DNA of 64,000 nt from assembly GCA_030524805.1 (NCBI GenBank), contig JAUNFY010000002.1:11680-75679 (forward strand), read 5' to 3'. The notes under the pieces were generated by a model. That model worked only from the letters and a program-made list of their open reading frames with translations, ran no database searches and was not told the origin of the DNA. The translations under genes and the position numbers were made by a program. Positions 1 to 64,000 of this stretch are shown here, in pieces. The DNA comes from Bacteroidales bacterium (GTDB taxonomy: Bacteria > Bacteroidota > Bacteroidia > Bacteroidales > Muribaculaceae). How positions within the stretch are numbered: position 1 is the first letter of the stretch; each line of letters begins with the position of its first letter.

Positions 1-1
1 G

Positions 2-439
2 ATCAACATCTACGAAATCAAGCGCCCCGAACTCGACGCTGAAATCGTAGCCACCAACATCGCTCGCCAGATCGAAGGCAAAGTGGCATATCGCCGCGCT
101 GTCAAGATGGCTGTCGCTTCCACTATGCGTATGGGCGCTGAAGGCATCAAGGTTCAGGTTTCCGGCCGCCTCAACGGCGCTGAAATGGCCCGCTCCGAGA
201 TGTTCAAGGAAGGTCGCACACCTCTCCACACTCTCCGTGCCGACATCGACTACGCTCTCGTAGAGGCTCTCACCAAGGTGGGTATCATCGGTATCAAGGT
301 TTGGATCTGCCGTGGTGAGGTCTATGGCAAGAAGGAACTCACTCCTTCCTACGCCATCGGTCAGAAAGAAGCAGGTCGCCCCGCACGCGAGGATCGTCGT
401 CGTGGCGGTTTCCGCAACAAGAAAAATAGCAATCGTTAA
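2..439 (+). CDS. rpsC: 30S ribosomal protein S3, 5'-truncated by window edge
   Basis: Frame is open from nt 2 ([34 protein letters not shown]...). S3 C-terminal sequence with a basic tail. rplP follows, as in the S10 operon. Confidence 0.9.
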
Positions 440-457
440 TAAAAGTAGACTCAGAAT

Positions 458-889
458 ATGTTACAACCTAAGAAAACCAAGTTCCGCCGCTCTCAAAAGG
501 GCAGAATGAAGGGTGAGGCTCAGCGTGGCAACCAGCTCGCGTTCGGCTCCTTCGGAATCAAAACTCTCGAGTCGAAATGGATCACCGGCCGCCAGATCGA
601 GGCTGCCCGTATCGCCGTGACTCGCTACATGCAGCGTCAGGGCCAGATCTGGATCCGTATTTTCCCCGACAAGCCTATCACCAAGAAGCCTGCCGAAGTC
701 CGAATGGGTAAAGGTAAAGGTAACCCCGAAGGCTTCGTGGCGCCTGTCACTCCGGGACGTATCCTTATCGAAGTCGAAGGTGTTCCTTTCGATGTAGCTA
801 AGGAAGCTCTCCGCCTCGCTGCTCAGAAGCTCCCCGTAACTACTAAGTTTGTCGTTCGCCGCGACTACGACCCCGCTCAGGCTCTCTGA
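458..889 (+). CDS. rplP: 50S ribosomal protein L16
   Basis: [19 protein letters not shown]...; typical L16 N-terminus, length and operon position. Confidence 0.95.
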
Positions 890-925
890 TAGGACTCGTC
901 CGTCAGATGCAAGATATCCCCATCT

Positions 926-971
926 CTTCAGGCACGGTCGCAAGCCGTGGCCGTGCCTGAAGGATTTTTTT
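926..971 (+). terminator. Strong intrinsic-terminator-like hairpin between rplP and rpmC
   Basis: Perfect 12-bp GC-rich stem (cttcaggcacgg 926-937 pairs with ccgtgcctgaag 951-962) with a 13-nt loop. A run of 7 T follows at 965-971. Confidence 0.75.
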
Positions 972-1086
972 AAGGAATAAGCTGAATTTTTTCTCAAGTA
1001 GGCAATATTCCTGAAATTCTTGCGTTGTATCTTTCGGACACTCCTGCTCGGAGACTCCATATTTAAAACAATATTTAATAACACCT

Positions 1087-1302
1087 ATGAAAAAGGAAGA
1101 AATCAAGGAATTAAGCATTCAGGAGCTGAAAGCCCAGATCGAGGCTTCAGAGAAGGCTTATCGTGAATTGAAAGTAGCGCACGCGATCTCTCCCGTCGAC
1201 AATCCCGCCAAGATCACTAAGGATCGGCGTGATATCGCCCGACTGAAGACAGTGCTGCGCCAGAAGCAAATCGCCGAACAGGCCAACGCTTCTGCTAAGT
1301 AA
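1087..1302 (+). CDS. rpmC: 50S ribosomal protein L29
   Basis: MKKEEIKELSIQELKAQIEASEKAYRELKV...; L29-like helical protein between rplP and rpsQ. Confidence 0.9.
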   Translation: MKKEEIKELSIQELKAQIEASEKAYRELKVAHAISPVDNPAKITKDRRDIARLKTVLRQKQIAEQANASAK

Positions 1303-1334
1303 TAATCCCTTTCTAACTATTATCCAAAACAAAA

Positions 1335-1595
1335 ATGGAAATCAAGAGAAATCTGAGAAAAGAAAGAATCGGGGTTGTTTCCAGCAACAAGTGCGACAAA
1401 ACCATCACTGTCGAAATCAAGTGGAAGGAAAAACACCCGATCTATGGTAAGTTTGTCAACAAGACAAAGAAATACCACGCTCACGACGAAAACAACGAAT
1501 GCTCCGTTGGCGATACCGTCCGCCTCATGGAGACACGCCCTTTGAGCAAGACTAAGAGATGGAGACTTGTTGAAATTATCGAAAAAGTTAAGTAA
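1335..1595 (+). CDS. rpsQ: 30S ribosomal protein S17
   Basis: [19 protein letters not shown]...[33 protein letters not shown]; classic S17. Confidence 0.95.
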
Positions 1596-1597
1596 CT

Positions 1598-1963
1598 ATG
1601 ATACAGACTGAATCACGCCTCACAGTAGCTGACAACAGCGGAGCGAAAGAAGCACTCTGCATCCATGTGCTCGGTGGCACCGGCCGCCGCTACGCTTCGG
1701 TAGGCGACATCATCGTGGTGACTGTAAAAAGCACCATCCCTTCATCCGACGTTAAAAAAGGTACTGTTTCCAAGGCCGTCGTTGTGAGAACCAAAAAGGA
1801 AATCCGCCGTCCCGACGGCAGCTATATCCGCTTCGACGACAACGCTTGCGTGCTTCTCAACAACGCCGGCGAAATCCGCGGTACCCGTATCTTCGGCCCC
1901 GTGGCTCGTGAACTCCGTGCCACCAACATGAAGATCGTTTCTCTCGCCCCCGAGGTGCTTTAA
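1598..1963 (+). CDS. rplN: 50S ribosomal protein L14
   Basis: [18 protein letters not shown]...; near-universal L14 N-terminus. Confidence 0.97.
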
Positions 1964-1984
1964 TCATTCTAATAGATTATAATC

Positions 1985-2305
1985 ATGTCAAAACTTCATA
2001 TTAAGAAAGGTGATACTGTCTATGTCAATGCCGGCGACGACAAGGGCAAGACAGGACGTGTGCTCGAGGTTCAGGTGAAGAAAAACCGCGCTATCGTTGA
2101 AGGCGTAAACTTCGTGTCCAAAAGCACTAAGCCCAGCGCAAAACACCCGCAGGGCGGTATCGTGAAGATGGAAGCCCCCATCCACGTGTCAAATCTCAAT
2201 CTCGTCGACCCCAAAAGCGGCAAACCTACCCGCGTGGCCCACAAGAGAGATGAGAATGGTAAGTTAGTTCGTGTTTCTAAAAAATCAGGAGAGGAGATTA
2301 AGTAA
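1985..2305 (+). CDS. rplX: 50S ribosomal protein L24
   Basis: [27 protein letters not shown] (KOW motif); operon position. Confidence 0.95.
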
Positions 2306-2306
2306 T

Positions 2307-2858
2307 ATGAGCACCACTACATTAGCTAAGGAGTATAAAGAAAGAATCGCTCCCGAACTCGTCAAGGAGTTCAATTACACCACACCCATGCAGGTGCCTC
2401 GCCTCGAGAAGATCGTAATCAACCAGGGTCTCGGTGCTGCCACTCAGGACAAGAAACTGATTGAGACTGCAATCAACGAAATCACTGCTATCACAGGTCA
2501 GAAAGCCGTGCCGACTCTCTCTCGTAAGGATATCTCTAACTTCAAGCTGCGTAAGAAAATGCCCATCGGCGTGATGGTCACTCTCCGCAGAGAGAAAATG
2601 TATGAGTTCCTTGAAAGGCTCATCCGCGTCGCTCTTCCTCGTATCCGCGACTTCAAGGGCATCAACTCCAAGCTCGACGGCCGTGGCAACTACACTCTCG
2701 GCATCACTGAGCAGATCATTTTCCCCGAGATCAATATCGACAATGTGCCCAAGCTTCAGGGTATGAACATCACTTTCGTAACTTCAGCCAACACTGACGC
2801 CGAAGGTTTCGCTCTGCTCAAGAAGTTCGGTCTTCCTTTCAAAAACGACAACAAATAA
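2307..2858 (+). CDS. rplE: 50S ribosomal protein L5
   Basis: Internal ATG at 2307 ([22 protein letters not shown]...) lies directly after the rplX stop. The upstream part of the tracked ORF overlaps rplX. Confidence 0.93.
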
Positions 2859-2863
2859 GAGAT

Positions 2864-3166
2864 ATGGCTAAGGAATCAATGAAGGCACGCGAAGTGAAGC
2901 GTGCGAAGATGGTTGCCAAATACGCAGAGAAGAAAGCCGCCCTCAAGAAGGCTGCTCTCGCCGACGCTGAAGGTAATATCGACTACGAGGCTCTTACCAA
3001 ACTCCAGAAGCTCCCCAAAAACGCATCGCGCGTTCGTCTGCACAACCGTTGCATGATGACCGGTCGTCCCAAGGGTTACATCCGTCAGTTTGGTATCTCC
3101 CGTATCCAGTTCCGCGAAATGGCTTCCGCTGGTCTCATCCCCGGCGTCAAGAAAGCAAGCTGGTAA
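2864..3166 (+). CDS. rpsN: 30S ribosomal protein S14 (long, ~100 aa form)
   Basis: [24 protein letters not shown]...[30 protein letters not shown]...ASW. Confidence 0.93.
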
Positions 3167-3204
3167 ATTCCAACAGGTAAACCCACGTTTGCCCATTCAA
3201 TACA

Positions 3205-3236
3205 AAAGGAGTCGTCCCCCAAGGATGACTCTTTTC
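3205..3236 (+). terminator. Intrinsic-terminator-like hairpin right after rpsN
   Basis: Stem aggagtcgtcc / ggatgactct (about 10 bp including G-U pairs) with loop cccaa, running into cttttct. Confidence 0.55.
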
Positions 3237-3255
3237 TATGTCAAGCCCATAGTAT

Positions 3256-3309
3256 CCGTCCGAAAAAGCCGACTCAATTGTAAAAAATAAAGTCGGCGCT
3301 TTCGGACGG
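3256..3309 (+). other. Long imperfect hairpin in the rpsN-rpsH spacer
   Basis: ccgtccgaaa...gccgact // agtcggc...tttcggacgg; two nested helices around an A-rich loop. Confidence 0.5.
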
Positions 3310-3500
3310 TTACTTATAACCGATGTTTTGCTTTAATCTGCCTGTGTCGATCTTTTCCGGTTTAAGATTGACATAATAGATGTTTGAAAAATGAAGAATC
3401 GTGTGCATTCAGTTTTGAACAACTGAAGTGGAGGAAAGTTGTTAAATTAAGTTAAATATTCTTAACAAGCAGCTGTTTCGGCTCATATTCAATTCGAAAA

Positions 3501-3582
3501 CTTGCATACGTTGGGATTTTTTACTAATTTTGCACCGATTAAGCGCAGATTGTGTCTTCGACGCAACCTGTGCTTAACTTTG
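3501..3582 (+). promoter_or_regulatory. Internal promoter(s) for rpsH and downstream genes, plus a 5'-terminal leader hairpin
   Basis: -7 element TAATTTTG at 3525-3532, with cTTG at 3501-3504 20 nt upstream. A second -7-like TAACTTTG lies at 3575-3582. A 16-bp hairpin at 3539-3577 (one mismatch, two G-U pairs, loop tcttcga) starts about where transcription would begin. Confidence 0.5.
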
Positions 3583-3636
3583 AGAGTATTAAATATTGTT
3601 CGGTAAATCTGAATCAATTTAAAACAAAACAAACAA

Positions 3637-4035
3637 ATGACTGATCCAATCGCAGATTATTTGACAAGACTGCGCAACGCCATCCACGCCGGTCACCGCG
3701 TGGTGGAAGTTCCGTCTTCGAAAATGAAGAAAGAGATCACTAAGATCCTTTTCGAACAGGGCTACATCCTGAACTACAAGTTCATGGAAGGTCCTACTCC
3801 TTCGGGCACTATCAAGATCGCCCTCAAGTATGATCCGGTCGACAAGGTTAACGCCATCAAGGCTCTCCGCCGCGTTTCCCGTCCCGGTCTTCGCCAGTAC
3901 ACAGGCTACAAAGACATGCCCCGCGTGCTCAACGGCCTCGGTATCGCCATCATCTCCACTTCCAAGGGCGTGATGACCAATAAACAGGCTGCCGATGAAA
4001 AAATCGGTGGTGAAGTATTATGCTACGTTTATTAA
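3637..4035 (+). CDS. rpsH: 30S ribosomal protein S8
   Basis: MTDPIADYLTRLRNA...; canonical S8 N-terminus. Confidence 0.96.
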   Translation: MTDPIADYLTRLRNAIHAGHRVVEVPSSKMKKEITKILFEQGYILNYKFMEGPTPSGTIKIALKYDPVDKVNAIKALRRVSRPGLRQYTGYKDMPRVLNGLGIAIISTSKGVMTNKQAADEKIGGEVLCYVY

Positions 4036-4053
4036 TGAAAGGAGGATTTAATT

Positions 4054-4608
4054 ATGTCAAGAATAGGTAAAGCTCCAATCGAACTCCCCGCAAAGGTGGA
4101 AGTGTCTGTAAAAGACAACGTAGTAACAGTAAAAGGTCCTAAGGGTACCCTCTCGCAGGAAATCAATCCCGACATCAAGGTAGAAGTAGCTGATGGTCAC
4201 ATCCACGTGACCCGTCCCGACGACGAACGCGAACACCGCGCGCTTCATGGTCTCTATCGCGCCCTGATCCACAACATGGTGGTTGGCGTTTCTGAAGGCT
4301 ACAAGAAAGAACTGGAACTCGTAGGCGTCGGCTACCGTGCAGCAGCTACCGGCCAGGTTCTCGAACTTTCTCTCGGCTACTCCCACGCCATCTATATCAA
4401 ACTCCCCCAGGAAATCAAGGTGGAAGCTAAGTCCGAGCGTAATAAAAACCCGCTTATCATCCTCGAATCAAGCGATAAGCAGCTCCTCGGCCAGGTATGC
4501 GCCAAGATCCGCTCGCTCCGCAAGCCTGAACCTTACAAGGGCAAGGGTATCAAGTTCGTCGGTGAAATCATCCGCCGCAAGTCCGGCAAGTCAGCCAACG
4601 CTAAATAA
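4054..4608 (+). CDS. rplF: 50S ribosomal protein L6
   Basis: MSRIGKAPIELPAKVEVSVKDNVVTVKGPKGTL... Confidence 0.96.
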   Translation: MSRIGKAPIELPAKVEVSVKDNVVTVKGPKGTLSQEINPDIKVEVADGHIHVTRPDDEREHRALHGLYRALIHNMVVGVSEGYKKELELVGVGYRAAATGQVLELSLGYSHAIYIKLPQEIKVEAKSERNKNPLIILESSDKQLLGQVCAKIRSLRKPEPYKGKGIKFVGEIIRRKSGKSANAK

Positions 4609-4621
4609 TCTTTAGGAAGTT

Positions 4622-4963
4622 ATGGTATCTAAAATAGATAGAAGAAATAAAATCAAAGCCCGCATCCGTGGCAAAATCTCCGGCACCGCCCAGCGTCCCC
4701 GCATGAGCGTCTTCCGCAGCAATAAGGCCATCTACGTCCAGGTCATCGACGACCTCGCCGGCGCCACTCTCGTCGCTGCTTCTTCCAAGGGCATCGCCGA
4801 AGGAACCAAAACTGAAATCGCTGCTAAGGTTGGCGAAGAAATCGCCAAGAAAGCTCAGGAAAAAGGTATCACTGAAGTTGTGTTCGACCGTAACGGCTAT
4901 CTCTTCCACGGTCGCGTTAAATCTTTGGCCGACGCTGCTCGCAAGGCCGGTCTTAAATTCTAA
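4622..4963 (+). CDS. rplR: 50S ribosomal protein L18
   Basis: [31 protein letters not shown]...[26 protein letters not shown]. Confidence 0.95.
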
Positions 4964-4972
4964 TCGTTAGTC

Positions 4973-5491
4973 ATGGCAAAAAATAATAGAGTTAAATCTA
5001 CCAATGATCTCGACCTCAAAGACCGTCTGGTTGCCATCAACCGCGTCACAAAGGTCACTAAGGGTGGACGCGCCTTCAGCTTCGCCGCTATCGTCGTTGT
5101 AGGCAACGAGAATGGCGTCATCGGCTGGGGCCTCGGCAAAGCCAATGAAGTGCAGGCTGCTATCGCAAAAGGCGTGGAGACAGCAAAGAAGAACCTTATC
5201 CGTGTGCCCGTACACAAAGGCACAATTCCCCACGAGCAGGAAGCTAAGTTTGGCGGTAGCCGCATCTTCCTCCGTCCCGCCTCTGAAGGTACAGGTGTGA
5301 AGGCCGGCGGCGCTATGCGTGCGGTGCTCGAGTCTGTAGGCATCACCGACGTCCTCGCCAAGTCGAAGGGCTCTTCCAACCCCCACAACCTCGTGAAGGC
5401 TACAATCGCTGCCCTCGCCGAGCTCCGCAGCCCTGCTCAGGTTGCTCAGAACCGCAGCGTATCAGTTGAAAAAGTGTTTAACGGTAAATAA
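4973..5491 (+). CDS. rpsE: 30S ribosomal protein S5
   Basis: [42 protein letters not shown]... Confidence 0.96.
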
Positions 5492-5499
5492 TATCTGCA

Positions 5500-5679
5500 A
5501 TGGCACAAATAGCTATCAAGCAAATCAAAAGCCGCATCAATTGCCCCGCTGTCCAGAAGCGCACTCTTGATGCTCTCGGCCTCAGAAAGATGAACCACAC
5601 TGTGGTTAAAGAAGACACTCCCGCCATCCTCGGTATGGTTAAAGCCGTTCATCACCTCGTAGAAGTAACAAAACTTTAA
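5500..5679 (+). CDS. rpmD: 50S ribosomal protein L30 (59 aa, below the ORF-track cutoff)
   Basis: Hand-translated: MAQIAIKQIKSRINCPAVQKRTLDALGLRKMNHTVVKEDTPAILGMVKAVHHLVEVTKL*. Lies between rpsE and rplO. Confidence 0.88.
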   Translation: MAQIAIKQIKSRINCPAVQKRTLDALGLRKMNHTVVKEDTPAILGMVKAVHHLVEVTKL

Positions 5680-5693
5680 TTCAGATTTTTCCA

Positions 5694-6140
5694 ATGGAAC
5701 TTCATAATCTTCAACCGGCACCCGGCTCCAACAAGGGTGTCAAGAGAATCGGTCGCGGTCCCGGCTCCGGCTTCGGTGGCACTTCTACCCGCGGCCACAA
5801 GGGCGCCAAGTCCCGCTCTGGCTACAAACGCAAAATCGGCTTCGAAGGTGGCCAGATGCCGCTCCAGCGCCGTGTGCCTAAGTTCGGCTTCAACAACATC
5901 AACCGCGTCGAATACAAGGCACTCAATATTGATGCCCTCGAGGCTCTGGCCGCTGCCAAAAACCTCGAGAAGATTACAGTTGCTGACCTCCGCGAAGCGG
6001 GTCTCGTTCCCAAGAATGCTCTCGTTAAGATTCTGGGCAACGGCGCTCTGACCCACAAGATTGAGGTTGAGGCTAACGCCTTCTCAAAATCTGCTGAGGC
6101 CGCTATCACCGCCGCCGGTGGTTCTGTAATCAAATTATAA
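5694..6140 (+). CDS. rplO: 50S ribosomal protein L15
   Basis: MELHNLQPAPGSNKGVKRIGRGPGSGFGGTSTRGHKGAKSRSG... Confidence 0.95.
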   Translation: MELHNLQPAPGSNKGVKRIGRGPGSGFGGTSTRGHKGAKSRSGYKRKIGFEGGQMPLQRRVPKFGFNNINRVEYKALNIDALEALAAAKNLEKITVADLREAGLVPKNALVKILGNGALTHKIEVEANAFSKSAEAAITAAGGSVIKL

Positions 6141-6151
6141 CTTTCTGTAAA

Positions 6152-7486
6152 ATGGGATTTACTCAAACTATTAAAGATATCTGGAGCGTCGAAGATCTCC
6201 GCAAGAGAATCGGCATCACGCTGCTTCTCGTGATCATCTATCGCTTCGGTTGCTATGTGGTTCTGCCGGGAATCAACCCCAACGACCTCATGGCTCTCAA
6301 AAATTTCACCTCCGACGGCCTCATGCAGCTGCTCGACATGTTCTCGGGCGGTGCATTCTCCCAAGCCTCCATCTTCGCCCTCGGCATCATGCCCTACATC
6401 ACGGCATCGATCGTGATCCAGCTTCTCGGCATGGTACTCCCGTCGTTCCAGAAGATGCAGCGCGAGGGTGAGTCCGGAAGAATGAAATTGAATCAGTACA
6501 CCCGTTATCTCACCGTCTTCATCCTCGTTCTCCAGGGTCCCGCTTATCTGATGAATCTCCGTTACCAGATTCAGGCAGCCGGCGGAGCTGTAGAGCTTCC
6601 CTGGTATACCATGATGTTCATGACCATCGTCCTCGCGGCCGGCTCAATGTTCATCATGTGGCTCGGTGAGAGAATCGATCAGAAAGGCGTGGGTAATGGT
6701 ATCTCATTCATTATCCTTATCGGTATCATCGCAAGACTGCCCGAAGCTTTCTTTCAGGAATTCACCGGCCGCCTTCTCAACTCGGCAGGTGGTGGCCTCG
6801 TTCTCTTCCTTGTAGAGATCGTGATTCTCCTCGCTGTCATCGCAGGCGCCGTCCTCCTCGTTCAGGGCGTTCGGAAAGTGCCCGTGCAGTACGCTAAGAA
6901 GATTGTGGGCAATAAGCAGTATGGTGGTGTCCGTCAGTATATCCCGCTGAAAGTGAACGCTGCCGGTGTGATGCCTATCATCTTTGCGCAGGCTATCATG
7001 TTCATTCCTATCACTCTCGCAGGCTTCAGCCCCAACCAGACCGGTTTGGTCGGAGCCCTTACAGACATGTATGGATGGACCTACAACATCATCTACTTCC
7101 TGATGATTGTGGCTTTCACCTACTTCTACACTGCTATCACTGTGCGTCCCGCGCAGATGGCCGAAGATATGAAACGCAACAATGGCTTTATCCCCGGCGT
7201 GAAACCCGGCAAACCGACCGTTGACTATCTTGACTCCATCATGTCGCGAATCACCCTGCCGGGATCTATCTTCCTTGGCATCGTCGCCGTGATGCCCGCT
7301 ATTGCTTACGTATTTGGTATCAACCGCAACTTCGCATCGTTCTTCGGCGGCACATCGCTGCTGATTCTCGTCGGAGTGATTCTTGATACTCTGCGTATCG
7401 TTGAAGGCCACCTGCTCATGCGCCACTACGATGGCCTGATGAAAGGTACCAGGATTCAAGGCCGCGCTTCCGGCCCCGGTTATTGA
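6152..7486 (+). CDS. secY: Preprotein translocase subunit SecY
   Basis: 444 aa multi-TM protein with IFALGIMPYITASIVIQLL; position after rplO. Confidence 0.96.
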   Translation: MGFTQTIKDIWSVEDLRKRIGITLLLVIIYRFGCYVVLPGINPNDLMALKNFTSDGLMQLLDMFSGGAFSQASIFALGIMPYITASIVIQLLGMVLPSFQKMQREGESGRMKLNQYTRYLTVFILVLQGPAYLMNLRYQIQAAGGAVELPWYTMMFMTIVLAAGSMFIMWLGERIDQKGVGNGISFIILIGIIARLPEAFFQEFTGRLLNSAGGGLVLFLVEIVILLAVIAGAVLLVQGVRKVPVQYAKKIVGNKQYGGVRQYIPLKVNAAGVMPIIFAQAIMFIPITLAGFSPNQTGLVGALTDMYGWTYNIIYFLMIVAFTYFYTAITVRPAQMAEDMKRNNGFIPGVKPGKPTVDYLDSIMSRITLPGSIFLGIVAVMPAIAYVFGINRNFASFFGGTSLLILVGVILDTLRIVEGHLLMRHYDGLMKGTRIQGRASGPGY

Positions 7487-7514
7487 TTGCTAATGTTTTT
7501 ATAGAAATTCAGAA

Positions 7515-8297
7515 ATGATTTTTATCAAGACAGAAGAAGAAATCGAAGCGGTGCGCCGGGCTTCCGACCTCGTCAGCCAGACGCTGGGTGAGGTCGCGAA
7601 GTGGATCCGCCCGGGTATCACCACACGCCAGCTCGACACCGTCGCACGGGAATTTATTCTCGACAACGGCGGACGTCCCGCTTGCCTTGGCTACCATGGG
7701 TTTCCCGGCACTCTCTGCATAGAGGTCAACGAAACAGTTGTGCATGGTTTCCCTTCCGACTATATACTGAAGGAAGGTGATATCGTAGGTACCGACTGCG
7801 TGGTTGAACTCAATGGTTTCAACGGTGACTCATGCTACACCTTTGCCGTAGGCGAAATCGACCCGAAAGTAATGGATCTCCTTGTATGCACCAAGGAATC
7901 GCTCTTCAAGGGTATCGCGGCCGCTCGAGCCGGTAAGAGAATCGGCGACATCGGCAACGCCGTGCAGACGTTTTGCGAACATCACGGCTACTCCGTGGTT
8001 CGAGAGATGTGTGGCCACGGCATAGGCAAAAGCATGCATGAGGATCCCGAAGTACACAACTACGGCCGCCGCGGCATAGGACCGCTCCTGAAGCCCGGCA
8101 TGTGCATCTGCATCGAGCCGATGATCAACCTCGGCTCCAAAAATATAGTCTTTGAGAAAGACGGATGGCAGACTCGCACCAAAGACCGCAAGCCTTCGGC
8201 ACACTTCGAGCACACGATTCTCATCACCGACGACAAGCCCGAGATCCTGACCACATTCGACTATATTCAGCAGGCACTTGGCGAAAGAAGTTTCTGA
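7515..8297 (+). CDS. map: Type I methionine aminopeptidase
   Basis: GYHGFP...VVHG..., DIVGTDCVVELNGFNGD, GHGIG..MHEDP; metal-ligand motifs of MetAP. Confidence 0.93.
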   Translation: MIFIKTEEEIEAVRRASDLVSQTLGEVAKWIRPGITTRQLDTVAREFILDNGGRPACLGYHGFPGTLCIEVNETVVHGFPSDYILKEGDIVGTDCVVELNGFNGDSCYTFAVGEIDPKVMDLLVCTKESLFKGIAAARAGKRIGDIGNAVQTFCEHHGYSVVREMCGHGIGKSMHEDPEVHNYGRRGIGPLLKPGMCICIEPMINLGSKNIVFEKDGWQTRTKDRKPSAHFEHTILITDDKPEILTTFDYIQQALGERSF

Positions 8298-8322
8298 TTT
8301 TTTATAAAGTCTGATTTTTAAT

Positions 8323-8541
8323 ATGGCAAAACAAGCAGCAATCGAACAAGACGGTGTTATTCTCGAAGCCCTGAGCAATGCAATGTTCAAGGTAGAGCTT
8401 GAGAACGGACATGAAATCACAGCTCACATCTCAGGCAAGATGAGAATGCACTATATCAAGATCCTCCCCGGCGATAAGGTAAAGGTCGAGATGTCGCCCT
8501 ACGACCTTTCAAAGGGTAGAATCGCTTTCCGTTACAAATAA
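8323..8541 (+). CDS. infA: Translation initiation factor IF-1
   Basis: [62 protein letters not shown]. Confidence 0.96.
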
Positions 8542-8556
8542 ATTCGAATTCCAGAT

Positions 8557-8673
8557 ATGAAAGTAAGAGCATCAATCAAAAAGCGCACACCCGATAGCAA
8601 GATTGTGCGTCGCAAAGGTAGATTGTACGTAATCAACAAAAAGAACCCTAAACTCAAACAGCGCCAAGGCTAA
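8557..8673 (+). CDS. rpmJ: 50S ribosomal protein L36 (38 aa, below the ORF-track cutoff)
   Basis: Hand-translated: [38 protein letters not shown]. Confidence 0.9.
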
Positions 8674-8707
8674 TTGCCCCATGCACTAAAAACGTAAACA
8701 TTAAATT

Positions 8708-9088
8708 ATGGCAGTACGTATAGTCGGCGTTGATTTGCCGCAAAACAAAAGAGGCGATATCGCCCTCACATATATCTACGGCATCGGCCGTAGCGCAGCT
8801 TGCACCATCCTTAAAAAAGCAGGTGTAGATGGTATGATCAAGGTTCAGGACTGGACCGACGACCAGGCTGCCGCTGTCCGCGAAGTTATCCAGACCGAAT
8901 ACAAGGTAGAAGGCGACCTCCGCAGCGAAATCCAACTCAACATCAAGCGACTCATGGATATCGGTTGCTATCGTGGCATCCGCCATCGTCTTGGTCTGCC
9001 CGTACGCGGTCAGAGCACCAAGAACAATGCCCGCACTCGTAAGGGTCGCAAGAAAACTGTTGCTAACAAGAAGAAAGCTACTAAATAA
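8708..9088 (+). CDS. rpsM: 30S ribosomal protein S13
   Basis: [29 protein letters not shown]... Confidence 0.96.
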
Positions 9089-9097
9089 TTTTAAATT

Positions 9098-9487
9098 ATG
9101 GCAAAAAAGACAGTCGCAGCGAAGAAGAGAAATGTCAAGGTTGACGCTATGGGTCAGCTCCACGTACACTCTTCCTTCAACAACATCATCGTGTGCCTCG
9201 CCAACTCCGAGGGTCAGGTTATCTCCTGGTCTTCCGCCGGCAAGATGGGCTTCCGCGGTTCAAAGAAAAATACTCCCTACGCTGCACAGATGGCAGCTCA
9301 GGACTGCGCCAAGATCGCTTACGATCTCGGTCTCCGCAAAGTCAAGGCATACGTCAAAGGTCCGGGCAACGGACGTGAATCCGCTATCCGCACCGTGCAC
9401 GGCGCCGGTATCGAAGTAGTCGAGATCGTCGACGTTACTCCGCTACCGCACAACGGTTGCCGTCCTCCCAAAAGAAGAAGAGTCTGA
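9098..9487 (+). CDS. rpsK: 30S ribosomal protein S11
   Basis: [46 protein letters not shown]... Confidence 0.96.
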
Positions 9488-9493
9488 TCTTTT

Positions 9494-9590
9494 CCGCCTA
9501 TGTCCCTGAATGCGAATGACCCTCACGATATCTTTCTCTCGAGGGGTCGCGGCTGCGCTAAGGGGATATGCGGTCTCGGTCGAGATTCTA
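9494..9590 (+). promoter_or_regulatory. Structured rpsK-rpsD spacer; candidate S4 autoregulatory leader
   Basis: Nested helices: outer ccgcctatgtccc (9494-9506) with ggggatatgcgg (9562-9573); inner gaccctc (9518-9524) with gaggggtc (9541-9548); small hairpin at 9574-9585. Lies directly upstream of rpsD. Confidence 0.4.
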
Positions 9591-9644
9591 ATTTGACAAA
9601 GTTTATTTCTATAAAAGTCAAATCATTTCTAAGAATTTTTTAAA

Positions 9645-10250
9645 ATGGCAAGATACACAGGCCCTAAAACAAAAATCGCCCGTAAGTTCGGCGAGGCCAT
9701 CTTCGGCGAAGATAAAGTGCTGACCAAAAAGAACTATCCCCCGGGCCAGCACGGCAACAACCGCCGTCGCAAAACTTCTGAATACGGCACTCAGCTCAAG
9801 GAAAAGCAGAAAGCCAAATACACTTATGGTGTGCTCGAACGCCAGTTCCGCAACCTCTTCGAACGTGCTGCCCGCACCAAAGGCATCACCGGTGAGGTTC
9901 TTCTGCAGCTTCTCGAGTCTCGTCTCGACAATGTAGTATATCGTCTCGGTATTGCTCCCACCCGTCCTGCAGCCCGCCAGATTGTGCTCCACAAGCACAT
10001 CACTGTCAACGGTGATGTTGTCAACATCCCCTCTTATCAGGTGAAACCCGGCGACGTAGTGGCAGTTCGCGAAAAAGCTAAATCTCTCGAGGTTATCGCC
10101 GACAATCTCGCCGGCTTCAACCACAGCAAATATCCCTGGATTGAATGGGACGAAGCCATCAAAGGCGGCAAGTTCCTTCACCTCCCCCAGCGTGAAGATA
10201 TCCCCGAGAACATCAAGGAGCAACTGATCGTCGAGCTCTATTCTAAATAA
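9645..10250 (+). CDS. rpsD: 30S ribosomal protein S4
   Basis: [21 protein letters not shown]...; S4 N-terminus plus S4 RNA-binding domain. Confidence 0.96.
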
Positions 10251-10266
10251 TAAACTATTGTAACCC

Positions 10267-11274
10267 ATGTCAATATTAGCATTTCAAAAACCCGACAAGG
10301 TCTTGATGCTCGAAGCTGACGCCAAATTCGGAAAATTCGAATTCCGTCCGCTCGAACCTGGCTACGGTCAGACAATCGGTAACGCACTCCGCAGAATCCT
10401 CCTCTCCAGCCTCGGCGGGTTCGCTATCTGTTCTATCCGTATCGATGGTGTGGCTCATGAACTTGACACTATCCCTGGCGTCAGGGAAGATGTCACAAAC
10501 ATTATCCTCAACCTCAAACAGGTAAGATTCAAGCAGACCACCGAAGACCACGACGAGGAAACAGCTACAGTAACTGTCAAAGATACTGATGTATTGAAAG
10601 CAGGAGACTTGGGTAAAGCTCTTTCGGGTTTTGAGGTACTCAACCCCGACCTGGTGATCTGCAACCTTGATCCCAACGCAGCTTCTTTCAACCTCGAATT
10701 CTCCATCAACAAGGGTAGAGGTTGGGTTCCCGCCGATGAAAATCGCGACATGCTGCGCGAGAAGGGTGCCGATCCCGCTGTCATAGCCGTCGACTCCATC
10801 TACACGCCTATCAAAAACGTGAAATATGCAGTCGAGAATTTCCGCGTAGAGCAGAAAACCGACTACGAGAAACTCATACTCGAAGTGACAACCGATGGCT
10901 CCATCCTTCCGAAAGATGCTCTAAAAGAGGCCGCTAAAATCCTTATCCACCATTTCATGCTCTTCTCCGACGAGAAAATCTCTCTCGAGGTGCCCGCCGA
11001 CGAAGCTCCTGAAGAATTCGATGAGGAAGTCCTCAAGATGCGCCAGCTCCTCAAGAGCAAGCTCATCGACATGGATCTTAGCGTCCGTGCTCTCAACTGC
11101 TTGAAGAGCGCTGAGGTTGAAACCCTCGGAGAACTCGTTCAGTTCCAGAAAAACGACCTGCTCAAATTCCGTAACTTCGGTCGCAAGTCGCTCACCGAAC
11201 TCGAAGAACTCCTTGTCAACAACAACCTCTCGTTCGGCATGGATATTTCAAAGTATAAATTAGATAAAGAATAA
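10267..11274 (+). CDS. rpoA: DNA-directed RNA polymerase subunit alpha
   Basis: [26 protein letters not shown]...; C-terminal [22 protein letters not shown] (alpha-CTD HhH). Confidence 0.96.
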
Positions 11275-11282
11275 ACACTACG

Positions 11283-11786
11283 ATGAGACATAATAAGAAA
11301 TTCAACCACCTGAGCCGTAAGAAAGGCCATCGCGAGGCGATGCTCGCCAACCTTACTATCTCTCTCATCACCCACAAGAGAATCTTCACGACTCTGGCTA
11401 AGGCTAAAGCGCTCCGCGTCTATGCCGAACCTCTTATCACTCGCTGCAAAAAAGACGACATGGCCAACCGCCGTCTCGTTTTCAGCTACCTCCAGAACAA
11501 AGAGGCTATCAAAGAACTTTTCGGCGTAGTTGCTGAAAAAGTTGCTGATCGTCCCGGTGGTTACACACGTATCCTCAAGACCGGTCATCGTCTTGGCGAC
11601 AACGCCGAGATGGCCATGATCGAACTGGTAGACTTCAACGACAACATGCTCGCTGAAAAAGAAGCCAAAGCCAAGACCCGCAGAAGCCGCCGCGGTGGCA
11701 AGAAAACAGCTGCCGCTGCTGAAGCACCCGCTGCTCAGGAAGCTCCTGCAGCCGAAGCTTCCGCTGAAGAACCCAAAGCTGAATAA
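11283..11786 (+). CDS. rplQ: 50S ribosomal protein L17 with Ala/Glu/Lys-rich C-terminal tail
   Basis: [24 protein letters not shown]...GGYTRILK; tail ...[27 protein letters not shown]. Confidence 0.95.
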
Positions 11787-11834
11787 TGTTCTGAACTTAT
11801 GCAACCTCATGGGTGTTGCATGATACTTTTACAA

Positions 11835-11886
11835 CCTGCTGAGGTCTCATCCTTCCGGATGCCACCTCCGCAGGCTGTTTGCTTTT
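11835..11886 (+). terminator. Terminator-like hairpin after rplQ
   Basis: cctgctgaggt (11835-11845) pairs with acctccgcagg (11864-11874), one mismatch, followed by ctgtttgctttt. Confidence 0.5.
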
Positions 11887-11965
11887 AGACAACGCTCATC
11901 ACTCCTCGAAGCTCATACATATTTCATATCCCGTTTAACCTCCTCTGTTTCTCCTCCCGTCTGCT

Positions 11966-13387
11966 GTGCATAATTGGATATCCTTCGCTTTCTTCGCTAT
12001 CTACGCAATCGTGATTCTCTTTTGCGTCGTAGTAGTCGTGACTGAAAATAAAAACCCCATACGCGCCGTATCCTGGACCCTCGCTCTCATTTTTCTTCCG
12101 GTGGCAGGCATCGTTTTCTATCTATTTTTCGGTCGTGGACTCAAGGGTCAATCGCTCATCAGCAATCGAGTCCGACGCCGCATGCTCAGCAGGTCGCGCT
12201 CATCTCAGAAAAATTTCGCATACACAGAAGTAGATCCATCGCAGGTGCAGAAAATAAAACTTGCACATTCTCTTTGCCATGCGCATCTCGACCTCGGAAA
12301 CTCAGTGGAAATATTCACCGACGGCCCCGAAAAATTCCGTCAGCTCAAAAAAGACATCGAAGAAGCCTCGCAATTCATATACATCCAATACTATATCTAC
12401 AGCGACGACCGTCTTGGAAATGAAATACTCGAACTTCTGGCCCGCAAGGCAAAGGAAGGAGTCGAAGTAAAAGTGCTCTACGATCATGTAGGGTCTTTCT
12501 CCACCCCCAACAGTTTTTTTCGGCGCATGCGCTCGCTCGGCATCGATGCCCATCCCTTCTTCCGGGTTACTTTTAGAAAACTTGCCAACCGCATCAACTG
12601 GCGCAACCACCGTAAAATTACGGTGATTGACGGGAAGATAGGCTATATAGGCGGCATGAACATAGCCGACCGATATGTAGAAGTGTCACCTACCGGACGA
12701 ATATGGCGCGACACCCATCTCCGGGTCCGCGGCCCTATCATAGAGTCGATGCTCTACAGTTTCTACATGGACTGGAACTTCCTGCGTCCTGCCGACGAAG
12801 TTCAGACGATAATACCGACCCATTACGAGATATGCGGCGATGTCCCTCTCCAACTCGTAACATCAGGGCCCATCGACAAGTGGAGTAACCTCGTACTTTG
12901 TTTCCAGAATGCCATTGCGTCCGCCTCAAAACGAATCTACATCCAGACACCATACTTTCTTCCCACCGATGCGCTGCTCAAAGCGCTTCAGGGTGCAGCC
13001 CTTTCAGGAGTAGACGTCAGAATCATGATACCGGAGCACACCGACTCACGGATGCTCGGCTACGGCAGCAGCTCATATATCGACGACTGTCTCAAAGCAG
13101 GAATCAAGATATATTTCTATCTCCCGGGCATGCTCCATGCAAAGACCATGGTGGTCGACGACAACTTCGCGTCGGCCGGATCTGTCAACTTCGACTTCCG
13201 TAGTTTCGAAAACAATTTCGAAGGCAATCTCATGATTTATTCAGAAGCCGTCAACCGGCAGATGCGCGACATATTCTTTGCCGATCTCCGGCAAAGCCGT
13301 AAAATCACGAAAACTGACTGGAAACGTCGGCCGCTCCATACCAAACTCCTCGAATCCCTTGTCCGCCTGTTCGCTCCTATCCTCTGA
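11966..13387 (+). CDS. cls: Cardiolipin synthase (PLD superfamily); GTG start inferred
   Basis: N-terminal TM helices. Two HKD motifs (HRKITVIDG... and HAKTMVVDD...). There is no in-frame ATG near the N-terminus, so GTG at 11966 is used. Confidence 0.85.
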   Translation: MHNWISFAFFAIYAIVILFCVVVVVTENKNPIRAVSWTLALIFLPVAGIVFYLFFGRGLKGQSLISNRVRRRMLSRSRSSQKNFAYTEVDPSQVQKIKLAHSLCHAHLDLGNSVEIFTDGPEKFRQLKKDIEEASQFIYIQYYIYSDDRLGNEILELLARKAKEGVEVKVLYDHVGSFSTPNSFFRRMRSLGIDAHPFFRVTFRKLANRINWRNHRKITVIDGKIGYIGGMNIADRYVEVSPTGRIWRDTHLRVRGPIIESMLYSFYMDWNFLRPADEVQTIIPTHYEICGDVPLQLVTSGPIDKWSNLVLCFQNAIASASKRIYIQTPYFLPTDALLKALQGAALSGVDVRIMIPEHTDSRMLGYGSSSYIDDCLKAGIKIYFYLPGMLHAKTMVVDDNFASAGSVNFDFRSFENNFEGNLMIYSEAVNRQMRDIFFADLRQSRKITKTDWKRRPLHTKLLESLVRLFAPIL

Positions 13388-13433
13388 CACCCTGTGAGAA
13401 AGATGTGCAAATTGATAAAAACAAGTTATATTC

Positions 13434-13799
13434 ATGAAATATAAAAAAGCATTCTCTCTAATCGTTGCATCGATTTTCTCGGTGGCCACAGCATACGCCG
13501 AGAGCAGTTATGGCATATCCGGTTTCTACGAAGTCGTTAAAGCGGCATCCGGTACCAAAGCTGTCGGTCAGTATGATCAATCGGTAGAGATCAAATATAT
13601 TCTTACGCCGACAAAGGTCGACAAAGGAAAATATATAGTCGAAGTCAAGAAGATAGGCGACAACCTTTATCAGATAAAAGATACGGATATTTGTGTGGAA
13701 ACGCGATATTGCCACGAATGGGCATCATTCTCAGAAAAAGTAGTGTTGATAGTCGAATCCAACTACGGCTACAATAAAGGTAAGATAATCTTTGATTGA
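13434..13799 (+). CDS. Hypothetical small secreted protein
   Basis: Signal-peptide-like N-terminus MKYKKAFSLIVASIFSVATAYA/ES. No recognisable family. Confidence 0.5.
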   Translation: MKYKKAFSLIVASIFSVATAYAESSYGISGFYEVVKAASGTKAVGQYDQSVEIKYILTPTKVDKGKYIVEVKKIGDNLYQIKDTDICVETRYCHEWASFSEKVVLIVESNYGYNKGKIIFD

Positions 13800-13809
13800 A
13801 ACATACCTT

Positions 13810-13848
13810 GGCAGCAAGACTCTTTGAATGGCAGCAAGACTTATTGAT
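13810..13848 (+). repeat. Two ~19-nt direct repeats, 20-nt period
   Basis: tggcagcaagactctttga (13810-13828) and tggcagcaagacttattga (13830-13848), 17/19 identical. They lie upstream of the Nudix gene promoter. Confidence 0.85.
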
Positions 13849-13877
13849 TATTCTTGTGTAAATTTCACTTTAAATAT

Positions 13878-13908
13878 TTTGTGGTTATAAATATAAACGC
13901 TAATTTTG
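13878..13908 (+). promoter_or_regulatory. Bacteroidetes-type promoter for the Nudix gene
   Basis: TTTG at 13878-13881, 19-nt spacer, TAATTTTG at 13901-13908. Confidence 0.6.
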
Positions 13909-13932
13909 CGGCATGCGCATGACGCAAGAATA

Positions 13933-14670
13933 ATGACGCAGGAAAACAACTTCATTGATAAAGCAATCAAGCAAAATATGGACGATAAGAAGTATTGCTA
14001 CAAGTACCCACACCCGGCTGTGACTACCGACTGTGTGATTTTCGGTTTCGATGGCGAGAAATTGAAAATACTTCTGATACAGCGTGGTATTGAACCCTAC
14101 AAAGGGAAATGGGCTTTCCCAGGCGGTTTCCTTAAGCCTGAGGAATCCGCCGAGCATGGTGCGTTAAGGGAGCTTAAGGAGGAGACAGGACTCGACAACG
14201 CATATATCGAGCAGTTTCATTCCTACTCCGAGCCCGACCGAGACCCACGCGAGCGAGTGATAACCATAGCATATCTGGCATTGGTGAAACTGCAGGAGGT
14301 GAAAGGAGGTGACGACGCAGCCGATGCGCGATGGTTTGCAATCGACAATGTGCCTCAACTGGCTTTCGACCATGATCTTATTCTGCGCGATGCGCTGGCC
14401 CGGCTCCGCGAGAGGATACATTTCCATCCCATAGGATATGATCTGCTGCCCGAGAAATTTACAATGAAAGCATTGCAGACATTATATGAGTCGGTTTTGG
14501 ACGTGCGCTTCGACCGTCGCAACTTTGCCAAGAAAATGCTTCATCTCGACATTCTCACGCAGTTGGACGAAACCATCTGGCCTACCCCGAAGCGGGAGGC
14601 CAACCTCTTCAAGTTCAATCTCGACAAATACCGAGAACTTAAGCAACGCGGCTTCCGCCTCGAATTCTGA
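13933..14670 (+). CDS. Nudix hydrolase with C-terminal winged-helix-like domain (NrtR/ADP-ribose pyrophosphatase type)
   Basis: Nudix box GGFLKPEESAEHGALRELKEETGL. About 100 aa of C-terminal extension. The ATG at 13933 is preferred because the TTG at 13906 falls inside the -7 promoter element. Confidence 0.75.
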   Translation: MTQENNFIDKAIKQNMDDKKYCYKYPHPAVTTDCVIFGFDGEKLKILLIQRGIEPYKGKWAFPGGFLKPEESAEHGALRELKEETGLDNAYIEQFHSYSEPDRDPRERVITIAYLALVKLQEVKGGDDAADARWFAIDNVPQLAFDHDLILRDALARLRERIHFHPIGYDLLPEKFTMKALQTLYESVLDVRFDRRNFAKKMLHLDILTQLDETIWPTPKREANLFKFNLDKYRELKQRGFRLEF

Positions 14671-14797
14671 ATTGCATTTCCGGAAGACTATATAGCCGGC
14701 ATTATCCGTCGCGACATGGGCGCCTTAGCTCAGGCGGGGGGGCACTTGATTCCCGATGCTGATCCTGTCTGAAACTCGAACAAAACTTGAACGATAA

Positions 14798-14829
14798 TTT
14801 GCATCGCCGGGAAATTTTTCGTAACTTTG
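14798..14829 (+). promoter_or_regulatory. Upstream (orphan or P1) promoter-like element ahead of rpsU
   Basis: TTTG at 14798-14801, 20-nt spacer, TAACTTTG at 14822-14829. Confidence 0.45.
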
Positions 14830-14936
14830 CATTCCATTTGAGAGTATAAACATTATTCACCAGCAGATTTTCATGCGAAAGGAGGTTGTAATTTACTGAA
14901 AAAACGATCCTGTCATCAATTTTTTAGTCTAAATAT

Positions 14937-14967
14937 TTTGTCAAGTTGCAATTTATGAGTAATTTTG
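14937..14967 (+). promoter_or_regulatory. Promoter for rpsU
   Basis: TTTG at 14937-14940, 19-nt spacer, TAATTTTG at 14960-14967. Confidence 0.6.
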
Positions 14968-15053
14968 CAACCGCATTTCGAGTGTGACGCTACGTTTCAT
15001 CTCGACTACAACCGAATCATAATACTAAATCAAATAAAAATCAAAACTAAAGC

Positions 15054-15245
15054 ATGATTATCGTACCCGTAAAAGAAGGCGAGAACATCGAAAAAGCCCT
15101 CAAGAAATTCAAGCGCAAATTCGAGCGCACCGGAATCGTTAAGGAACTCCGCAGCCGCCAGGCTTTCGAAAAACCTTCGGTCACTAACCGCAAGAAAATG
15201 ATCAAGGCAATCTACGTACAGCAGTTGCGTCAGAACGAAGAATAA
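15054..15245 (+). CDS. rpsU: 30S ribosomal protein S21
   Basis: MIIVPVKEGENIEKALKKFKRKFERTGIVKELRSRQAFEKPS... Confidence 0.93.
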   Translation: MIIVPVKEGENIEKALKKFKRKFERTGIVKELRSRQAFEKPSVTNRKKMIKAIYVQQLRQNEE

Positions 15246-15249
15246 TTCC

Positions 15250-15290
15250 AGAAGGCTGTCTTTTGAAAAGACAGCCTTCTTCCTTTTTTT
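15250..15290 (+). terminator. Intrinsic terminator after rpsU
   Basis: Perfect inverted repeat agaaggctgtctttt/aaaagacagccttct followed by tccttttttt. Confidence 0.8.
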
Positions 15291-15359
15291 ATCGAAGTTG
15301 TTTTATTTCGTAAAGAACTTTAAACAACTTCGTAGCCTCAATCATTCCCTGCCACGAAG

Positions 15360-16256
15360 ATGCTGCAAGATTTCTTACGATACCTCGAGCTTGAGCTGAA
15401 CAGGAGCCGGCTCACTGTGAAAGCCTACGGCGACGACCTACGCGAATTGGCAGCCTACCTCGATCTCGACGCCGACTTCACGGCCGCCCCCGGGGTCTCT
15501 ACGGCTCAGATCAGGGCGTGGCTCGCCGATATGTCGCGTAAAGGGCTATCGCCTCGATCGCTGAGGTGTAAAACTCAGGCTGCGCGTGCTTTCTTCCGTT
15601 GGCTCCAGAAGCGGCAACTTATCGCTGTCAATCCGGCAGCTGAGATCCAGCTGGCCAAAATTGGCAAGAAACTCCCGGAATTTGTCAGGGAGCAGGAGAT
15701 GGAAACAATGCTCGATGCGCCTGCCTACGGCGACGACCCCGTCATCGCCATGCGCAATCATCTGATCTTGAATTTGCTTTATTCTTGCGGTATCCGGCGC
15801 GATGAACTTATCCGCATCACCGATGCCGACATCAATCTATATTCCGCCGAGCTGCGGATTCATGGCAAACGCGACAAAATAAGAATCCTGCCACTGCCTC
15901 CGGCTCTTGTCGATGAAATCCGGAACTGGCAGACGCTGCGCGATGCTCAGTATTCCCTTCCCAAGCCCGCTCCGCTCATCTGTTCGAGACGCGGCGCTAT
16001 GTCGGGAAGTGCCATCTACAGGATAGTGCACGACTTGCTGCTCTCAACAGGAGCCACCCATAAAAGCCCGCACACCCTGCGGCACACATTTGCCACTTCT
16101 CTTCTCAACGACGGGGCCGAGATCAACTCCGTCAAGGAACTGCTCGGCCATTCCTCCCTGCAGTCGACCCAGATATATACGCACTTGTCGTTCAATGAAA
16201 TCCGCGCTGCCTACCGTGCCGCCCATCCGCGCGGTGGAGATGCCGATTCCGGTTGA
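15360..16256 (+). CDS. Tyrosine site-specific recombinase, XerC/XerD-like
   Basis: N-terminal SAM-like core-binding domain. C-terminal [12 protein letters not shown]...[15 protein letters not shown] (R..HxxR..Y catalytic pattern). Confidence 0.85.
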
Positions 16257-16348
16257 TGCCTCAGGCATCAACCGCCGGCTCAACTGGCGGCTACGGTCCT
16301 TTTGTAGTTTTAATTGCTGCTTGATTAGGAATAATCAAGTTTTTTTAT

Positions 16349-16356
16349 TATCTTTG
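16349..16356 (+). promoter_or_regulatory. -7 promoter element upstream of pnp
   Basis: TATCTTTG matches TAnnTTTG and lies about 100 nt before the pnp ATG. The -33 element is not clear. Confidence 0.35.
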
Positions 16357-16458
16357 CAGTCGCAAATCCTGCCAGGCTGTTCCGCAAGTTTTTTCTTGTC
16401 GGTGAGCCTGCATTTTTATAGCGACAAGCAATCGAAACACAAGAAAGAAAAAATTAGA

Positions 16459-18711
16459 ATGAAACCACAGCCAATTAAGAAAACCATTGAGCTGGGCGAC
16501 GGCCGCACTATCACTATTGAGACCGGCAAACTCGCCAAACAGGCAGATGGTGCGGTTGAAGTGCGCATGGGCAACACCATGCTCTTGGCTACCGTCTGCT
16601 CCGCCAAGGAGGCAGGTGAGGGTGTAGACTTTATGCCCCTCACAGTAGAGTATAAGGAAAAGTACGCCTCTATCGGTCGATACCCCGGCGGTTTTCAGAA
16701 ACGTGAAGGACGCTCCAGCGACTATGAGATTCTTACTTCACGTCTCGTCGACAGGGTGCTCCGTCCTCTGTTTCCCGACAACTACCATGCCGAGACTTTC
16801 GTAAACGTCACCCTTTTCTCAGCCGACGAAAATGATGCTCCCGACGCTCTCGCCGGCATCGCTGCATCCGCAGCACTCGCCTGCAGCGACATCCCCTTCA
16901 ACGGCCCGATCTCCGAAGTGCGCGTAGCCCGCGTCGACGGCCAGTGGGTAATCAATCCCACATTCGCCCAGATAGATAAAGCCGACATCGAACTTATGGT
17001 CGGCGCCACCTATGATAATATCATGATGGTGGAAGGCGAAATGGATGAGGTCAGTGAAGCCGACCTTCTCGAAGCCCTCAAAGTAGCACACGAGGAAATC
17101 AAGAAGCACTGCCAGGCTCAGATCGAACTCATGAAAGAGGCAGGCAAGGAAACAAAACGTGAATATTGCCACGAAGTCAACGACGAAGCTCTCCGTCAGG
17201 ATGTGCACGACAAATGCTACGACAAGGCATACGCAATCGCAAAGACCGGTAGCGCCGACAAGCAGTGGCGCAACGAATCGTTCAGCGCCATCCGCGACGA
17301 ATATATCGACTCCCTCCCCGAGATGACCGAGCAGCAGCTTGAAAACTATTCCGAAGCGCAGCGCATCGAAATGGTGAAGCGCTACTACCATGACGTTGAG
17401 AAAGAAGCGATGCGTCGTTGTGTTCTCGATGAAGGAATCCGTCTCGACGGTCGCCAGACCACTGAGATCCGTCCGATCTGGATTGAGACCGACTATGTGC
17501 CCGGACCTCACGGATCGGCTGTCTTCACCCGCGGTGAGACCCAGGCTCTCGTGACTTGCACCCTCGGCACAACTCTCGACGAGAAAATCATCGACGACGT
17601 GCTCAACCAGAGCAAGGAACGTTTCCTTCTCCACTATAACTTCCCTCCCTTCTCCACCGGCGAGGCACGCCCGCAGCGCGGTGTAGGACGTCGTGAGATC
17701 GGTCACGGCAACCTTGCCCACCGTGCTCTCAAGCGCATGTTCCCGGAAGGATTCCCCTACACTTGCCGCATCGTCAGCGACATCCTTGAATCGAACGGCA
17801 GCTCCTCCATGGCCACTGTCTGCGGCGGCACTCTCGCCCTGCTCGACGCCGGCGTGAAGATGAAGCGTCCCGTAGCCGGTGTGGCAATGGGTCTTATCTC
17901 CGATCCGGGTGCCACAAAATATGCTGTCCTCTCCGACATCCTCGGTGATGAAGACCACCTCGGAGACATGGACTTCAAGGTGACCGGTACAGAGAAAGGT
18001 ATCACCGCCACCCAGATGGACATCAAGTGCGACGGCCTCAGCTATGAGATTCTTGCAAAGGCACTCGAACAGGCTCGTCAGGGTCGTATCCACATCCTCG
18101 GCAAAATCGCAGAGGCTATCCCCGAACCCCGCGAAGACTACAAGGCTCACGTGCCCCGTCTTGTCACTATAGAGATTCCCAAGGAAATGATCGGTGCTGT
18201 CATCGGCCCGCAGGGTAAGGTGATCCAGGGCATCCAGGAAGAGACCGGCGCCACTATCTCTATCGATGAAGATGAAGAAAAGGGTATCGGCAAAGTCGAG
18301 ATCGCATCCAAAGACAAGGCAAGCATCGACGCGGCCCTCGCCAAGATCCGCGCCATCGTAGCAATGCCTGAGGAAGGTGAGGTATACGAAGGCAAGGTTC
18401 GTTCCATTCTCGACTTCGGCGCATTTGTAGAGTTCATGCCCGGCCGCGACGGCCTTCTCCACATCAGCGAGATCGCATGGGAACGTCTTGACGACATGGC
18501 TGCATCCGGCCTGAAGGAAGGCGATATCGTTAAGGTGAAACTGATTGAGATCGACAAGAAGACCGGCAAATACCGTCTGTCGATGCGTGCGCTCACCGAA
18601 AAGCCGGAAGGCTACGTAGAGCGTGAGGCCCGTCCGCGTGGCGAACGTCCCCGTCGTGACGGCGATCGCGGACCCCGCCGCGATGGCAACGACCGCGGAC
18701 CCCGTCGTTGA
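16459..18711 (+). CDS. pnp: Polyribonucleotide nucleotidyltransferase (PNPase)
   Basis: The true start is the internal ATG at 16459 ([33 protein letters not shown]...). Two RNase PH domains, a KH domain and an S1 domain. Arg/Gly/Asp-rich C-terminal tail. Confidence 0.95.
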
Positions 18712-18736
18712 TAACGTATACAACACCAATAACATA

Positions 18737-18773
18737 AAAATCCCTGCAGCGCCATCGTTGCAGGGATTTTTTT
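18737..18773 (+). terminator. Intrinsic terminator after pnp
   Basis: aaaatccctgca ... tgcagggatttt stem followed by a T-run. Confidence 0.8.
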
Positions 18774-18797
18774 GATATCTCAGAATCAGAAAGAAGG

Positions 18798-18824
18798 GCT
18801 GATTGAGAGAATTCTCTCAATCAG
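18798..18824 (-). terminator. Terminator-like palindrome after the pullulanase gene
   Basis: gctgattgagaga-a-tctctcaatcagc, a perfect 13-bp inverted repeat. A T-rich stretch follows on the minus strand. Confidence 0.6.
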
Positions 18825-18836
18825 CTATTCTTATCT

Positions 18837-20861
18837 TTATTTGTAGAGTATGGCAGCGGAGCGGGGGAGCACCGTGATGGAGGAGCGGTAACTGCCAAGA
18901 CCATTCTCAATGTCGATCTTGCCGTCGCGCACGACTGCTTTCCATTCACCCTTGGGCAACTTGACAACGCGCGGTTCATCGCCACCGTTGAAGATCACCT
19001 TTATGTCTTTCCAGTCATCGCCGTTGGCATTGTCGCGCAGCGTGTAGGAAATCAGGTTGGGAGTCTTCGACGAATCAATCTTGTCAAACACCAGATGGCG
19101 TGCGATATCATCGGCCGAAGTCATCCTGAAAGCCGGGTGTGCCTTGCGGAGAGCCACCAGACCTTTGTAATATTCGAAAAGGTCATGGTTCTTTGCCTTC
19201 AGACTCCAGTCTATAGCATTGATCGAATCCGGACTCTTGTAGGAATTGTGCACTCCTTTCTTGTCGCGGAATATCTCCTCACCGGCAAACATGAAAGGTG
19301 TGCCCTGCGAAGTGAACACTATGGTCTGGGCAAGTTTTGCAGCAGCCTGAAGTTCCTCTTCCGTCGCTCCAGGCATCGACTTGCGCAGCTTGTCGGTCAG
19401 CGTCAGGTCGTCGTGGCAGCTCACATAGTTCACTATCATCTCAGGTGACTTGGCGTATGCGAATTTCGAGTTGTTGCCCTTAGAATAGTCCACCTGAGGA
19501 TGTGCTGTTGCGGCCACGATACCTATCTTCACAGTCTCCTCGTTGCCGGGTTTTCCGGTGGCGAATCCGCGGTCTTCGGCATTGGAGTAATGACCTTTCA
19601 CGGCATCGCGCAGGTCGTCGGAGAAGACGGCTATGTCGGTCATCTTGCTCACATTCTCCTTGAGCGCACGTCGCTCAGCGGGCAGAGGTGAGTCGCCGGC
19701 TGTCCAGCCCTCGCCATACACGAAGATGGACGGATTGATTTTCTTCAGTTCCGCAGCCACTTCGTTCATTGTCTCCGTGTCGTGGATAGCCATGAGATCG
19801 AAACGGAAGCCATCGATGTGATACTCATCGGCCCAGTATTTCACCGAGTTGATGATGTAGTCGCGCATCTGCTGGCGTTCAGAGGCCGTTTCGTTGCCGC
19901 ATCCCGACGCATCCGAATACGTCCCGTCGGCACGGTGCCTGTGGTAGTAGCCCGGAGCGGTCAGCTCGAAGTTGCTGCCGTCGTTCTCAGCCGTATGGTT
20001 GTAGACCACATCCATCACCACACCGATTCCGGCATCGTGGAGAGCCTTCACCATCTGCTTCATTTCCCTGATTCTGGTCTCAGGGTCAGAAGGATTGGTG
20101 CTGTAGCTTCCTTCCGGCGCATTGTAGTTCTGCGGGTCATATCCCCAGTTGTAGGTGTTTTGCTGAAGGTTGGTCTCGTCTACTGAGTTGTAGTCGTAGC
20201 TCGGGAGAATGTGCACGTGGGTGATGCCCAGTTCCTTGAGGTGGTCGATACCTGTCTTCAGGCCTTCGGGCGATAGCGTTTCCCGTTCGGTGAGTGCGAG
20301 GAATTTACCTTTGTTGGCAATGCCGGAGGTCGGCGACATCGACATGTCGCGGTGGTGCATCTCATAAAGGATCACATCTGAGAAATGATCTACTTTCGGG
20401 CCCTTGTCGTTGGCCCAACCTTCCGGATCGGTATTGTCGAGGTTTACTATGGCCGCCCGCTTGCCGTTGGCGCCTACAGCCTTCGCCCAAACGCCGGGAG
20501 TCTCGTCGAGCCACTTGCCCCCTTGCTTTACCCTGAAGGTATAGAACTTGCCGTAGAGTTGCCCGGGCAGGGTAGCGGTCCAGGTGCCGTTGGCAGCATT
20601 GAACTTCATCGCCACCGACTCGTATGGCTTTCCGTTAAGGCCATGGTTGTAGAGATTCAGGGTCACTTCCTCGGCTTTCGGACTCCAGAGGCGGAAATGA
20701 GTGCCGGCTTTGTCTACGGTCAGTTCGAGGTCTTCGCCGTTGTAGGTGGGATAATTGTCAAACTGCCGGTCGAAGTTGTTTTCTTCGGCAGCTATGGCGC
20801 AATTACCGGCAACGGCAGTCAGCAGCATTGCGCTGGTGAGAATACTCATGGTTTTATTCAT
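18837..20861 (-). CDS. pulA: Type I pullulanase (GH13)
   Basis: Signal peptide. N-terminal CBM48-like THFRLWSPKAEEV. GH13 regions YNWGYDP, GFRFDLM, YGEGW, YVSCHD. Confidence 0.85.
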   Translation of the reverse strand: MNKTMSILTSAMLLTAVAGNCAIAAEENNFDRQFDNYPTYNGEDLELTVDKAGTHFRLWSPKAEEVTLNLYNHGLNGKPYESVAMKFNAANGTWTATLPGQLYGKFYTFRVKQGGKWLDETPGVWAKAVGANGKRAAIVNLDNTDPEGWANDKGPKVDHFSDVILYEMHHRDMSMSPTSGIANKGKFLALTERETLSPEGLKTGIDHLKELGITHVHILPSYDYNSVDETNLQQNTYNWGYDPQNYNAPEGSYSTNPSDPETRIREMKQMVKALHDAGIGVVMDVVYNHTAENDGSNFELTAPGYYHRHRADGTYSDASGCGNETASERQQMRDYIINSVKYWADEYHIDGFRFDLMAIHDTETMNEVAAELKKINPSIFVYGEGWTAGDSPLPAERRALKENVSKMTDIAVFSDDLRDAVKGHYSNAEDRGFATGKPGNEETVKIGIVAATAHPQVDYSKGNNSKFAYAKSPEMIVNYVSCHDDLTLTDKLRKSMPGATEEELQAAAKLAQTIVFTSQGTPFMFAGEEIFRDKKGVHNSYKSPDSINAIDWSLKAKNHDLFEYYKGLVALRKAHPAFRMTSADDIARHLVFDKIDSSKTPNLISYTLRDNANGDDWKDIKVIFNGGDEPRVVKLPKGEWKAVVRDGKIDIENGLGSYRSSITVLPRSAAILYK

Positions 20862-21023
20862 CTCGAGATAAAATTAAGGCATAAATGTAAAAACGGAAAC
20901 CGTTTATTATGATAACGTAAAAATGGGCAATCTGTTATATTGCGCTTCATGGGCGTGCCGAGTGCATACTTTTGTAATCGGTCTGCGAGCTGCAATCGGA
21001 CATGGATAAGTTTGCGGCGACGT

Positions 21024-22007
21024 TCAGAAAGGCTTGCGGTATTTGTCGGCGCTTCCCGCCTTCACCTCATCGAGGATGCTCAGATAGGAAGCATAGCGCG
21101 ACTGAGCAATACGATGGTCGGCTACGGCCTCGAGCACCGCGCAGCCGGGCTCGTTGACGTGGCGGCAATCGCTGTATTTGCATTTGTGCGATTCGCGGAA
21201 TATCTCCGGGAAGAAATGCGACGTGTCTTCCACCGTGAAGTCGATCGTGCCGAAACTCCTCACTCCCGGTATGTCGATGATCTCTCCGCCGTAGGGCAGC
21301 TGCAGCATCTCAGAGAAGGTGGTGGTATGGGTACCCGTGTGGTAGAGGTCTGAAATCTCGCCGGTGCGCAGGTTGGCGCCGGGGATGAGAGCGTTGATGA
21401 GCGTTGACTTCCCTACTCCTGAATTGCCGGCCAAAAGGCTGATGTTATCTTTGGTGGCGTCGCGGAGTGCGTCAAGCCCCAAGCCGGTGACGGCGGAGAC
21501 CGTCAGCACCGGGCAGCCGATGCTTTGGTAGAGATAGCTGAAAGCATCCACCAGTTCCTTGTCGTCAGGCTCAAGGCGGTCAGCCTTGTTGAGGATGATG
21601 GAGGTGGGAATGCGGTATGCCTCGGCTGTTGCGAGGAACCGGTCGATGAAAGTGAGCGGCACCTCCGGCTCGCGCAGCGTGACCACAAGGAAAGCCTTGT
21701 CGATGTTGGCGGCAAGTATATGCGATTCTTTCGAGAGGTTTGAAGCGCGGCGTATGATGTAGTTGCGGCGTGGCTCGATATTGGTGATATACCAGATGTG
21801 GTCGGTGGCCTGAACGGCAGTGACCATATCGCCTACAGCCACCGGATTAGTGGTCCGTATTCCCTTGATGCGGAAATTGCCCTTCACCATGCAGGTGATT
21901 ACCTGTCCGTCGGCGCGGCGCACTTCGTAGGCTCCGCCCGTGGTGCGGATCACGCGTCCGCCGCAAGCGTGGCCGGTGAGTGATATTTTGTTTTGTTTCT
22001 TTCCCAT
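21024..22007 (-). CDS. rsgA: Ribosome small-subunit-dependent GTPase A
   Basis: GNSGVGKSTLINAL P-loop. C-terminal zinc motif CKYSDCRHVNEPGCAV. Confidence 0.9.
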   Translation of the reverse strand: MGKKQNKISLTGHACGGRVIRTTGGAYEVRRADGQVITCMVKGNFRIKGIRTTNPVAVGDMVTAVQATDHIWYITNIEPRRNYIIRRASNLSKESHILAANIDKAFLVVTLREPEVPLTFIDRFLATAEAYRIPTSIILNKADRLEPDDKELVDAFSYLYQSIGCPVLTVSAVTGLGLDALRDATKDNISLLAGNSGVGKSTLINALIPGANLRTGEISDLYHTGTHTTTFSEMLQLPYGGEIIDIPGVRSFGTIDFTVEDTSHFFPEIFRESHKCKYSDCRHVNEPGCAVLEAVADHRIAQSRYASYLSILDEVKAGSADKYRKPF

Positions 22008-22089
22008 ACTTGTATAACAACCGTAGTAAAGAAATAGCGGCGCCCGCGGCCGGAGTGGCTGCGGGCGTCGTTGTCTGGTAGGGATCTGA

Positions 22090-22452
22090 TCACTTGTCTT
22101 TCTTTACGAAGCGCTCTTTGATGCGGGCCTTCTTGCCGGTGAGGTTGCGCAGGTAGTAAAGTTTTGCGCGACGCACTTTACCGTGCTTGTTGACAGTGAT
22201 GGATTCGATAAACGGCGATTCGATGGGGAAGATACGTTCAACGCCGATGCCGTCGGAAATCTTGCGGACGGTGAAGCGTTTTTTGTCCTGGTGTCCGGAG
22301 ATGCGGATTACAACGCCGCGATACTGCTGGATACGTTCCTTGTTACCTTCCTTGATACGGTAAGCGACTGTGATAGTGTCGCCGGGGCCGAACTGTTCGA
22401 ATTCTTTTTTGGGAGTAGCGAAAGCTTCCTCCACGACTTTGATTAAATCCAT
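22090..22452 (-). CDS. rplS: 50S ribosomal protein L19
   Basis: [33 protein letters not shown]...[20 protein letters not shown]. Confidence 0.95.
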
Positions 22453-22550
22453 TTTTCTAAAAGGTGTTTAAATTATGTTTGCAACATAGCAAGTTTCCTT
22501 TTCATGGCCCACACCCGGGCCATTCTTGCCAGCGATTGCAAATCCGGGTG

Positions 22551-22558
22551 CAAAATTA
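22551..22558 (-). promoter_or_regulatory. -7 promoter element for rplS (minus strand)
   Basis: Plus-strand caaaatta is TAATTTTG on the minus strand. It would give a leader of about 90 nt that contains GC-rich hairpins (cacccgg/ccgggtg). Confidence 0.45.
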
Positions 22559-22589
22559 CAAAAAATTTCGTTAAGCGCCAAATTTTTAT

Positions 22590-22597
22590 TAAATTTG
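22590..22597 (+). promoter_or_regulatory. -7 promoter element for folP
   Basis: TAAATTTG, about 30 nt before the folP ATG. Confidence 0.4.
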
Positions 22598-22626
22598 CGT
22601 GTCGTTTTTGCTTTTGAACATTTATA

Positions 22627-23460
22627 ATGGAGAAAACTATAAATATCAGGGGACGGTTGCTTGAGATTGATCGCCCTCTCGTGATGGGAATTCTGAATGT
22701 CACCGACGATTCCTTCTATGGCGGTTGCCGGGTGATGGAGGAGGAGGCCGTGGCGGCGCGTGTGCGTCAGATCCGCGACGAGCATGCCGATATCCTCGAC
22801 ATCGGAGCATGCAGCACGCGCCCGGGGTCGGAATCGGTAGACGAAGCAACGGAATGGGAGAGGCTGCGTCGCGCTCTCGTGATTGTGGGCCGTGAATGGC
22901 CGGAGGCCGTTGTCTCGGTCGATACATTCAGGGCCGGAGTGGCGCGGAAATGTGTCGAGGCCGGTGCCGACATTATCAACGATGTCACCGGAGGCAGCGA
23001 CCCTGACATGTTCGATACAGTGGCAAGTCTTCATGTGCCTTACATCCTTATGCACATGCGCGGCGTGCCCGCCACGATGCAGTCGCTCACGGATTATGCC
23101 GATGTGACGGCCGACGTGATAACGGAACTCGCCTTCAAGGTGCGTCAGCTTCGTGAGCGCGGAGTGTGCGACATCATCATCGACCCCGGTTTCGGATTTG
23201 CAAAGACGGTGGAGCAGAACTATGAGATGATGAGCCGTCTTGATGAATTCGTGAAGATGGATCTGCCGGTGCTGGTGGGAATATCGCGCAAGACCATGAT
23301 ATGGAAACCTCTCTCCATCACGCCCGATGATGCCCTTCCGGGCACGGTGGCACTCAACACGTTTGCCATGCTGCATGGCGCCGACATTGTCAGGGTGCAT
23401 GATGTGGCCGCCGCCGTGCAGGCGAGGGATGTAGTGGGAATGTTGGATATAAAGAAATGA
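22627..23460 (+). CDS. folP: Dihydropteroate synthase
   Basis: VMGILNVTDDSFYGG..., ADILDIGACSTRPG, INDVTGG, DPGFGFAKT. Confidence 0.92.
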   Translation: MEKTINIRGRLLEIDRPLVMGILNVTDDSFYGGCRVMEEEAVAARVRQIRDEHADILDIGACSTRPGSESVDEATEWERLRRALVIVGREWPEAVVSVDTFRAGVARKCVEAGADIINDVTGGSDPDMFDTVASLHVPYILMHMRGVPATMQSLTDYADVTADVITELAFKVRQLRERGVCDIIIDPGFGFAKTVEQNYEMMSRLDEFVKMDLPVLVGISRKTMIWKPLSITPDDALPGTVALNTFAMLHGADIVRVHDVAAAVQARDVVGMLDIKK

Positions 23461-23519
23461 ACGGCCGCCGGTCGACCGACTTTGAAGTTGCTCCTGACAA
23501 CTTCTTTAATTGAATAGTT

Positions 23520-24293
23520 ATGATTGATTTTGGAATTAAGGATATCGTCGATATAATTATAGTGGGGGGATTGCTCTACTACCTTTACCGCGTGATGAAA
23601 AGCTCCGGCACGCTCAGCCTTTTCTATGGAGTGCTTCTCTTCATCATGATCTGGGTGGTGGCGGCCGAGATATTCGATATGCGCCTCACCGGCACCATTC
23701 TCGACAAGTTCATGAGCATCGGCCTCATAGTGCTCGTGATTCTTTTCCAGGATCAGCTGAAGCGTTTCCTCATCGACATAGGAAGCCGCGGCCACCTGAA
23801 GCATCTCAAGCGTCTCTTCAGTCATGGGCGCCAGGATGAGGACCATACGGCTTATCATGCGCTTGTGATGTCGGTGGTGTATGCGTGCATGTCGATGTCG
23901 AAGTCCAAGACGGGCGCCCTCATCTGCTTTCAACGCAAGATGCCGCTCGACGACTATGAGAAGACCGGCGACATAATAGATGCGGAGATCAACACGCGGC
24001 TCATTGAGAATATCTTTTTCAAGAACTCTCCGCTCCACGACGGAGCCATGATAATAGCTCGCCGGCGCATCCAGTCGGTGGGTTGCATCCTTCCGGTGAG
24101 CCACGACATGAACTTGCCGAAGCATCTCGGTCTGCGCCATCGCGCGGCGTTGGGCATGAGCCAGGCTTCCGATGCGCTTTGCGTGGTGGTGAGCGAGGAG
24201 ACGGGAAACATTTCAGTGGCCAAAGATGGAGTGCTTGCGAGCAAGATCACGAGCACCGATCTCGAAAAGTATCTATCCTCTAGTTTTGATTGA
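23520..24293 (+). CDS. cdaA: Diadenylate cyclase (c-di-AMP synthase) CdaA/DacA
   Basis: Three N-terminal TM helices plus a DAC domain (DGAMII..., RHRAALGMSQASDALCVVVSEETGNISV). Confidence 0.9.
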   Translation: MIDFGIKDIVDIIIVGGLLYYLYRVMKSSGTLSLFYGVLLFIMIWVVAAEIFDMRLTGTILDKFMSIGLIVLVILFQDQLKRFLIDIGSRGHLKHLKRLFSHGRQDEDHTAYHALVMSVVYACMSMSKSKTGALICFQRKMPLDDYEKTGDIIDAEINTRLIENIFFKNSPLHDGAMIIARRRIQSVGCILPVSHDMNLPKHLGLRHRAALGMSQASDALCVVVSEETGNISVAKDGVLASKITSTDLEKYLSSSFD

Positions 24294-24294
24294 G

Positions 24295-24882
24295 CTATTT
24301 TTGATTGAGCCACGCCTCGGCGGCTTCGGCCAGCTGACCGTACCATTCGGCGCCGAAGCGGCGTGTGAGGGGCTCGCGCAGGAATTCGTAGACGCGGGTT
24401 CCTTTTTTTCTGCCCAGTATTTCGGCGCATCGGCACAGTTTCCAGCGGTGATAGTTCACAGCCGTGCAGCCACCTATTTCCTTCAGGCGGACGGGGTAGA
24501 GACTGCAGCTGATGGGCTTGAAATATTCGGTGTGTCCTTCGCGGCGCAATCGTTCGAGAAGGCAGAGGCATTTTCCGCCCGGGGCGTAGCAGGTGAAGAT
24601 GCAGTCGCGGCCGTTGACGATGCTCGTCACGAGGTCGCCTTCCTCATCAATGTAAGACGCACCTTGCGATTTGGCCACTTCCTGCGCAGCCGGGGTCATG
24701 AGCGGTATCAGAGAAGGCAGTTGCTCGTTGAGAAGGTCGCTTTCAGCGCGGGAGAGCGGGGCTCCGGCGTCGCCTTCCACACAGCATTCGCCCAGGCAGG
24801 AGTCGAGGTCGCATTCAAAATAAGATTCAATCACATCGAGAGAAACGAGAGTGTCTTTTATCTGTAGCATGTCATTATTCAT
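24295..24882 (-). CDS. Cys-rich DUF3109-like protein
   Basis: About 195 aa with an N-terminal ...CDLDSCLGECCVEGDAGAPL cysteine cluster typical of DUF3109. Confidence 0.6.
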   Translation of the reverse strand: MNNDMLQIKDTLVSLDVIESYFECDLDSCLGECCVEGDAGAPLSRAESDLLNEQLPSLIPLMTPAAQEVAKSQGASYIDEEGDLVTSIVNGRDCIFTCYAPGGKCLCLLERLRREGHTEYFKPISCSLYPVRLKEIGGCTAVNYHRWKLCRCAEILGRKKGTRVYEFLREPLTRRFGAEWYGQLAEAAEAWLNQK

Positions 24883-26114
24883 TATGGGTAGAGGGTGGTG
24901 TCGGTGATGAGGCGGGAATAGCGTGAGCCGGGCGGGTCATACCATATCTGGATGCGGTATTCATTGCGGGTCTCATATTTGTTTCCTTCTATCAGCGACG
25001 GGTCGGGCTGTCGGTCGCCATCGCGCGGTATGGCCACGTAGCGGTAATTGTAACTGCCCTGCTTGACCGGGAGTTCGAGGCGATATACTCCGGCGTTGTA
25101 ATCGTAGCGCATGCGTGTGGATTCATCGTATCTGTATCCGGTGAACTCACCTGCCACGTAGACGTCGGCACCAGTGATGTCGGGGGTGTCGAGAGTGAAA
25201 TGAGCGGTCACGTAGTCTGCGCCGAGGTCGGAGTCGGTGGCGTTGTATTGCCTCACTATGAAGCGTCCCTGCTGCGTCTGGTCGTAGCTGTATTCGGCAT
25301 CGGCGCGTTGGGTGTCGGGCGTGAGCCATACGTGATAGACGGGCCCGATGTATCTCACCGAGTCCACGTGCATGTCGGGATAGTCGGTGCGTATGCTTTC
25401 GAAGCGGCGGAATTCATTGCCGGCCTTGAATATGAGTTGCGGCTGATGCGCATAGATGAGAGAGGAGCCGTCGAGGCGCGACGGCGTGTCGATTTCCCTG
25501 AGAGTGGCAGGGTCGTTGTTTTGCAGGAGCAGAAGCCTGACGTCGGAAAAAGGGGATTCGAATCTGACATCGGATGGAATCACCTCTATCTCGAGCTGTT
25601 GCCATTCGGAGTTGTGGCCGCGGTCGGTCTGCGAGGAGACGGATGCGCGCACCTGAGCCGACTGCTCGGCAACCGAGAAACGGGCCTCGCCGAGCACCTC
25701 GTCGGGGTCGTCGCGATGGAATATCTCCACTATATAGTTGCCTGAGACTTTGGGCGACAAGCGTTCGTCGGGGATGAAGAGCTGATAGTTGACATATCCG
25801 GTGAAAGTGCCGGAGCTGAGGGCCCAGTCGTCGATGTCGGCGAAGTTGAAACCGTCGAGGTATTCCGATTCAAGCAGCCGGCTCGGTTTCCAGTCGGGCC
25901 CGCAGTGAACAAGCCGGCAGCGGAGTTCGGAGAAGTCGTCGCTCCACTCGTCGAAGTTGATTGATATGCGGTCGTCGCTTCCGAGGCGGATTACGGGCGC
26001 CGACATGAAGTCGCCTTCCTTCATCACCTTCATCGAATGGAAGCGCTGCGCATCGGCCGCTATCGAGGCCAATGCGCAGAGCAGAGTGATAAGTATCTTG
26101 AAGAGGATGTGCAT
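24882..26114 (-). CDS. DUF5103 / type IX secretion plug-like protein
   Basis: Signal peptide and an N-terminal pattern (RLGSDDRISINFDEWSDDFSELRCRLVHCGPDWKPS) recalled from the DUF5103 family. The stop overlaps the DUF3109 start (TAATG). Confidence 0.55.
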   Translation of the reverse strand: MHILFKILITLLCALASIAADAQRFHSMKVMKEGDFMSAPVIRLGSDDRISINFDEWSDDFSELRCRLVHCGPDWKPSRLLESEYLDGFNFADIDDWALSSGTFTGYVNYQLFIPDERLSPKVSGNYIVEIFHRDDPDEVLGEARFSVAEQSAQVRASVSSQTDRGHNSEWQQLEIEVIPSDVRFESPFSDVRLLLLQNNDPATLREIDTPSRLDGSSLIYAHQPQLIFKAGNEFRRFESIRTDYPDMHVDSVRYIGPVYHVWLTPDTQRADAEYSYDQTQQGRFIVRQYNATDSDLGADYVTAHFTLDTPDITGADVYVAGEFTGYRYDESTRMRYDYNAGVYRLELPVKQGSYNYRYVAIPRDGDRQPDPSLIEGNKYETRNEYRIQIWYDPPGSRYSRLITDTTLYP

Positions 26115-26123
26115 CGTGATGTT

Positions 26124-28676
26124 TTATAGGGTAACTTCAAGTGAGGCGGGAGCGACAGACGAGCCTCCGAAGGATATCTCATATATTCCGGGAGTGAACT
26201 GCACTTCGCCGCTTTCGGCATTGAAGAAAGAGAAGGCGTCGGGGCCGAGTTGGAATTCAACGTTGCGTCGTTCGCCCTTGGCGAGGTTGATGCGTCGGAA
26301 AGCCTTGAGGGTCTTGTTGATGCCGTGGTCGGCCTTGTTGCGCAGATACACCTGCACCACTTCATCACCGTCGCGGTCGCCGGAGTTGGCTACATCAAAT
26401 GTGAGTGCCACCGACCTGCCGTCGGCATTGACCTTAGCCTTAGCGCCGGAGTAGTCAAACTTGGTGTAGCTGAGTCCGTGGCCGAAAGGATAGAGCGGCT
26501 GCTCAGTCATGAACCGGTAGGTGCGGCCTTCCATGCCATAGTCCTGGAAGTCGGGAAGCTGAGCGTCGGAGGCATAGAATGTCACCGGCAGGCGTCCGGC
26601 GGGATTGTTGACGCCATAGATGGTTTCGGCCACCGCCTGGCCACCGGCCTCGCCGGGATACCAGGCCTGAAGGATGGCGTCGCATATGGAATCTTCCGGT
26701 GCGAGAGCGACAGCGCTTCCCGAGCAGTTGATGTAGACTACTTTCTTTCCCTTGCGTTTGAGGTCGGCAAGCAGCTGACGCTGAATCTTGGGCAGCTCTA
26801 TGGAGGTGCGGTCGCCACCGCGGAATCCTTCCACGGTCACGGGCATTTCCTCGCCTTCGAAAAGCGGGGTTATGCCGCCGGCGAAGATCACTATGTCGGC
26901 GTCGGTGTCGGTGTCGTAGCCGGCGGTCTTGCCGATGTCGAACTTGAGTGCCGCGAGAGTGCCTTTTTTATTATGGGAGTAGTCGATGCTGATTTTGTAG
27001 GTGCGTCCTTTCTCGCCGTCGAAGATGTAGGAATAATCCTTAGTTGGGTTTTCGCCGTATGATTTGAGCACACGCACGCCATCGATGTTTAGGGCACGGA
27101 AACCGCGGTCGGCTTCCATGGCGATCACGTAGCGGCCGGTTTCGTCGGGAGTGAATTCAGTCTCGAATTTTGCGCAGAAGGCATCGAGGTCGACGTTGGG
27201 AGCGAACACGGTGGCACCGCCGTTGCTTTTGTTGATGGGAGAGGTGAGTATCTCGGTTGCCACGGGTGTTCCGGTCCAGTCGTAGTTGTTCCAGTAGGTG
27301 GCCGAAACTCCCTGGCGGTTGCCGGTGCGTAATTGGCCGAAGAGCGATGTGAAATTCTTGTTTTCCACGAAGTCGCATCCCTTGAGATAAGTAGCATCGG
27401 GGGCGAAAGAGCGAATGCCTTCGAGAATGCTTATGGTGTGGAGCGGGAAGCCATTGTAGTTGCCCCATTGCATCACAGTGTCGGTAGCGTTCGGGCCCAT
27501 GACAGCGACTTTGGTGTCGGCCGGGAGGGGCAGGATACCGTTGTTTTTGAGCAGGGTCATTGATTTTCTGGCGGCGTCGAGCGCGAGCGCCTTATGAGCG
27601 GGGCTGCAGATGTCGGCCTGGCCGAGCGAGTTGTAGGCGCATTCCTTGTCGAAGAAAATCTCGCCGAGGCGGAAGCGTGCTGTGAGAAGGCGCATGAGGC
27701 TTCGGTCGATGTCGGCTTCAGTTAGCAGCCCTTTCTCGAAAGCTTCCCCGAGATTCCTGTAGGACGACCCGCATTCGAGGTCGGTGCCCGACACCACGGC
27801 ATCGGCGCTTGCCTCAGTGGCCGAAGGATGTGTCTCGTGGGCCCCAGGATTGTAGAAATCGCGTATAGCCCAGCAGTCGGATACTACAATTTTGTCGTAT
27901 CCCCATTTGTTGCGGAGTATATCGTGAAGAAGGCGTTTGTTGCTGCAGCATGGTTCCCCTTCCACACGGTTGTAGGCGCACATCACCTGCCCGACGTTGG
28001 CATCGACGAGAGTGTGGAAGGCGGGAAGATAAGTTTCCCAAAGGTCGCGGGGGTCGATGTCGCGTGCGTCAAAGGAATGGCGGTTCCATTCCGGGCCGCT
28101 GTGGACAGCGTAGTGTTTAGCGCAAGCGAGGGTCTTAATGTAAGGGTCGCCCGGTTTGCCCTGAAGCCCTTCGACCACAGCGCGTCCGAGCACCGAAGTC
28201 AGGTATGGGTCTTCGCCGTAGGTCTCCTGGCCCCGACCCCATCGCGGGTCGCGGAATATGTTGACGTTTGGGGTCCAGAATGTTAGGCCCTGATATCGCA
28301 GATGGTCGTTTTCGCCGATGATGTTGAATTTGGCGCGTGCTTCATCGCTGATGGCGTCAAAGACGTTGTAGACCAACGCGTCGTCGAAAGTGGCGGCCAG
28401 ACCAATGGCTTGCGGAAATACAGTGGCATAACCATGCCGGCCAACGCCGTGCAGGGCTTCGTTCCACCAATTATAGCGTTTTATTCCGAGGCGTTCGATG
28501 GCGGGGGAGTCGTCCATCATCATCGATATTTTCTCATCGATGGAGAGTTCTTTAAGCAGAGAGGCCGCCCGTTGTTCGGGAGGTAGAGTGGCGTTTTTGT
28601 AATCCTGCGCAAGCAGAGCCGGAGCGCAGATGGAGCCGGCAGCGGCAATAGCAATGGTAATGAGGAAATGTTTCAT
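26124..28676 (-). CDS. GH3 beta-glycosidase (beta-glucosidase/xylosidase type) with PA14-like insert
   Basis: Signal peptide. GH3 N-terminal domain (KRYNWWNEALHGV, VVSDCWAI nucleophile region). Inserted beta-sandwich around ATYWNNYDWTGTPV. C-terminal FnIII-like domain. Confidence 0.85.
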   Translation of the reverse strand: MKHFLITIAIAAAGSICAPALLAQDYKNATLPPEQRAASLLKELSIDEKISMMMDDSPAIERLGIKRYNWWNEALHGVGRHGYATVFPQAIGLAATFDDALVYNVFDAISDEARAKFNIIGENDHLRYQGLTFWTPNVNIFRDPRWGRGQETYGEDPYLTSVLGRAVVEGLQGKPGDPYIKTLACAKHYAVHSGPEWNRHSFDARDIDPRDLWETYLPAFHTLVDANVGQVMCAYNRVEGEPCCSNKRLLHDILRNKWGYDKIVVSDCWAIRDFYNPGAHETHPSATEASADAVVSGTDLECGSSYRNLGEAFEKGLLTEADIDRSLMRLLTARFRLGEIFFDKECAYNSLGQADICSPAHKALALDAARKSMTLLKNNGILPLPADTKVAVMGPNATDTVMQWGNYNGFPLHTISILEGIRSFAPDATYLKGCDFVENKNFTSLFGQLRTGNRQGVSATYWNNYDWTGTPVATEILTSPINKSNGGATVFAPNVDLDAFCAKFETEFTPDETGRYVIAMEADRGFRALNIDGVRVLKSYGENPTKDYSYIFDGEKGRTYKISIDYSHNKKGTLAALKFDIGKTAGYDTDTDADIVIFAGGITPLFEGEEMPVTVEGFRGGDRTSIELPKIQRQLLADLKRKGKKVVYINCSGSAVALAPEDSICDAILQAWYPGEAGGQAVAETIYGVNNPAGRLPVTFYASDAQLPDFQDYGMEGRTYRFMTEQPLYPFGHGLSYTKFDYSGAKAKVNADGRSVALTFDVANSGDRDGDEVVQVYLRNKADHGINKTLKAFRRINLAKGERRNVEFQLGPDAFSFFNAESGEVQFTPGIYEISFGGSSVAPASLEVTL

Positions 28677-28910
28677 GAAACAACTATCAGAGGGTTATTT
28701 AAAGCAAATGGCACGGAAATCTCCGCGCAGATGCAAAGTTAATGAAAAAAATTGGAAACCACAAACGCGCCGGGCTGAAGATATTTTTCGGGCTTGCGCC
28801 CTCATACAGCTTTCCCTGACTTTTCTGCCCCGTATGATTTTTGCATGAAAGAGGGGTGGCCTTCGATAGAATATAAGGGAAATGATGTTTTTCCTATAGA
28901 GGAAACATTA

Positions 28911-28956
28911 TTGGCAAGATAGCATATAGAATATTTTGTTGATATTGCTAACTTTG
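28911..28956 (+). promoter_or_regulatory. Conserved box 1 plus -7 element (upstream of the SGNH esterase gene)
   Basis: ttGGCAAGATAGCATATA at 28911-28928. TAACTTTG at 28949-28956, 36 nt from the GGC. Confidence 0.55.
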
Positions 28957-29009
28957 CCGATAGTAATCGACAATCCAATAACAAAACATGAATAACTGAT
29001 AACAGAAAC

Positions 29010-29702
29010 ATGAAACTCAAAATTTCCTTATTGATGGTGGTGCTCATGTTGGCGCTTAACGGATTTGCAGCCGACGACTGGGCTAATCTTTCGAGATATG
29101 TCAAATCGAACAAAGAAATCATGGCCCGCAGTGATAAAAACGACCATCTCGTAGTATTTCTGGGAAATTCCATCACGGATGGATGGCCTAATTCGAACAA
29201 GGCTTTTTTCGAGGATAATAACTTCGTAGGGCGTGGCATCTCAGGCCAGACCACTTACCAATTCCTGGTGAGATTCTACAGCGATGTGGTCAATCTGCAG
29301 CCGGAAGCAGTTGTGATCAACGGAGGAATCAATGATATCGCTGAAAACAATTATGAATATGATGAGACAAGAACCTTCAACAATCTAAAGGCGATGGCAG
29401 AGATAGCCGATGCCAACGGCATAAAGGTGATTCTGACAAGTGTCTTGCCTTCGGATAGATTTGGTTGGCGTCCGCTCAAGACTGAGATCGCACCGAAAGT
29501 GATGTCGCTCAACAAACGGATAAAGGCTCTTGCAAAGGAAAAAGGATATGCTTATGTGGATTATTTTTCGCCGATGGAGGATTCGACAACTCATGGCATG
29601 AAAGATGAATACACAAATGACGGAGTACATCCTACGGATAACGGCTATCGCAAGATGGAGGAAATCGTATTGCCGGTGATCAGGTCGGTCGTGAAACGGT
29701 AA
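29010..29702 (+). CDS. SGNH/GDSL-family esterase (secreted)
   Basis: Signal peptide. Block I VVFLGNSITDGW and block V DGVHPT. Confidence 0.8.
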   Translation: MKLKISLLMVVLMLALNGFAADDWANLSRYVKSNKEIMARSDKNDHLVVFLGNSITDGWPNSNKAFFEDNNFVGRGISGQTTYQFLVRFYSDVVNLQPEAVVINGGINDIAENNYEYDETRTFNNLKAMAEIADANGIKVILTSVLPSDRFGWRPLKTEIAPKVMSLNKRIKALAKEKGYAYVDYFSPMEDSTTHGMKDEYTNDGVHPTDNGYRKMEEIVLPVIRSVVKR

Positions 29703-29885
29703 AAAAAGCGCAAAAAATAGTTTATGTTGATAATTTCATGCGATGAGGATGAGCAGCAATGCTTGTCCTCTTGCTTTTATGTCATTTGAAAACCAAGTCG
29801 GCCATACTCTCTTCTCGGCTGCTGCCGTTGATGATTTCTGACTTTATTGTCAGGAATTGCTGATGTGGCATGAAATGTCACAAGT

Positions 29886-29932
29886 TTGGCGGGATTTTAT
29901 AATAATCAAGCCGGACTTTTTTTCTAAATTTG
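29886..29932 (+). promoter_or_regulatory. Conserved box 2 plus -7 element (upstream of GH97)
   Basis: ttGGCGGGATTTTATAAT at 29886-29903 (the most degenerate copy). TAAATTTG at 29925-29932, 37 nt from the GGC. Confidence 0.45.
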
Positions 29933-29964
29933 AGCATCTAATACAAAACTAACCCAATTATAGA

Positions 29965-31911
29965 ATGAAAAAAGCATTAGTATCCCTGATTGTTGTCGGA
30001 AGTTTTGCTCTTCCGGCTATAGGAAAGCCAGCCTCCTATAAGGTGGCTTCGCCGTCGGGAGATCTGGAATTGAATGTGAATGTCGGCGACGGCATCGACT
30101 ATTCTGTGTCCCGGAAAGGAAAGAGTGTAATAGATAAGGCTGTGGTCGGAATAGACTTTGACAAAAAGAAGAACTCGATCAAAGTCAGAAGTGCCAGAAA
30201 GGGAACCCACAAAGGAAAGATAGAGCCAGTGGTGCCCATGAAGTTTTCATCGATCGACGACGACTACAATTCGCTTACACTGAATTTGACCGGCAATTAT
30301 GCGATAGAATTCAGGGTCATGGACGAGGGTGTGGCACATCGGTTTGTCGCATCACTTCCCGACTCAATCAATGTCATAGACGAAACGTTTGAGCTCAATG
30401 TGCCAAAAAATGCGATGATGCACCTTCAGCAGGCACGAGGCTTCAAGACTTCATACGAGGAGTCTTATTCGCACAAGCCGGTGTTGGAATGGACAGAAGA
30501 GGAAAAAATGAGCACCCTGCCCGTGCTTATGGAGAGCGATGGCAATGTGGCTCTTATATGTGAGACAAATCTTCGTGATTATCCGGCATTCTTCCTGAAG
30601 GGAGATGGCGATGGCCGGTTTCATGCCGTTTTCCCCAAGGTTCCTCTTAAATTCGGCCCTGATGGAGACCGCAGTCTCAAAATACTTGAAGAGGCTCCCT
30701 ACATAGCCCGCACGGCAGGCAAGCGTGATTTCCCTTGGCGCTACATAGTGGTGGGCGATCCGCAGGATATACTTACCAACACCATGAGTGCGCGGCTTGC
30801 CGATCAGCCGGCCGGCGACTTCTCATGGGTAGAGCCCGGTCAGGCAAGCTGGGAATGGTGGAATGGCGCGACGCCATACGGCGAGGATGTGAATTTCGAG
30901 GCAGGATGCAATCTTGACACATATAAGTATTTCATCGACTTCGCATCAAAATATGGTATAAAATATATTATCATGGATGAAGGGTGGGCTAAGTCAACAC
31001 TTGATCCGTTCACACCCAACCCCAACGTAGACCTTCATGAGTTGATCCGCTATGGCAATGAAAAAGGGGTAGGAATAATCCTCTGGCTCACATGGCTTGC
31101 AGTGGAGAATAATTTCGATGTATTCAAGACCGTATCCGATTGGGGCATCAAAGGACTGAAAATCGACTTCATGGACCGGAGCGACCAGTGGATGGTGAAT
31201 TATTACGAACGGGTGGCAAAAGAAGCAGCCCGACATGGCCTGCTTGTAGACATGCACGGCTCTTTCAAACCGGCAGGTCTGGAGGTGACCTATCCCAATC
31301 TTATAAACTATGAGGGCGTGAGGGGCATGGAGCAGATGGGAGGCTGCCGACCTGAAAACTCAATCTATATTCCTTTTATAAGGAATGCAGTGGGTCCGCA
31401 GGACTATACACCGGGCGCCATGATCTCGATGCAGCCTAATTGCTACCGTGCGGATCGCCCGAATTCGGCTTCAATCGGCACCCGCGCCTATCAGATGGCC
31501 CTCTTTACCGTTTTTGAGGGAGGCCTGCAGATGCTTGCCGATAATCCTACGTTGTATTATCGCAACAATGATTGCACTGAATTCATAACGTCAGTACCCA
31601 CTACCTGGGATGAGACAGTGCCTTTGGTGGCAGAGATAGGCAAGACAGTGGCGGTAGCCAAGCGTAAGGGCGACACCTGGTATATAGGTGCTATCACCGG
31701 AAGCAACGAAAAATGGAATGAATATACATTCGATCTTGATTTCCTTGGCGATGGAACTTACTCGATGACAGCGTTCAGCGACGGCATAAACGCACCCACG
31801 CAGGCCATGGACTACCGCAAGACAGACAGCAAGGTGACAAAAAAAGATAAGATTGATGTTAAACTCGCCAGGAATGGTGGATGGACAGCAGTCGTAAAAC
31901 CATCAAAGTAA
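29965..31911 (+). CDS. GH97 glycoside hydrolase (alpha-glucosidase/alpha-galactosidase family)
   Basis: SWEWWNG, YIIMDEGWA, GLKIDFMDRSDQWMVNYYERVAKEAARHGLLVDMHG; pattern typical of GH97. Confidence 0.85.
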   Translation: MKKALVSLIVVGSFALPAIGKPASYKVASPSGDLELNVNVGDGIDYSVSRKGKSVIDKAVVGIDFDKKKNSIKVRSARKGTHKGKIEPVVPMKFSSIDDDYNSLTLNLTGNYAIEFRVMDEGVAHRFVASLPDSINVIDETFELNVPKNAMMHLQQARGFKTSYEESYSHKPVLEWTEEEKMSTLPVLMESDGNVALICETNLRDYPAFFLKGDGDGRFHAVFPKVPLKFGPDGDRSLKILEEAPYIARTAGKRDFPWRYIVVGDPQDILTNTMSARLADQPAGDFSWVEPGQASWEWWNGATPYGEDVNFEAGCNLDTYKYFIDFASKYGIKYIIMDEGWAKSTLDPFTPNPNVDLHELIRYGNEKGVGIILWLTWLAVENNFDVFKTVSDWGIKGLKIDFMDRSDQWMVNYYERVAKEAARHGLLVDMHGSFKPAGLEVTYPNLINYEGVRGMEQMGGCRPENSIYIPFIRNAVGPQDYTPGAMISMQPNCYRADRPNSASIGTRAYQMALFTVFEGGLQMLADNPTLYYRNNDCTEFITSVPTTWDETVPLVAEIGKTVAVAKRKGDTWYIGAITGSNEKWNEYTFDLDFLGDGTYSMTAFSDGINAPTQAMDYRKTDSKVTKKDKIDVKLARNGGWTAVVKPSK

Positions 31912-31916
31912 CTACA

Positions 31917-34091
31917 ATGAAAGCAAATAAAACCCTATTTATATTAGGAGCGGTGGCAAGCCTCCTCACAGCGGGCTGCTCCCCGAAGGATGATGACACT
32001 ATAGGTGGAGTGACACGTTATGTCAATCCTCTCCTTGGCACAGCCACCCTGTGGGAGACCGAGGATCTTGGATATGAACGGCATCGGGAACAGCGCACGT
32101 GGGGTGCGGAGGTTTACCCGGGGGCAGCGCTCCCGAACGCAATGGTGCAGCTCACGCCTGTCACTATGTGGCATGCCGGTGCTGGTTATCAGTATGAAGA
32201 TCCCACTATCCTGGGCTTTGCACACACCGCGATGGGACATTGGAATCTGATCGACCTCCCGATGATGCCGGTCACAGGCACTTTCAATGCCGACAATTAT
32301 GCTTCACCATACTCACACGAGAATGAATCCGCTCACCCGGGCTATTATCAGGTGAAGCTCGAGCGTTATGGAGTGAATGCCGAACTCACCAGCACCCTGC
32401 ATGCCGGCTATCACAGATACACCTTCAAGGAAAACGATCCGAAACGTCTGCTTGTGAATGTGGCCCACAATCAGGGCAACGTGAGATCGTGGGAAATGGA
32501 GCAGGTGGATGAGAACGCGTTTGCCGGCAGGCAGAACGGTCTTTATTACTATGCAGTGACCAATCTGCCGATCGATTCCATTCAATTCCTTAAAAGCAAG
32601 GCTGAGAGGGGAGTGCCTGTAGCAGTGGTTGATTTCAAGGACAATACAGGTAAGGAGCCGCTTGAAGTCAAAGTCGGCATATCTTACGTAAGCGTAGACA
32701 ATGCCCGCCGGAATCTTGCTGCCGAGATGTTGTCGAAGAATTTTGATCAGGTGAGAGGCGAGGCAAACGATACATGGGAAAATCTGCTCGGGAAAATTCA
32801 GGTGGATGGTTGTTCGGAGCGTGAGAAGGGTTTGTTCTATAGCACTCTTTATCGCTCCATGCTCAATCCTCGCCTTGAGAGCGACGTAAACGGTGAATAC
32901 CGCGACCGAAAAGGAGAGATTATAAAGGATGCGGATTCCCGCTACTATTCCAACCCGGCTTTTTGGGATGTAGGGCGATCGCAACTTATTCTTCTCGGTA
33001 TGTTGCAGCCGGATGTCATGAATGATGTAATGAAGTCAACTATTGACCGGGGAGAGAAAGACAAAGGTTTCATCCCGACATATTTCCATGGTGATTTCGC
33101 GCCGGCAGTGGTGATAGGCAGCTGGAAACGTGGAATAAAGGATTTTGACTTGAAGCGTGCATATAAACTTGCGCTGAAAAGTGCGACCGAGGCCGGCGAC
33201 GGAGGGCGGAGGTTTATGGATGAGTATCTTGAGAAAGGATATGTCTCAGACGAGAATCTGTCCGACAATCCATTCTGGGAGGAACACAGAGGAGGTGTGA
33301 CAAAGACTCTTGAATATGCTTATGCAGACTATGCAGTGGCGCAGATAGCCAAAGAGCTTGGCGATACCGTCAACTACAAGCTGCTTATGGACCATAGCAA
33401 GAATTACAGGAATGTCTTCAATCCGGAAAACGGTTTCTTCCAGGGCAGGATAGAAGATGGCAACTGGCTCATGCCTTACGATCCGGATATGGGATATTAT
33501 CAGCATCAGTATAGGGAGGCGAATGGCTGGAACTCACTCTTCTACGCTCCACATGATCCGGAAGGCGTGGTTGCACTCTATTCGTCGAATGAAGTGATAG
33601 AAGCAAAACTCGACACTCTTTTCACTCGCCCCTACAACGGATATGAAATCGCTAACATGACAGGCTTCATCGGCAACTACTGCCACGGCAACCAGCCGGG
33701 TCACAACATTCCCTACACTTATTATTTCATAGGCAAGCAGGAGAAATCGCAGGAACGTCTTAATGAAATCATGGACCGCTTCTACGATATGGGAAAGGAT
33801 AAGCTGGCGTATGCCGGAATGGACGATGCCGGCGGCATGTCGGCATGGTATGTGCTTAACGCACTTGGTCTGTTCACATATTCTCCGGCCGACCCGGAAT
33901 ATCTGGCATCTGTGCCATTGTTTAAGGAAGCATCCTTCAAACTTGGAGAAAAACCATTCAAGATCAAGCGGGAAGGAAATGGCACAAGAATTGAAAAAAT
34001 AACAGTCGGAGATAAAGTGCTGGATGGGTATTTTGTGCCGGATTCACTATTGCGTGCCGGCGACACCCTTACCATCTACACTGACAAATAA
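31917..34091 (+). CDS. GH92 alpha-mannosidase (lipoprotein)
   Basis: Internal ATG at 31917 gives MKANKTLFILGAVASLLTAGC (lipobox). YVNPLLGT near the N-terminus and GNQPGHNIPYTYYF near the C-terminus are typical of GH92. Confidence 0.85.
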   Translation: MKANKTLFILGAVASLLTAGCSPKDDDTIGGVTRYVNPLLGTATLWETEDLGYERHREQRTWGAEVYPGAALPNAMVQLTPVTMWHAGAGYQYEDPTILGFAHTAMGHWNLIDLPMMPVTGTFNADNYASPYSHENESAHPGYYQVKLERYGVNAELTSTLHAGYHRYTFKENDPKRLLVNVAHNQGNVRSWEMEQVDENAFAGRQNGLYYYAVTNLPIDSIQFLKSKAERGVPVAVVDFKDNTGKEPLEVKVGISYVSVDNARRNLAAEMLSKNFDQVRGEANDTWENLLGKIQVDGCSEREKGLFYSTLYRSMLNPRLESDVNGEYRDRKGEIIKDADSRYYSNPAFWDVGRSQLILLGMLQPDVMNDVMKSTIDRGEKDKGFIPTYFHGDFAPAVVIGSWKRGIKDFDLKRAYKLALKSATEAGDGGRRFMDEYLEKGYVSDENLSDNPFWEEHRGGVTKTLEYAYADYAVAQIAKELGDTVNYKLLMDHSKNYRNVFNPENGFFQGRIEDGNWLMPYDPDMGYYQHQYREANGWNSLFYAPHDPEGVVALYSSNEVIEAKLDTLFTRPYNGYEIANMTGFIGNYCHGNQPGHNIPYTYYFIGKQEKSQERLNEIMDRFYDMGKDKLAYAGMDDAGGMSAWYVLNALGLFTYSPADPEYLASVPLFKEASFKLGEKPFKIKREGNGTRIEKITVGDKVLDGYFVPDSLLRAGDTLTIYTDK

Positions 34092-34112
34092 TCGGAGTGT
34101 CGATTTTTATAA

Positions 34113-37724
<3,612 letters not shown>

Positions 37725-37751
37725 CGTATATTGAACAACATACCGACTGCA

Positions 37752-37786
37752 ATAATCGCCGCATCACCTGCGGCGATTATATTTTG
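37752..37786 (+). terminator. Intrinsic terminator after GH2
   Basis: ataatcgccgc (37752-37762) pairs with gcggcgattat (37770-37780), followed by attttg. Confidence 0.7.
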
Positions 37787-38125
37787 TCTGATACATTGCA
37801 GGGCGGGATAAGAGGCAGGGTATGGCTGAATCGCTTGATTCGCCACACCCTTTCGGTCAATGTGATTGACACATCGCTTGGAATAAAACTATTCCTGAAC
37901 CTGAATACTTAAAACCTGTCGTTATACAATTACCTAATAAAATATTAACCTATCGATCTGAATCTTATTAACAAGAACCAAATGAACCTGATATAATTCG
38001 TAATACATTCGAACAACAATAACGTGATTTTATTACTTTGTAAAATTACTGATTTCTCAGAGGAGTATTGTGTATTATTTTGAAAAAATAGTGCAGGTTT
38101 TGATTTCAAGTGCAATATATTCCGG

Positions 38126-38192
38126 ATGGCGGAATTGTATATAATTTTGTCGTGATATGAAACAGGTCTGATATATCTTATAACTTATTTTG
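38126..38192 (+). promoter_or_regulatory. Conserved box 3 plus -7-like elements (upstream of the GH27/36-like gene)
   Basis: atGGCGGAATTGTATATA at 38126-38143. A perfect TAATTTTG overlaps it at 38142-38149. TTATTTTG lies at 38185-38192, 57 nt from the GGC. Confidence 0.5.
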
Positions 38193-38258
38193 CCACTGTG
38201 TATTTTAACGACTTGAAACAATATCTAAAAAGTGTTTCATGTTAATTATGTGAAATGA

Positions 38259-39782
38259 TTGATGAAAACTGATTTGAATATGAACAGGAAAATCATACTG
38301 GCTATGATGTCGGGATTTTGTCTTTATGCGGCGGCGGATGTAAATCTGGTGCCGGAGACTCCAAGCGGAGCCCCCGACTATTTTTGCACTTGGAATCTTC
38401 AGGGATATCAGGTGAATTATACAGGCTCCGAGAATCTGCGTAGGGCAATGAACGAGGAAAGCTTGTTCGGACATGGAGCAGGACAGAGATGGGTAAATAT
38501 GTTTCCGGAAATTCAGTCAGACCTGTGGTTTGTACTTGATGATTCATGGGATATTCCTGCAGATGTAAACTATAAGAAGAATAATCCTTATATCGGTACG
38601 GATGAATTGGATTCAAGCCGTTTCCCTTCTTTCAAAGGAAGTCCGGAAGAGCGTTTCCGTCAACTTGGCGATAGCCTGAAGATATATGGATGGAGAGGAT
38701 TGGGACTATGGGTCAGTGCGCAGAAAGCACCGTGTCTTAATGCTATTGCGGACGATGATTTCTGGAAAGACCGTCTTGTCGTAGCGGAGAGAGCTGGAGT
38801 GGGGTATTGGAAAGTAGACTGGGGAAATCAGGACCGGGACGATTCATTCAGGCGCAAACTGTCGGATATGGCCCGGAAATATGCTCCCGGACTTACTTTG
38901 GAAAATGCCATGAAGAACGAATACATCACATTCAGTGATGCTTTCCGTACATACGATGTGGAAAATATCATAGCACAGCCCGTGACCATAGAACGGGTAG
39001 CAAGGCTTTTGCCTTACAAGGCGCAGCCGGGAGCCAAGGGAATAATCAACTGCGAAGATGAGCCATATATCGCTGTGGGGCTCGGATGCGCCATAGGAGT
39101 GATGCGTCATCCTTATTCAGGCAATTTGCCCGACGGATCGCCCGATCATGCTTTTCCTTCTACAGTGCGTGATCTCAAGAACAGGCTTGATGAGGTGATC
39201 CGTGCTGTGAGATGGCATAGGATTGCCGAGCCGTTTGCAGTAGACGGTGACTATGTGAAGGATGATGATATATTGAATGATTTTTGGATCTATATGCCGG
39301 AAGAGTCGTGGGTGCGACACGAGGAAGGTGATGCGGTGGAAGGAAGCGCTCCGGCACGAGTCAGCCGCAAGATGCCGTTGCCGGTGGTTGATTCAGAAGA
39401 TTCCGACCGTCCGTATGTGCTGGCATCCCGTTATCCCAATGGTGCCACCGCAGTGAGTGCGATAGGCCGCACGTTAAAGCGCAAATATATCGAGAAGCCT
39501 GTAGATGTTGAGATAGAAGCGGGCTCATGGTCTGCTCCAATCGGAATATTTGGCTATTTCAGCAATCTGACAGCCAATTTCTCCGATGTGAAAGGCATCC
39601 CTGCAAAGGTGAGGGTTTATGCACAGGATTTGAAAGGGAATCATGCGGTGGATGTCACCGACAGGGTCATGTTTGATGGCAAGTCGTTGTCGGTGCCGGG
39701 AGATGTCATCGACGGCATCGGAAGGATGTATTCCGCACCCGGTGACAAAAGTTCTCCCGGACTGGTGATCGTGGTGAGATAG
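38259..39782 (+). CDS. Secreted hypothetical protein with clan GH-D (GH27/GH36-like) TIM-barrel motif pattern
   Basis: Signal peptide (alternative start 38280, MNRKIILAMMSGFCLYAAAD). Ordered motifs resemble GH27: PDYFCTWNLQGY, FVLDDSW, DSSRFPSF, GLGLWVS, GVGYWKVDWGN. Confidence 0.45.
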   Translation: MMKTDLNMNRKIILAMMSGFCLYAAADVNLVPETPSGAPDYFCTWNLQGYQVNYTGSENLRRAMNEESLFGHGAGQRWVNMFPEIQSDLWFVLDDSWDIPADVNYKKNNPYIGTDELDSSRFPSFKGSPEERFRQLGDSLKIYGWRGLGLWVSAQKAPCLNAIADDDFWKDRLVVAERAGVGYWKVDWGNQDRDDSFRRKLSDMARKYAPGLTLENAMKNEYITFSDAFRTYDVENIIAQPVTIERVARLLPYKAQPGAKGIINCEDEPYIAVGLGCAIGVMRHPYSGNLPDGSPDHAFPSTVRDLKNRLDEVIRAVRWHRIAEPFAVDGDYVKDDDILNDFWIYMPEESWVRHEEGDAVEGSAPARVSRKMPLPVVDSEDSDRPYVLASRYPNGATAVSAIGRTLKRKYIEKPVDVEIEAGSWSAPIGIFGYFSNLTANFSDVKGIPAKVRVYAQDLKGNHAVDVTDRVMFDGKSLSVPGDVIDGIGRMYSAPGDKSSPGLVIVVR

Positions 39783-39838
39783 CAGAAGACAGACTGCCGG
39801 CCTTGATACAGGGCGATATTTCTCTCTCCATGCAAGTT

Positions 39839-39884
39839 TTGGCAGAATTGCATACACTTTTTACATCTGTTTTTTCTTATTTTG
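39839..39884 (+). promoter_or_regulatory. Conserved box 4 plus -7-like element (upstream of the GH115-like gene)
   Basis: ttGGCAGAATTGCATACA at 39839-39856. TTATTTTG at 39877-39884, 36 nt from the GGC. Confidence 0.5.
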
Positions 39885-39918
39885 CAAAAGAATTTTTTGT
39901 GACCTTAAATTTAACATC

Positions 39919-41952
39919 ATGAATATTAAAAAATCAGCACTCATGTCGTTGGCATTGGTGGCTTTTCCTGCCATGTCATTGACTTTGGAACGGGGTAACT
40001 TCAAGATAGTGGTTCCGTCCGGATCGCCGCAACCGGTGAAACTGGCAGCAGAAACACTTGCCCGAGATTTCGGGAAAGTGATGCGTTGGATTCCGGATGT
40101 CGACTCCGTCGCGACCGAAGATGGCAAGATCATCAACATAGTGGCGCTTGATGAAAGCGATTGCGTGGATGTGGAGGGTCTTGAACTGAAACCGATCAGC
40201 GGATTCGAATCGCATCGTGTCTACACCGATGAGGAAAATAAAAACATCTGTCTTCTCGGCAAGGATATGAGGGGTGCGATATATGCAATTTATGATTTTT
40301 CAGAAAAAATACTGGGTGTTCCCCCACTTTGGTATTTCTCTGATTGGAAACCTGAATATTCCGCACAAATAACTGTGCCGGCTGGTTTCGACAGATTTGT
40401 AGAATCGCCCGACGTCCGCTTCCGTGCATGGTTTCCCAACGATGAGGACCTCGTGAATCCCTGGCGTGAGCTGTCATGGCAAAATGATGAGCTTTGGCTC
40501 GAGGCTATGTTGAGATTGAAACTCAATACGGTGGAGTATGGACCGACCATCACCTATCCTGATCATAAGATGAGCCATAATGCCGACCTTCTGAAGAAAT
40601 ATGGTCTTGTGCTGACATCACATCACATGGTAGGACTCAACAACAGTTTTGCCAACTGGGAAAACTATTGGGAACAAGTGAGGGGAATGAAAGCTCCGGA
40701 GCTTCTCTTGTCGAATATCGATGCGATGAAGGAATTCTGGACCTATAACATCGAGACCATCATGCAGAACGATCAGGAGAATCTATGGCAGATAGCATTC
40801 CGCGGACGCAGCGATGAACCTTTCTGGAATATATTTCCTGATGCTCCGAAGAGCGACAAGGAGCGCGCGAAGGTAATCAATAAGATGGTAGGCATCCAAT
40901 ATGACATGATCAAGAAAGCCACCGGCGATCCGGATCCGTTCGTGCGCATGACCTTCTATGATGAACTTTCCGACCTTCTTGCAAAGGGTTATCTTGAGCC
41001 ACCGTCGGCTTCCAACATGTTGTGGACATTTGTAGCAGGCCGCCGAGATCATTATCCTTACGATGACTTTGTGAACTATGATTTCTCGAAGCCCATGCAG
41101 CTCGGATATTATATGAATCTTCAGTTCACATCTACCGGCGCGCACCTGGCTCCGGCCGAAAGCCCGTGGAAAATGGAGCAGAACTACCGGTATGTCACCT
41201 CCCGAGGCCCATTGAAATTCAGCGTGGTCAATGCCGGCAATATCCGTGAGTTTGTAATGGAAATGTCGGCCAACGCCAAGATGATGTGGGATCTTGATAA
41301 TTATGATACAGATAAGTTCCTCAGAGACTATTGCGCCCAATATTATGGCGAGGATGTGGCCGATGAGATAGCTGGCCTGTATCGTGACTATTACAATGCG
41401 TATTGGCTGCAACGTCCGTCGGAGTTCCCGGGAATGGACCGGCAGTTTATTTTTCAAGACCTTCGTCATGCCCAGGTTTTCAACCAGGTGCTTCCTCAAT
41501 TTGACAATTATAAGCCTAATCCCCTTTCCGACATAGGATTCGAACGGGTAAAAGGTCGTTCGTTCCGTCTGACATCCGACAATCATGTGGATGAGATCAT
41601 CGGCGGCATGGAGTTGAGCAATCCCCGTTTTAAAGCAGTGGCCGCCCGTTGCGACGCCATGATGAAGAGGCTACCCGCCGACAAGCAGCCTTTCTTCTAC
41701 GACAATCTCTGCGGCTATGCCCACTATATGGCATCGCTCTCCGGCAGTGTGGGGCATTTCCTCAAAGCCTACAAGGGTGAGGGCGACCGGAAGACGCATC
41801 TCATTGAGGCCCACAGGGAATTGAAGAATGCCCGTAAGGCCCTGCACAGTTCGCAGCATGGCGTGTTTGATACATGGTATGCCACAGATCGGATTTTCAA
41901 TATCAACGGAAAGATCGCAGCATTGGAGTCGCTGATCAAAAACCTCGACTGA
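39919..41952 (+). CDS. Divergent GH115-like protein
   Basis: Signal peptide. RGAIYAIYDFSEKILGVPPLWYFSDW and VRFRAWFPNDEDL parallel the canonical GH115 at 48595 (RGTAFGLFQLSRLAGVSPYVWWADV, VRFRGMFINDEDF). Confidence 0.55.
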   Translation: MNIKKSALMSLALVAFPAMSLTLERGNFKIVVPSGSPQPVKLAAETLARDFGKVMRWIPDVDSVATEDGKIINIVALDESDCVDVEGLELKPISGFESHRVYTDEENKNICLLGKDMRGAIYAIYDFSEKILGVPPLWYFSDWKPEYSAQITVPAGFDRFVESPDVRFRAWFPNDEDLVNPWRELSWQNDELWLEAMLRLKLNTVEYGPTITYPDHKMSHNADLLKKYGLVLTSHHMVGLNNSFANWENYWEQVRGMKAPELLLSNIDAMKEFWTYNIETIMQNDQENLWQIAFRGRSDEPFWNIFPDAPKSDKERAKVINKMVGIQYDMIKKATGDPDPFVRMTFYDELSDLLAKGYLEPPSASNMLWTFVAGRRDHYPYDDFVNYDFSKPMQLGYYMNLQFTSTGAHLAPAESPWKMEQNYRYVTSRGPLKFSVVNAGNIREFVMEMSANAKMMWDLDNYDTDKFLRDYCAQYYGEDVADEIAGLYRDYYNAYWLQRPSEFPGMDRQFIFQDLRHAQVFNQVLPQFDNYKPNPLSDIGFERVKGRSFRLTSDNHVDEIIGGMELSNPRFKAVAARCDAMMKRLPADKQPFFYDNLCGYAHYMASLSGSVGHFLKAYKGEGDRKTHLIEAHRELKNARKALHSSQHGVFDTWYATDRIFNINGKIAALESLIKNLD

Positions 41953-41955
41953 GCC

Positions 41956-42450
41956 ATGTCGTTAAAAAGGAGTCTGATAATGATGTTGGTGGCCGGACTT
42001 TCAGCTCTTGCCGCCAATTCCACGATACTGGTTGTCTCCCCGCTTGACAGCAATGGGGAGATGACCGCTCTTGATTTTTATGCGCCCGACCGCGGCATTC
42101 TTGACAGCATTTCATTCTATATTCCGGAGAGCTGGGGCGCTTCGTGTCTTGATGATGTGACGGTGAACGTGATAGGTCGTGGCGATGTCGCGGTCGAAGC
42201 CTTGTCGGAGCAGTCGATCGGGCGTCAGGGCTCTCTTTCACCACGCCGCATCGTGGGGGAAGGAAAATTGGTAAGGAAGTCACGCAAAGGCTATTATGAG
42301 ATAAGTCTTTACGATTTGGATTTACGTCCCGACAATGGAGTGGACGTCCGTTTTCTGTTGAAAGGTGTCAGGAGTCATTCGCAGCCCGTAAAGGCGGTTT
42401 GGTCTATGTCTACTCCGGTTCTTCCTGATTCGGTGCAGGGGGAATTGTAA
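41956..42450 (+). CDS. Hypothetical small secreted protein (164 aa)
   Basis: Signal-peptide-like MSLKRSLIMMLVAGLSALAANS. No recognisable family. Starts 3 nt after the preceding stop and ends 2 nt before the next start. Confidence 0.45.
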   Translation: MSLKRSLIMMLVAGLSALAANSTILVVSPLDSNGEMTALDFYAPDRGILDSISFYIPESWGASCLDDVTVNVIGRGDVAVEALSEQSIGRQGSLSPRRIVGEGKLVRKSRKGYYEISLYDLDLRPDNGVDVRFLLKGVRSHSQPVKAVWSMSTPVLPDSVQGEL

Positions 42451-42452
42451 AG

Positions 42453-44174
42453 GTGCATGATCCATCGCAAAGAAAAAGTGTACAGAGCGAGTTTGTGGGT
42501 TTTAAACCAGTGTCGCGAAAGCATTATGATGCCCGTAGTCTTGGTTTGAAAGGTGATGGGGATAGTGATGATACTGATGCTCTTAATGAAGCGATAAGGC
42601 GGCTCAGCGGAGCGGGAGGTGGAATTATAGATTTCACCGATGGCACATTCTGTCTGCGCACGGTGCATCTCTTGAGCCATGTATGGCTTCATGTAGGAAA
42701 AGAGGCGGTTCTCAAGGCCATTCCCGGTCTTGACGAACATGAACCGACATGGTTTGCCGACTATAATCATGAGGCAGGTTTTGGCTCGTTTGATGAGTCG
42801 GTCTATGATCCTTTCGGCTGCTATATGGTGAAGCAAGACGTCGGTCATTCCTTTTTTCGCAATGCCATGTTCTATGCCATGCGCCAGGAAGATATCCGGA
42901 TATATGGAAGCGGGCGAATCACGGGCGATGGCGTGATCGACAGCGGAAATGGAGTGATGCGCCAGCCCGATGGATTGAGGGCCGATAAGATGATGTCGTT
43001 CAAATTGTGTAAAGACATTGAGGTGGGAGGCGAGAATTGTCCTGCCGACATGTGGTATGACGAGTTGGCGGATGGTCCGGTATATCTTGATGCGTATGGC
43101 AATATGGAACATAAGTCGGTCGGGAATATGCTCGACGTGGATCAGGGAGGGCATTTTGTGATCCTTGCCACTGGATGTGACGGCGTGAATGTGCATGATG
43201 TCAACTGCTGCCGCCTCAGCCTCAACCGCGCGAGGGATATGTTTGATTTCATGGCATGCAATGATGTATATGTCAGCAATATTTATTGCCGCAGGTGTGG
43301 CGATGACATTGTGAAATTAGGATCAGACTGCTCATTGGGCTATACCCGTCCGGCCCGAAACACATTCGTGAGGAATATAGTGGGCGACACCAACTGCAAT
43401 CTCTTCCAGATCGGGTCGGAAACGGCCGATGATATCACTGATGTGTGGGTGGATAATATCTATGTGCTTGGCACAAACAAAGCCGGATTCAGCATATCGA
43501 GCAACGATGGCGGCACTGTGGCGCGCGTCAGCTTAAACAGCGGCAAGACCGGACCGCTCCATCATCGTTCGGTAATGAAACGTACGCGCACTCCGTTGTT
43601 TCTTTCCATATCGAATCGCGGGCGTGTGATCGGAGGTGAGGTTGGCAGGTATGTATATCAGGAGAATGGCAAGACACGCAATGAGCTGCTTGTGAAAAAT
43701 GTGAACTTCGGGCGTGTTCAGGATATAGATCTGCGTCATTTCGACAGTAGTGAAATCTACGCCGGTTCGGATGGCTCCAACGACAGATGGCGTCCTTACG
43801 ATGGAAGTCAACCGGAATCAACGCCTATCATTGCCGGATTCAAACTTCCAGACAACGATCAGGTGGAAGGTGGCCTCGACTTTTATTTACCCGACGGACG
43901 CACGGTGGGTTATATAGAGAATGTCAGGCTCGAGGATATCAGTTTCACGGCAAAAGGAGGGCATCCTGCAGAAGATGCTTTGCTGAAGTGTCCGGAAATA
44001 GGAGTGGGGCATTTCAATATTCGAGATCTTGCCGTTCAACCCTCCTATGGCCTTTGGGCACGCCATGTGAAGAATCTTCAGCTTGAGGATGTATCTTTCA
44101 GTGTGGAGAAGCCTGATGGCCGTCCGGAAATCATCCTTGATGATGTGGTTTCATCCGACGATGACTGCAAATGA
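42453..44174 (+). CDS. Right-handed beta-helix protein, GH28-related / pectate-lyase-3-like; GTG start, no signal peptide
   Basis: LGLKGDGDSDDTDALNEAIRRLSGAGGGIIDFTDGTF (Pectate_lyase_3-type N-terminus). CGDDIVKLGSD (GH28-like GDD motif). The frame opens only at 42429 and the first usable start is GTG at 42453. Confidence 0.6.
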   Translation: MHDPSQRKSVQSEFVGFKPVSRKHYDARSLGLKGDGDSDDTDALNEAIRRLSGAGGGIIDFTDGTFCLRTVHLLSHVWLHVGKEAVLKAIPGLDEHEPTWFADYNHEAGFGSFDESVYDPFGCYMVKQDVGHSFFRNAMFYAMRQEDIRIYGSGRITGDGVIDSGNGVMRQPDGLRADKMMSFKLCKDIEVGGENCPADMWYDELADGPVYLDAYGNMEHKSVGNMLDVDQGGHFVILATGCDGVNVHDVNCCRLSLNRARDMFDFMACNDVYVSNIYCRRCGDDIVKLGSDCSLGYTRPARNTFVRNIVGDTNCNLFQIGSETADDITDVWVDNIYVLGTNKAGFSISSNDGGTVARVSLNSGKTGPLHHRSVMKRTRTPLFLSISNRGRVIGGEVGRYVYQENGKTRNELLVKNVNFGRVQDIDLRHFDSSEIYAGSDGSNDRWRPYDGSQPESTPIIAGFKLPDNDQVEGGLDFYLPDGRTVGYIENVRLEDISFTAKGGHPAEDALLKCPEIGVGHFNIRDLAVQPSYGLWARHVKNLQLEDVSFSVEKPDGRPEIILDDVVSSDDDCK

Positions 44175-44344
44175 ATTTGTATAAATAGTTAAGTACCTTT
44201 AAATAAGTAAATAAATTCGGAGGCTTTCGAAGTCAATGTTTCTTTCGGTGTCTTTTGCGGGTCTTCCGCCAAGTATCATCGGCTGCAACGCCAGCTTGCT
44301 CCCTTTTTCAACTTGCGGAATCCATCGTGAAATCCTTTCGAAAT

Positions 44345-44368
44345 AAATATCAATTCAAATATCAATTC
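44345..44368 (+). repeat. Perfect tandem 12-mer x2 upstream of the DUF362-like gene
   Basis: aaatatcaattc aaatatcaattc, flanked by the imperfect inverted repeat cgaaataaa/tttattcg (44339-44377). Confidence 0.85.
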
Positions 44369-44410
44369 GTTTATTCGAGCCATTTACAATAAAAGATCAT
44401 TAAATTCAAG

Positions 44411-45886
44411 ATGAATATGAAAAAAACGGTTTCCGCATTTTTTATCACTCTTTGTTGTGGATGCATCATGGCGCAGGGAGTGTGGAATAAAGAAAAATAT
44501 CCTGATGCAGAGCCAATTAATGAGTCGATTCTTTCAGAGTTTACCTGGACTCCGGGTGAAAGCAACCGTCCCGTCGGGGTCGCGAAGGGGATATATCCCG
44601 GCCGCGTAGTTATGGCGCGCTATCCCGAGGCCTGCAAATGGAAGGGTCGCTGGCAACTGAATGAAGACCAATGGTTTCTTGCTGAAAATACGGATATTGA
44701 CAAGTGCCGTGAGATGGTTTCGAAAACGCTTCAGACACTTACCGGCAGGAAAAACGATAAAAAGGCTTGGCAAGCGATCTTCAAGTATCACAATGGCGGT
44801 GATAAGGGCTACGAACGTGGTCAGATTGTGGCTGTGAAAGTAAATCTCAACAATGCCAAGGCCCGTGAGAAGAAGAGCAATATGAGCGATACATCCCCGC
44901 AGATGATCCTGGCCGTAATCGAACAGCTTGTAGAGGCTGCCGGCGTGGCAGCAGGAGATATTGTCGTCTACGATGGCCGGCGACCGATAGCAGCTGAAAT
45001 ACTTAATATTATATGGAATGAATATCCAGATGTGAAGTTTGTGCAAGATGATCCGGGAATCCGTGATTACCAACCGGTAAATCCAAAGACAGGTGACTAT
45101 TCGTTGTTGCAAAAGCCGGATTGGGTGGAGGCGATTTCCTATTCGCATGGTGATTTCAGCGGTGCGAAACTGATTCCGCGTCAAATCTTTGAAGCCGACT
45201 ATATAGTGAATCTTGCGATGCTGAAGCTCCATAGCTATCCTTACAATTATATGGAGGATGGAGATGAAGGACAGACAGGGGTGACCATGACAGCCAAAAA
45301 TCATGCGGGAAGCGTGAGGGCACCTTGGGAAATGCATCATTTCCTCAATACCTGTCAGGATGGCAAGCCGCATGCTTATTCGCCGTTGGTGGATCTTAAT
45401 GCTTCTCCGAATCTCGGAGCGAAGACCATAATCTATATGCTCGACGGCCTTTATTGCGGCCGAAAGCATGCCAGCTATCCGCTTCATTTCCCCAATGCAC
45501 CTTTCTTCAACAAAGTGGATGAGTATGAAAACACAGAATGGCCGGCATGTTTTCTCGCCTCGCTCGATGAGGTGGCATTGGAGTCGGTAGGCCTTGATCT
45601 GCTGTATGCCCAGAGCATAGATAATACCGAACCCGATTTTTACGATGTGCCCCGGATTCTTGTCCGCAACAACGCGAGCGATTATCTTCTGGAGATGGCC
45701 GATCCGCAGAACGCACCATCGGGAGTGAAGTATATGCAAGGCGGAAAACCGGTGGAGAGTCTTGGAGTGTTCGAGCATTGGGACAGCCCGGCAACTATGC
45801 GCTATTCGCGCAATCTCGATCCGAAGAAAGGCAAAGGCATCGAGTTCATCTACCTCCCGCTCGGCTCTGCAAAAAAAATATTTTGA
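44411..45886 (+). CDS. Secreted DUF362-like protein
   Basis: Signal peptide MNMKKTVSAFFITLCCGCIMAQG. IVAVKVNLNNA, SPQMILAVIEQLVEAAGVAAGDIVVYDG and LKLHSY...VTMTAKNHAGS resemble the DUF362 pattern (KPNl..., tHP..v.av...l...G, KtH...T...KN..G). Confidence 0.5.
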   Translation: MNMKKTVSAFFITLCCGCIMAQGVWNKEKYPDAEPINESILSEFTWTPGESNRPVGVAKGIYPGRVVMARYPEACKWKGRWQLNEDQWFLAENTDIDKCREMVSKTLQTLTGRKNDKKAWQAIFKYHNGGDKGYERGQIVAVKVNLNNAKAREKKSNMSDTSPQMILAVIEQLVEAAGVAAGDIVVYDGRRPIAAEILNIIWNEYPDVKFVQDDPGIRDYQPVNPKTGDYSLLQKPDWVEAISYSHGDFSGAKLIPRQIFEADYIVNLAMLKLHSYPYNYMEDGDEGQTGVTMTAKNHAGSVRAPWEMHHFLNTCQDGKPHAYSPLVDLNASPNLGAKTIIYMLDGLYCGRKHASYPLHFPNAPFFNKVDEYENTEWPACFLASLDEVALESVGLDLLYAQSIDNTEPDFYDVPRILVRNNASDYLLEMADPQNAPSGVKYMQGGKPVESLGVFEHWDSPATMRYSRNLDPKKGKGIEFIYLPLGSAKKIF

Positions 45887-45889
45887 TAT

Positions 45890-48556
45890 ATGAATAAAAC
45901 AGTATTTACTTCAATTATAATAACAGTAACGATGCAGCTTTGCTATGCTGAAAGCAACCAAAATTATAGTGAAGCATTCCCGTTGGTGCCGGATTATAAA
46001 AATTCGCTTTTAAATCAGTGGTCGAAAAAACCTGTGTCAGACTCTATTCTTGTCGATGATATGGAAACGGCAGGGAAATGGAAAGTCAAAGAAGGGCCGG
46101 TCACTATCAGTATAAGTGAAGATCGTGCTATAGATGGTAAAAGCTCCCTGAGATACAGAACCATCATGCGCGATACAGCACACCTGTCGAATCCTAAAAA
46201 CCGTACCGCATGGGGAACTTTTGGCGGAGAGCAGGGCGGTGGTTCAAAAGTCGGGCTTACTTTTGATACCCCGCAGGATTGGAGTGATTTCAATCGGGTT
46301 TCGGTGTGGGTGTATATCCATCCGACATCTACTCCAATCCATCACTTCTTTCTTGACATAGTGAATGAAGACACTGATTATAATACGGTCACTCCGCGTC
46401 ATGATTCCGTGATTGAAGACCTTACTCCCGGAGAATGGCATGAGGTGCTGTGGGAAATTTCGGATGTGCCGCGCGACAAGGTTAAGGAATTCAATATTTT
46501 CCAGACACTCATAGGCGTTGAACCGGGCAATGACTTATATGAGACATTTGATTTCGACCGTCTGCAATTACAGCGAGTGGAAGGGGATCATTATGATGGA
46601 TGGCAGATACCTGCCGGCAAGATTGCCTATTCACATGTAGGCTATCGTCCGGAAGATGCAAAAGTCGCAATTGTCAGGAGTTTAAGCGAAAAGACGTTTG
46701 AGATCATAGATGAAGATGGTAATATAGTATTCACCGGTATGCCGCAGCGAAAAGTCGACAATACCGGTGAGTATGACATATTGGATTTCTCAAGCCTTAA
46801 AGCGGATGGTACATATTCAATCAAATATGGTGATATTGTTTCCAATCCGTTTGCTGTGGATAAAGATGTGTGGTTGCTTCCGATCCATTCCGGTATAAAT
46901 TTCTATTATTGTCAGCGTTGTGGCTATGCGGTGGAGGGAATTCATGACGTGTGCCATCAGGACTGGACCGGTTTCCATGGCAATGAAGTCAAGAATATCA
47001 ATATGGGCTGGCATGATGCCGGCGATTTGTCGCAAGGTTATTTCCGCACAGCCATGGGCACATACGCATTGCTGCGCAATCTTGCCAATTTGAAAAAATC
47101 AAAGTCGGACAGGAATATAATTGAAAAACTTGAAGATGAAATAAAATGGGGACTCAAGTATCTTGTCAACAATCATTTCAGCGATGGACATCACATTTCG
47201 TGGGCGCGTCAGCGCATCTATAGCGACAACGTGAAGGGCACTGTCGATGATGTGGCCATCAAAACTGAAAATGTAGCATGGGAGAATTTTCTTGGAGCCG
47301 CCGTATTGACGTATGCGGCGGAAGTGTTGCCTGAACTCGACAGACAGTTTGCCAAGGAGATGAAAGCAGTGGCAATCGATAATTACAAAGAGGCAGTCAA
47401 GGCCGCGAGCAATCAGGTGCTGGAACTCAGTTGGGGAGCTACGGCAGCATCGTTGCTCTACAAGGCTACAGGCGATGCCGGTTATCGACAGGATGCCGAG
47501 AAATTCGGAAATCTCCTCACCGAATGTCAGGAACCCAATATAATAGGATCAGAACTTACGGTTACCGGCTATTTCTATACCTCACCCAAGAGGGAAAGGA
47601 TTGTTCAGAATAATCACAGTGCATTTTATGAGGCTCCCATTATAGCTTACAGAGTGCTGTGCGAGACGTTTCCCGATTCAGATAGCTGGATGGATTGGTA
47701 TGCGGGGGCCGTGCTTCATTCTGATTTTCTGCAGAAAAACGGTTCTCTTATCTCGGGGCCATTCGCGTTGGTGCCCAATGCTGTATATCGGCAGAGCGAT
47801 ATTGATGAGATGCGCAATGAGCGTCAGAAGTATTTCACTCAGGTGCAATATGATGATGGAACAAGACTTGACGATAATCGTATGATCCGAACCTTCCCGA
47901 TCTGGAGCAACGATCTTTTCCATGGTGGCACTTCATGTCATCTATCCAATTCGTGGGCTTTGGCTGAAGCTTCCTTGTTGCGGAGAGATGCCGAAGGGCT
48001 GGACCTTGTGGCCAAACAACTTGAATGGACGTTCGGAAGGAATCCCTTCACCCAAAGCTTTATGTATGGAGTAGGCTACAATTACACTCCGCAATTTGCC
48101 TACTGTACTAAAAATGTAGTGGGATCGCTGCCTGTAGGTATTGACTGCATGAGCGGCGACGCCCCTCATTGGAATGGTTCCGCCTATGCCACCTGCAAAG
48201 AGATGTGGATCGAGCCGGTGAGCCGTTGCATGGGTACTATGGCTGCCTATACGGAGAGGAATCTCAGTAAATCTGAACCGATCAATATCGTGGCAGAAGA
48301 AAGTGGCGATGATAAGATTCTGCTCAATGTAGATTCTTTTCCTTCAGATTGCTATCAGGTAGATGTAAGGTTATGGAATGCAGTGGCAGAAAACGTGCCA
48401 ACGGAAATTTCCAAGAATGTAAGTCGGCTATCGGTGCCTATAAAGGTTTCGGATACATCCAAACCGTATGTGGCGGTAGTGACGCTTTCCACACCGGGTG
48501 GTCGACGGATATCACGCGATTTTTCAGGTGTCGTAAGTTCCAGAACTAATAAATAA
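45890..48556 (+). CDS. GH9-like (alpha/alpha)6 protein with N-terminal CBM-like and Ig-like (CelD_N-type) domains
   Basis: IAYSHVGYRPEDAKVAIV (Ig-like N-domain), GWHDAGDLSQGY (GH9 DAGD motif), IKWGLKYLV, FGRNPFTQSFMYGVGYNY. The usual GH9 HHR motif was not seen. Confidence 0.5.
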   Translation: MNKTVFTSIIITVTMQLCYAESNQNYSEAFPLVPDYKNSLLNQWSKKPVSDSILVDDMETAGKWKVKEGPVTISISEDRAIDGKSSLRYRTIMRDTAHLSNPKNRTAWGTFGGEQGGGSKVGLTFDTPQDWSDFNRVSVWVYIHPTSTPIHHFFLDIVNEDTDYNTVTPRHDSVIEDLTPGEWHEVLWEISDVPRDKVKEFNIFQTLIGVEPGNDLYETFDFDRLQLQRVEGDHYDGWQIPAGKIAYSHVGYRPEDAKVAIVRSLSEKTFEIIDEDGNIVFTGMPQRKVDNTGEYDILDFSSLKADGTYSIKYGDIVSNPFAVDKDVWLLPIHSGINFYYCQRCGYAVEGIHDVCHQDWTGFHGNEVKNINMGWHDAGDLSQGYFRTAMGTYALLRNLANLKKSKSDRNIIEKLEDEIKWGLKYLVNNHFSDGHHISWARQRIYSDNVKGTVDDVAIKTENVAWENFLGAAVLTYAAEVLPELDRQFAKEMKAVAIDNYKEAVKAASNQVLELSWGATAASLLYKATGDAGYRQDAEKFGNLLTECQEPNIIGSELTVTGYFYTSPKRERIVQNNHSAFYEAPIIAYRVLCETFPDSDSWMDWYAGAVLHSDFLQKNGSLISGPFALVPNAVYRQSDIDEMRNERQKYFTQVQYDDGTRLDDNRMIRTFPIWSNDLFHGGTSCHLSNSWALAEASLLRRDAEGLDLVAKQLEWTFGRNPFTQSFMYGVGYNYTPQFAYCTKNVVGSLPVGIDCMSGDAPHWNGSAYATCKEMWIEPVSRCMGTMAAYTERNLSKSEPINIVAEESGDDKILLNVDSFPSDCYQVDVRLWNAVAENVPTEISKNVSRLSVPIKVSDTSKPYVAVVTLSTPGGRRISRDFSGVVSSRTNK

Positions 48557-48594
48557 AACAAAGTGATTTAAATATTAATATATTAAAGAGTAAC

Positions 48595-51045
48595 ATGAGA
48601 TATTTGGCTGTTTTTGTCAGTGGATTGCTGGCGGTAGCGCCTGCTTTTTGCAAGGATCTGCAGGTCACTTCTATTCCTCAGCAGGGTGACTTCCCGATTA
48701 TTGCTGCCGGGAATGTTTCCGATATTGTCATTGATGCAGATGATGCTCCGGTAGTCGCAGTGGCGGCAGAGGCAGTGGCCGGCGACATGAAGTTGATCAC
48801 CGGCAAAGACATGTCGGTGGTCAATATGGTTTCGTCTGATTGCCTTCCCATCATAGCGGGCACCATAGGCGAATCGGATTTTATCGACAGATTGGTAAAA
48901 GAGAAAAAGATAAAAGTAAAGGATGTAAAGGGAAAATGGGAGACATTCCTCATCCAGATTGTAGATAAACCTCTTCCCGGAGTTGCCAGGGCTCTCGTCA
49001 TTGCGGGCAGTGATCCCCGCGGCACAGCCTTCGGCCTTTTTCAACTTTCGAGACTTGCCGGGGTATCCCCTTATGTGTGGTGGGCTGACGTGATTCCTGA
49101 GGAACGGCCGGAATTATACGTCAGTGGCGATCCGATGATTTCCAAAGAGCCATCAGTACGGTTCCGGGGAATGTTTATCAACGATGAGGATTTCGGACTC
49201 AATCCTTGGGCTTCGAAGAAGATGGATCCGGAAAGGAAGAATATAGGACCGAACACTTATGCAAAGGTTGCCGAACTTCTTCTTCGACTCCGCGCCAATA
49301 CTTTATGGCCTGCCATGCATGCCTGTTCGGAAGCTTTCTGGGCAAATCCCGCCAATGTGGAGGTGGCCCGCCGATACGATATCGTCCTGGGCTCAAGCCA
49401 TTGCGAGCAGATGCTACGCGACAATGAATGGGAATGGAGAAGACAGGGACTTGGCGAGAAGGAGTGGAATTGGAAAACAAATAAAAAAATGGTTCAGGAT
49501 TACTGGGCAAAACGTGTTGGCGAGAGCCGTGGCATAGACGCCATGTATACTCTCGGAATGCGCGGAGTCCACGACACCGGCATGAATGGCTACACGGATG
49601 AGGACAGGGTGGAAGGACTGACCGATGTGATCAGATGGCAGCGTCAGCTGCTTGCCGACTCAATCGGCGACCCGTTGACGTTGCCGCAGATTTTCATACC
49701 GTATAAGGAAGTGCTTGAGGCATATAATGATGGCTTGAAAGTGCCGGAAGACGTCACTTTGTGTTGGGTAGACGACAATCATGGATACATCCGCCAGATG
49801 CCTACTCCTGAGGAGCAGAAGCGCAGTGGAGGCAATGGCATGTATTATCATCTATCCTATCTCGGCACTCCTGTGCCGTGGTGCTGGCTGTCGTCCGTGT
49901 CTCCATCCCTTGCTTCTTTCGAGCTTACGAAAGCGTATGACAATAATGTGAAGAAACTCTGGATCATCAATGTGGGTGACATCAAGCCTCAGGAGCCTGA
50001 ATTAGAATTCTGTATGGATCTGGCCTATGATATCAATTCTTATCCTCCGCTGACAGCATATCAGTATACGCGCGACTGGGCTGCCCGCACATTTGGAGAG
50101 GAGTTTGCCGATGCTATCGCGGATATCCGGCGTGTCAACTATCATCTTTCATCCGCCGGCAAGCCGGAACATATTTATGCCGTGCCCTACAGCATAAAGG
50201 AGCAGGATGCCAGAATCGCGGAATATGACCGGGTGATAGCCAAGATTGATTCTCTCCGCCCGCATATTCCCGCACGGCTTCAGGACGCGTATTACGAACT
50301 GGTGACCTATCCGGTGAAAGCAGCCGGATGGATGAATAAGAAAGTTTTCCGCGATCAGCAAAGCGAGAAATATGCCAAGGCCGGCATGAGAGATGAGGCT
50401 GTCAGGGCTTATGAGAATTCTGCGGCAGCCTATACGTCGATACATTCGGTGACAGACCATTACAATCGCAACATAGCCAATGGCAAATGGAATGGAATTG
50501 TCCGTTACCTGCCCTGGGGGCACGGACCTGCCTACAAAATGCCTACTGATTTCACTGATTCTGTCGCAAATGTGAAGACACCTCTTGATCTTGGCAGGGA
50601 GCAAGTGGTGAGGGGTGGCGATTATCAAGCCGCTTCCGTGACTGTCAGGGCCATCGAAGGTCTTGGCACTTCCGATTTCGCCGCCACTGTCTGGCCTTTG
50701 AATCATAAGGCTTACGAAGCGTCGGAGCTTGCCAAAGCACCTTATGTAGAGTATCTGGTGCCGGTCAAGCAAGGAGAAAACAAAATAGATGTGAGATGCC
50801 TGTCGTCATTCCCGCTGAATCCGAATTATGATCTTCGTGTCGGAGTGGCAGTGGATGAGAAGTCTCCCGAAGTGATATCGGTCAAGACCGAGGCAACAAA
50901 GGGAAAATGGCATCAGACCTCAATAGCCGGTTATTCACCGGCCAGGGTAAGCTACACCGCATCTCATGACGGCGATGTCAAGGTAAAAGTGTATCTTCTC
51001 GATCCGGGTGTAGTGGTAAATGATATCGTGTCTGCACCTATATGA
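48595..51045 (+). CDS. GH115 alpha-glucuronidase family protein
   Basis: Signal peptide. GSDPRGTAFGLFQLSRLAGVSPYVWWADV and VRFRGMFINDEDFGLNPW, typical GH115 N-terminal and catalytic regions. Confidence 0.75.
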   Translation: MRYLAVFVSGLLAVAPAFCKDLQVTSIPQQGDFPIIAAGNVSDIVIDADDAPVVAVAAEAVAGDMKLITGKDMSVVNMVSSDCLPIIAGTIGESDFIDRLVKEKKIKVKDVKGKWETFLIQIVDKPLPGVARALVIAGSDPRGTAFGLFQLSRLAGVSPYVWWADVIPEERPELYVSGDPMISKEPSVRFRGMFINDEDFGLNPWASKKMDPERKNIGPNTYAKVAELLLRLRANTLWPAMHACSEAFWANPANVEVARRYDIVLGSSHCEQMLRDNEWEWRRQGLGEKEWNWKTNKKMVQDYWAKRVGESRGIDAMYTLGMRGVHDTGMNGYTDEDRVEGLTDVIRWQRQLLADSIGDPLTLPQIFIPYKEVLEAYNDGLKVPEDVTLCWVDDNHGYIRQMPTPEEQKRSGGNGMYYHLSYLGTPVPWCWLSSVSPSLASFELTKAYDNNVKKLWIINVGDIKPQEPELEFCMDLAYDINSYPPLTAYQYTRDWAARTFGEEFADAIADIRRVNYHLSSAGKPEHIYAVPYSIKEQDARIAEYDRVIAKIDSLRPHIPARLQDAYYELVTYPVKAAGWMNKKVFRDQQSEKYAKAGMRDEAVRAYENSAAAYTSIHSVTDHYNRNIANGKWNGIVRYLPWGHGPAYKMPTDFTDSVANVKTPLDLGREQVVRGGDYQAASVTVRAIEGLGTSDFAATVWPLNHKAYEASELAKAPYVEYLVPVKQGENKIDVRCLSSFPLNPNYDLRVGVAVDEKSPEVISVKTEATKGKWHQTSIAGYSPARVSYTASHDGDVKVKVYLLDPGVVVNDIVSAPI

Positions 51046-51056
51046 TTTTCCATGAT

Positions 51057-54000
51057 ATGAAGAAAGTATTATTTTTATTGATGCTCTTTGTGGCTTCGAT
51101 GACTGTGAAGGGAGCTGACGACCGCCCGGATGTCAACACAGATGAAAGCAAGGTGAAACCTTACACTCTTCCCGACGCGCTGACTACGAAGAAGGGAAAG
51201 AAAGTCAATACAGCGAGAGAGTGGGAGAAAGACCGCCGCCCCGAACTCTATGATTTGTTTGCAACTGAAGTTTATGGCAAGATGCCGTCGGGCAAGTATG
51301 ATGAAAAGTTTGCAGTGACGGCCGTTGATCCTGATTATGCGGGCGGCAGAGCCACTCATAAGACTATCAAGGCAACTTTCAGCCGCAAAGGAAGGAGCCG
51401 GGAGGCATGTTTCCATCTGTATATCCCTAACGGAGTAGCGAAAGCACCAGTGTTCATGTATTTCTCCGGTGAGGCCAAGGGTGATGACCCGAAGTTGCTG
51501 AGACTTCTTGATGCCGGATATGCGCTTTGTACGGGCGATAATGGAGAGTTTTTCCCCGACCGGAAGGAAAACCCCTATGCCGGGAGCGTGCTCAGCCTCT
51601 GGGGCTATGACAGGGAGGATAAGCTACCAGCAGATTGCGCCCGGGCTCTTGCCGTGTGGGCGTGGGGACATAGCAGAGCCCTTGATTATCTGGAGTCGGA
51701 TCCTGACGTCGACGCTTCGAAAGTAGTGGTGATGGGTTTTTCGCGTGGTGGAAAACTCGCCGGGTGGGCAGCCGCAAGCGATCCACGCTTCGCAATGGCT
51801 ATTCTCAACGACTCCGGATGCGGAGGTGCGGCACTTTTCCGTAGGAAATATGGCGAGAATGCCTATCGTATCAATACGGCATTCCCATATTGGTTTTGTG
51901 AGAACTTCCACAAATACAGTCTTAAGAATCCCTCACTTCCGGCAAGTCAGGATAATCTCAACGAGGATGCCCTCCCGGTTGACCAGCATGAGTTGATCGC
52001 CCTCATCGCTCCGCGCCCGGTGTATGTAGGCAGTGGAGAAGACGACAGCTGGTCAGACCCCAAAGGCGAATTTCTCGGCGTGGCGAATGCAGGTGAAGTA
52101 TATGCTCTCTATGGCTATTCCGGAATTGATACACTGGAGCAACCCGCTGTGAATCATCCGGTAGGCGACCGTGTGGCTTACCATGTGCGCTCCGGCGGAC
52201 ATGCGGTGAAAGTTTTTGATTGGGAAAACTATATCCGGTTTGCAGACAGGTGGCTGAAGGATAAGGGCGACGCCGAAAGGGCGATAGAAGCAGCCGATGT
52301 AGTTCGCACCGATTATAATCCGGGGCCACAAGTCTATCTTTATCAGGGCAATGGCCAGTTTGGCACTTCGGTAGGACCACTCGGACTACACCTCCGTCCT
52401 GAGCAGAAAGACAGCCGGTGGGGAAAGACAATGCTGCTGAATCTCAACCATCAAGGTCGCGGCAAATTCAATCAAGACTACGTGGTGCCGATGCTCGAAA
52501 TGTATTGGGGCCGGAATTTTGAAACTGTTTCAGATTACTGCCAGAAGCAGTCTTATTATAATGCTACCATCACAACGACCTTCAAGGGCGACGGGGTGGG
52601 ATATAGTGTTGAAAGTTGGTTTGATCCTGTCGATAAGTCGTTGTGCGTCTTTACTATCTATGCCGGGAAAGGAGGTGCTGAGGTTATAGTGTCGCCTTTT
52701 GAAGAAATAGATATTCATTATTCGCAGCACCTTGAGCCTGATGTCAGCATATCGCAGGTCGGCAATCAGTGGAAAATCACAATGGAATGTCTGGGCAAAC
52801 GTTCGGAGCTCTATCTGACGACAAATGCTGCTGCAAGGATTGATGGAAAGAAACTTGTAGTGACCCTGATGGAAGGCAACAACGATATAGAGATAGCTTA
52901 CGGCAAGGAGGTGTCGACTACGGTTGCAAAATCATTGAGCCAGACCAAAGACTGGTGGCATTCCAGATGGAACCGCTCTTATCTGAACATCCCGGAAGAC
53001 AAAGCTCAGAAAACATTCGTGCGCTCGATTGCGATGTTTCTTTCATCTTACGACGACACCAAGATCGGACTTAGCCCACCGATGGGCTATACCGGTAATT
53101 GGTGGCCCGGATACTATCCTCAGGATGTGTCGTATGTCCATGGAGCACTCCTGCCAACAGGAAATCTTGATATAGCAAGGTCGTGGATTGAATATTGGGC
53201 AGAACCTGAAAGGATAGAAGGCCTGCGAGCATATACCCGCCGGCTATATGGCAAAGAAGGTCTGTTGGCACCCTGGGTGTATCCCTATGGAAGTTTTGAA
53301 GGGTATCACGTTCCCGCGCCACCCAACAAGTTCTTCTATGAAATACACAATTCAGGATATTTCGCCCGGATGGCTGCCGAGACCGCTGAGTATGTCGACA
53401 ATCCGGAATGGACAGCACGGTATGCGAAGCCAATTTTGGAAGGATGTGCGGAATTTTATTCCAACATAATGACCAAAGGCGACGACGGCAAGTGGCATCT
53501 GTATGTCTATCCCTCGATGGGGCAGGATGAGCAAGGAGGTGAAAACCAGAAAGATTATCTATGCGCATCCTACAGCGCCCTCTATTGCCTGCAGCAGGCA
53601 GTCAGGCATGGTCTTGACAAAGACGGGCATTATCAGCAGATTCTCGACGACGGACTTGGATACGTAAATCAGAAGTCACCCTTAGGATTCTATTATTCCT
53701 CAGCCGGCAGCGGAGAAAAAGAATTCGGCCGTCAGAAACATCCCGTTCAGCTCAATGAACTCGCTTTCCTTCCGATAGGCACCGAAGCATCTGAATCGGC
53801 AAAAGTGGTATATGACCGACGGTATGACATCACCAACGGAGCAAAACGCCCGTTCTTTTTCGGTTGGACATTAGGCGAGTTCCTGCTTGCAGGCTCACGC
53901 CGGGGAGATGTGGAAGGCTGGAAATATGACTGGGCCAATATGGAGAAGTCTGATTATGTGGATCCTGAATGGATTCAGATATATGAGACAAGTGGCAATA

Positions 54001-54287
54001 CCACGACACCCTTCTATAATGTGACCAACGGCCTTGTGGTGCAATCGCTTATAAGCAATCTTGTGTGTGATTGGTATGGTCGGCTGGAACTTGCCAAATG
54101 CAATCCCTGGAAAGGAGTGGTGACCCTCAAGGGCATCAATTCGATATTGGGAGTCACGATCGATGGAGAGATAGAAGGAAAATCCTACGATGTGGTCATG
54201 ACAGCATGGAAAGATGCAGACTTTATATTGGACGGCAAGCAAATCATTCTCAGAAAAGGAGATAAGGTCAAAGTCTCCAATAAGTGA
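51057..54287 (+). CDS. Fusion protein: CE15-like glucuronoyl esterase domain plus C-terminal (alpha/alpha)6 glycoside-hydrolase-like domain
   Basis: Signal peptide MKKVLFLLMLFVASMTVKGAD (an alternative ATG at 51042 overlaps the GH115 stop as ATGA). CE15 pattern KVKPYTLPD...W...RRPELYDLF..EVYG, nucleophile motif GFSRGGK (Ser codon 51741-51743), RSGGHAV..DW. The C-terminal ~650 aa show a GH65/GH95-like pattern (DWWHSRWNRSYLNIPEDKAQKTFVRSIAMFL). Confidence 0.6.
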   Translation: MKKVLFLLMLFVASMTVKGADDRPDVNTDESKVKPYTLPDALTTKKGKKVNTAREWEKDRRPELYDLFATEVYGKMPSGKYDEKFAVTAVDPDYAGGRATHKTIKATFSRKGRSREACFHLYIPNGVAKAPVFMYFSGEAKGDDPKLLRLLDAGYALCTGDNGEFFPDRKENPYAGSVLSLWGYDREDKLPADCARALAVWAWGHSRALDYLESDPDVDASKVVVMGFSRGGKLAGWAAASDPRFAMAILNDSGCGGAALFRRKYGENAYRINTAFPYWFCENFHKYSLKNPSLPASQDNLNEDALPVDQHELIALIAPRPVYVGSGEDDSWSDPKGEFLGVANAGEVYALYGYSGIDTLEQPAVNHPVGDRVAYHVRSGGHAVKVFDWENYIRFADRWLKDKGDAERAIEAADVVRTDYNPGPQVYLYQGNGQFGTSVGPLGLHLRPEQKDSRWGKTMLLNLNHQGRGKFNQDYVVPMLEMYWGRNFETVSDYCQKQSYYNATITTTFKGDGVGYSVESWFDPVDKSLCVFTIYAGKGGAEVIVSPFEEIDIHYSQHLEPDVSISQVGNQWKITMECLGKRSELYLTTNAAARIDGKKLVVTLMEGNNDIEIAYGKEVSTTVAKSLSQTKDWWHSRWNRSYLNIPEDKAQKTFVRSIAMFLSSYDDTKIGLSPPMGYTGNWWPGYYPQDVSYVHGALLPTGNLDIARSWIEYWAEPERIEGLRAYTRRLYGKEGLLAPWVYPYGSFEGYHVPAPPNKFFYEIHNSGYFARMAAETAEYVDNPEWTARYAKPILEGCAEFYSNIMTKGDDGKWHLYVYPSMGQDEQGGENQKDYLCASYSALYCLQQAVRHGLDKDGHYQQILDDGLGYVNQKSPLGFYYSSAGSGEKEFGRQKHPVQLNELAFLPIGTEASESAKVVYDRRYDITNGAKRPFFFGWTLGEFLLAGSRRGDVEGWKYDWANMEKSDYVDPEWIQIYETSGNTTTPFYNVTNGLVVQSLISNLVCDWYGRLELAKCNPWKGVVTLKGINSILGVTIDGEIEGKSYDVVMTAWKDADFILDGKQIILRKGDKVKVSNK

Positions 54288-54321
54288 ATACCGGTTGCTA
54301 CGACCGCTTGAATAAAATCAA

Positions 54322-54351
54322 GGCCGGCTTCTGCGTTCGCAGAAGCCGGCC
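54322..54351. terminator. Bidirectional terminator hairpin at a convergent junction
   Basis: ggccggcttctgc-gttc-gcagaagccggcc, a perfect 13-bp stem, flanked by A-run/T-run (aatcaa...cttt). Confidence 0.75.
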
Positions 54352-54373
54352 CTTTACGCAGGAGGTGGTTGTC

Positions 54374-55849
54374 TTAGTTGTTTTCTATAAAAATGCCACT
54401 CGTGTTTCCTTCTGATTTCACGGGATTCTTGAGTTTCCTCAACTGAAGGCCGGCGTTGATGAAAAAGTCACGGCAGTCAATGAGTCTCAGCAATGGTTTG
54501 TCGGTAGCAGCGTCGTTGGTCGATATATTACTGATTTCAGCATTTACCACATCTTCCATCACTACTGCAGGACGGGCATCATCGCTGAGAAGAGCGACTC
54601 TGTAATTGTCGATCACCACATTCTTGGCATGACGCACATAAAGGCCATTGGCGGGATTGGTGCTTCCATACATCCTGTTTTCCGGATACCCGTTCAGATT
54701 CTCCTTCAATTTGGCGTCTGCTACCGCTTGTCCGGCACCCCCGCGGTGTTCCACATAAATGTCGCGCAGCGTTATGCCATCAATGATGCCATCGGGAACG
54801 CCGCTGATGAGTGAAGGAATCTGACCCAAGGCCTTGGCCGAGATGCCTTCCACTACTACATTCCGGATGCTTCCGACTCCATGGCGTCCGTTAAGGCAGA
54901 TGAAGATGGGTGTTATGATTCCGGTCATGGAGATATTAGAAAAATGAAGATTCTCGATGTGTCCTCCGTCTACCGACTCCACGGCAATTCCGGCCAGACC
55001 TGTGAGTTCTCCTTTCTCCACCCCGGGATATTCTTTCGACCAATCCCACACATTGCTTTCGGATGGCCTGTGAATCACACAATTCGAGACAGTGATGTTG
55101 CGGAAACCGCAATAGCTTGAGGTGCCTAATTTTATGGGATTGCAATTCGATCCGATTATGCAGTTGGTGATGGTGATATTCTCCGGCATGAAATCGGGAT
55201 CGTCGCTTTTCAGGCATATTCCGTCATCGTCGGAATCAATGCGGCAATTTGAAATGGTAACGTTGCGTGCATCCACATCAATTCCATCGTTGTTTACTAT
55301 GGAGTGGCTGTATACTTTCACATTGTCGATGGCCACACCGTCGCATCGGAAAAGACGGAACGACCACCACGCAGCATTTTTTACATATACGTCCTTGACT
55401 GTCACGTCGATGCAGTCTTCAAAATAGATGGCATGCGGACGATTGCCCTGATTGTTGCCATAGCGTTGGAAATTCTCATGCCAGCCCTGTCCGTCGATTG
55501 TGCCGCAGCCGGTCACAGATATTCCTTTAGCACCTTTGGCAGTCACCACTCCACGTCCGGGTGCGTAATCTTCCGGATGGTTTGTGGAGCCTTTGAGCAC
55601 GGTGCCTCCGCTTAGATGCAGTTCCACGCCATCTTTCAGCACCAATGATCCGGTCACGTATTCACCGGAGGGAATCACTACTGTGCCACCTCCCGATGCA
55701 GAACACTTGTCGATGGCATTCTGGATAGTGGTAGTGACGGTTTTTGAAGAACCGGATAGTCGGCTGAGCTTGTCGAGTGTGATATCTGCGGCATGTGCTG
55801 ACCAGCATCCTATGCCAATAGAGAGTACTATTGAACAGATCTTTTTCAT
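54374..55849 (-). CDS. GH28 family glycoside hydrolase (polygalacturonase/rhamnogalacturonase type)
   Basis: Signal peptide. TIQNAIDKCSASGGGTVVIPSGEY, NNDGIDVD, SDDDGICLKS; beta-helix repeats. Confidence 0.75.
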   Translation of the reverse strand: MKKICSIVLSIGIGCWSAHAADITLDKLSRLSGSSKTVTTTIQNAIDKCSASGGGTVVIPSGEYVTGSLVLKDGVELHLSGGTVLKGSTNHPEDYAPGRGVVTAKGAKGISVTGCGTIDGQGWHENFQRYGNNQGNRPHAIYFEDCIDVTVKDVYVKNAAWWSFRLFRCDGVAIDNVKVYSHSIVNNDGIDVDARNVTISNCRIDSDDDGICLKSDDPDFMPENITITNCIIGSNCNPIKLGTSSYCGFRNITVSNCVIHRPSESNVWDWSKEYPGVEKGELTGLAGIAVESVDGGHIENLHFSNISMTGIITPIFICLNGRHGVGSIRNVVVEGISAKALGQIPSLISGVPDGIIDGITLRDIYVEHRGGAGQAVADAKLKENLNGYPENRMYGSTNPANGLYVRHAKNVVIDNYRVALLSDDARPAVVMEDVVNAEISNISTNDAATDKPLLRLIDCRDFFINAGLQLRKLKNPVKSEGNTSGIFIENN

Positions 55850-55987
55850 GATTGTGGATAGATAATGTTAATATGTTAGTGTTTTATATTATTTCATATT
55901 ACAAAATTATATTTTTTTTTAATATCCACAGTCATTGTTTCTGACTAATGCTTGTGGAAACCTGACAAAAAGGCTTGAAAACGACAT

Positions 55988-56020
55988 GATGTTACTTGAG
56001 AAGAAGATGTTAAGATGTTA
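55988..56020 (+). repeat. Three copies of GATGTTA in the GH28/GH125 divergent intergenic region
   Basis: GATGTTA at 55988-55994, 56006-56012 and 56014-56020. Confidence 0.7.
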
Positions 56021-56061
56021 AAATTCAACAGTTCGTCAATAGTGGAGAAAAGTGCCTTTTC

Positions 56062-56107
56062 TTGGCAGAATAGCGTACAAGTTTTATTCGATATCAATGT
56101 AAATTTG
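56062..56107 (+). promoter_or_regulatory. Conserved box 5 plus -7 element (upstream of GH125)
   Basis: ttGGCAGAATAGCGTACA at 56062-56079. TAAATTTG at 56100-56107, 36 nt from the GGC. Confidence 0.55.
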
Positions 56108-56139
56108 CACTATGAATTACTAATCATAAGTGAAACAAG

Positions 56140-57600
56140 ATGAAGAAAGCATTTGTAGCTTCCGCTCTGGTTCTTTTTGCAGGAGGGCTGGCTTCAACCT
56201 CAGCCAACGCTTCTGAGATATGCCGGACGGACAAGGTAGTAAGTAAGAAAACCCAGAAACCGCGCCCCACGAACCGCCCGGCCAAGGGAGAGCGCCTTTT
56301 TCATTCAGATGCAGTGGAAAAGAAAATTGCAGAGGTTAAAAATCAGCTTGCCAACGAAAAATTGGCTTGGATGTTTGAGAATTGTTTCCCAAATACCATC
56401 GATACAACCGTACATTATCGTAAAGGAGCAGACGGAAAGAACGACACATTTGTATACACAGGCGATATTCATGCAATGTGGCTGCGGGATTCAGGAGCGC
56501 AGGTGTGGCCGTATGTCAGGCTTGCAAATGAAGATCCGGCATTGAAAGATATGCTCGAGGGCGTAATACGCCGACAGTTGAAATGTATTCTCCTTGATCC
56601 GTATGCAAATGCCTTCAATGACGGCCCTACCGGCGGATCCTGGCAGTCTGATTTCACAGATATGATACCTGAAGTGCATGAGCGCAAATGGGAGATCGAT
56701 TCTCTATGCTATCCCATACGTCTGGCATACGAATATTGGAAAGTGACTGGAGATTCCTCAATCTTCGATGAGGAGTGGCTGGCTGCAATGGATCTGATTG
56801 TGGCTACCTTTAAAGAACAGCAGCGTTATGATGGAGTGGGAAAATATACATTCCAACGTCGTACGGAGCGTGCGCTTGATACGCTCAACAACGGAGGCAA
56901 TGGAGCACCTGTCAATCCCTGTGGTCTGATAGTGTCATGTTTCCGTCCGTCTGACGACGCTACTACATTGCAATTCCTTGTTCCTTCCAATTTTTTCGCA
57001 GTCTCGGCGCTTCGCAAGGCAAGCGAGATTCTTGCTTCGGTGAATGGAGAGAAATCCAAAGCGGAAGAATGTCGTCGGCTTGCCAATGAGGTTGAGGCTG
57101 CCCTCAAGACATACGCCGTATATAATCATCCGGTGTTCGGCGCTATCTACGCATTCGAGGTTGATGGCTTCGGCAATCATTTCCTCATGGACGACGCCAA
57201 CGCTCCAAGCCTGCTCTCTCTTCCTTATCTTTGCGATGTGGATGAAAACGACCCTATTTATCAAAACACCCGTAGATATGTGTGGAGCGAATACAATCCC
57301 TATTTCTTCAAAGGGAATGCCGGAGAGGGTATAGGTGGCCCGCATATCGGCTATGACATGATATGGCCCATGAGCATTATGATGCGGGCTTTCACAAGTC
57401 AGGACGACAATGAAATTTGTGATTGCATAAGAATGCTGCTTGCTACGGATGCGGGCACCGGATTCATGCATGAATCGTTCAACAAAGACGATGCGTCAGA
57501 CTTCACCCGTCCGTGGTTTGCATGGCAAAACACTCTTTTCGGGGAGCTTATCGTGAAGCTTGTAGATGAAGGAAAGGTCGATCTTCTGAATAAAATCTGA
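56140..57600 (+). CDS. GH125 metal-independent alpha-mannosidase (DUF1237)
   Basis: [19 protein letters not shown] and a ~480-aa (alpha/alpha)6 protein with signal peptide; the hallmark GH125 motif. Confidence 0.85.
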
Positions 57601-57646
57601 TATCCGGACATCGCATGATGTCGATATCGCTTAAAGCAGTTTGTAG

Positions 57647-57679
57647 ATTGGTGTCCTGTGCTCTGTATAGGACACCAAT
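57647..57679 (+). terminator. Hairpin after GH125 (no clear T-tract)
   Basis: attggtgtcct / aggacaccaat 11-bp stem with an 11-nt loop. Confidence 0.45.
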
Positions 57680-57742
57680 TCATGTTATACTGCTGGTAAT
57701 TAATGGAATGGGTGTCTGCAAGTTTTTTGAGTGTCTTATGTT

Positions 57743-57809
57743 TTGGCAGAATTGTATACAAAATTAGCATGATAATGTGCAGGATAGTCGGATGAATTTG
57801 CTAAATTTG
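57743..57809 (+). promoter_or_regulatory. Conserved box 6 plus -7 element (upstream of the HTCS gene)
   Basis: ttGGCAGAATTGTATACA at 57743-57760. TAAATTTG at 57802-57809, 57 nt from the GGC. A half-box-like aatttgcatacaaa overlaps the -7 element. Confidence 0.55.
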
Positions 57810-57868
57810 CATACAAAACTTAACATTCGCGGAAAAGAAAGGGTAAACAAAAACTGATTTATGACATC

Positions 57869-60800
57869 ATGAAAAACCGTTGCTTTGAAATATTTCTATT
57901 TTTGATGGCGGTCGCTTTCCTGTATGGTTGTCCGACCGTAGAAGCTCAGATGATTCGAAGGCTTACTCATGCCGACGGCTTGCCAAGCAGTTCGGTCATG
58001 TCGGTCATGTCGTCGAAGACAGGTTTCCTGTGGCTCGGCACAGTGGATGGACTCGCCGTTTACGACGGCCATTCCATTCATCCCTTCAGCTCGCATCATT
58101 TTTCAGGTAATCTTTCAGGCAATCTGATCCACTCCCTTCATGAGACAGATGAGGCCATTTGGATCCAGACCAATCATGGGCTCGACCGTATGTCGAAAAA
58201 TGACAGCCGCTTGGAAGAGTTCAGCGACTTCAGGGAGAATTATACCTATGTTTCTGATGACGGGTCTGTGACATTCTCATTGGGATTGTCGAACAATTTA
58301 TATTACTACATTGATGGAGTCAGCAAGACATTCCAGCCTCTCGAAGGATTTGCTATTTCCACATCCGGATTGTGCACCTTCAGTTGGAGAGGTGATACGC
58401 TCAGAGTCTATCAGAAGGATGGCATAAGAGGTTTTGTGCTCGACCGCAAGGATGAGGAGCATTATAGAATAGTGAAGCAGTTGCCATTTCAGAAATTTGA
58501 TATGCATCATTGTTTCCATGATTATGACGGGAAGTTGTGGATTGTGGATCCGGAGGGGATAATATGGTTTTATGATGAGACGACAGGAAATCGAACCAGA
58601 TATGCCGATCTGGGCAGTGAGTGTAAGAAGCGTGGCCCTATATTCAGTATAGCCCGTCATAAGGGTAGCGATGATTTGTTTGTTGGATTTCAATGGGACG
58701 ATGTGGTGAAAGTGCGCGGCGCCGCCGATGGCGGAGAAGCGGAGATATTGCCGCTGGGCATCAACTCGGGCATAGTCGGCATTGAGCCGGATTCATATCA
58801 GGATGTGATGTGGATCATCACTGATGGTCATGGGGTCTATGAGTATATCAATGCGGATGTTTCGATTCAGAGCATCAAATATTCCGATCTTAATCAAATT
58901 ATCCGGCGCCCGGTGAGAGCGCTGTGGGTCGACGATGAGAATACTCTTTGGGTCGGCACGAAGGGAGATGGAATATTGAGATTGAAAAATTACGATAAGA
59001 TTGCCCAGACGGGTCAGATGACAAAGGAATTAATTGATCCGGGCAACAGTGGCCTGCTAAATAAAGAAGTTTATGCCTTTTCGCCAAGCTGTCGTCCTAT
59101 TTTGTGGATAGGAAGTGGAGGCGGACTTAATTATTATTCTTACGTGGAGCGTAAGATCAAGAACCTGCCTTTCAATGGTAATAAGTTTGTGCGTGACATA
59201 CATTCCATTCATGAAGAAAGTGATAGCGTATTGTGGGTGGCGGCCTCGGGGCAAGGTGTATACAGGCTCACACTTTCCGGTTCTTCCGACAATCCAAGTG
59301 TCGTATCGGTGAAGGAGTTTGCCAATGGCGACGGGAGCTGGGCTCTTAACTTCTTTTTTGCCATTCATCCCGGAAAAGATGGAGTGATGTATGGTGTCAA
59401 CAGAGGATATGGAGCCATGAAAATCAAAAACAATGAGATGAACATGCTCCCGATGATGAACGACTATGCCACCAGAATGGTAAACGATATATTTGCCATC
59501 GAGGTGCAAGGCGATACCCTTTGGTTTGGCACCGGGGCTGGCGTGATACGCCGAACCGGAAATGAAGAGACCATGTATGACCGGGAGGCGGGTCTCACCA
59601 ACGCCACTATCCATGCCATTGTGATGGCCGACGACCGGGATCTATGGTTTTCTACAAACGACGGACTCGCATGTCTGAATACCGCTACGGGTGGAATCCG
59701 CCTTTATAATCATTCTTCCGGTGTCGAAATCAATGAGTTTTCCGATGGTGCCTTCTGCAAGCATGGCAATGATATCTATTTCGGTGGGGTTGACGGAATC
59801 GTGAGGGTTTCGATAGGCTCCAATCCTATGCCGACCAAAGTGGATTATGCTCCAATCTATTTTACCGGAATTATAATAGGCGGAGAATATCATAATCTGA
59901 ACCCTTACAAAAACAGTAAAGGAATCAACATTGGATATGATGAGAATAGTTTTTCCATTGAGCTGGCAGCCCCCGACCATATCAATGGTGCGCATTACAC
60001 GTATTATTATAAACTCAACAACGATAAGGATTGGAATATGGTTGAGGACAACAAAATAAATTTCAGCCATCTTCCCTATGGATCCTATACCCTTACAGCC
60101 CGCTATGTCGACGGCGCCACAGGCTACGTGAGTCCGGCTCATTCCATCGATATAGAAGTCGAAGCCCCGTGGTATCTGTCATTGTGGGCAAAAATCTTTT
60201 ACTTCATGTTGATATTATCTGCGGTGTCGGCCGGCGTGTATTATGTGCTGTGGCGCCAGAAGCGCGAACAGAAACGCAAGATCAAGGAATTGAAACAGGA
60301 GCAGAAAGAAAAGATATATGAAGACAAACTCCGCTTCTTTACCGGAATCACCCACGAATTTAATGCTCCTCTTACATTGATTTACGGCCCATGCGAACGC
60401 ATATTGAATCATCGCGGTGTCGACAGTTACACCCGTCGTTATGTCACTCTTATCCGGCGCAATGCAGAGCGGCTCAATTCTCTCATTCAGGAGATAATAG
60501 ACTTCGGACGCATTGAAAGCGGGGCTATGCCGAGGGTGGTGACCGAGGTGAATGTGAGTATGCTGTGTGAGGATATTTTGCAGCTTTTTACAAGCCTGGA
60601 AGACCAGAATTCAGTAAAAGTGGTGCGGGAAATCGAATCGGATGTCGTCTGGCCTACTGATTTGAGAAGTATTACCAAGATTCTATATAATCTTATCTCA
60701 AATGCCTTCAAATATACTCCGTCGTATGGCACGCTCCGTCTGACGTTGCAGAGGGCAGGAGATAAATTGCAACTGAAGGTCTACAATACAGGACAAGGGA

Positions 60801-61918
60801 TTGAAGATAAGGACCGTAAACGGATTTTCGACCGCTACATAGTGTTTGAGAACATGGAGGGGAATGCCACAAAAGGTCTTTCCTCAAGAAACGGCCTCGG
60901 CATGGCTACCTGTAAGGCAATGGTGGAATTGCTTGAGGGTGAGATCGACATCAGGAGCGAAATCGGTGAGTATGCCGAGTTCATTGTCACGTTGCCGGCG
61001 TTGCCCTTGTCGTCGGTAGTGACGAAAGACGTGATAGACGAGTCGATGCCTTTCACCCAGCCGCAGGCTATAGATATGCCTGAGATTCCGGAAATATCTC
61101 CTGCCGAGAGTATCGTCCTTAATGGCGACACCCAGCATTCAGCCCTTTTGATTGATGATGACGCGGAGATATTGCATCTTCTGATGGATGCCATGTCGCA
61201 ATATAAGGTTTACACTGCCACTAATGCCAGTGAAGGACTGCAGCTGGTGAAGGAAAAGTCTCCGGACATCATCATCACGGATATAATGATGTCGGGAGAG
61301 AGTGGAATATGGCTGACTAAAAAGGTCAAGGAGGATCGTCACACCGCGCATATTCCTATCGTGGTGTTGTCGGCCAAGAGCACAAGCGTGGATAAGATCA
61401 CAGGTCTGCAGGCCGGAGCCGAGGCTTATGTGGCGAAACCTTTCTCCACAAGCTATCTTCTGGAAGTGGTCAAAAGGTTGCTGTCAAGTCGTGGCGAACT
61501 TAAAAACTATTACAATAGCTCGGCCTCCGCTTTTGAATATGTAGATGGTAAGGCCCTTAATCAATTGGATAAGGATTTCGTGAATAAATTGAAAGAGGTC
61601 GTGGAGGAATCGATAGGCGATTCCGAGCTTATTGCCGATCTTCTTGCCGAGAAGATGAATATGAGCACCCGTAATTTCTACCGGAAGATGAAGGCCCTCC
61701 AGCTTCCTCCTCCGATCGATTTCATACGTCAACACAGAATTAAACATGCAGCCCATCTGTTGGCTACAACGTCGCTGTCTATTCAGGAAGTGCTCTTCCA
61801 GAGTGGTTTCAACAACAGGTCTTATTTCTATAAAGAGTTCGACAAGGTGTATGGGATGACCCCGAGGGCATACCGCCTGGACCAGCAGAAAAACAACGGT
61901 AAGGTTGCCGACAGATAA
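57869..61918 (+). CDS. Hybrid two-component system (HTCS) sensor kinase/response regulator with AraC-type HTH
   Basis: Periplasmic beta-propeller repeats plus a Y_Y_Y region. TM helix IFYFMLILSAVSAGVYYVLW. H-box GITHEFNAPLT. HATPase region (NLISNAFKYT, GLGMATCK). Receiver domain (LLIDDD...DIIITDIMM). C-terminal AraC HTH (FNNRSYFYKEFDKVYGMTPRAYR). Confidence 0.93.
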   Translation: MKNRCFEIFLFLMAVAFLYGCPTVEAQMIRRLTHADGLPSSSVMSVMSSKTGFLWLGTVDGLAVYDGHSIHPFSSHHFSGNLSGNLIHSLHETDEAIWIQTNHGLDRMSKNDSRLEEFSDFRENYTYVSDDGSVTFSLGLSNNLYYYIDGVSKTFQPLEGFAISTSGLCTFSWRGDTLRVYQKDGIRGFVLDRKDEEHYRIVKQLPFQKFDMHHCFHDYDGKLWIVDPEGIIWFYDETTGNRTRYADLGSECKKRGPIFSIARHKGSDDLFVGFQWDDVVKVRGAADGGEAEILPLGINSGIVGIEPDSYQDVMWIITDGHGVYEYINADVSIQSIKYSDLNQIIRRPVRALWVDDENTLWVGTKGDGILRLKNYDKIAQTGQMTKELIDPGNSGLLNKEVYAFSPSCRPILWIGSGGGLNYYSYVERKIKNLPFNGNKFVRDIHSIHEESDSVLWVAASGQGVYRLTLSGSSDNPSVVSVKEFANGDGSWALNFFFAIHPGKDGVMYGVNRGYGAMKIKNNEMNMLPMMNDYATRMVNDIFAIEVQGDTLWFGTGAGVIRRTGNEETMYDREAGLTNATIHAIVMADDRDLWFSTNDGLACLNTATGGIRLYNHSSGVEINEFSDGAFCKHGNDIYFGGVDGIVRVSIGSNPMPTKVDYAPIYFTGIIIGGEYHNLNPYKNSKGINIGYDENSFSIELAAPDHINGAHYTYYYKLNNDKDWNMVEDNKINFSHLPYGSYTLTARYVDGATGYVSPAHSIDIEVEAPWYLSLWAKIFYFMLILSAVSAGVYYVLWRQKREQKRKIKELKQEQKEKIYEDKLRFFTGITHEFNAPLTLIYGPCERILNHRGVDSYTRRYVTLIRRNAERLNSLIQEIIDFGRIESGAMPRVVTEVNVSMLCEDILQLFTSLEDQNSVKVVREIESDVVWPTDLRSITKILYNLISNAFKYTPSYGTLRLTLQRAGDKLQLKVYNTGQGIEDKDRKRIFDRYIVFENMEGNATKGLSSRNGLGMATCKAMVELLEGEIDIRSEIGEYAEFIVTLPALPLSSVVTKDVIDESMPFTQPQAIDMPEIPEISPAESIVLNGDTQHSALLIDDDAEILHLLMDAMSQYKVYTATNASEGLQLVKEKSPDIIITDIMMSGESGIWLTKKVKEDRHTAHIPIVVLSAKSTSVDKITGLQAGAEAYVAKPFSTSYLLEVVKRLLSSRGELKNYYNSSASAFEYVDGKALNQLDKDFVNKLKEVVEESIGDSELIADLLAEKMNMSTRNFYRKMKALQLPPPIDFIRQHRIKHAAHLLATTSLSIQEVLFQSGFNNRSYFYKEFDKVYGMTPRAYRLDQQKNNGKVADR

Positions 61919-61964
61919 TTTTAAATGATATTTTACGTTAATGCATTATTAATCGGAATAGAAT

Positions 61965-63083
61965 ATGTATAAACATGATGATAGAATAGTGGTGACTCTC
62001 GATGCCGGCGGCACAAACCTGGTGTTCGGCGCGATGCGGGGTTGCGAGTATATCACATCTCCGGTGGTATATCCTTCCAACGCAAATGATCTTGACAAGT
62101 GTCTTGACACAATGGTCAAGGGATTTCGCGAGGTTATGGATTCGCTCGACGAAAAGCCTGTGGCCATAAGTTTTGCTTTTCCCGGTCCTGCCGATTACCG
62201 TAATGGTATAATCGGCGGCTATCTTCCCAATTTCCCCTCTTTCCGTGATGGAGTGGCGTTGGGTCCGTTTCTGGAAAATGAATTCGGGATTCCGGTATTC
62301 ATCAACAATGATGGCGATCTCTTCGCTTATGGAGAGGCATTGTGTGGCAAACTTCCGGAGATTAACCGCAGGCTCAGGGAAGCGGGAAGCCGAAAGAGTT
62401 TCCATAATCTGCTCGGATATACTTTCGGCACTGGTTTCGGCATAGGTATCGTTGTCAACGACCAACTCAACCGTGGTGACAATTCATGCGTCGAGACCTT
62501 CTGTCTGCCGCATAAGATGAAGGAGGGGATCATAGTGGAGGAAGGAGTCTCGATACGTGCCGTGAAGCGGGTGTATGCGGAGGCATCGGGTGCTTACGAC
62601 CATAATCTTGAACCGAAAGATATCTGCGAGATTGCCGAAGGGAAGCGTCCCGGAAATGTCGCCGCTGCCGTGAAGGCATTCGAGGAGCTGGGTACGATAG
62701 CGGGCAACGCCATGGCTATTGCCGTTCAGCTGATAGATGGCCTCATCGTGATAGGTGGCGGCATCACGGCTGCAAGCCATCTGATACTTCCATCTTTGCT
62801 CAAGGAACTTCGTTCGTCGCTTGCCACTCTCGGAGGTGAGGAAGTGGGCCGCGTGCAAATGAAGGTTTTCAATCTTGATGATCCTGCTGAATTCGCGGAG
62901 TTTGCAAAGGGCAATCCAAAGACAATAGCCGTAAGAGGCACCAATCTCACAGTCAGCTATGATGATATGAAGCGTGTCGGCGTGTGCATATCCGAACTGG
63001 GGGCGAGCAAGGCGATATCGACAGGTGCGTATGCGTATGCCTTGTCGGAAATCGATAATATGACTGATTGCAGGCAGGCATAG
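61965..63083 (+). CDS. ROK-family sugar kinase-like protein
   Basis: N-terminal VTLDAGGTNLVFG (ATPase DxGGT), FINNDGDLFAYGE, GYTFGTGFGIGIV. Confidence 0.65.
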   Translation: MYKHDDRIVVTLDAGGTNLVFGAMRGCEYITSPVVYPSNANDLDKCLDTMVKGFREVMDSLDEKPVAISFAFPGPADYRNGIIGGYLPNFPSFRDGVALGPFLENEFGIPVFINNDGDLFAYGEALCGKLPEINRRLREAGSRKSFHNLLGYTFGTGFGIGIVVNDQLNRGDNSCVETFCLPHKMKEGIIVEEGVSIRAVKRVYAEASGAYDHNLEPKDICEIAEGKRPGNVAAAVKAFEELGTIAGNAMAIAVQLIDGLIVIGGGITAASHLILPSLLKELRSSLATLGGEEVGRVQMKVFNLDDPAEFAEFAKGNPKTIAVRGTNLTVSYDDMKRVGVCISELGASKAISTGAYAYALSEIDNMTDCRQA

Positions 63084-63149
63084 ATAAATTCATGAACTGA
63101 TATCGGACGGGTTAATCAACCGCAGAACGTAGATATCAATAAGATACAG

Positions 63150-63179
63150 AAGGCCGGCTTCACACAGGAAGCCGGCCTT
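63150..63179. terminator. Bidirectional terminator hairpin at a convergent junction
   Basis: aaggccggcttc-acacag-gaagccggcctt, a perfect 12-bp stem. It has the same arm sequence as the hairpin at 54322. Confidence 0.7.
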
Positions 63180-63205
63180 TCGTGTATTGTAGGTATTTTT
63201 CACCT

Positions 63206-64000
63206 CTATCTGTCCTTGTTCTTCGTGTTAAAATAGTCGCGCATCAGATACCATGCTTCCTTGCGTTGTCCACGGTCGGATGTGAGGCCTTTACGGTTGA
63301 ATTCCAAACCTTGCAGAGGGGAGAAACGGGTGGGGGAGCGGAAGTCAAAGAGAATCCATGGCGATACACCGGCAAGATTGACCACATTCTCAAACATCAT
63401 CAAATTCTTACGGTAAAGATCAGCTTGATAATCCTCGCTCCACGACCATTTGGCTTCTCCATTTCCATGACGCCCATATAAGGCTTCTCCGCCGAATTCT
63501 GTGAATATGAGAGGCTTTTCAGGTTTCACATTCCAGCCCATCTCAGATGGGTCGGCACGCCAGTTTTCATACCATCCGACATATTTGTTGATGCCTACGA
63601 TGTCTACGAGATCGAGAGCCGGATCATTGTTGATTTCCCAACATTTCTTGTCTTTGTTCCAGCTCGAATTGTCGAATGCGGCAGAAATGAGTTTGGTGTC
63701 GTCAATGCTTTGTGCTGTCTCTTTCAACTTGGCAAGGAAAGCGTTGCGTGCCTCAGAGGGCCGTGTCTCGTTGGCGATTCCCCATACAGCGATGGCAGCG
63801 CGGTTTTTGTCGCGGTTCACCATTTCCGACATCATTCTTACAGCTTTGGCTTGGGTGGAGTCGTTGCCGAAATCAATTCCCTGCCAGATGGGTATCTCCT
63901 CCCAAAGCATGAAGCCCATCTTTTCGGCCATGCGAACGATATGCTCGTTTTGTGGATAATGGGCCAACCGAATGAAGTTGACACCTAAATCTTTTGCCTC
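63206..64000 (-). CDS. GH2 family, beta-glucuronidase-like; N-terminus lies beyond the window edge
   Basis: The frame continues past 63967 to the window end. AHYPQNEH, AIAVWGIANE (acid/base region), IFTEFGGEA (nucleophile region), and a FNRKGLTSDRGQRKEAWY NxK motif as in GUS enzymes. Confidence 0.75.
   Translation of the reverse strand, partial: EAKDLGVNFIRLAHYPQNEHIVRMAEKMGFMLWEEIPIWQGIDFGNDSTQAKAVRMMSEMVNRDKNRAAIAVWGIANETRPSEARNAFLAKLKETAQSIDDTKLISAAFDNSSWNKDKKCWEINNDPALDLVDIVGINKYVGWYENWRADPSEMGWNVKPEKPLIFTEFGGEALYGRHGNGEAKWSWSEDYQADLYRKNLMMFENVVNLAGVSPWILFDFRSPTRFSPLQGLEFNRKGLTSDRGQRKEAWYLMRDYFNTKNKDR

Follow-up and report, generated by a model that had tools for sequence, protein, structure and literature searches.

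A 64-kb stretch of DNA (the window) from an uncultured gut Bacteroidales lineage, known from a MAG, carries an island of glycan-degrading genes in which a similar 18-base box recurs upstream of gene after gene, raising the question of what the box is and which protein reads it. The original prediction held that there are six such boxes, all intergenic and on the + strand, and this proved correct: their coordinates are right and each lies 5' of a + strand gene (Table 1). When TTGGCRGAATWGYATAYA was searched for in the window with up to three mismatches, five boxes were recovered (28911, 38126, 39839, 56062 and 57743), on the + strand only; shuffled versions of the window contained a mean of 0.48 such matches, and none of 100 shuffles contained five or more. 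A de novo search for 16-mers, with up to three mismatches, across the 27 intergenic regions of the window returned two families that exceeded the shuffle maximum, namely the -7 promoter element and the box, the latter being present in five intergenic regions versus a shuffle maximum of four; the same search with 12-mers or 14-mers (up to two mismatches each) did not single out the box and was dominated by A/T-rich, promoter-like words. With a scoring matrix trained solely on 14 sites from promoters of other species, the six boxes took ranks 1 to 6 among the approximately 128,000 positions of the window (scores of 26.0, 25.8, 24.8, 22.0, 18.7 and 15.5); the best score in 100 dinucleotide shuffles averaged 14.2 and reached a maximum of 21.5. 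The copy at 29886, singled out beforehand as the weakest, ranked sixth, and the orthologous GH97 promoter in locus L008 carries TTGGCTGGATTCGGCACA followed by 20 nt and TAATTTTG, supporting the weak box as real. The window's housekeeping promoters are free of the box, as had been claimed. The repeated 18-base box is therefore a real and specific motif.

The position of the boxes relative to the promoter was then considered. The distances from the GGC of each box to the -7 element were given in the original prediction as 36, 37, 57, 36, 36 and 57 nt and were reproduced exactly, with the caveat that two of the -7 elements (38185 and 39877) differ at one position from TAnnTTTG, the canonical housekeeping sigma-ABfr motif (PMC7366714). 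Between the end of the proximal box and the -7 element, the interval is constantly 20-21 nt. A -33 TTTG located 19-20 nt 5' of the -7 element was found in none of the six box promoters, and is present at the usual spacing in four or five non-box promoters of the same window. The proximal box occupies the place of the normal -33 TTTG; this substitution had been proposed for the 36-37 nt promoters, and extends to all six. Because the -33 element is weak across Bacteroidota generally (PMC7366714), its absence is only mild evidence for an activator requirement.

On the two distance classes, the earlier reading needs a refinement: these are not two types of promoter. The 36/37 nt and 57 nt distances belong to the proximal and distal members, respectively, of a tandem pair of half-sites with a 21-bp period, an arrangement that matches the published architecture of HTCS operators. 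When matrix scores were averaged around 28 strong sites, the sole peak fell at offset -21 (z = 4.8), and explicit pairs of boxes exactly 21 bp apart were found in loci L006 (4986/5007), L007 (3858/3879) and L009 (6016/6037). Each of the two distal boxes in the window has a weak partner at +21 (38147 and 57764), and the one at 57764 corresponds in the alignment to the strong proximal box found in orthologous HTCS promoters; at 28911, 39839 and 56062, half of the window's six promoters, no second half-site was recognisable in the matrix scan. HTCS operators are described as direct repeats with an average period of 21 bp (PMC3878776), and the half-sites in BT4124 footprints are 21-22 bp apart (PMC13292587).

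Table 1. Boxes, promoter elements and genes of the island, in window coordinates
Feature	Sequence	Position	Strand	Remarks
Box, SGNH esterase promoter	TTGGCAAGATAGCATATA	28911..28928	+	Proximal half-site; matrix score 22.0
-7 element	TAACTTTG	28949..28956	+	36 nt from GGC of SGNH-promoter box
SGNH/GDSL esterase		29010..29702	+	Predicted target
Weak partner half-site, GH97 promoter	GTGGCATGAAATGTCACA	29865..29882	+	Distal; exactly 21 bp 5' of GH97 box; top 0.9% of scores
Box, GH97-GH92-GH2 operon promoter	TTGGCGGGATTTTATAAT	29886..29903	+	Proximal half-site; spacing kept in L008
-7 element	TAAATTTG	29925..29932	+	37 nt from GGC of GH97 box
Operon of GH97, GH92, GH2 with ricin-type lectin domains		29965..37724	+	Predicted target; intergene gaps short or overlapping
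Box, 507-aa gene	ATGGCGGAATTGTATATA	38126..38143	+	Distal half-site
Weak partner half-site, 507-aa gene	TTGTCGTGATATGAAACA	38147..38164	+	Proximal; 21 bp 3' of distal box; top 0.1% of scores, rank 10
-7-like element	TTATTTTG	38185..38192	+	One mismatch; 57 nt from distal GGC, 36 nt from proximal site
Gene for 507-aa protein		38259..39782	+	Predicted target; no detectable family
Box, GH115-like gene	TTGGCAGAATTGCATACA	39839..39856	+	Proximal half-site
-7-like element	TTATTTTG	39877..39884	+	36 nt from GGC of GH115-like-promoter box
Operon with GH115-like gene at its head		39919..54287	+	Predicted target; predicted extent
Box, GH125 promoter	TTGGCAGAATAGCGTACA	56062..56079	+	Proximal half-site
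-7 element	TAAATTTG	56100..56107	+	36 nt from GGC of GH125 box
GH125 alpha-mannosidase		56140..57600	+	Predicted target
Box, HTCS gene's own promoter	TTGGCAGAATTGTATACA	57743..57760	+	Distal half-site; rank 1 in window
Weak partner half-site, HTCS promoter	TTAGCATGATAATGTGCA	57764..57781	+	Proximal; top 0.035% of scores, rank 9
-7 element	TAAATTTG	57802..57809	+	HTCS promoter
HTCS gene, 1349 aa		57869..61918	+	Putative box-binding factor
ROK-family sugar-kinase-like gene		61965..63083	+	46 nt after HTCS gene

The same arrangement is retained in related genomes. In six rearranged orthologous loci, whose HTCS proteins are 66-74% identical to that of the window, the box precedes the GH125, HTCS, SGNH and GH97 genes; gene order has been shuffled among these loci, yet the boxes remain with the same genes. 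The HTCS gene's own promoter bears the box in five of the six loci, the SGNH promoter ortholog in L008 bears it as well, and so does the GH115-like promoter ortholog in a Muribaculaceae genome (L032). Across the orthologous loci, the box and the -7 element alone are invariant, the spacer varying in sequence but keeping a constant length of 20-21 nt; in an alignment of seven GH125 promoters, the invariant positions are the TTGGC, AT and ACA of the box together with the -7 element. To our knowledge, little has been shown so far on how HTCS regulators contact Bacteroidota RNA polymerase, and a phasing held constant at 20-21 nt while the spacers diverge provides evidence on that contact.

The box ties the GH97/GH92/GH2 block to the distal operon, as originally proposed, and also to the GH125 and HTCS genes. 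The gene labels on which the proposal relied were upheld for SGNH, GH97, GH92, GH2, GH115, GH125 and the HTCS with its AraC-type HTH, but not for the gene at 38259, whose supposed GH27/36-like identity found no support in Pfam, NCBIfam or PDB sequence searches; membership in the regulon would mark this family-less 507-aa protein as a likely new glycan-active enzyme. The GH115-like gene probably heads a long operon to 54287, in which it is followed by genes for a 164-aa protein, a GH28-like/pectate-lyase fold protein, a DUF362 protein, GH9, GH115 and a glucuronoyl-esterase-like protein; the matrix scan found no box in the internal gap of 236 nt at 44175-44410. A GH3-GH2 operon just outside the window has a predicted seventh box-controlled promoter.

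The HTCS gene encodes a periplasmic propeller sensor (Reg_prop, Y_Y_Y) followed by HisKA, HATPase_c, Response_reg and HTH_18/HTH_AraC domains, and orthologs were found in all related loci. It had been noted as the only regulator of the island, and it is indeed the sole DNA-binding regulator there. The ROK gene, probably co-transcribed with the HTCS gene, was considered as a source of the regulator and rejected; its product aligns solely to positions 113-350 of the NagC model and therefore has no DNA-binding domain (HTH), and the gene is missing from the orthologous loci.

In order to follow the box beyond these loci, the combination of box, N20-21 and TAnnTTTG was scanned for across 185,579 species-representative genomes, among which the source genome is not included, and 31 matches were obtained. 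The matches outside Bacteroidota lie mostly within long open frames. The intergenic matches in Bacteroidales adjoin either an HTCS gene (L021, L025, L035 and the L011 group) or orthologous regulon genes (L032 and L037), so that within Bacteroidales the module is found almost only beside HTCS or glycan-utilisation genes; four more lineages of that order, independent of one another, have it next to an HTCS gene.

Attribution of the box to the HTCS is supported indirectly, because the box stands at the HTCS gene in most orthologous loci, the other candidate, ROK, has no HTH and the module recurs beside HTCS genes in four lineages. We consider it likely that the box is the operator half-site of the island's own HTCS and controls the glycan-degrading genes; the earlier proposal of an HTCS regulon thus gains support from conservation, phasing and association with the HTCS gene. 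The correspondence between DNA-binding domain and motif is not simple, since the HTCSs beside the same box in L021, L025 and L035 have DNA-binding domains only 36-47% identical to that of the window's HTCS, whereas P0022 (locus L163), at approximately 48% identity, is accompanied by a quite different tandem repeat. Prediction of the motif from recognition helices was also attempted and abandoned; those of P0013 and P0022 are near-identical, yet their motifs are variant or different, and no clean rule emerged.

We infer binding by the HTCS, and activation rather than repression. A single 18-bp box would fit one AraC-type domain, the two helix-turn-helix units of which would enter major grooves next to each other. 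Anchored in the membrane, the HTCS dimer could then set its two domains on two tandem boxes, and a spacing of 21 bp would make these face the same side of the helix. Binding of a glycan fragment by the periplasmic sensor, together with phosphorylation of the receiver, would release the DNA-binding domains; these would settle on the operator and bring in RNA polymerase in a class-II-like way, switching on the SGNH esterase, GH97-GH92-GH2, the 507-aa protein, the operon from the GH115-like gene to the esterase, GH125, the HTCS with the ROK gene, and GH3-GH2. Activation of the HTCS and ROK genes would constitute positive autoregulation. The outcome, for an uncharacterised glycan sensor, is an explicit sequence for its operator, a geometry for the promoters that it would control, and a predicted regulon of six window promoters plus one outside.

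The box could be bound by the HTCS and nonetheless serve as a repressor site, occupancy of the -33 position blocking RNA polymerase; the proximal box does overlap that position, and a constitutively active fragment of BT4124 lowers the expression of local and distant PUL genes (PMC13292587). We think this unlikely, as the box promoters have no -33 element of their own, and as an exact phasing of 20-21 nt, kept across family-level divergence, is what contact between protein and polymerase demands and simple occlusion would not call for. Most characterised HTCSs, moreover, activate their loci. It is similarly improbable that the box belongs to a different factor encoded elsewhere, such as a GH125/mannoside or global carbohydrate regulator, with the nearby HTCS being incidental. 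Such a factor would account for the situation in L021 and L025, whose GH125 genes are 71-73% identical and preceded by the same box although the overall identity of the neighbouring HTCS is no more than 37-38%, and that of its DNA-binding domain 41-47%; it would also account for the different repeat used by the comparably distant P0022. It would not account for the direct adjacency of an HTCS gene to four of the five independent intergenic Bacteroidales matches outside the ortholog clade, for which chance would give approximately 6% (a rough estimate, not computed), nor for the two HTCS-adjoining matches that have SusC, not GH125, downstream; the retention of the box at the HTCS gene's own promoter and the 21-bp tandem direct repeat, a described signature of HTCS operators, likewise favour the HTCS.

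That the box and the -7 element form a two-part promoter for an alternative sigma factor, in which the box would serve as the -35-like element, seems very unlikely: a rigid 20-21 nt spacing is also typical of the two recognition elements of a sigma factor, and the box bears a superficial likeness to a sigma-54 site (TGGCA...TTGCA), but the downstream element is the housekeeping sigma-ABfr TAnnTTTG (PMC7366714), no sigma/anti-sigma gene was found in the window's island or the orthologous loci, and the extra copies exactly 21 bp upstream would be left unexplained. A sigma-54 promoter proper was rejected because the GG-to-GC distance in TTGGCAGAATTGCA is 8 nt in every copy, compared with 11 nt in TGGCAC-N5-TTGC(W); a PUL promoter of the ECF-sigma/anti-sigma type was rejected because neither Sigma70_r2/r4 nor FecR genes occur in the island or orthologous loci and the -7 is of the housekeeping type. 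Finally, several similar copies in a single orientation inside 30 kb might be relics, whether from promoter cassettes that were duplicated or from a small repeat, devoid of any regulatory role. We find this scarcely credible, given that the copies do not have related flanks or spacers, that other species retain the box amid intergenic DNA that has diverged, and that the window contains no Rfam family or tRNA. An RNA element was discarded on the same zero Rfam/tRNA matches and on the location of the box 5' of the -7 element.

With the HTCS as the probable reader of the box, the box adds one more instance to a kind of control element already on record and does not amount to a new kind of regulatory system. 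As in the predicted Bacteroides operators of Ravcheev et al. 2013 (BMC Genomics 14:873; RegPrecise), an AraC-type HTCS is encoded beside its putative targets, a direct repeat has a period of approximately 21 bp, and sites 5' of glycan-utilisation operons are conserved in orthologous loci; in the alignments given there for BT4108, BT4114, BT4116, BT2818 and BT0367, as we read them, the second site also ends approximately 19-21 nt before a TAnnTTTG. In contrast to those systems, the box belongs to an uncultured lineage related to Muribaculaceae instead of to Bacteroides, its island contains no susC/susD pair, and about half of the window's promoters show a single strong half-site. In parts 1-2 of Additional file 2 of that study, no motif matches TTGGCAGAATWGYATACA. 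In the literature searched, the sole HTCS site mapped by footprinting is that of BT4124 (PMC13292587, J Biol Chem 2026), which likewise consists of tandem half-sites, each thought to bind one AraC-type domain of a dimer. Its motif is of the CAAAAAATAC type and differs from the box, and BT4124 represses in vivo; the window's HTCS has AHIP in place of the conserved C/SHIP latch motif.

In gene content, the island resembles the alpha-mannan PULs under HTCS_Man of B. thetaiotaomicron (BT2628, BT3302, BT3786), with GH125, GH92, GH97, a glucuronidase and esterases, and the HTCS_Man operator, in which 5 bp separate two 16-bp sites, has the same 21-bp period as the box. The two regulators are not orthologous; the B. 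thetaiotaomicron-type HTCS in locus L042 has an overall identity of 34% to the window's HTCS, and one of 31-33% if the DNA-binding domains are compared by themselves (rank 116 of 121 compared proteins), and the HTCS_Man repeat, GTAAATTTCCGTGCCA / GTTAATTTTAGCGACA, is unrelated to the box, the matrix of which finds no match in the HTCS_Man-type intergenic region of L042. A likeness noticed by eye, GCCAGAGTAGTTAA 5' of BT2629/BT3784 with 10 of 14 positions identical, was dismissed, the real 21-bp repeat there being in another register.

In E. coli, the monomeric two-HTH domains of the AraC-family proteins MarA, SoxS and Rob bind, at class II promoters, an asymmetric site of approximately 18-20 bp that overlaps the -35; the site keeps a set spacing to the promoter element downstream of it and makes up for a poor -35. 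The box arrangement resembles this system in its working, but it belongs to another phylum, goes with another sigma factor (sigma-ABfr, with -33/-7) and has another motif, and the window's regulator, unlike MarA/SoxS/Rob, is a membrane protein predicted to set two tethered domains on tandem sites.

A broader reading, which we advance tentatively and regard as doubtful, is that the box, a 20-nt spacer and TAnnTTTG make up a portable activator-dependent promoter module that is common to Bacteroidales families whose HTCSs are only 33-47% identical. If so, the AraC-type domain would replace -33 recognition by sigma-ABfr, paralogous sensors for different glycans could cross-regulate via a common half-site, and the conserved entity would be a promoter 'grammar' and not one private operator per regulator. 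The families proposed to share the module are Muribaculaceae relatives, Porphyromonadaceae, Paludibacteraceae and Bacteroides.

A consensus search of the window returned five copies of the 18-bp box with at most three mismatches (28911, 38126, 39839, 56062 and 57743), all on the + strand, where shuffled sequence gave 0.48 such matches on average; a sixth, weaker copy lies at 29886. All six are intergenic, and each is oriented toward a + strand gene. Because the consensus was built from these very boxes, two independent checks were carried out. A de novo search for 16-mers with up to three mismatches in the 27 intergenic regions of the window yielded two families exceeding the shuffle maximum, the Bacteroidota -7 promoter element and the box, the latter in five regions against a shuffle maximum of four; shorter words were uninformative in this search. 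A matrix trained on 14 sites, all from loci of other species, placed the six boxes at ranks 1-6 of approximately 128,000 window positions (scores 26.0 down to 15.5), where 100 dinucleotide shuffles gave a best score of 14.2 on average and 21.5 at maximum. The originally noted set of intergenic + strand boxes is confirmed, and scanning found none before a housekeeping gene within the window, as had been claimed.

Between 28900 and 64000, the window holds at least 15 glycan-related genes and one gene for a hybrid two-component system regulator (HTCS), with products assigned by Pfam annotation (see table). No SusC/SusD pair is present in this island, so a transporter, if one exists, must be encoded elsewhere. 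The source is an uncultured 'Bacteroidales bacterium' MAG, for which the nearest named relative found was a Sangeribacter (Muribaculaceae) genome. The 507-aa protein had been labelled 'GH27/36-like', a label left unsupported by searches of Pfam, NCBIfam and PDB sequences, none of which gave a match; the gene may encode a glycan-active enzyme not described before. Alignment of the ROK protein with NagC is confined to model positions 113-350, indicating that it has no DNA-binding domain, and it looks like a sugar kinase. The 1081-aa protein carries a fungal-type glucuronoyl-esterase domain (residues 200-358) and a weak GH65/kojibiose-hydrolase-like stretch (residues ~580-820), an uncommon fusion.

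Genes and weak half-sites of the island, and box matches in other genomes
Feature	Position	Strand	Remark
SGNH esterase	start 29010		Pfam
GH97	start 29965		Pfam
GH92	start 31881		Pfam
GH2 with ricin domains	start 34116		Pfam
Weak proximal half-site TTGTCGTGATATGAAACA	38147		top 0.1% of scores; rank 10, independent matrix
507-aa protein, no family	38259-39782	+	under box promoter
GH115-like	start 39919		Pfam
GH28-like	start 42453		Pfam
DUF362	start 44411		Pfam
GH9	start 45890		Pfam
GH115	start 48595		Pfam
Glucuronoyl-esterase-like, 1081 aa	51042-54287	+	Pfam
GH28	start 54374	-	Pfam
GH125	start 56140		Pfam
Weak proximal half-site TTAGCATGATAATGTGCA	57764		top 0.035% of scores; rank 9, independent matrix
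HTCS with AraC-type HTH	57869-61918	+	Pfam
ROK protein	start 61965		Pfam
Box, Sangeribacter	L037		before HTCS ortholog
Box, Muribaculaceae genome	L032		before GH115-like ortholog
Box, Porphyromonadaceae MAG	L021		before GH125 immediately 3' of HTCS gene
Box, roe-deer Bacteroidales MAG	L025		before GH125 immediately 3' of HTCS gene
Box, Paludibacteraceae MAG	L035		before SusC adjoining HTCS gene
Box, B. intestinalis	L011 7328	-	before SusC; HTCS gene divergently transcribed from box

HTCS orthologs with 66-74% identity occur in metagenome assemblies; six ortholog loci (L003, L005-L009), a same-species copy (L001/L002) and a 46% relative (L010) were compared. Gene order is shuffled among these loci, yet the box is kept with the same genes: five loci carry it upstream of GH125, at 78-86 nt from the start codon ATG, and it also lies upstream of the HTCS gene (~102-105 nt from the ATG) and, in L008, before both SGNH and GH97. 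When seven GH125 promoters were aligned, the only invariant blocks were TTGGC, AT and ACA within the box and, at the -7 element, TAAnTTTG; box and -7 element are separated in all seven by a spacer of 20-21 nt with variable sequence; aligned HTCS promoters share the same two blocks, plus a second box upstream. A seventh box, TTGGCAGAATCGCACACA (L002 19460-19477, - strand; ~67.3 kb if the window numbering is continued), lies upstream of a minus-strand GH3-GH2 operon just past the right window end, so that the putative regulon reaches beyond the window.

Across the inspected promoters, the distance from the GGC of the box to the -7 element was 36, 37 or 57 nt, in agreement with the distances from which two spacing classes had been proposed. 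Each of the two window boxes at 57 nt is followed after 21 bp by a weak box, at the 36-nt position; every promoter therefore has a proximal box, strong or weak, and many carry a partner two helical turns upstream of it. Box pairs exactly 21 bp apart are found in L006 (4986/5007), L007 (3858/3879) and L009 (6016/6037), and around 28 strong sites the mean matrix score at offset -21 alone stood above all other offsets (z = 4.8). The two spacings are positions within one tandem operator rather than separate classes. The promoters at 28911, 39839 and 56062 have no recognisable partner half-site. In the HTCS promoter, TTGCTAAATTTGCATACA at 57798-57815 (+) shares bases with the -7 element and is similar to the box in its 3' half, scoring 12.5 with the matrix; this is possibly coincidental, because TTTGCA is common after -7 elements.

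Bacteroides housekeeping promoters carry TAnnTTTG at -7 and TTTG near -33 (PMC7366714). At a distance of 19-20 nt before the -7 element, TTTG is found in none of the six box promoters and in four or five non-box promoters of the window; the -33 position is filled by ATACA, with which the proximal box ends, as originally described for the 36-37 nt class. This fits a need for an activator, as supportive rather than decisive evidence, since the -33 element is weak in the phylum.

Motifs predicted for 16 B. thetaiotaomicron HTCSs are all two-site direct repeats with a mean period of 21 bp, and Ravcheev et al. proposed that HTCS dimers bind one DNA face (PMC3878776); in a 2026 study, footprints of BT4124 covered two half-sites in tandem, spaced 21-22 bp (PMC13292587). 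Several of the published B. thetaiotaomicron HTCS alignments have by our own reading a second half-site ending ~19-21 nt before TAnnTTTG. With its 21-bp tandem repeat and promoter phasing as in published operators, the box is built like an HTCS operator. Judged by sequence, it is a putative new operator motif, of a known kind, for an uncharacterised HTCS clade; the main value lies in the exact promoter phasing and in bringing the 507-aa gene of no family into the regulon. B. thetaiotaomicron HTCS_Man loci have GH125, GH92 and GH97 in common with the island. Identity of the box with the HTCS_Man motif was rejected: the B. thetaiotaomicron-type regulator (L042) shows 34% identity overall, with 31-33% over the DNA-binding domain, and its 21-bp repeat is GTAAATTTCCGTGCCA / GTTAATTTTAGCGACA, not the box; a resemblance noticed on visual inspection came from reading that repeat in the wrong register.

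One genome per species (185,579 species, the source genome lying outside the set) was scanned for TTGGCRNRATNNYRTAYA, then N20-21, then TANNTTTG. Of 31 matches, 16 were outside Bacteroidota, about chance level by a rough estimate rather than a computed value, and 11 of these 16 lay inside long open frames. Intergenic Bacteroidales matches were all upstream of glycan-related genes. The SusC promoter matched in B. intestinalis was also matched at its orthologs in B. oleiciplenus, B. cellulosilyticus and an uncultured Bacteroides MAG (L022, L033, L038); the four genomes share the box TTGGCGAGATMTTGTATA, ~230-270 nt upstream of the SusC gene, with 20-nt spacing to TAATTTTG.

Conservation, the tandem 21-bp repeat and the HTCS neighbours support and sharpen the original reading, and the box is probably an HTCS-dimer operator that activates these promoters. 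A dimer would bind the tandem half-sites, and its proximal domain, placed at -33, would touch RNA polymerase; the six window promoters, that of the HTCS gene among them, would be activated in this way, as would the GH3-GH2 operon beyond the window end. That the same sites serve repression is unlikely. We give a similarly low probability to an unlinked factor binding the box, an idea favoured by the same box lying beside HTCSs with DNA-binding domains only 36-47% identical and by a different repeat beside an HTCS with a ~48% identical domain. An alternative sigma factor reading the box and a downstream element is very improbable, since that element is the housekeeping one, sigma-54 spacing does not fit, sigma genes are absent from the island and the ortholog loci and the 21-bp repeats would be left unexplained. 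Duplicated junk is less credible still: flanks are unrelated between copies, and the box is conserved across species.

The different repeat, TGTTCTCATTTGCGAC / TGTTCTCATTTGTGAC (L163 8925-8975, +), is likewise a 21-bp tandem; it lies upstream of GH76-GH125 and adjoins the gene for P0022, an HTCS with near-identical recognition helices, yet a different operator. The long intergenic region upstream of another HTCS, P0013 (L162 8002-8750, +), contains G+C-rich inverted repeats together with short tandem repetition of the CTCCTAAT type, both unusual among these A/T-rich regions. The receiver domain of the window HTCS has AHIP at residues ~1155-1165 in place of the C/SHIP 'latch' motif, which is found in ~74% of Bacteroides HTCSs (PMC13292587); for this protein, the activating mutation published for the latch may have to be modified.
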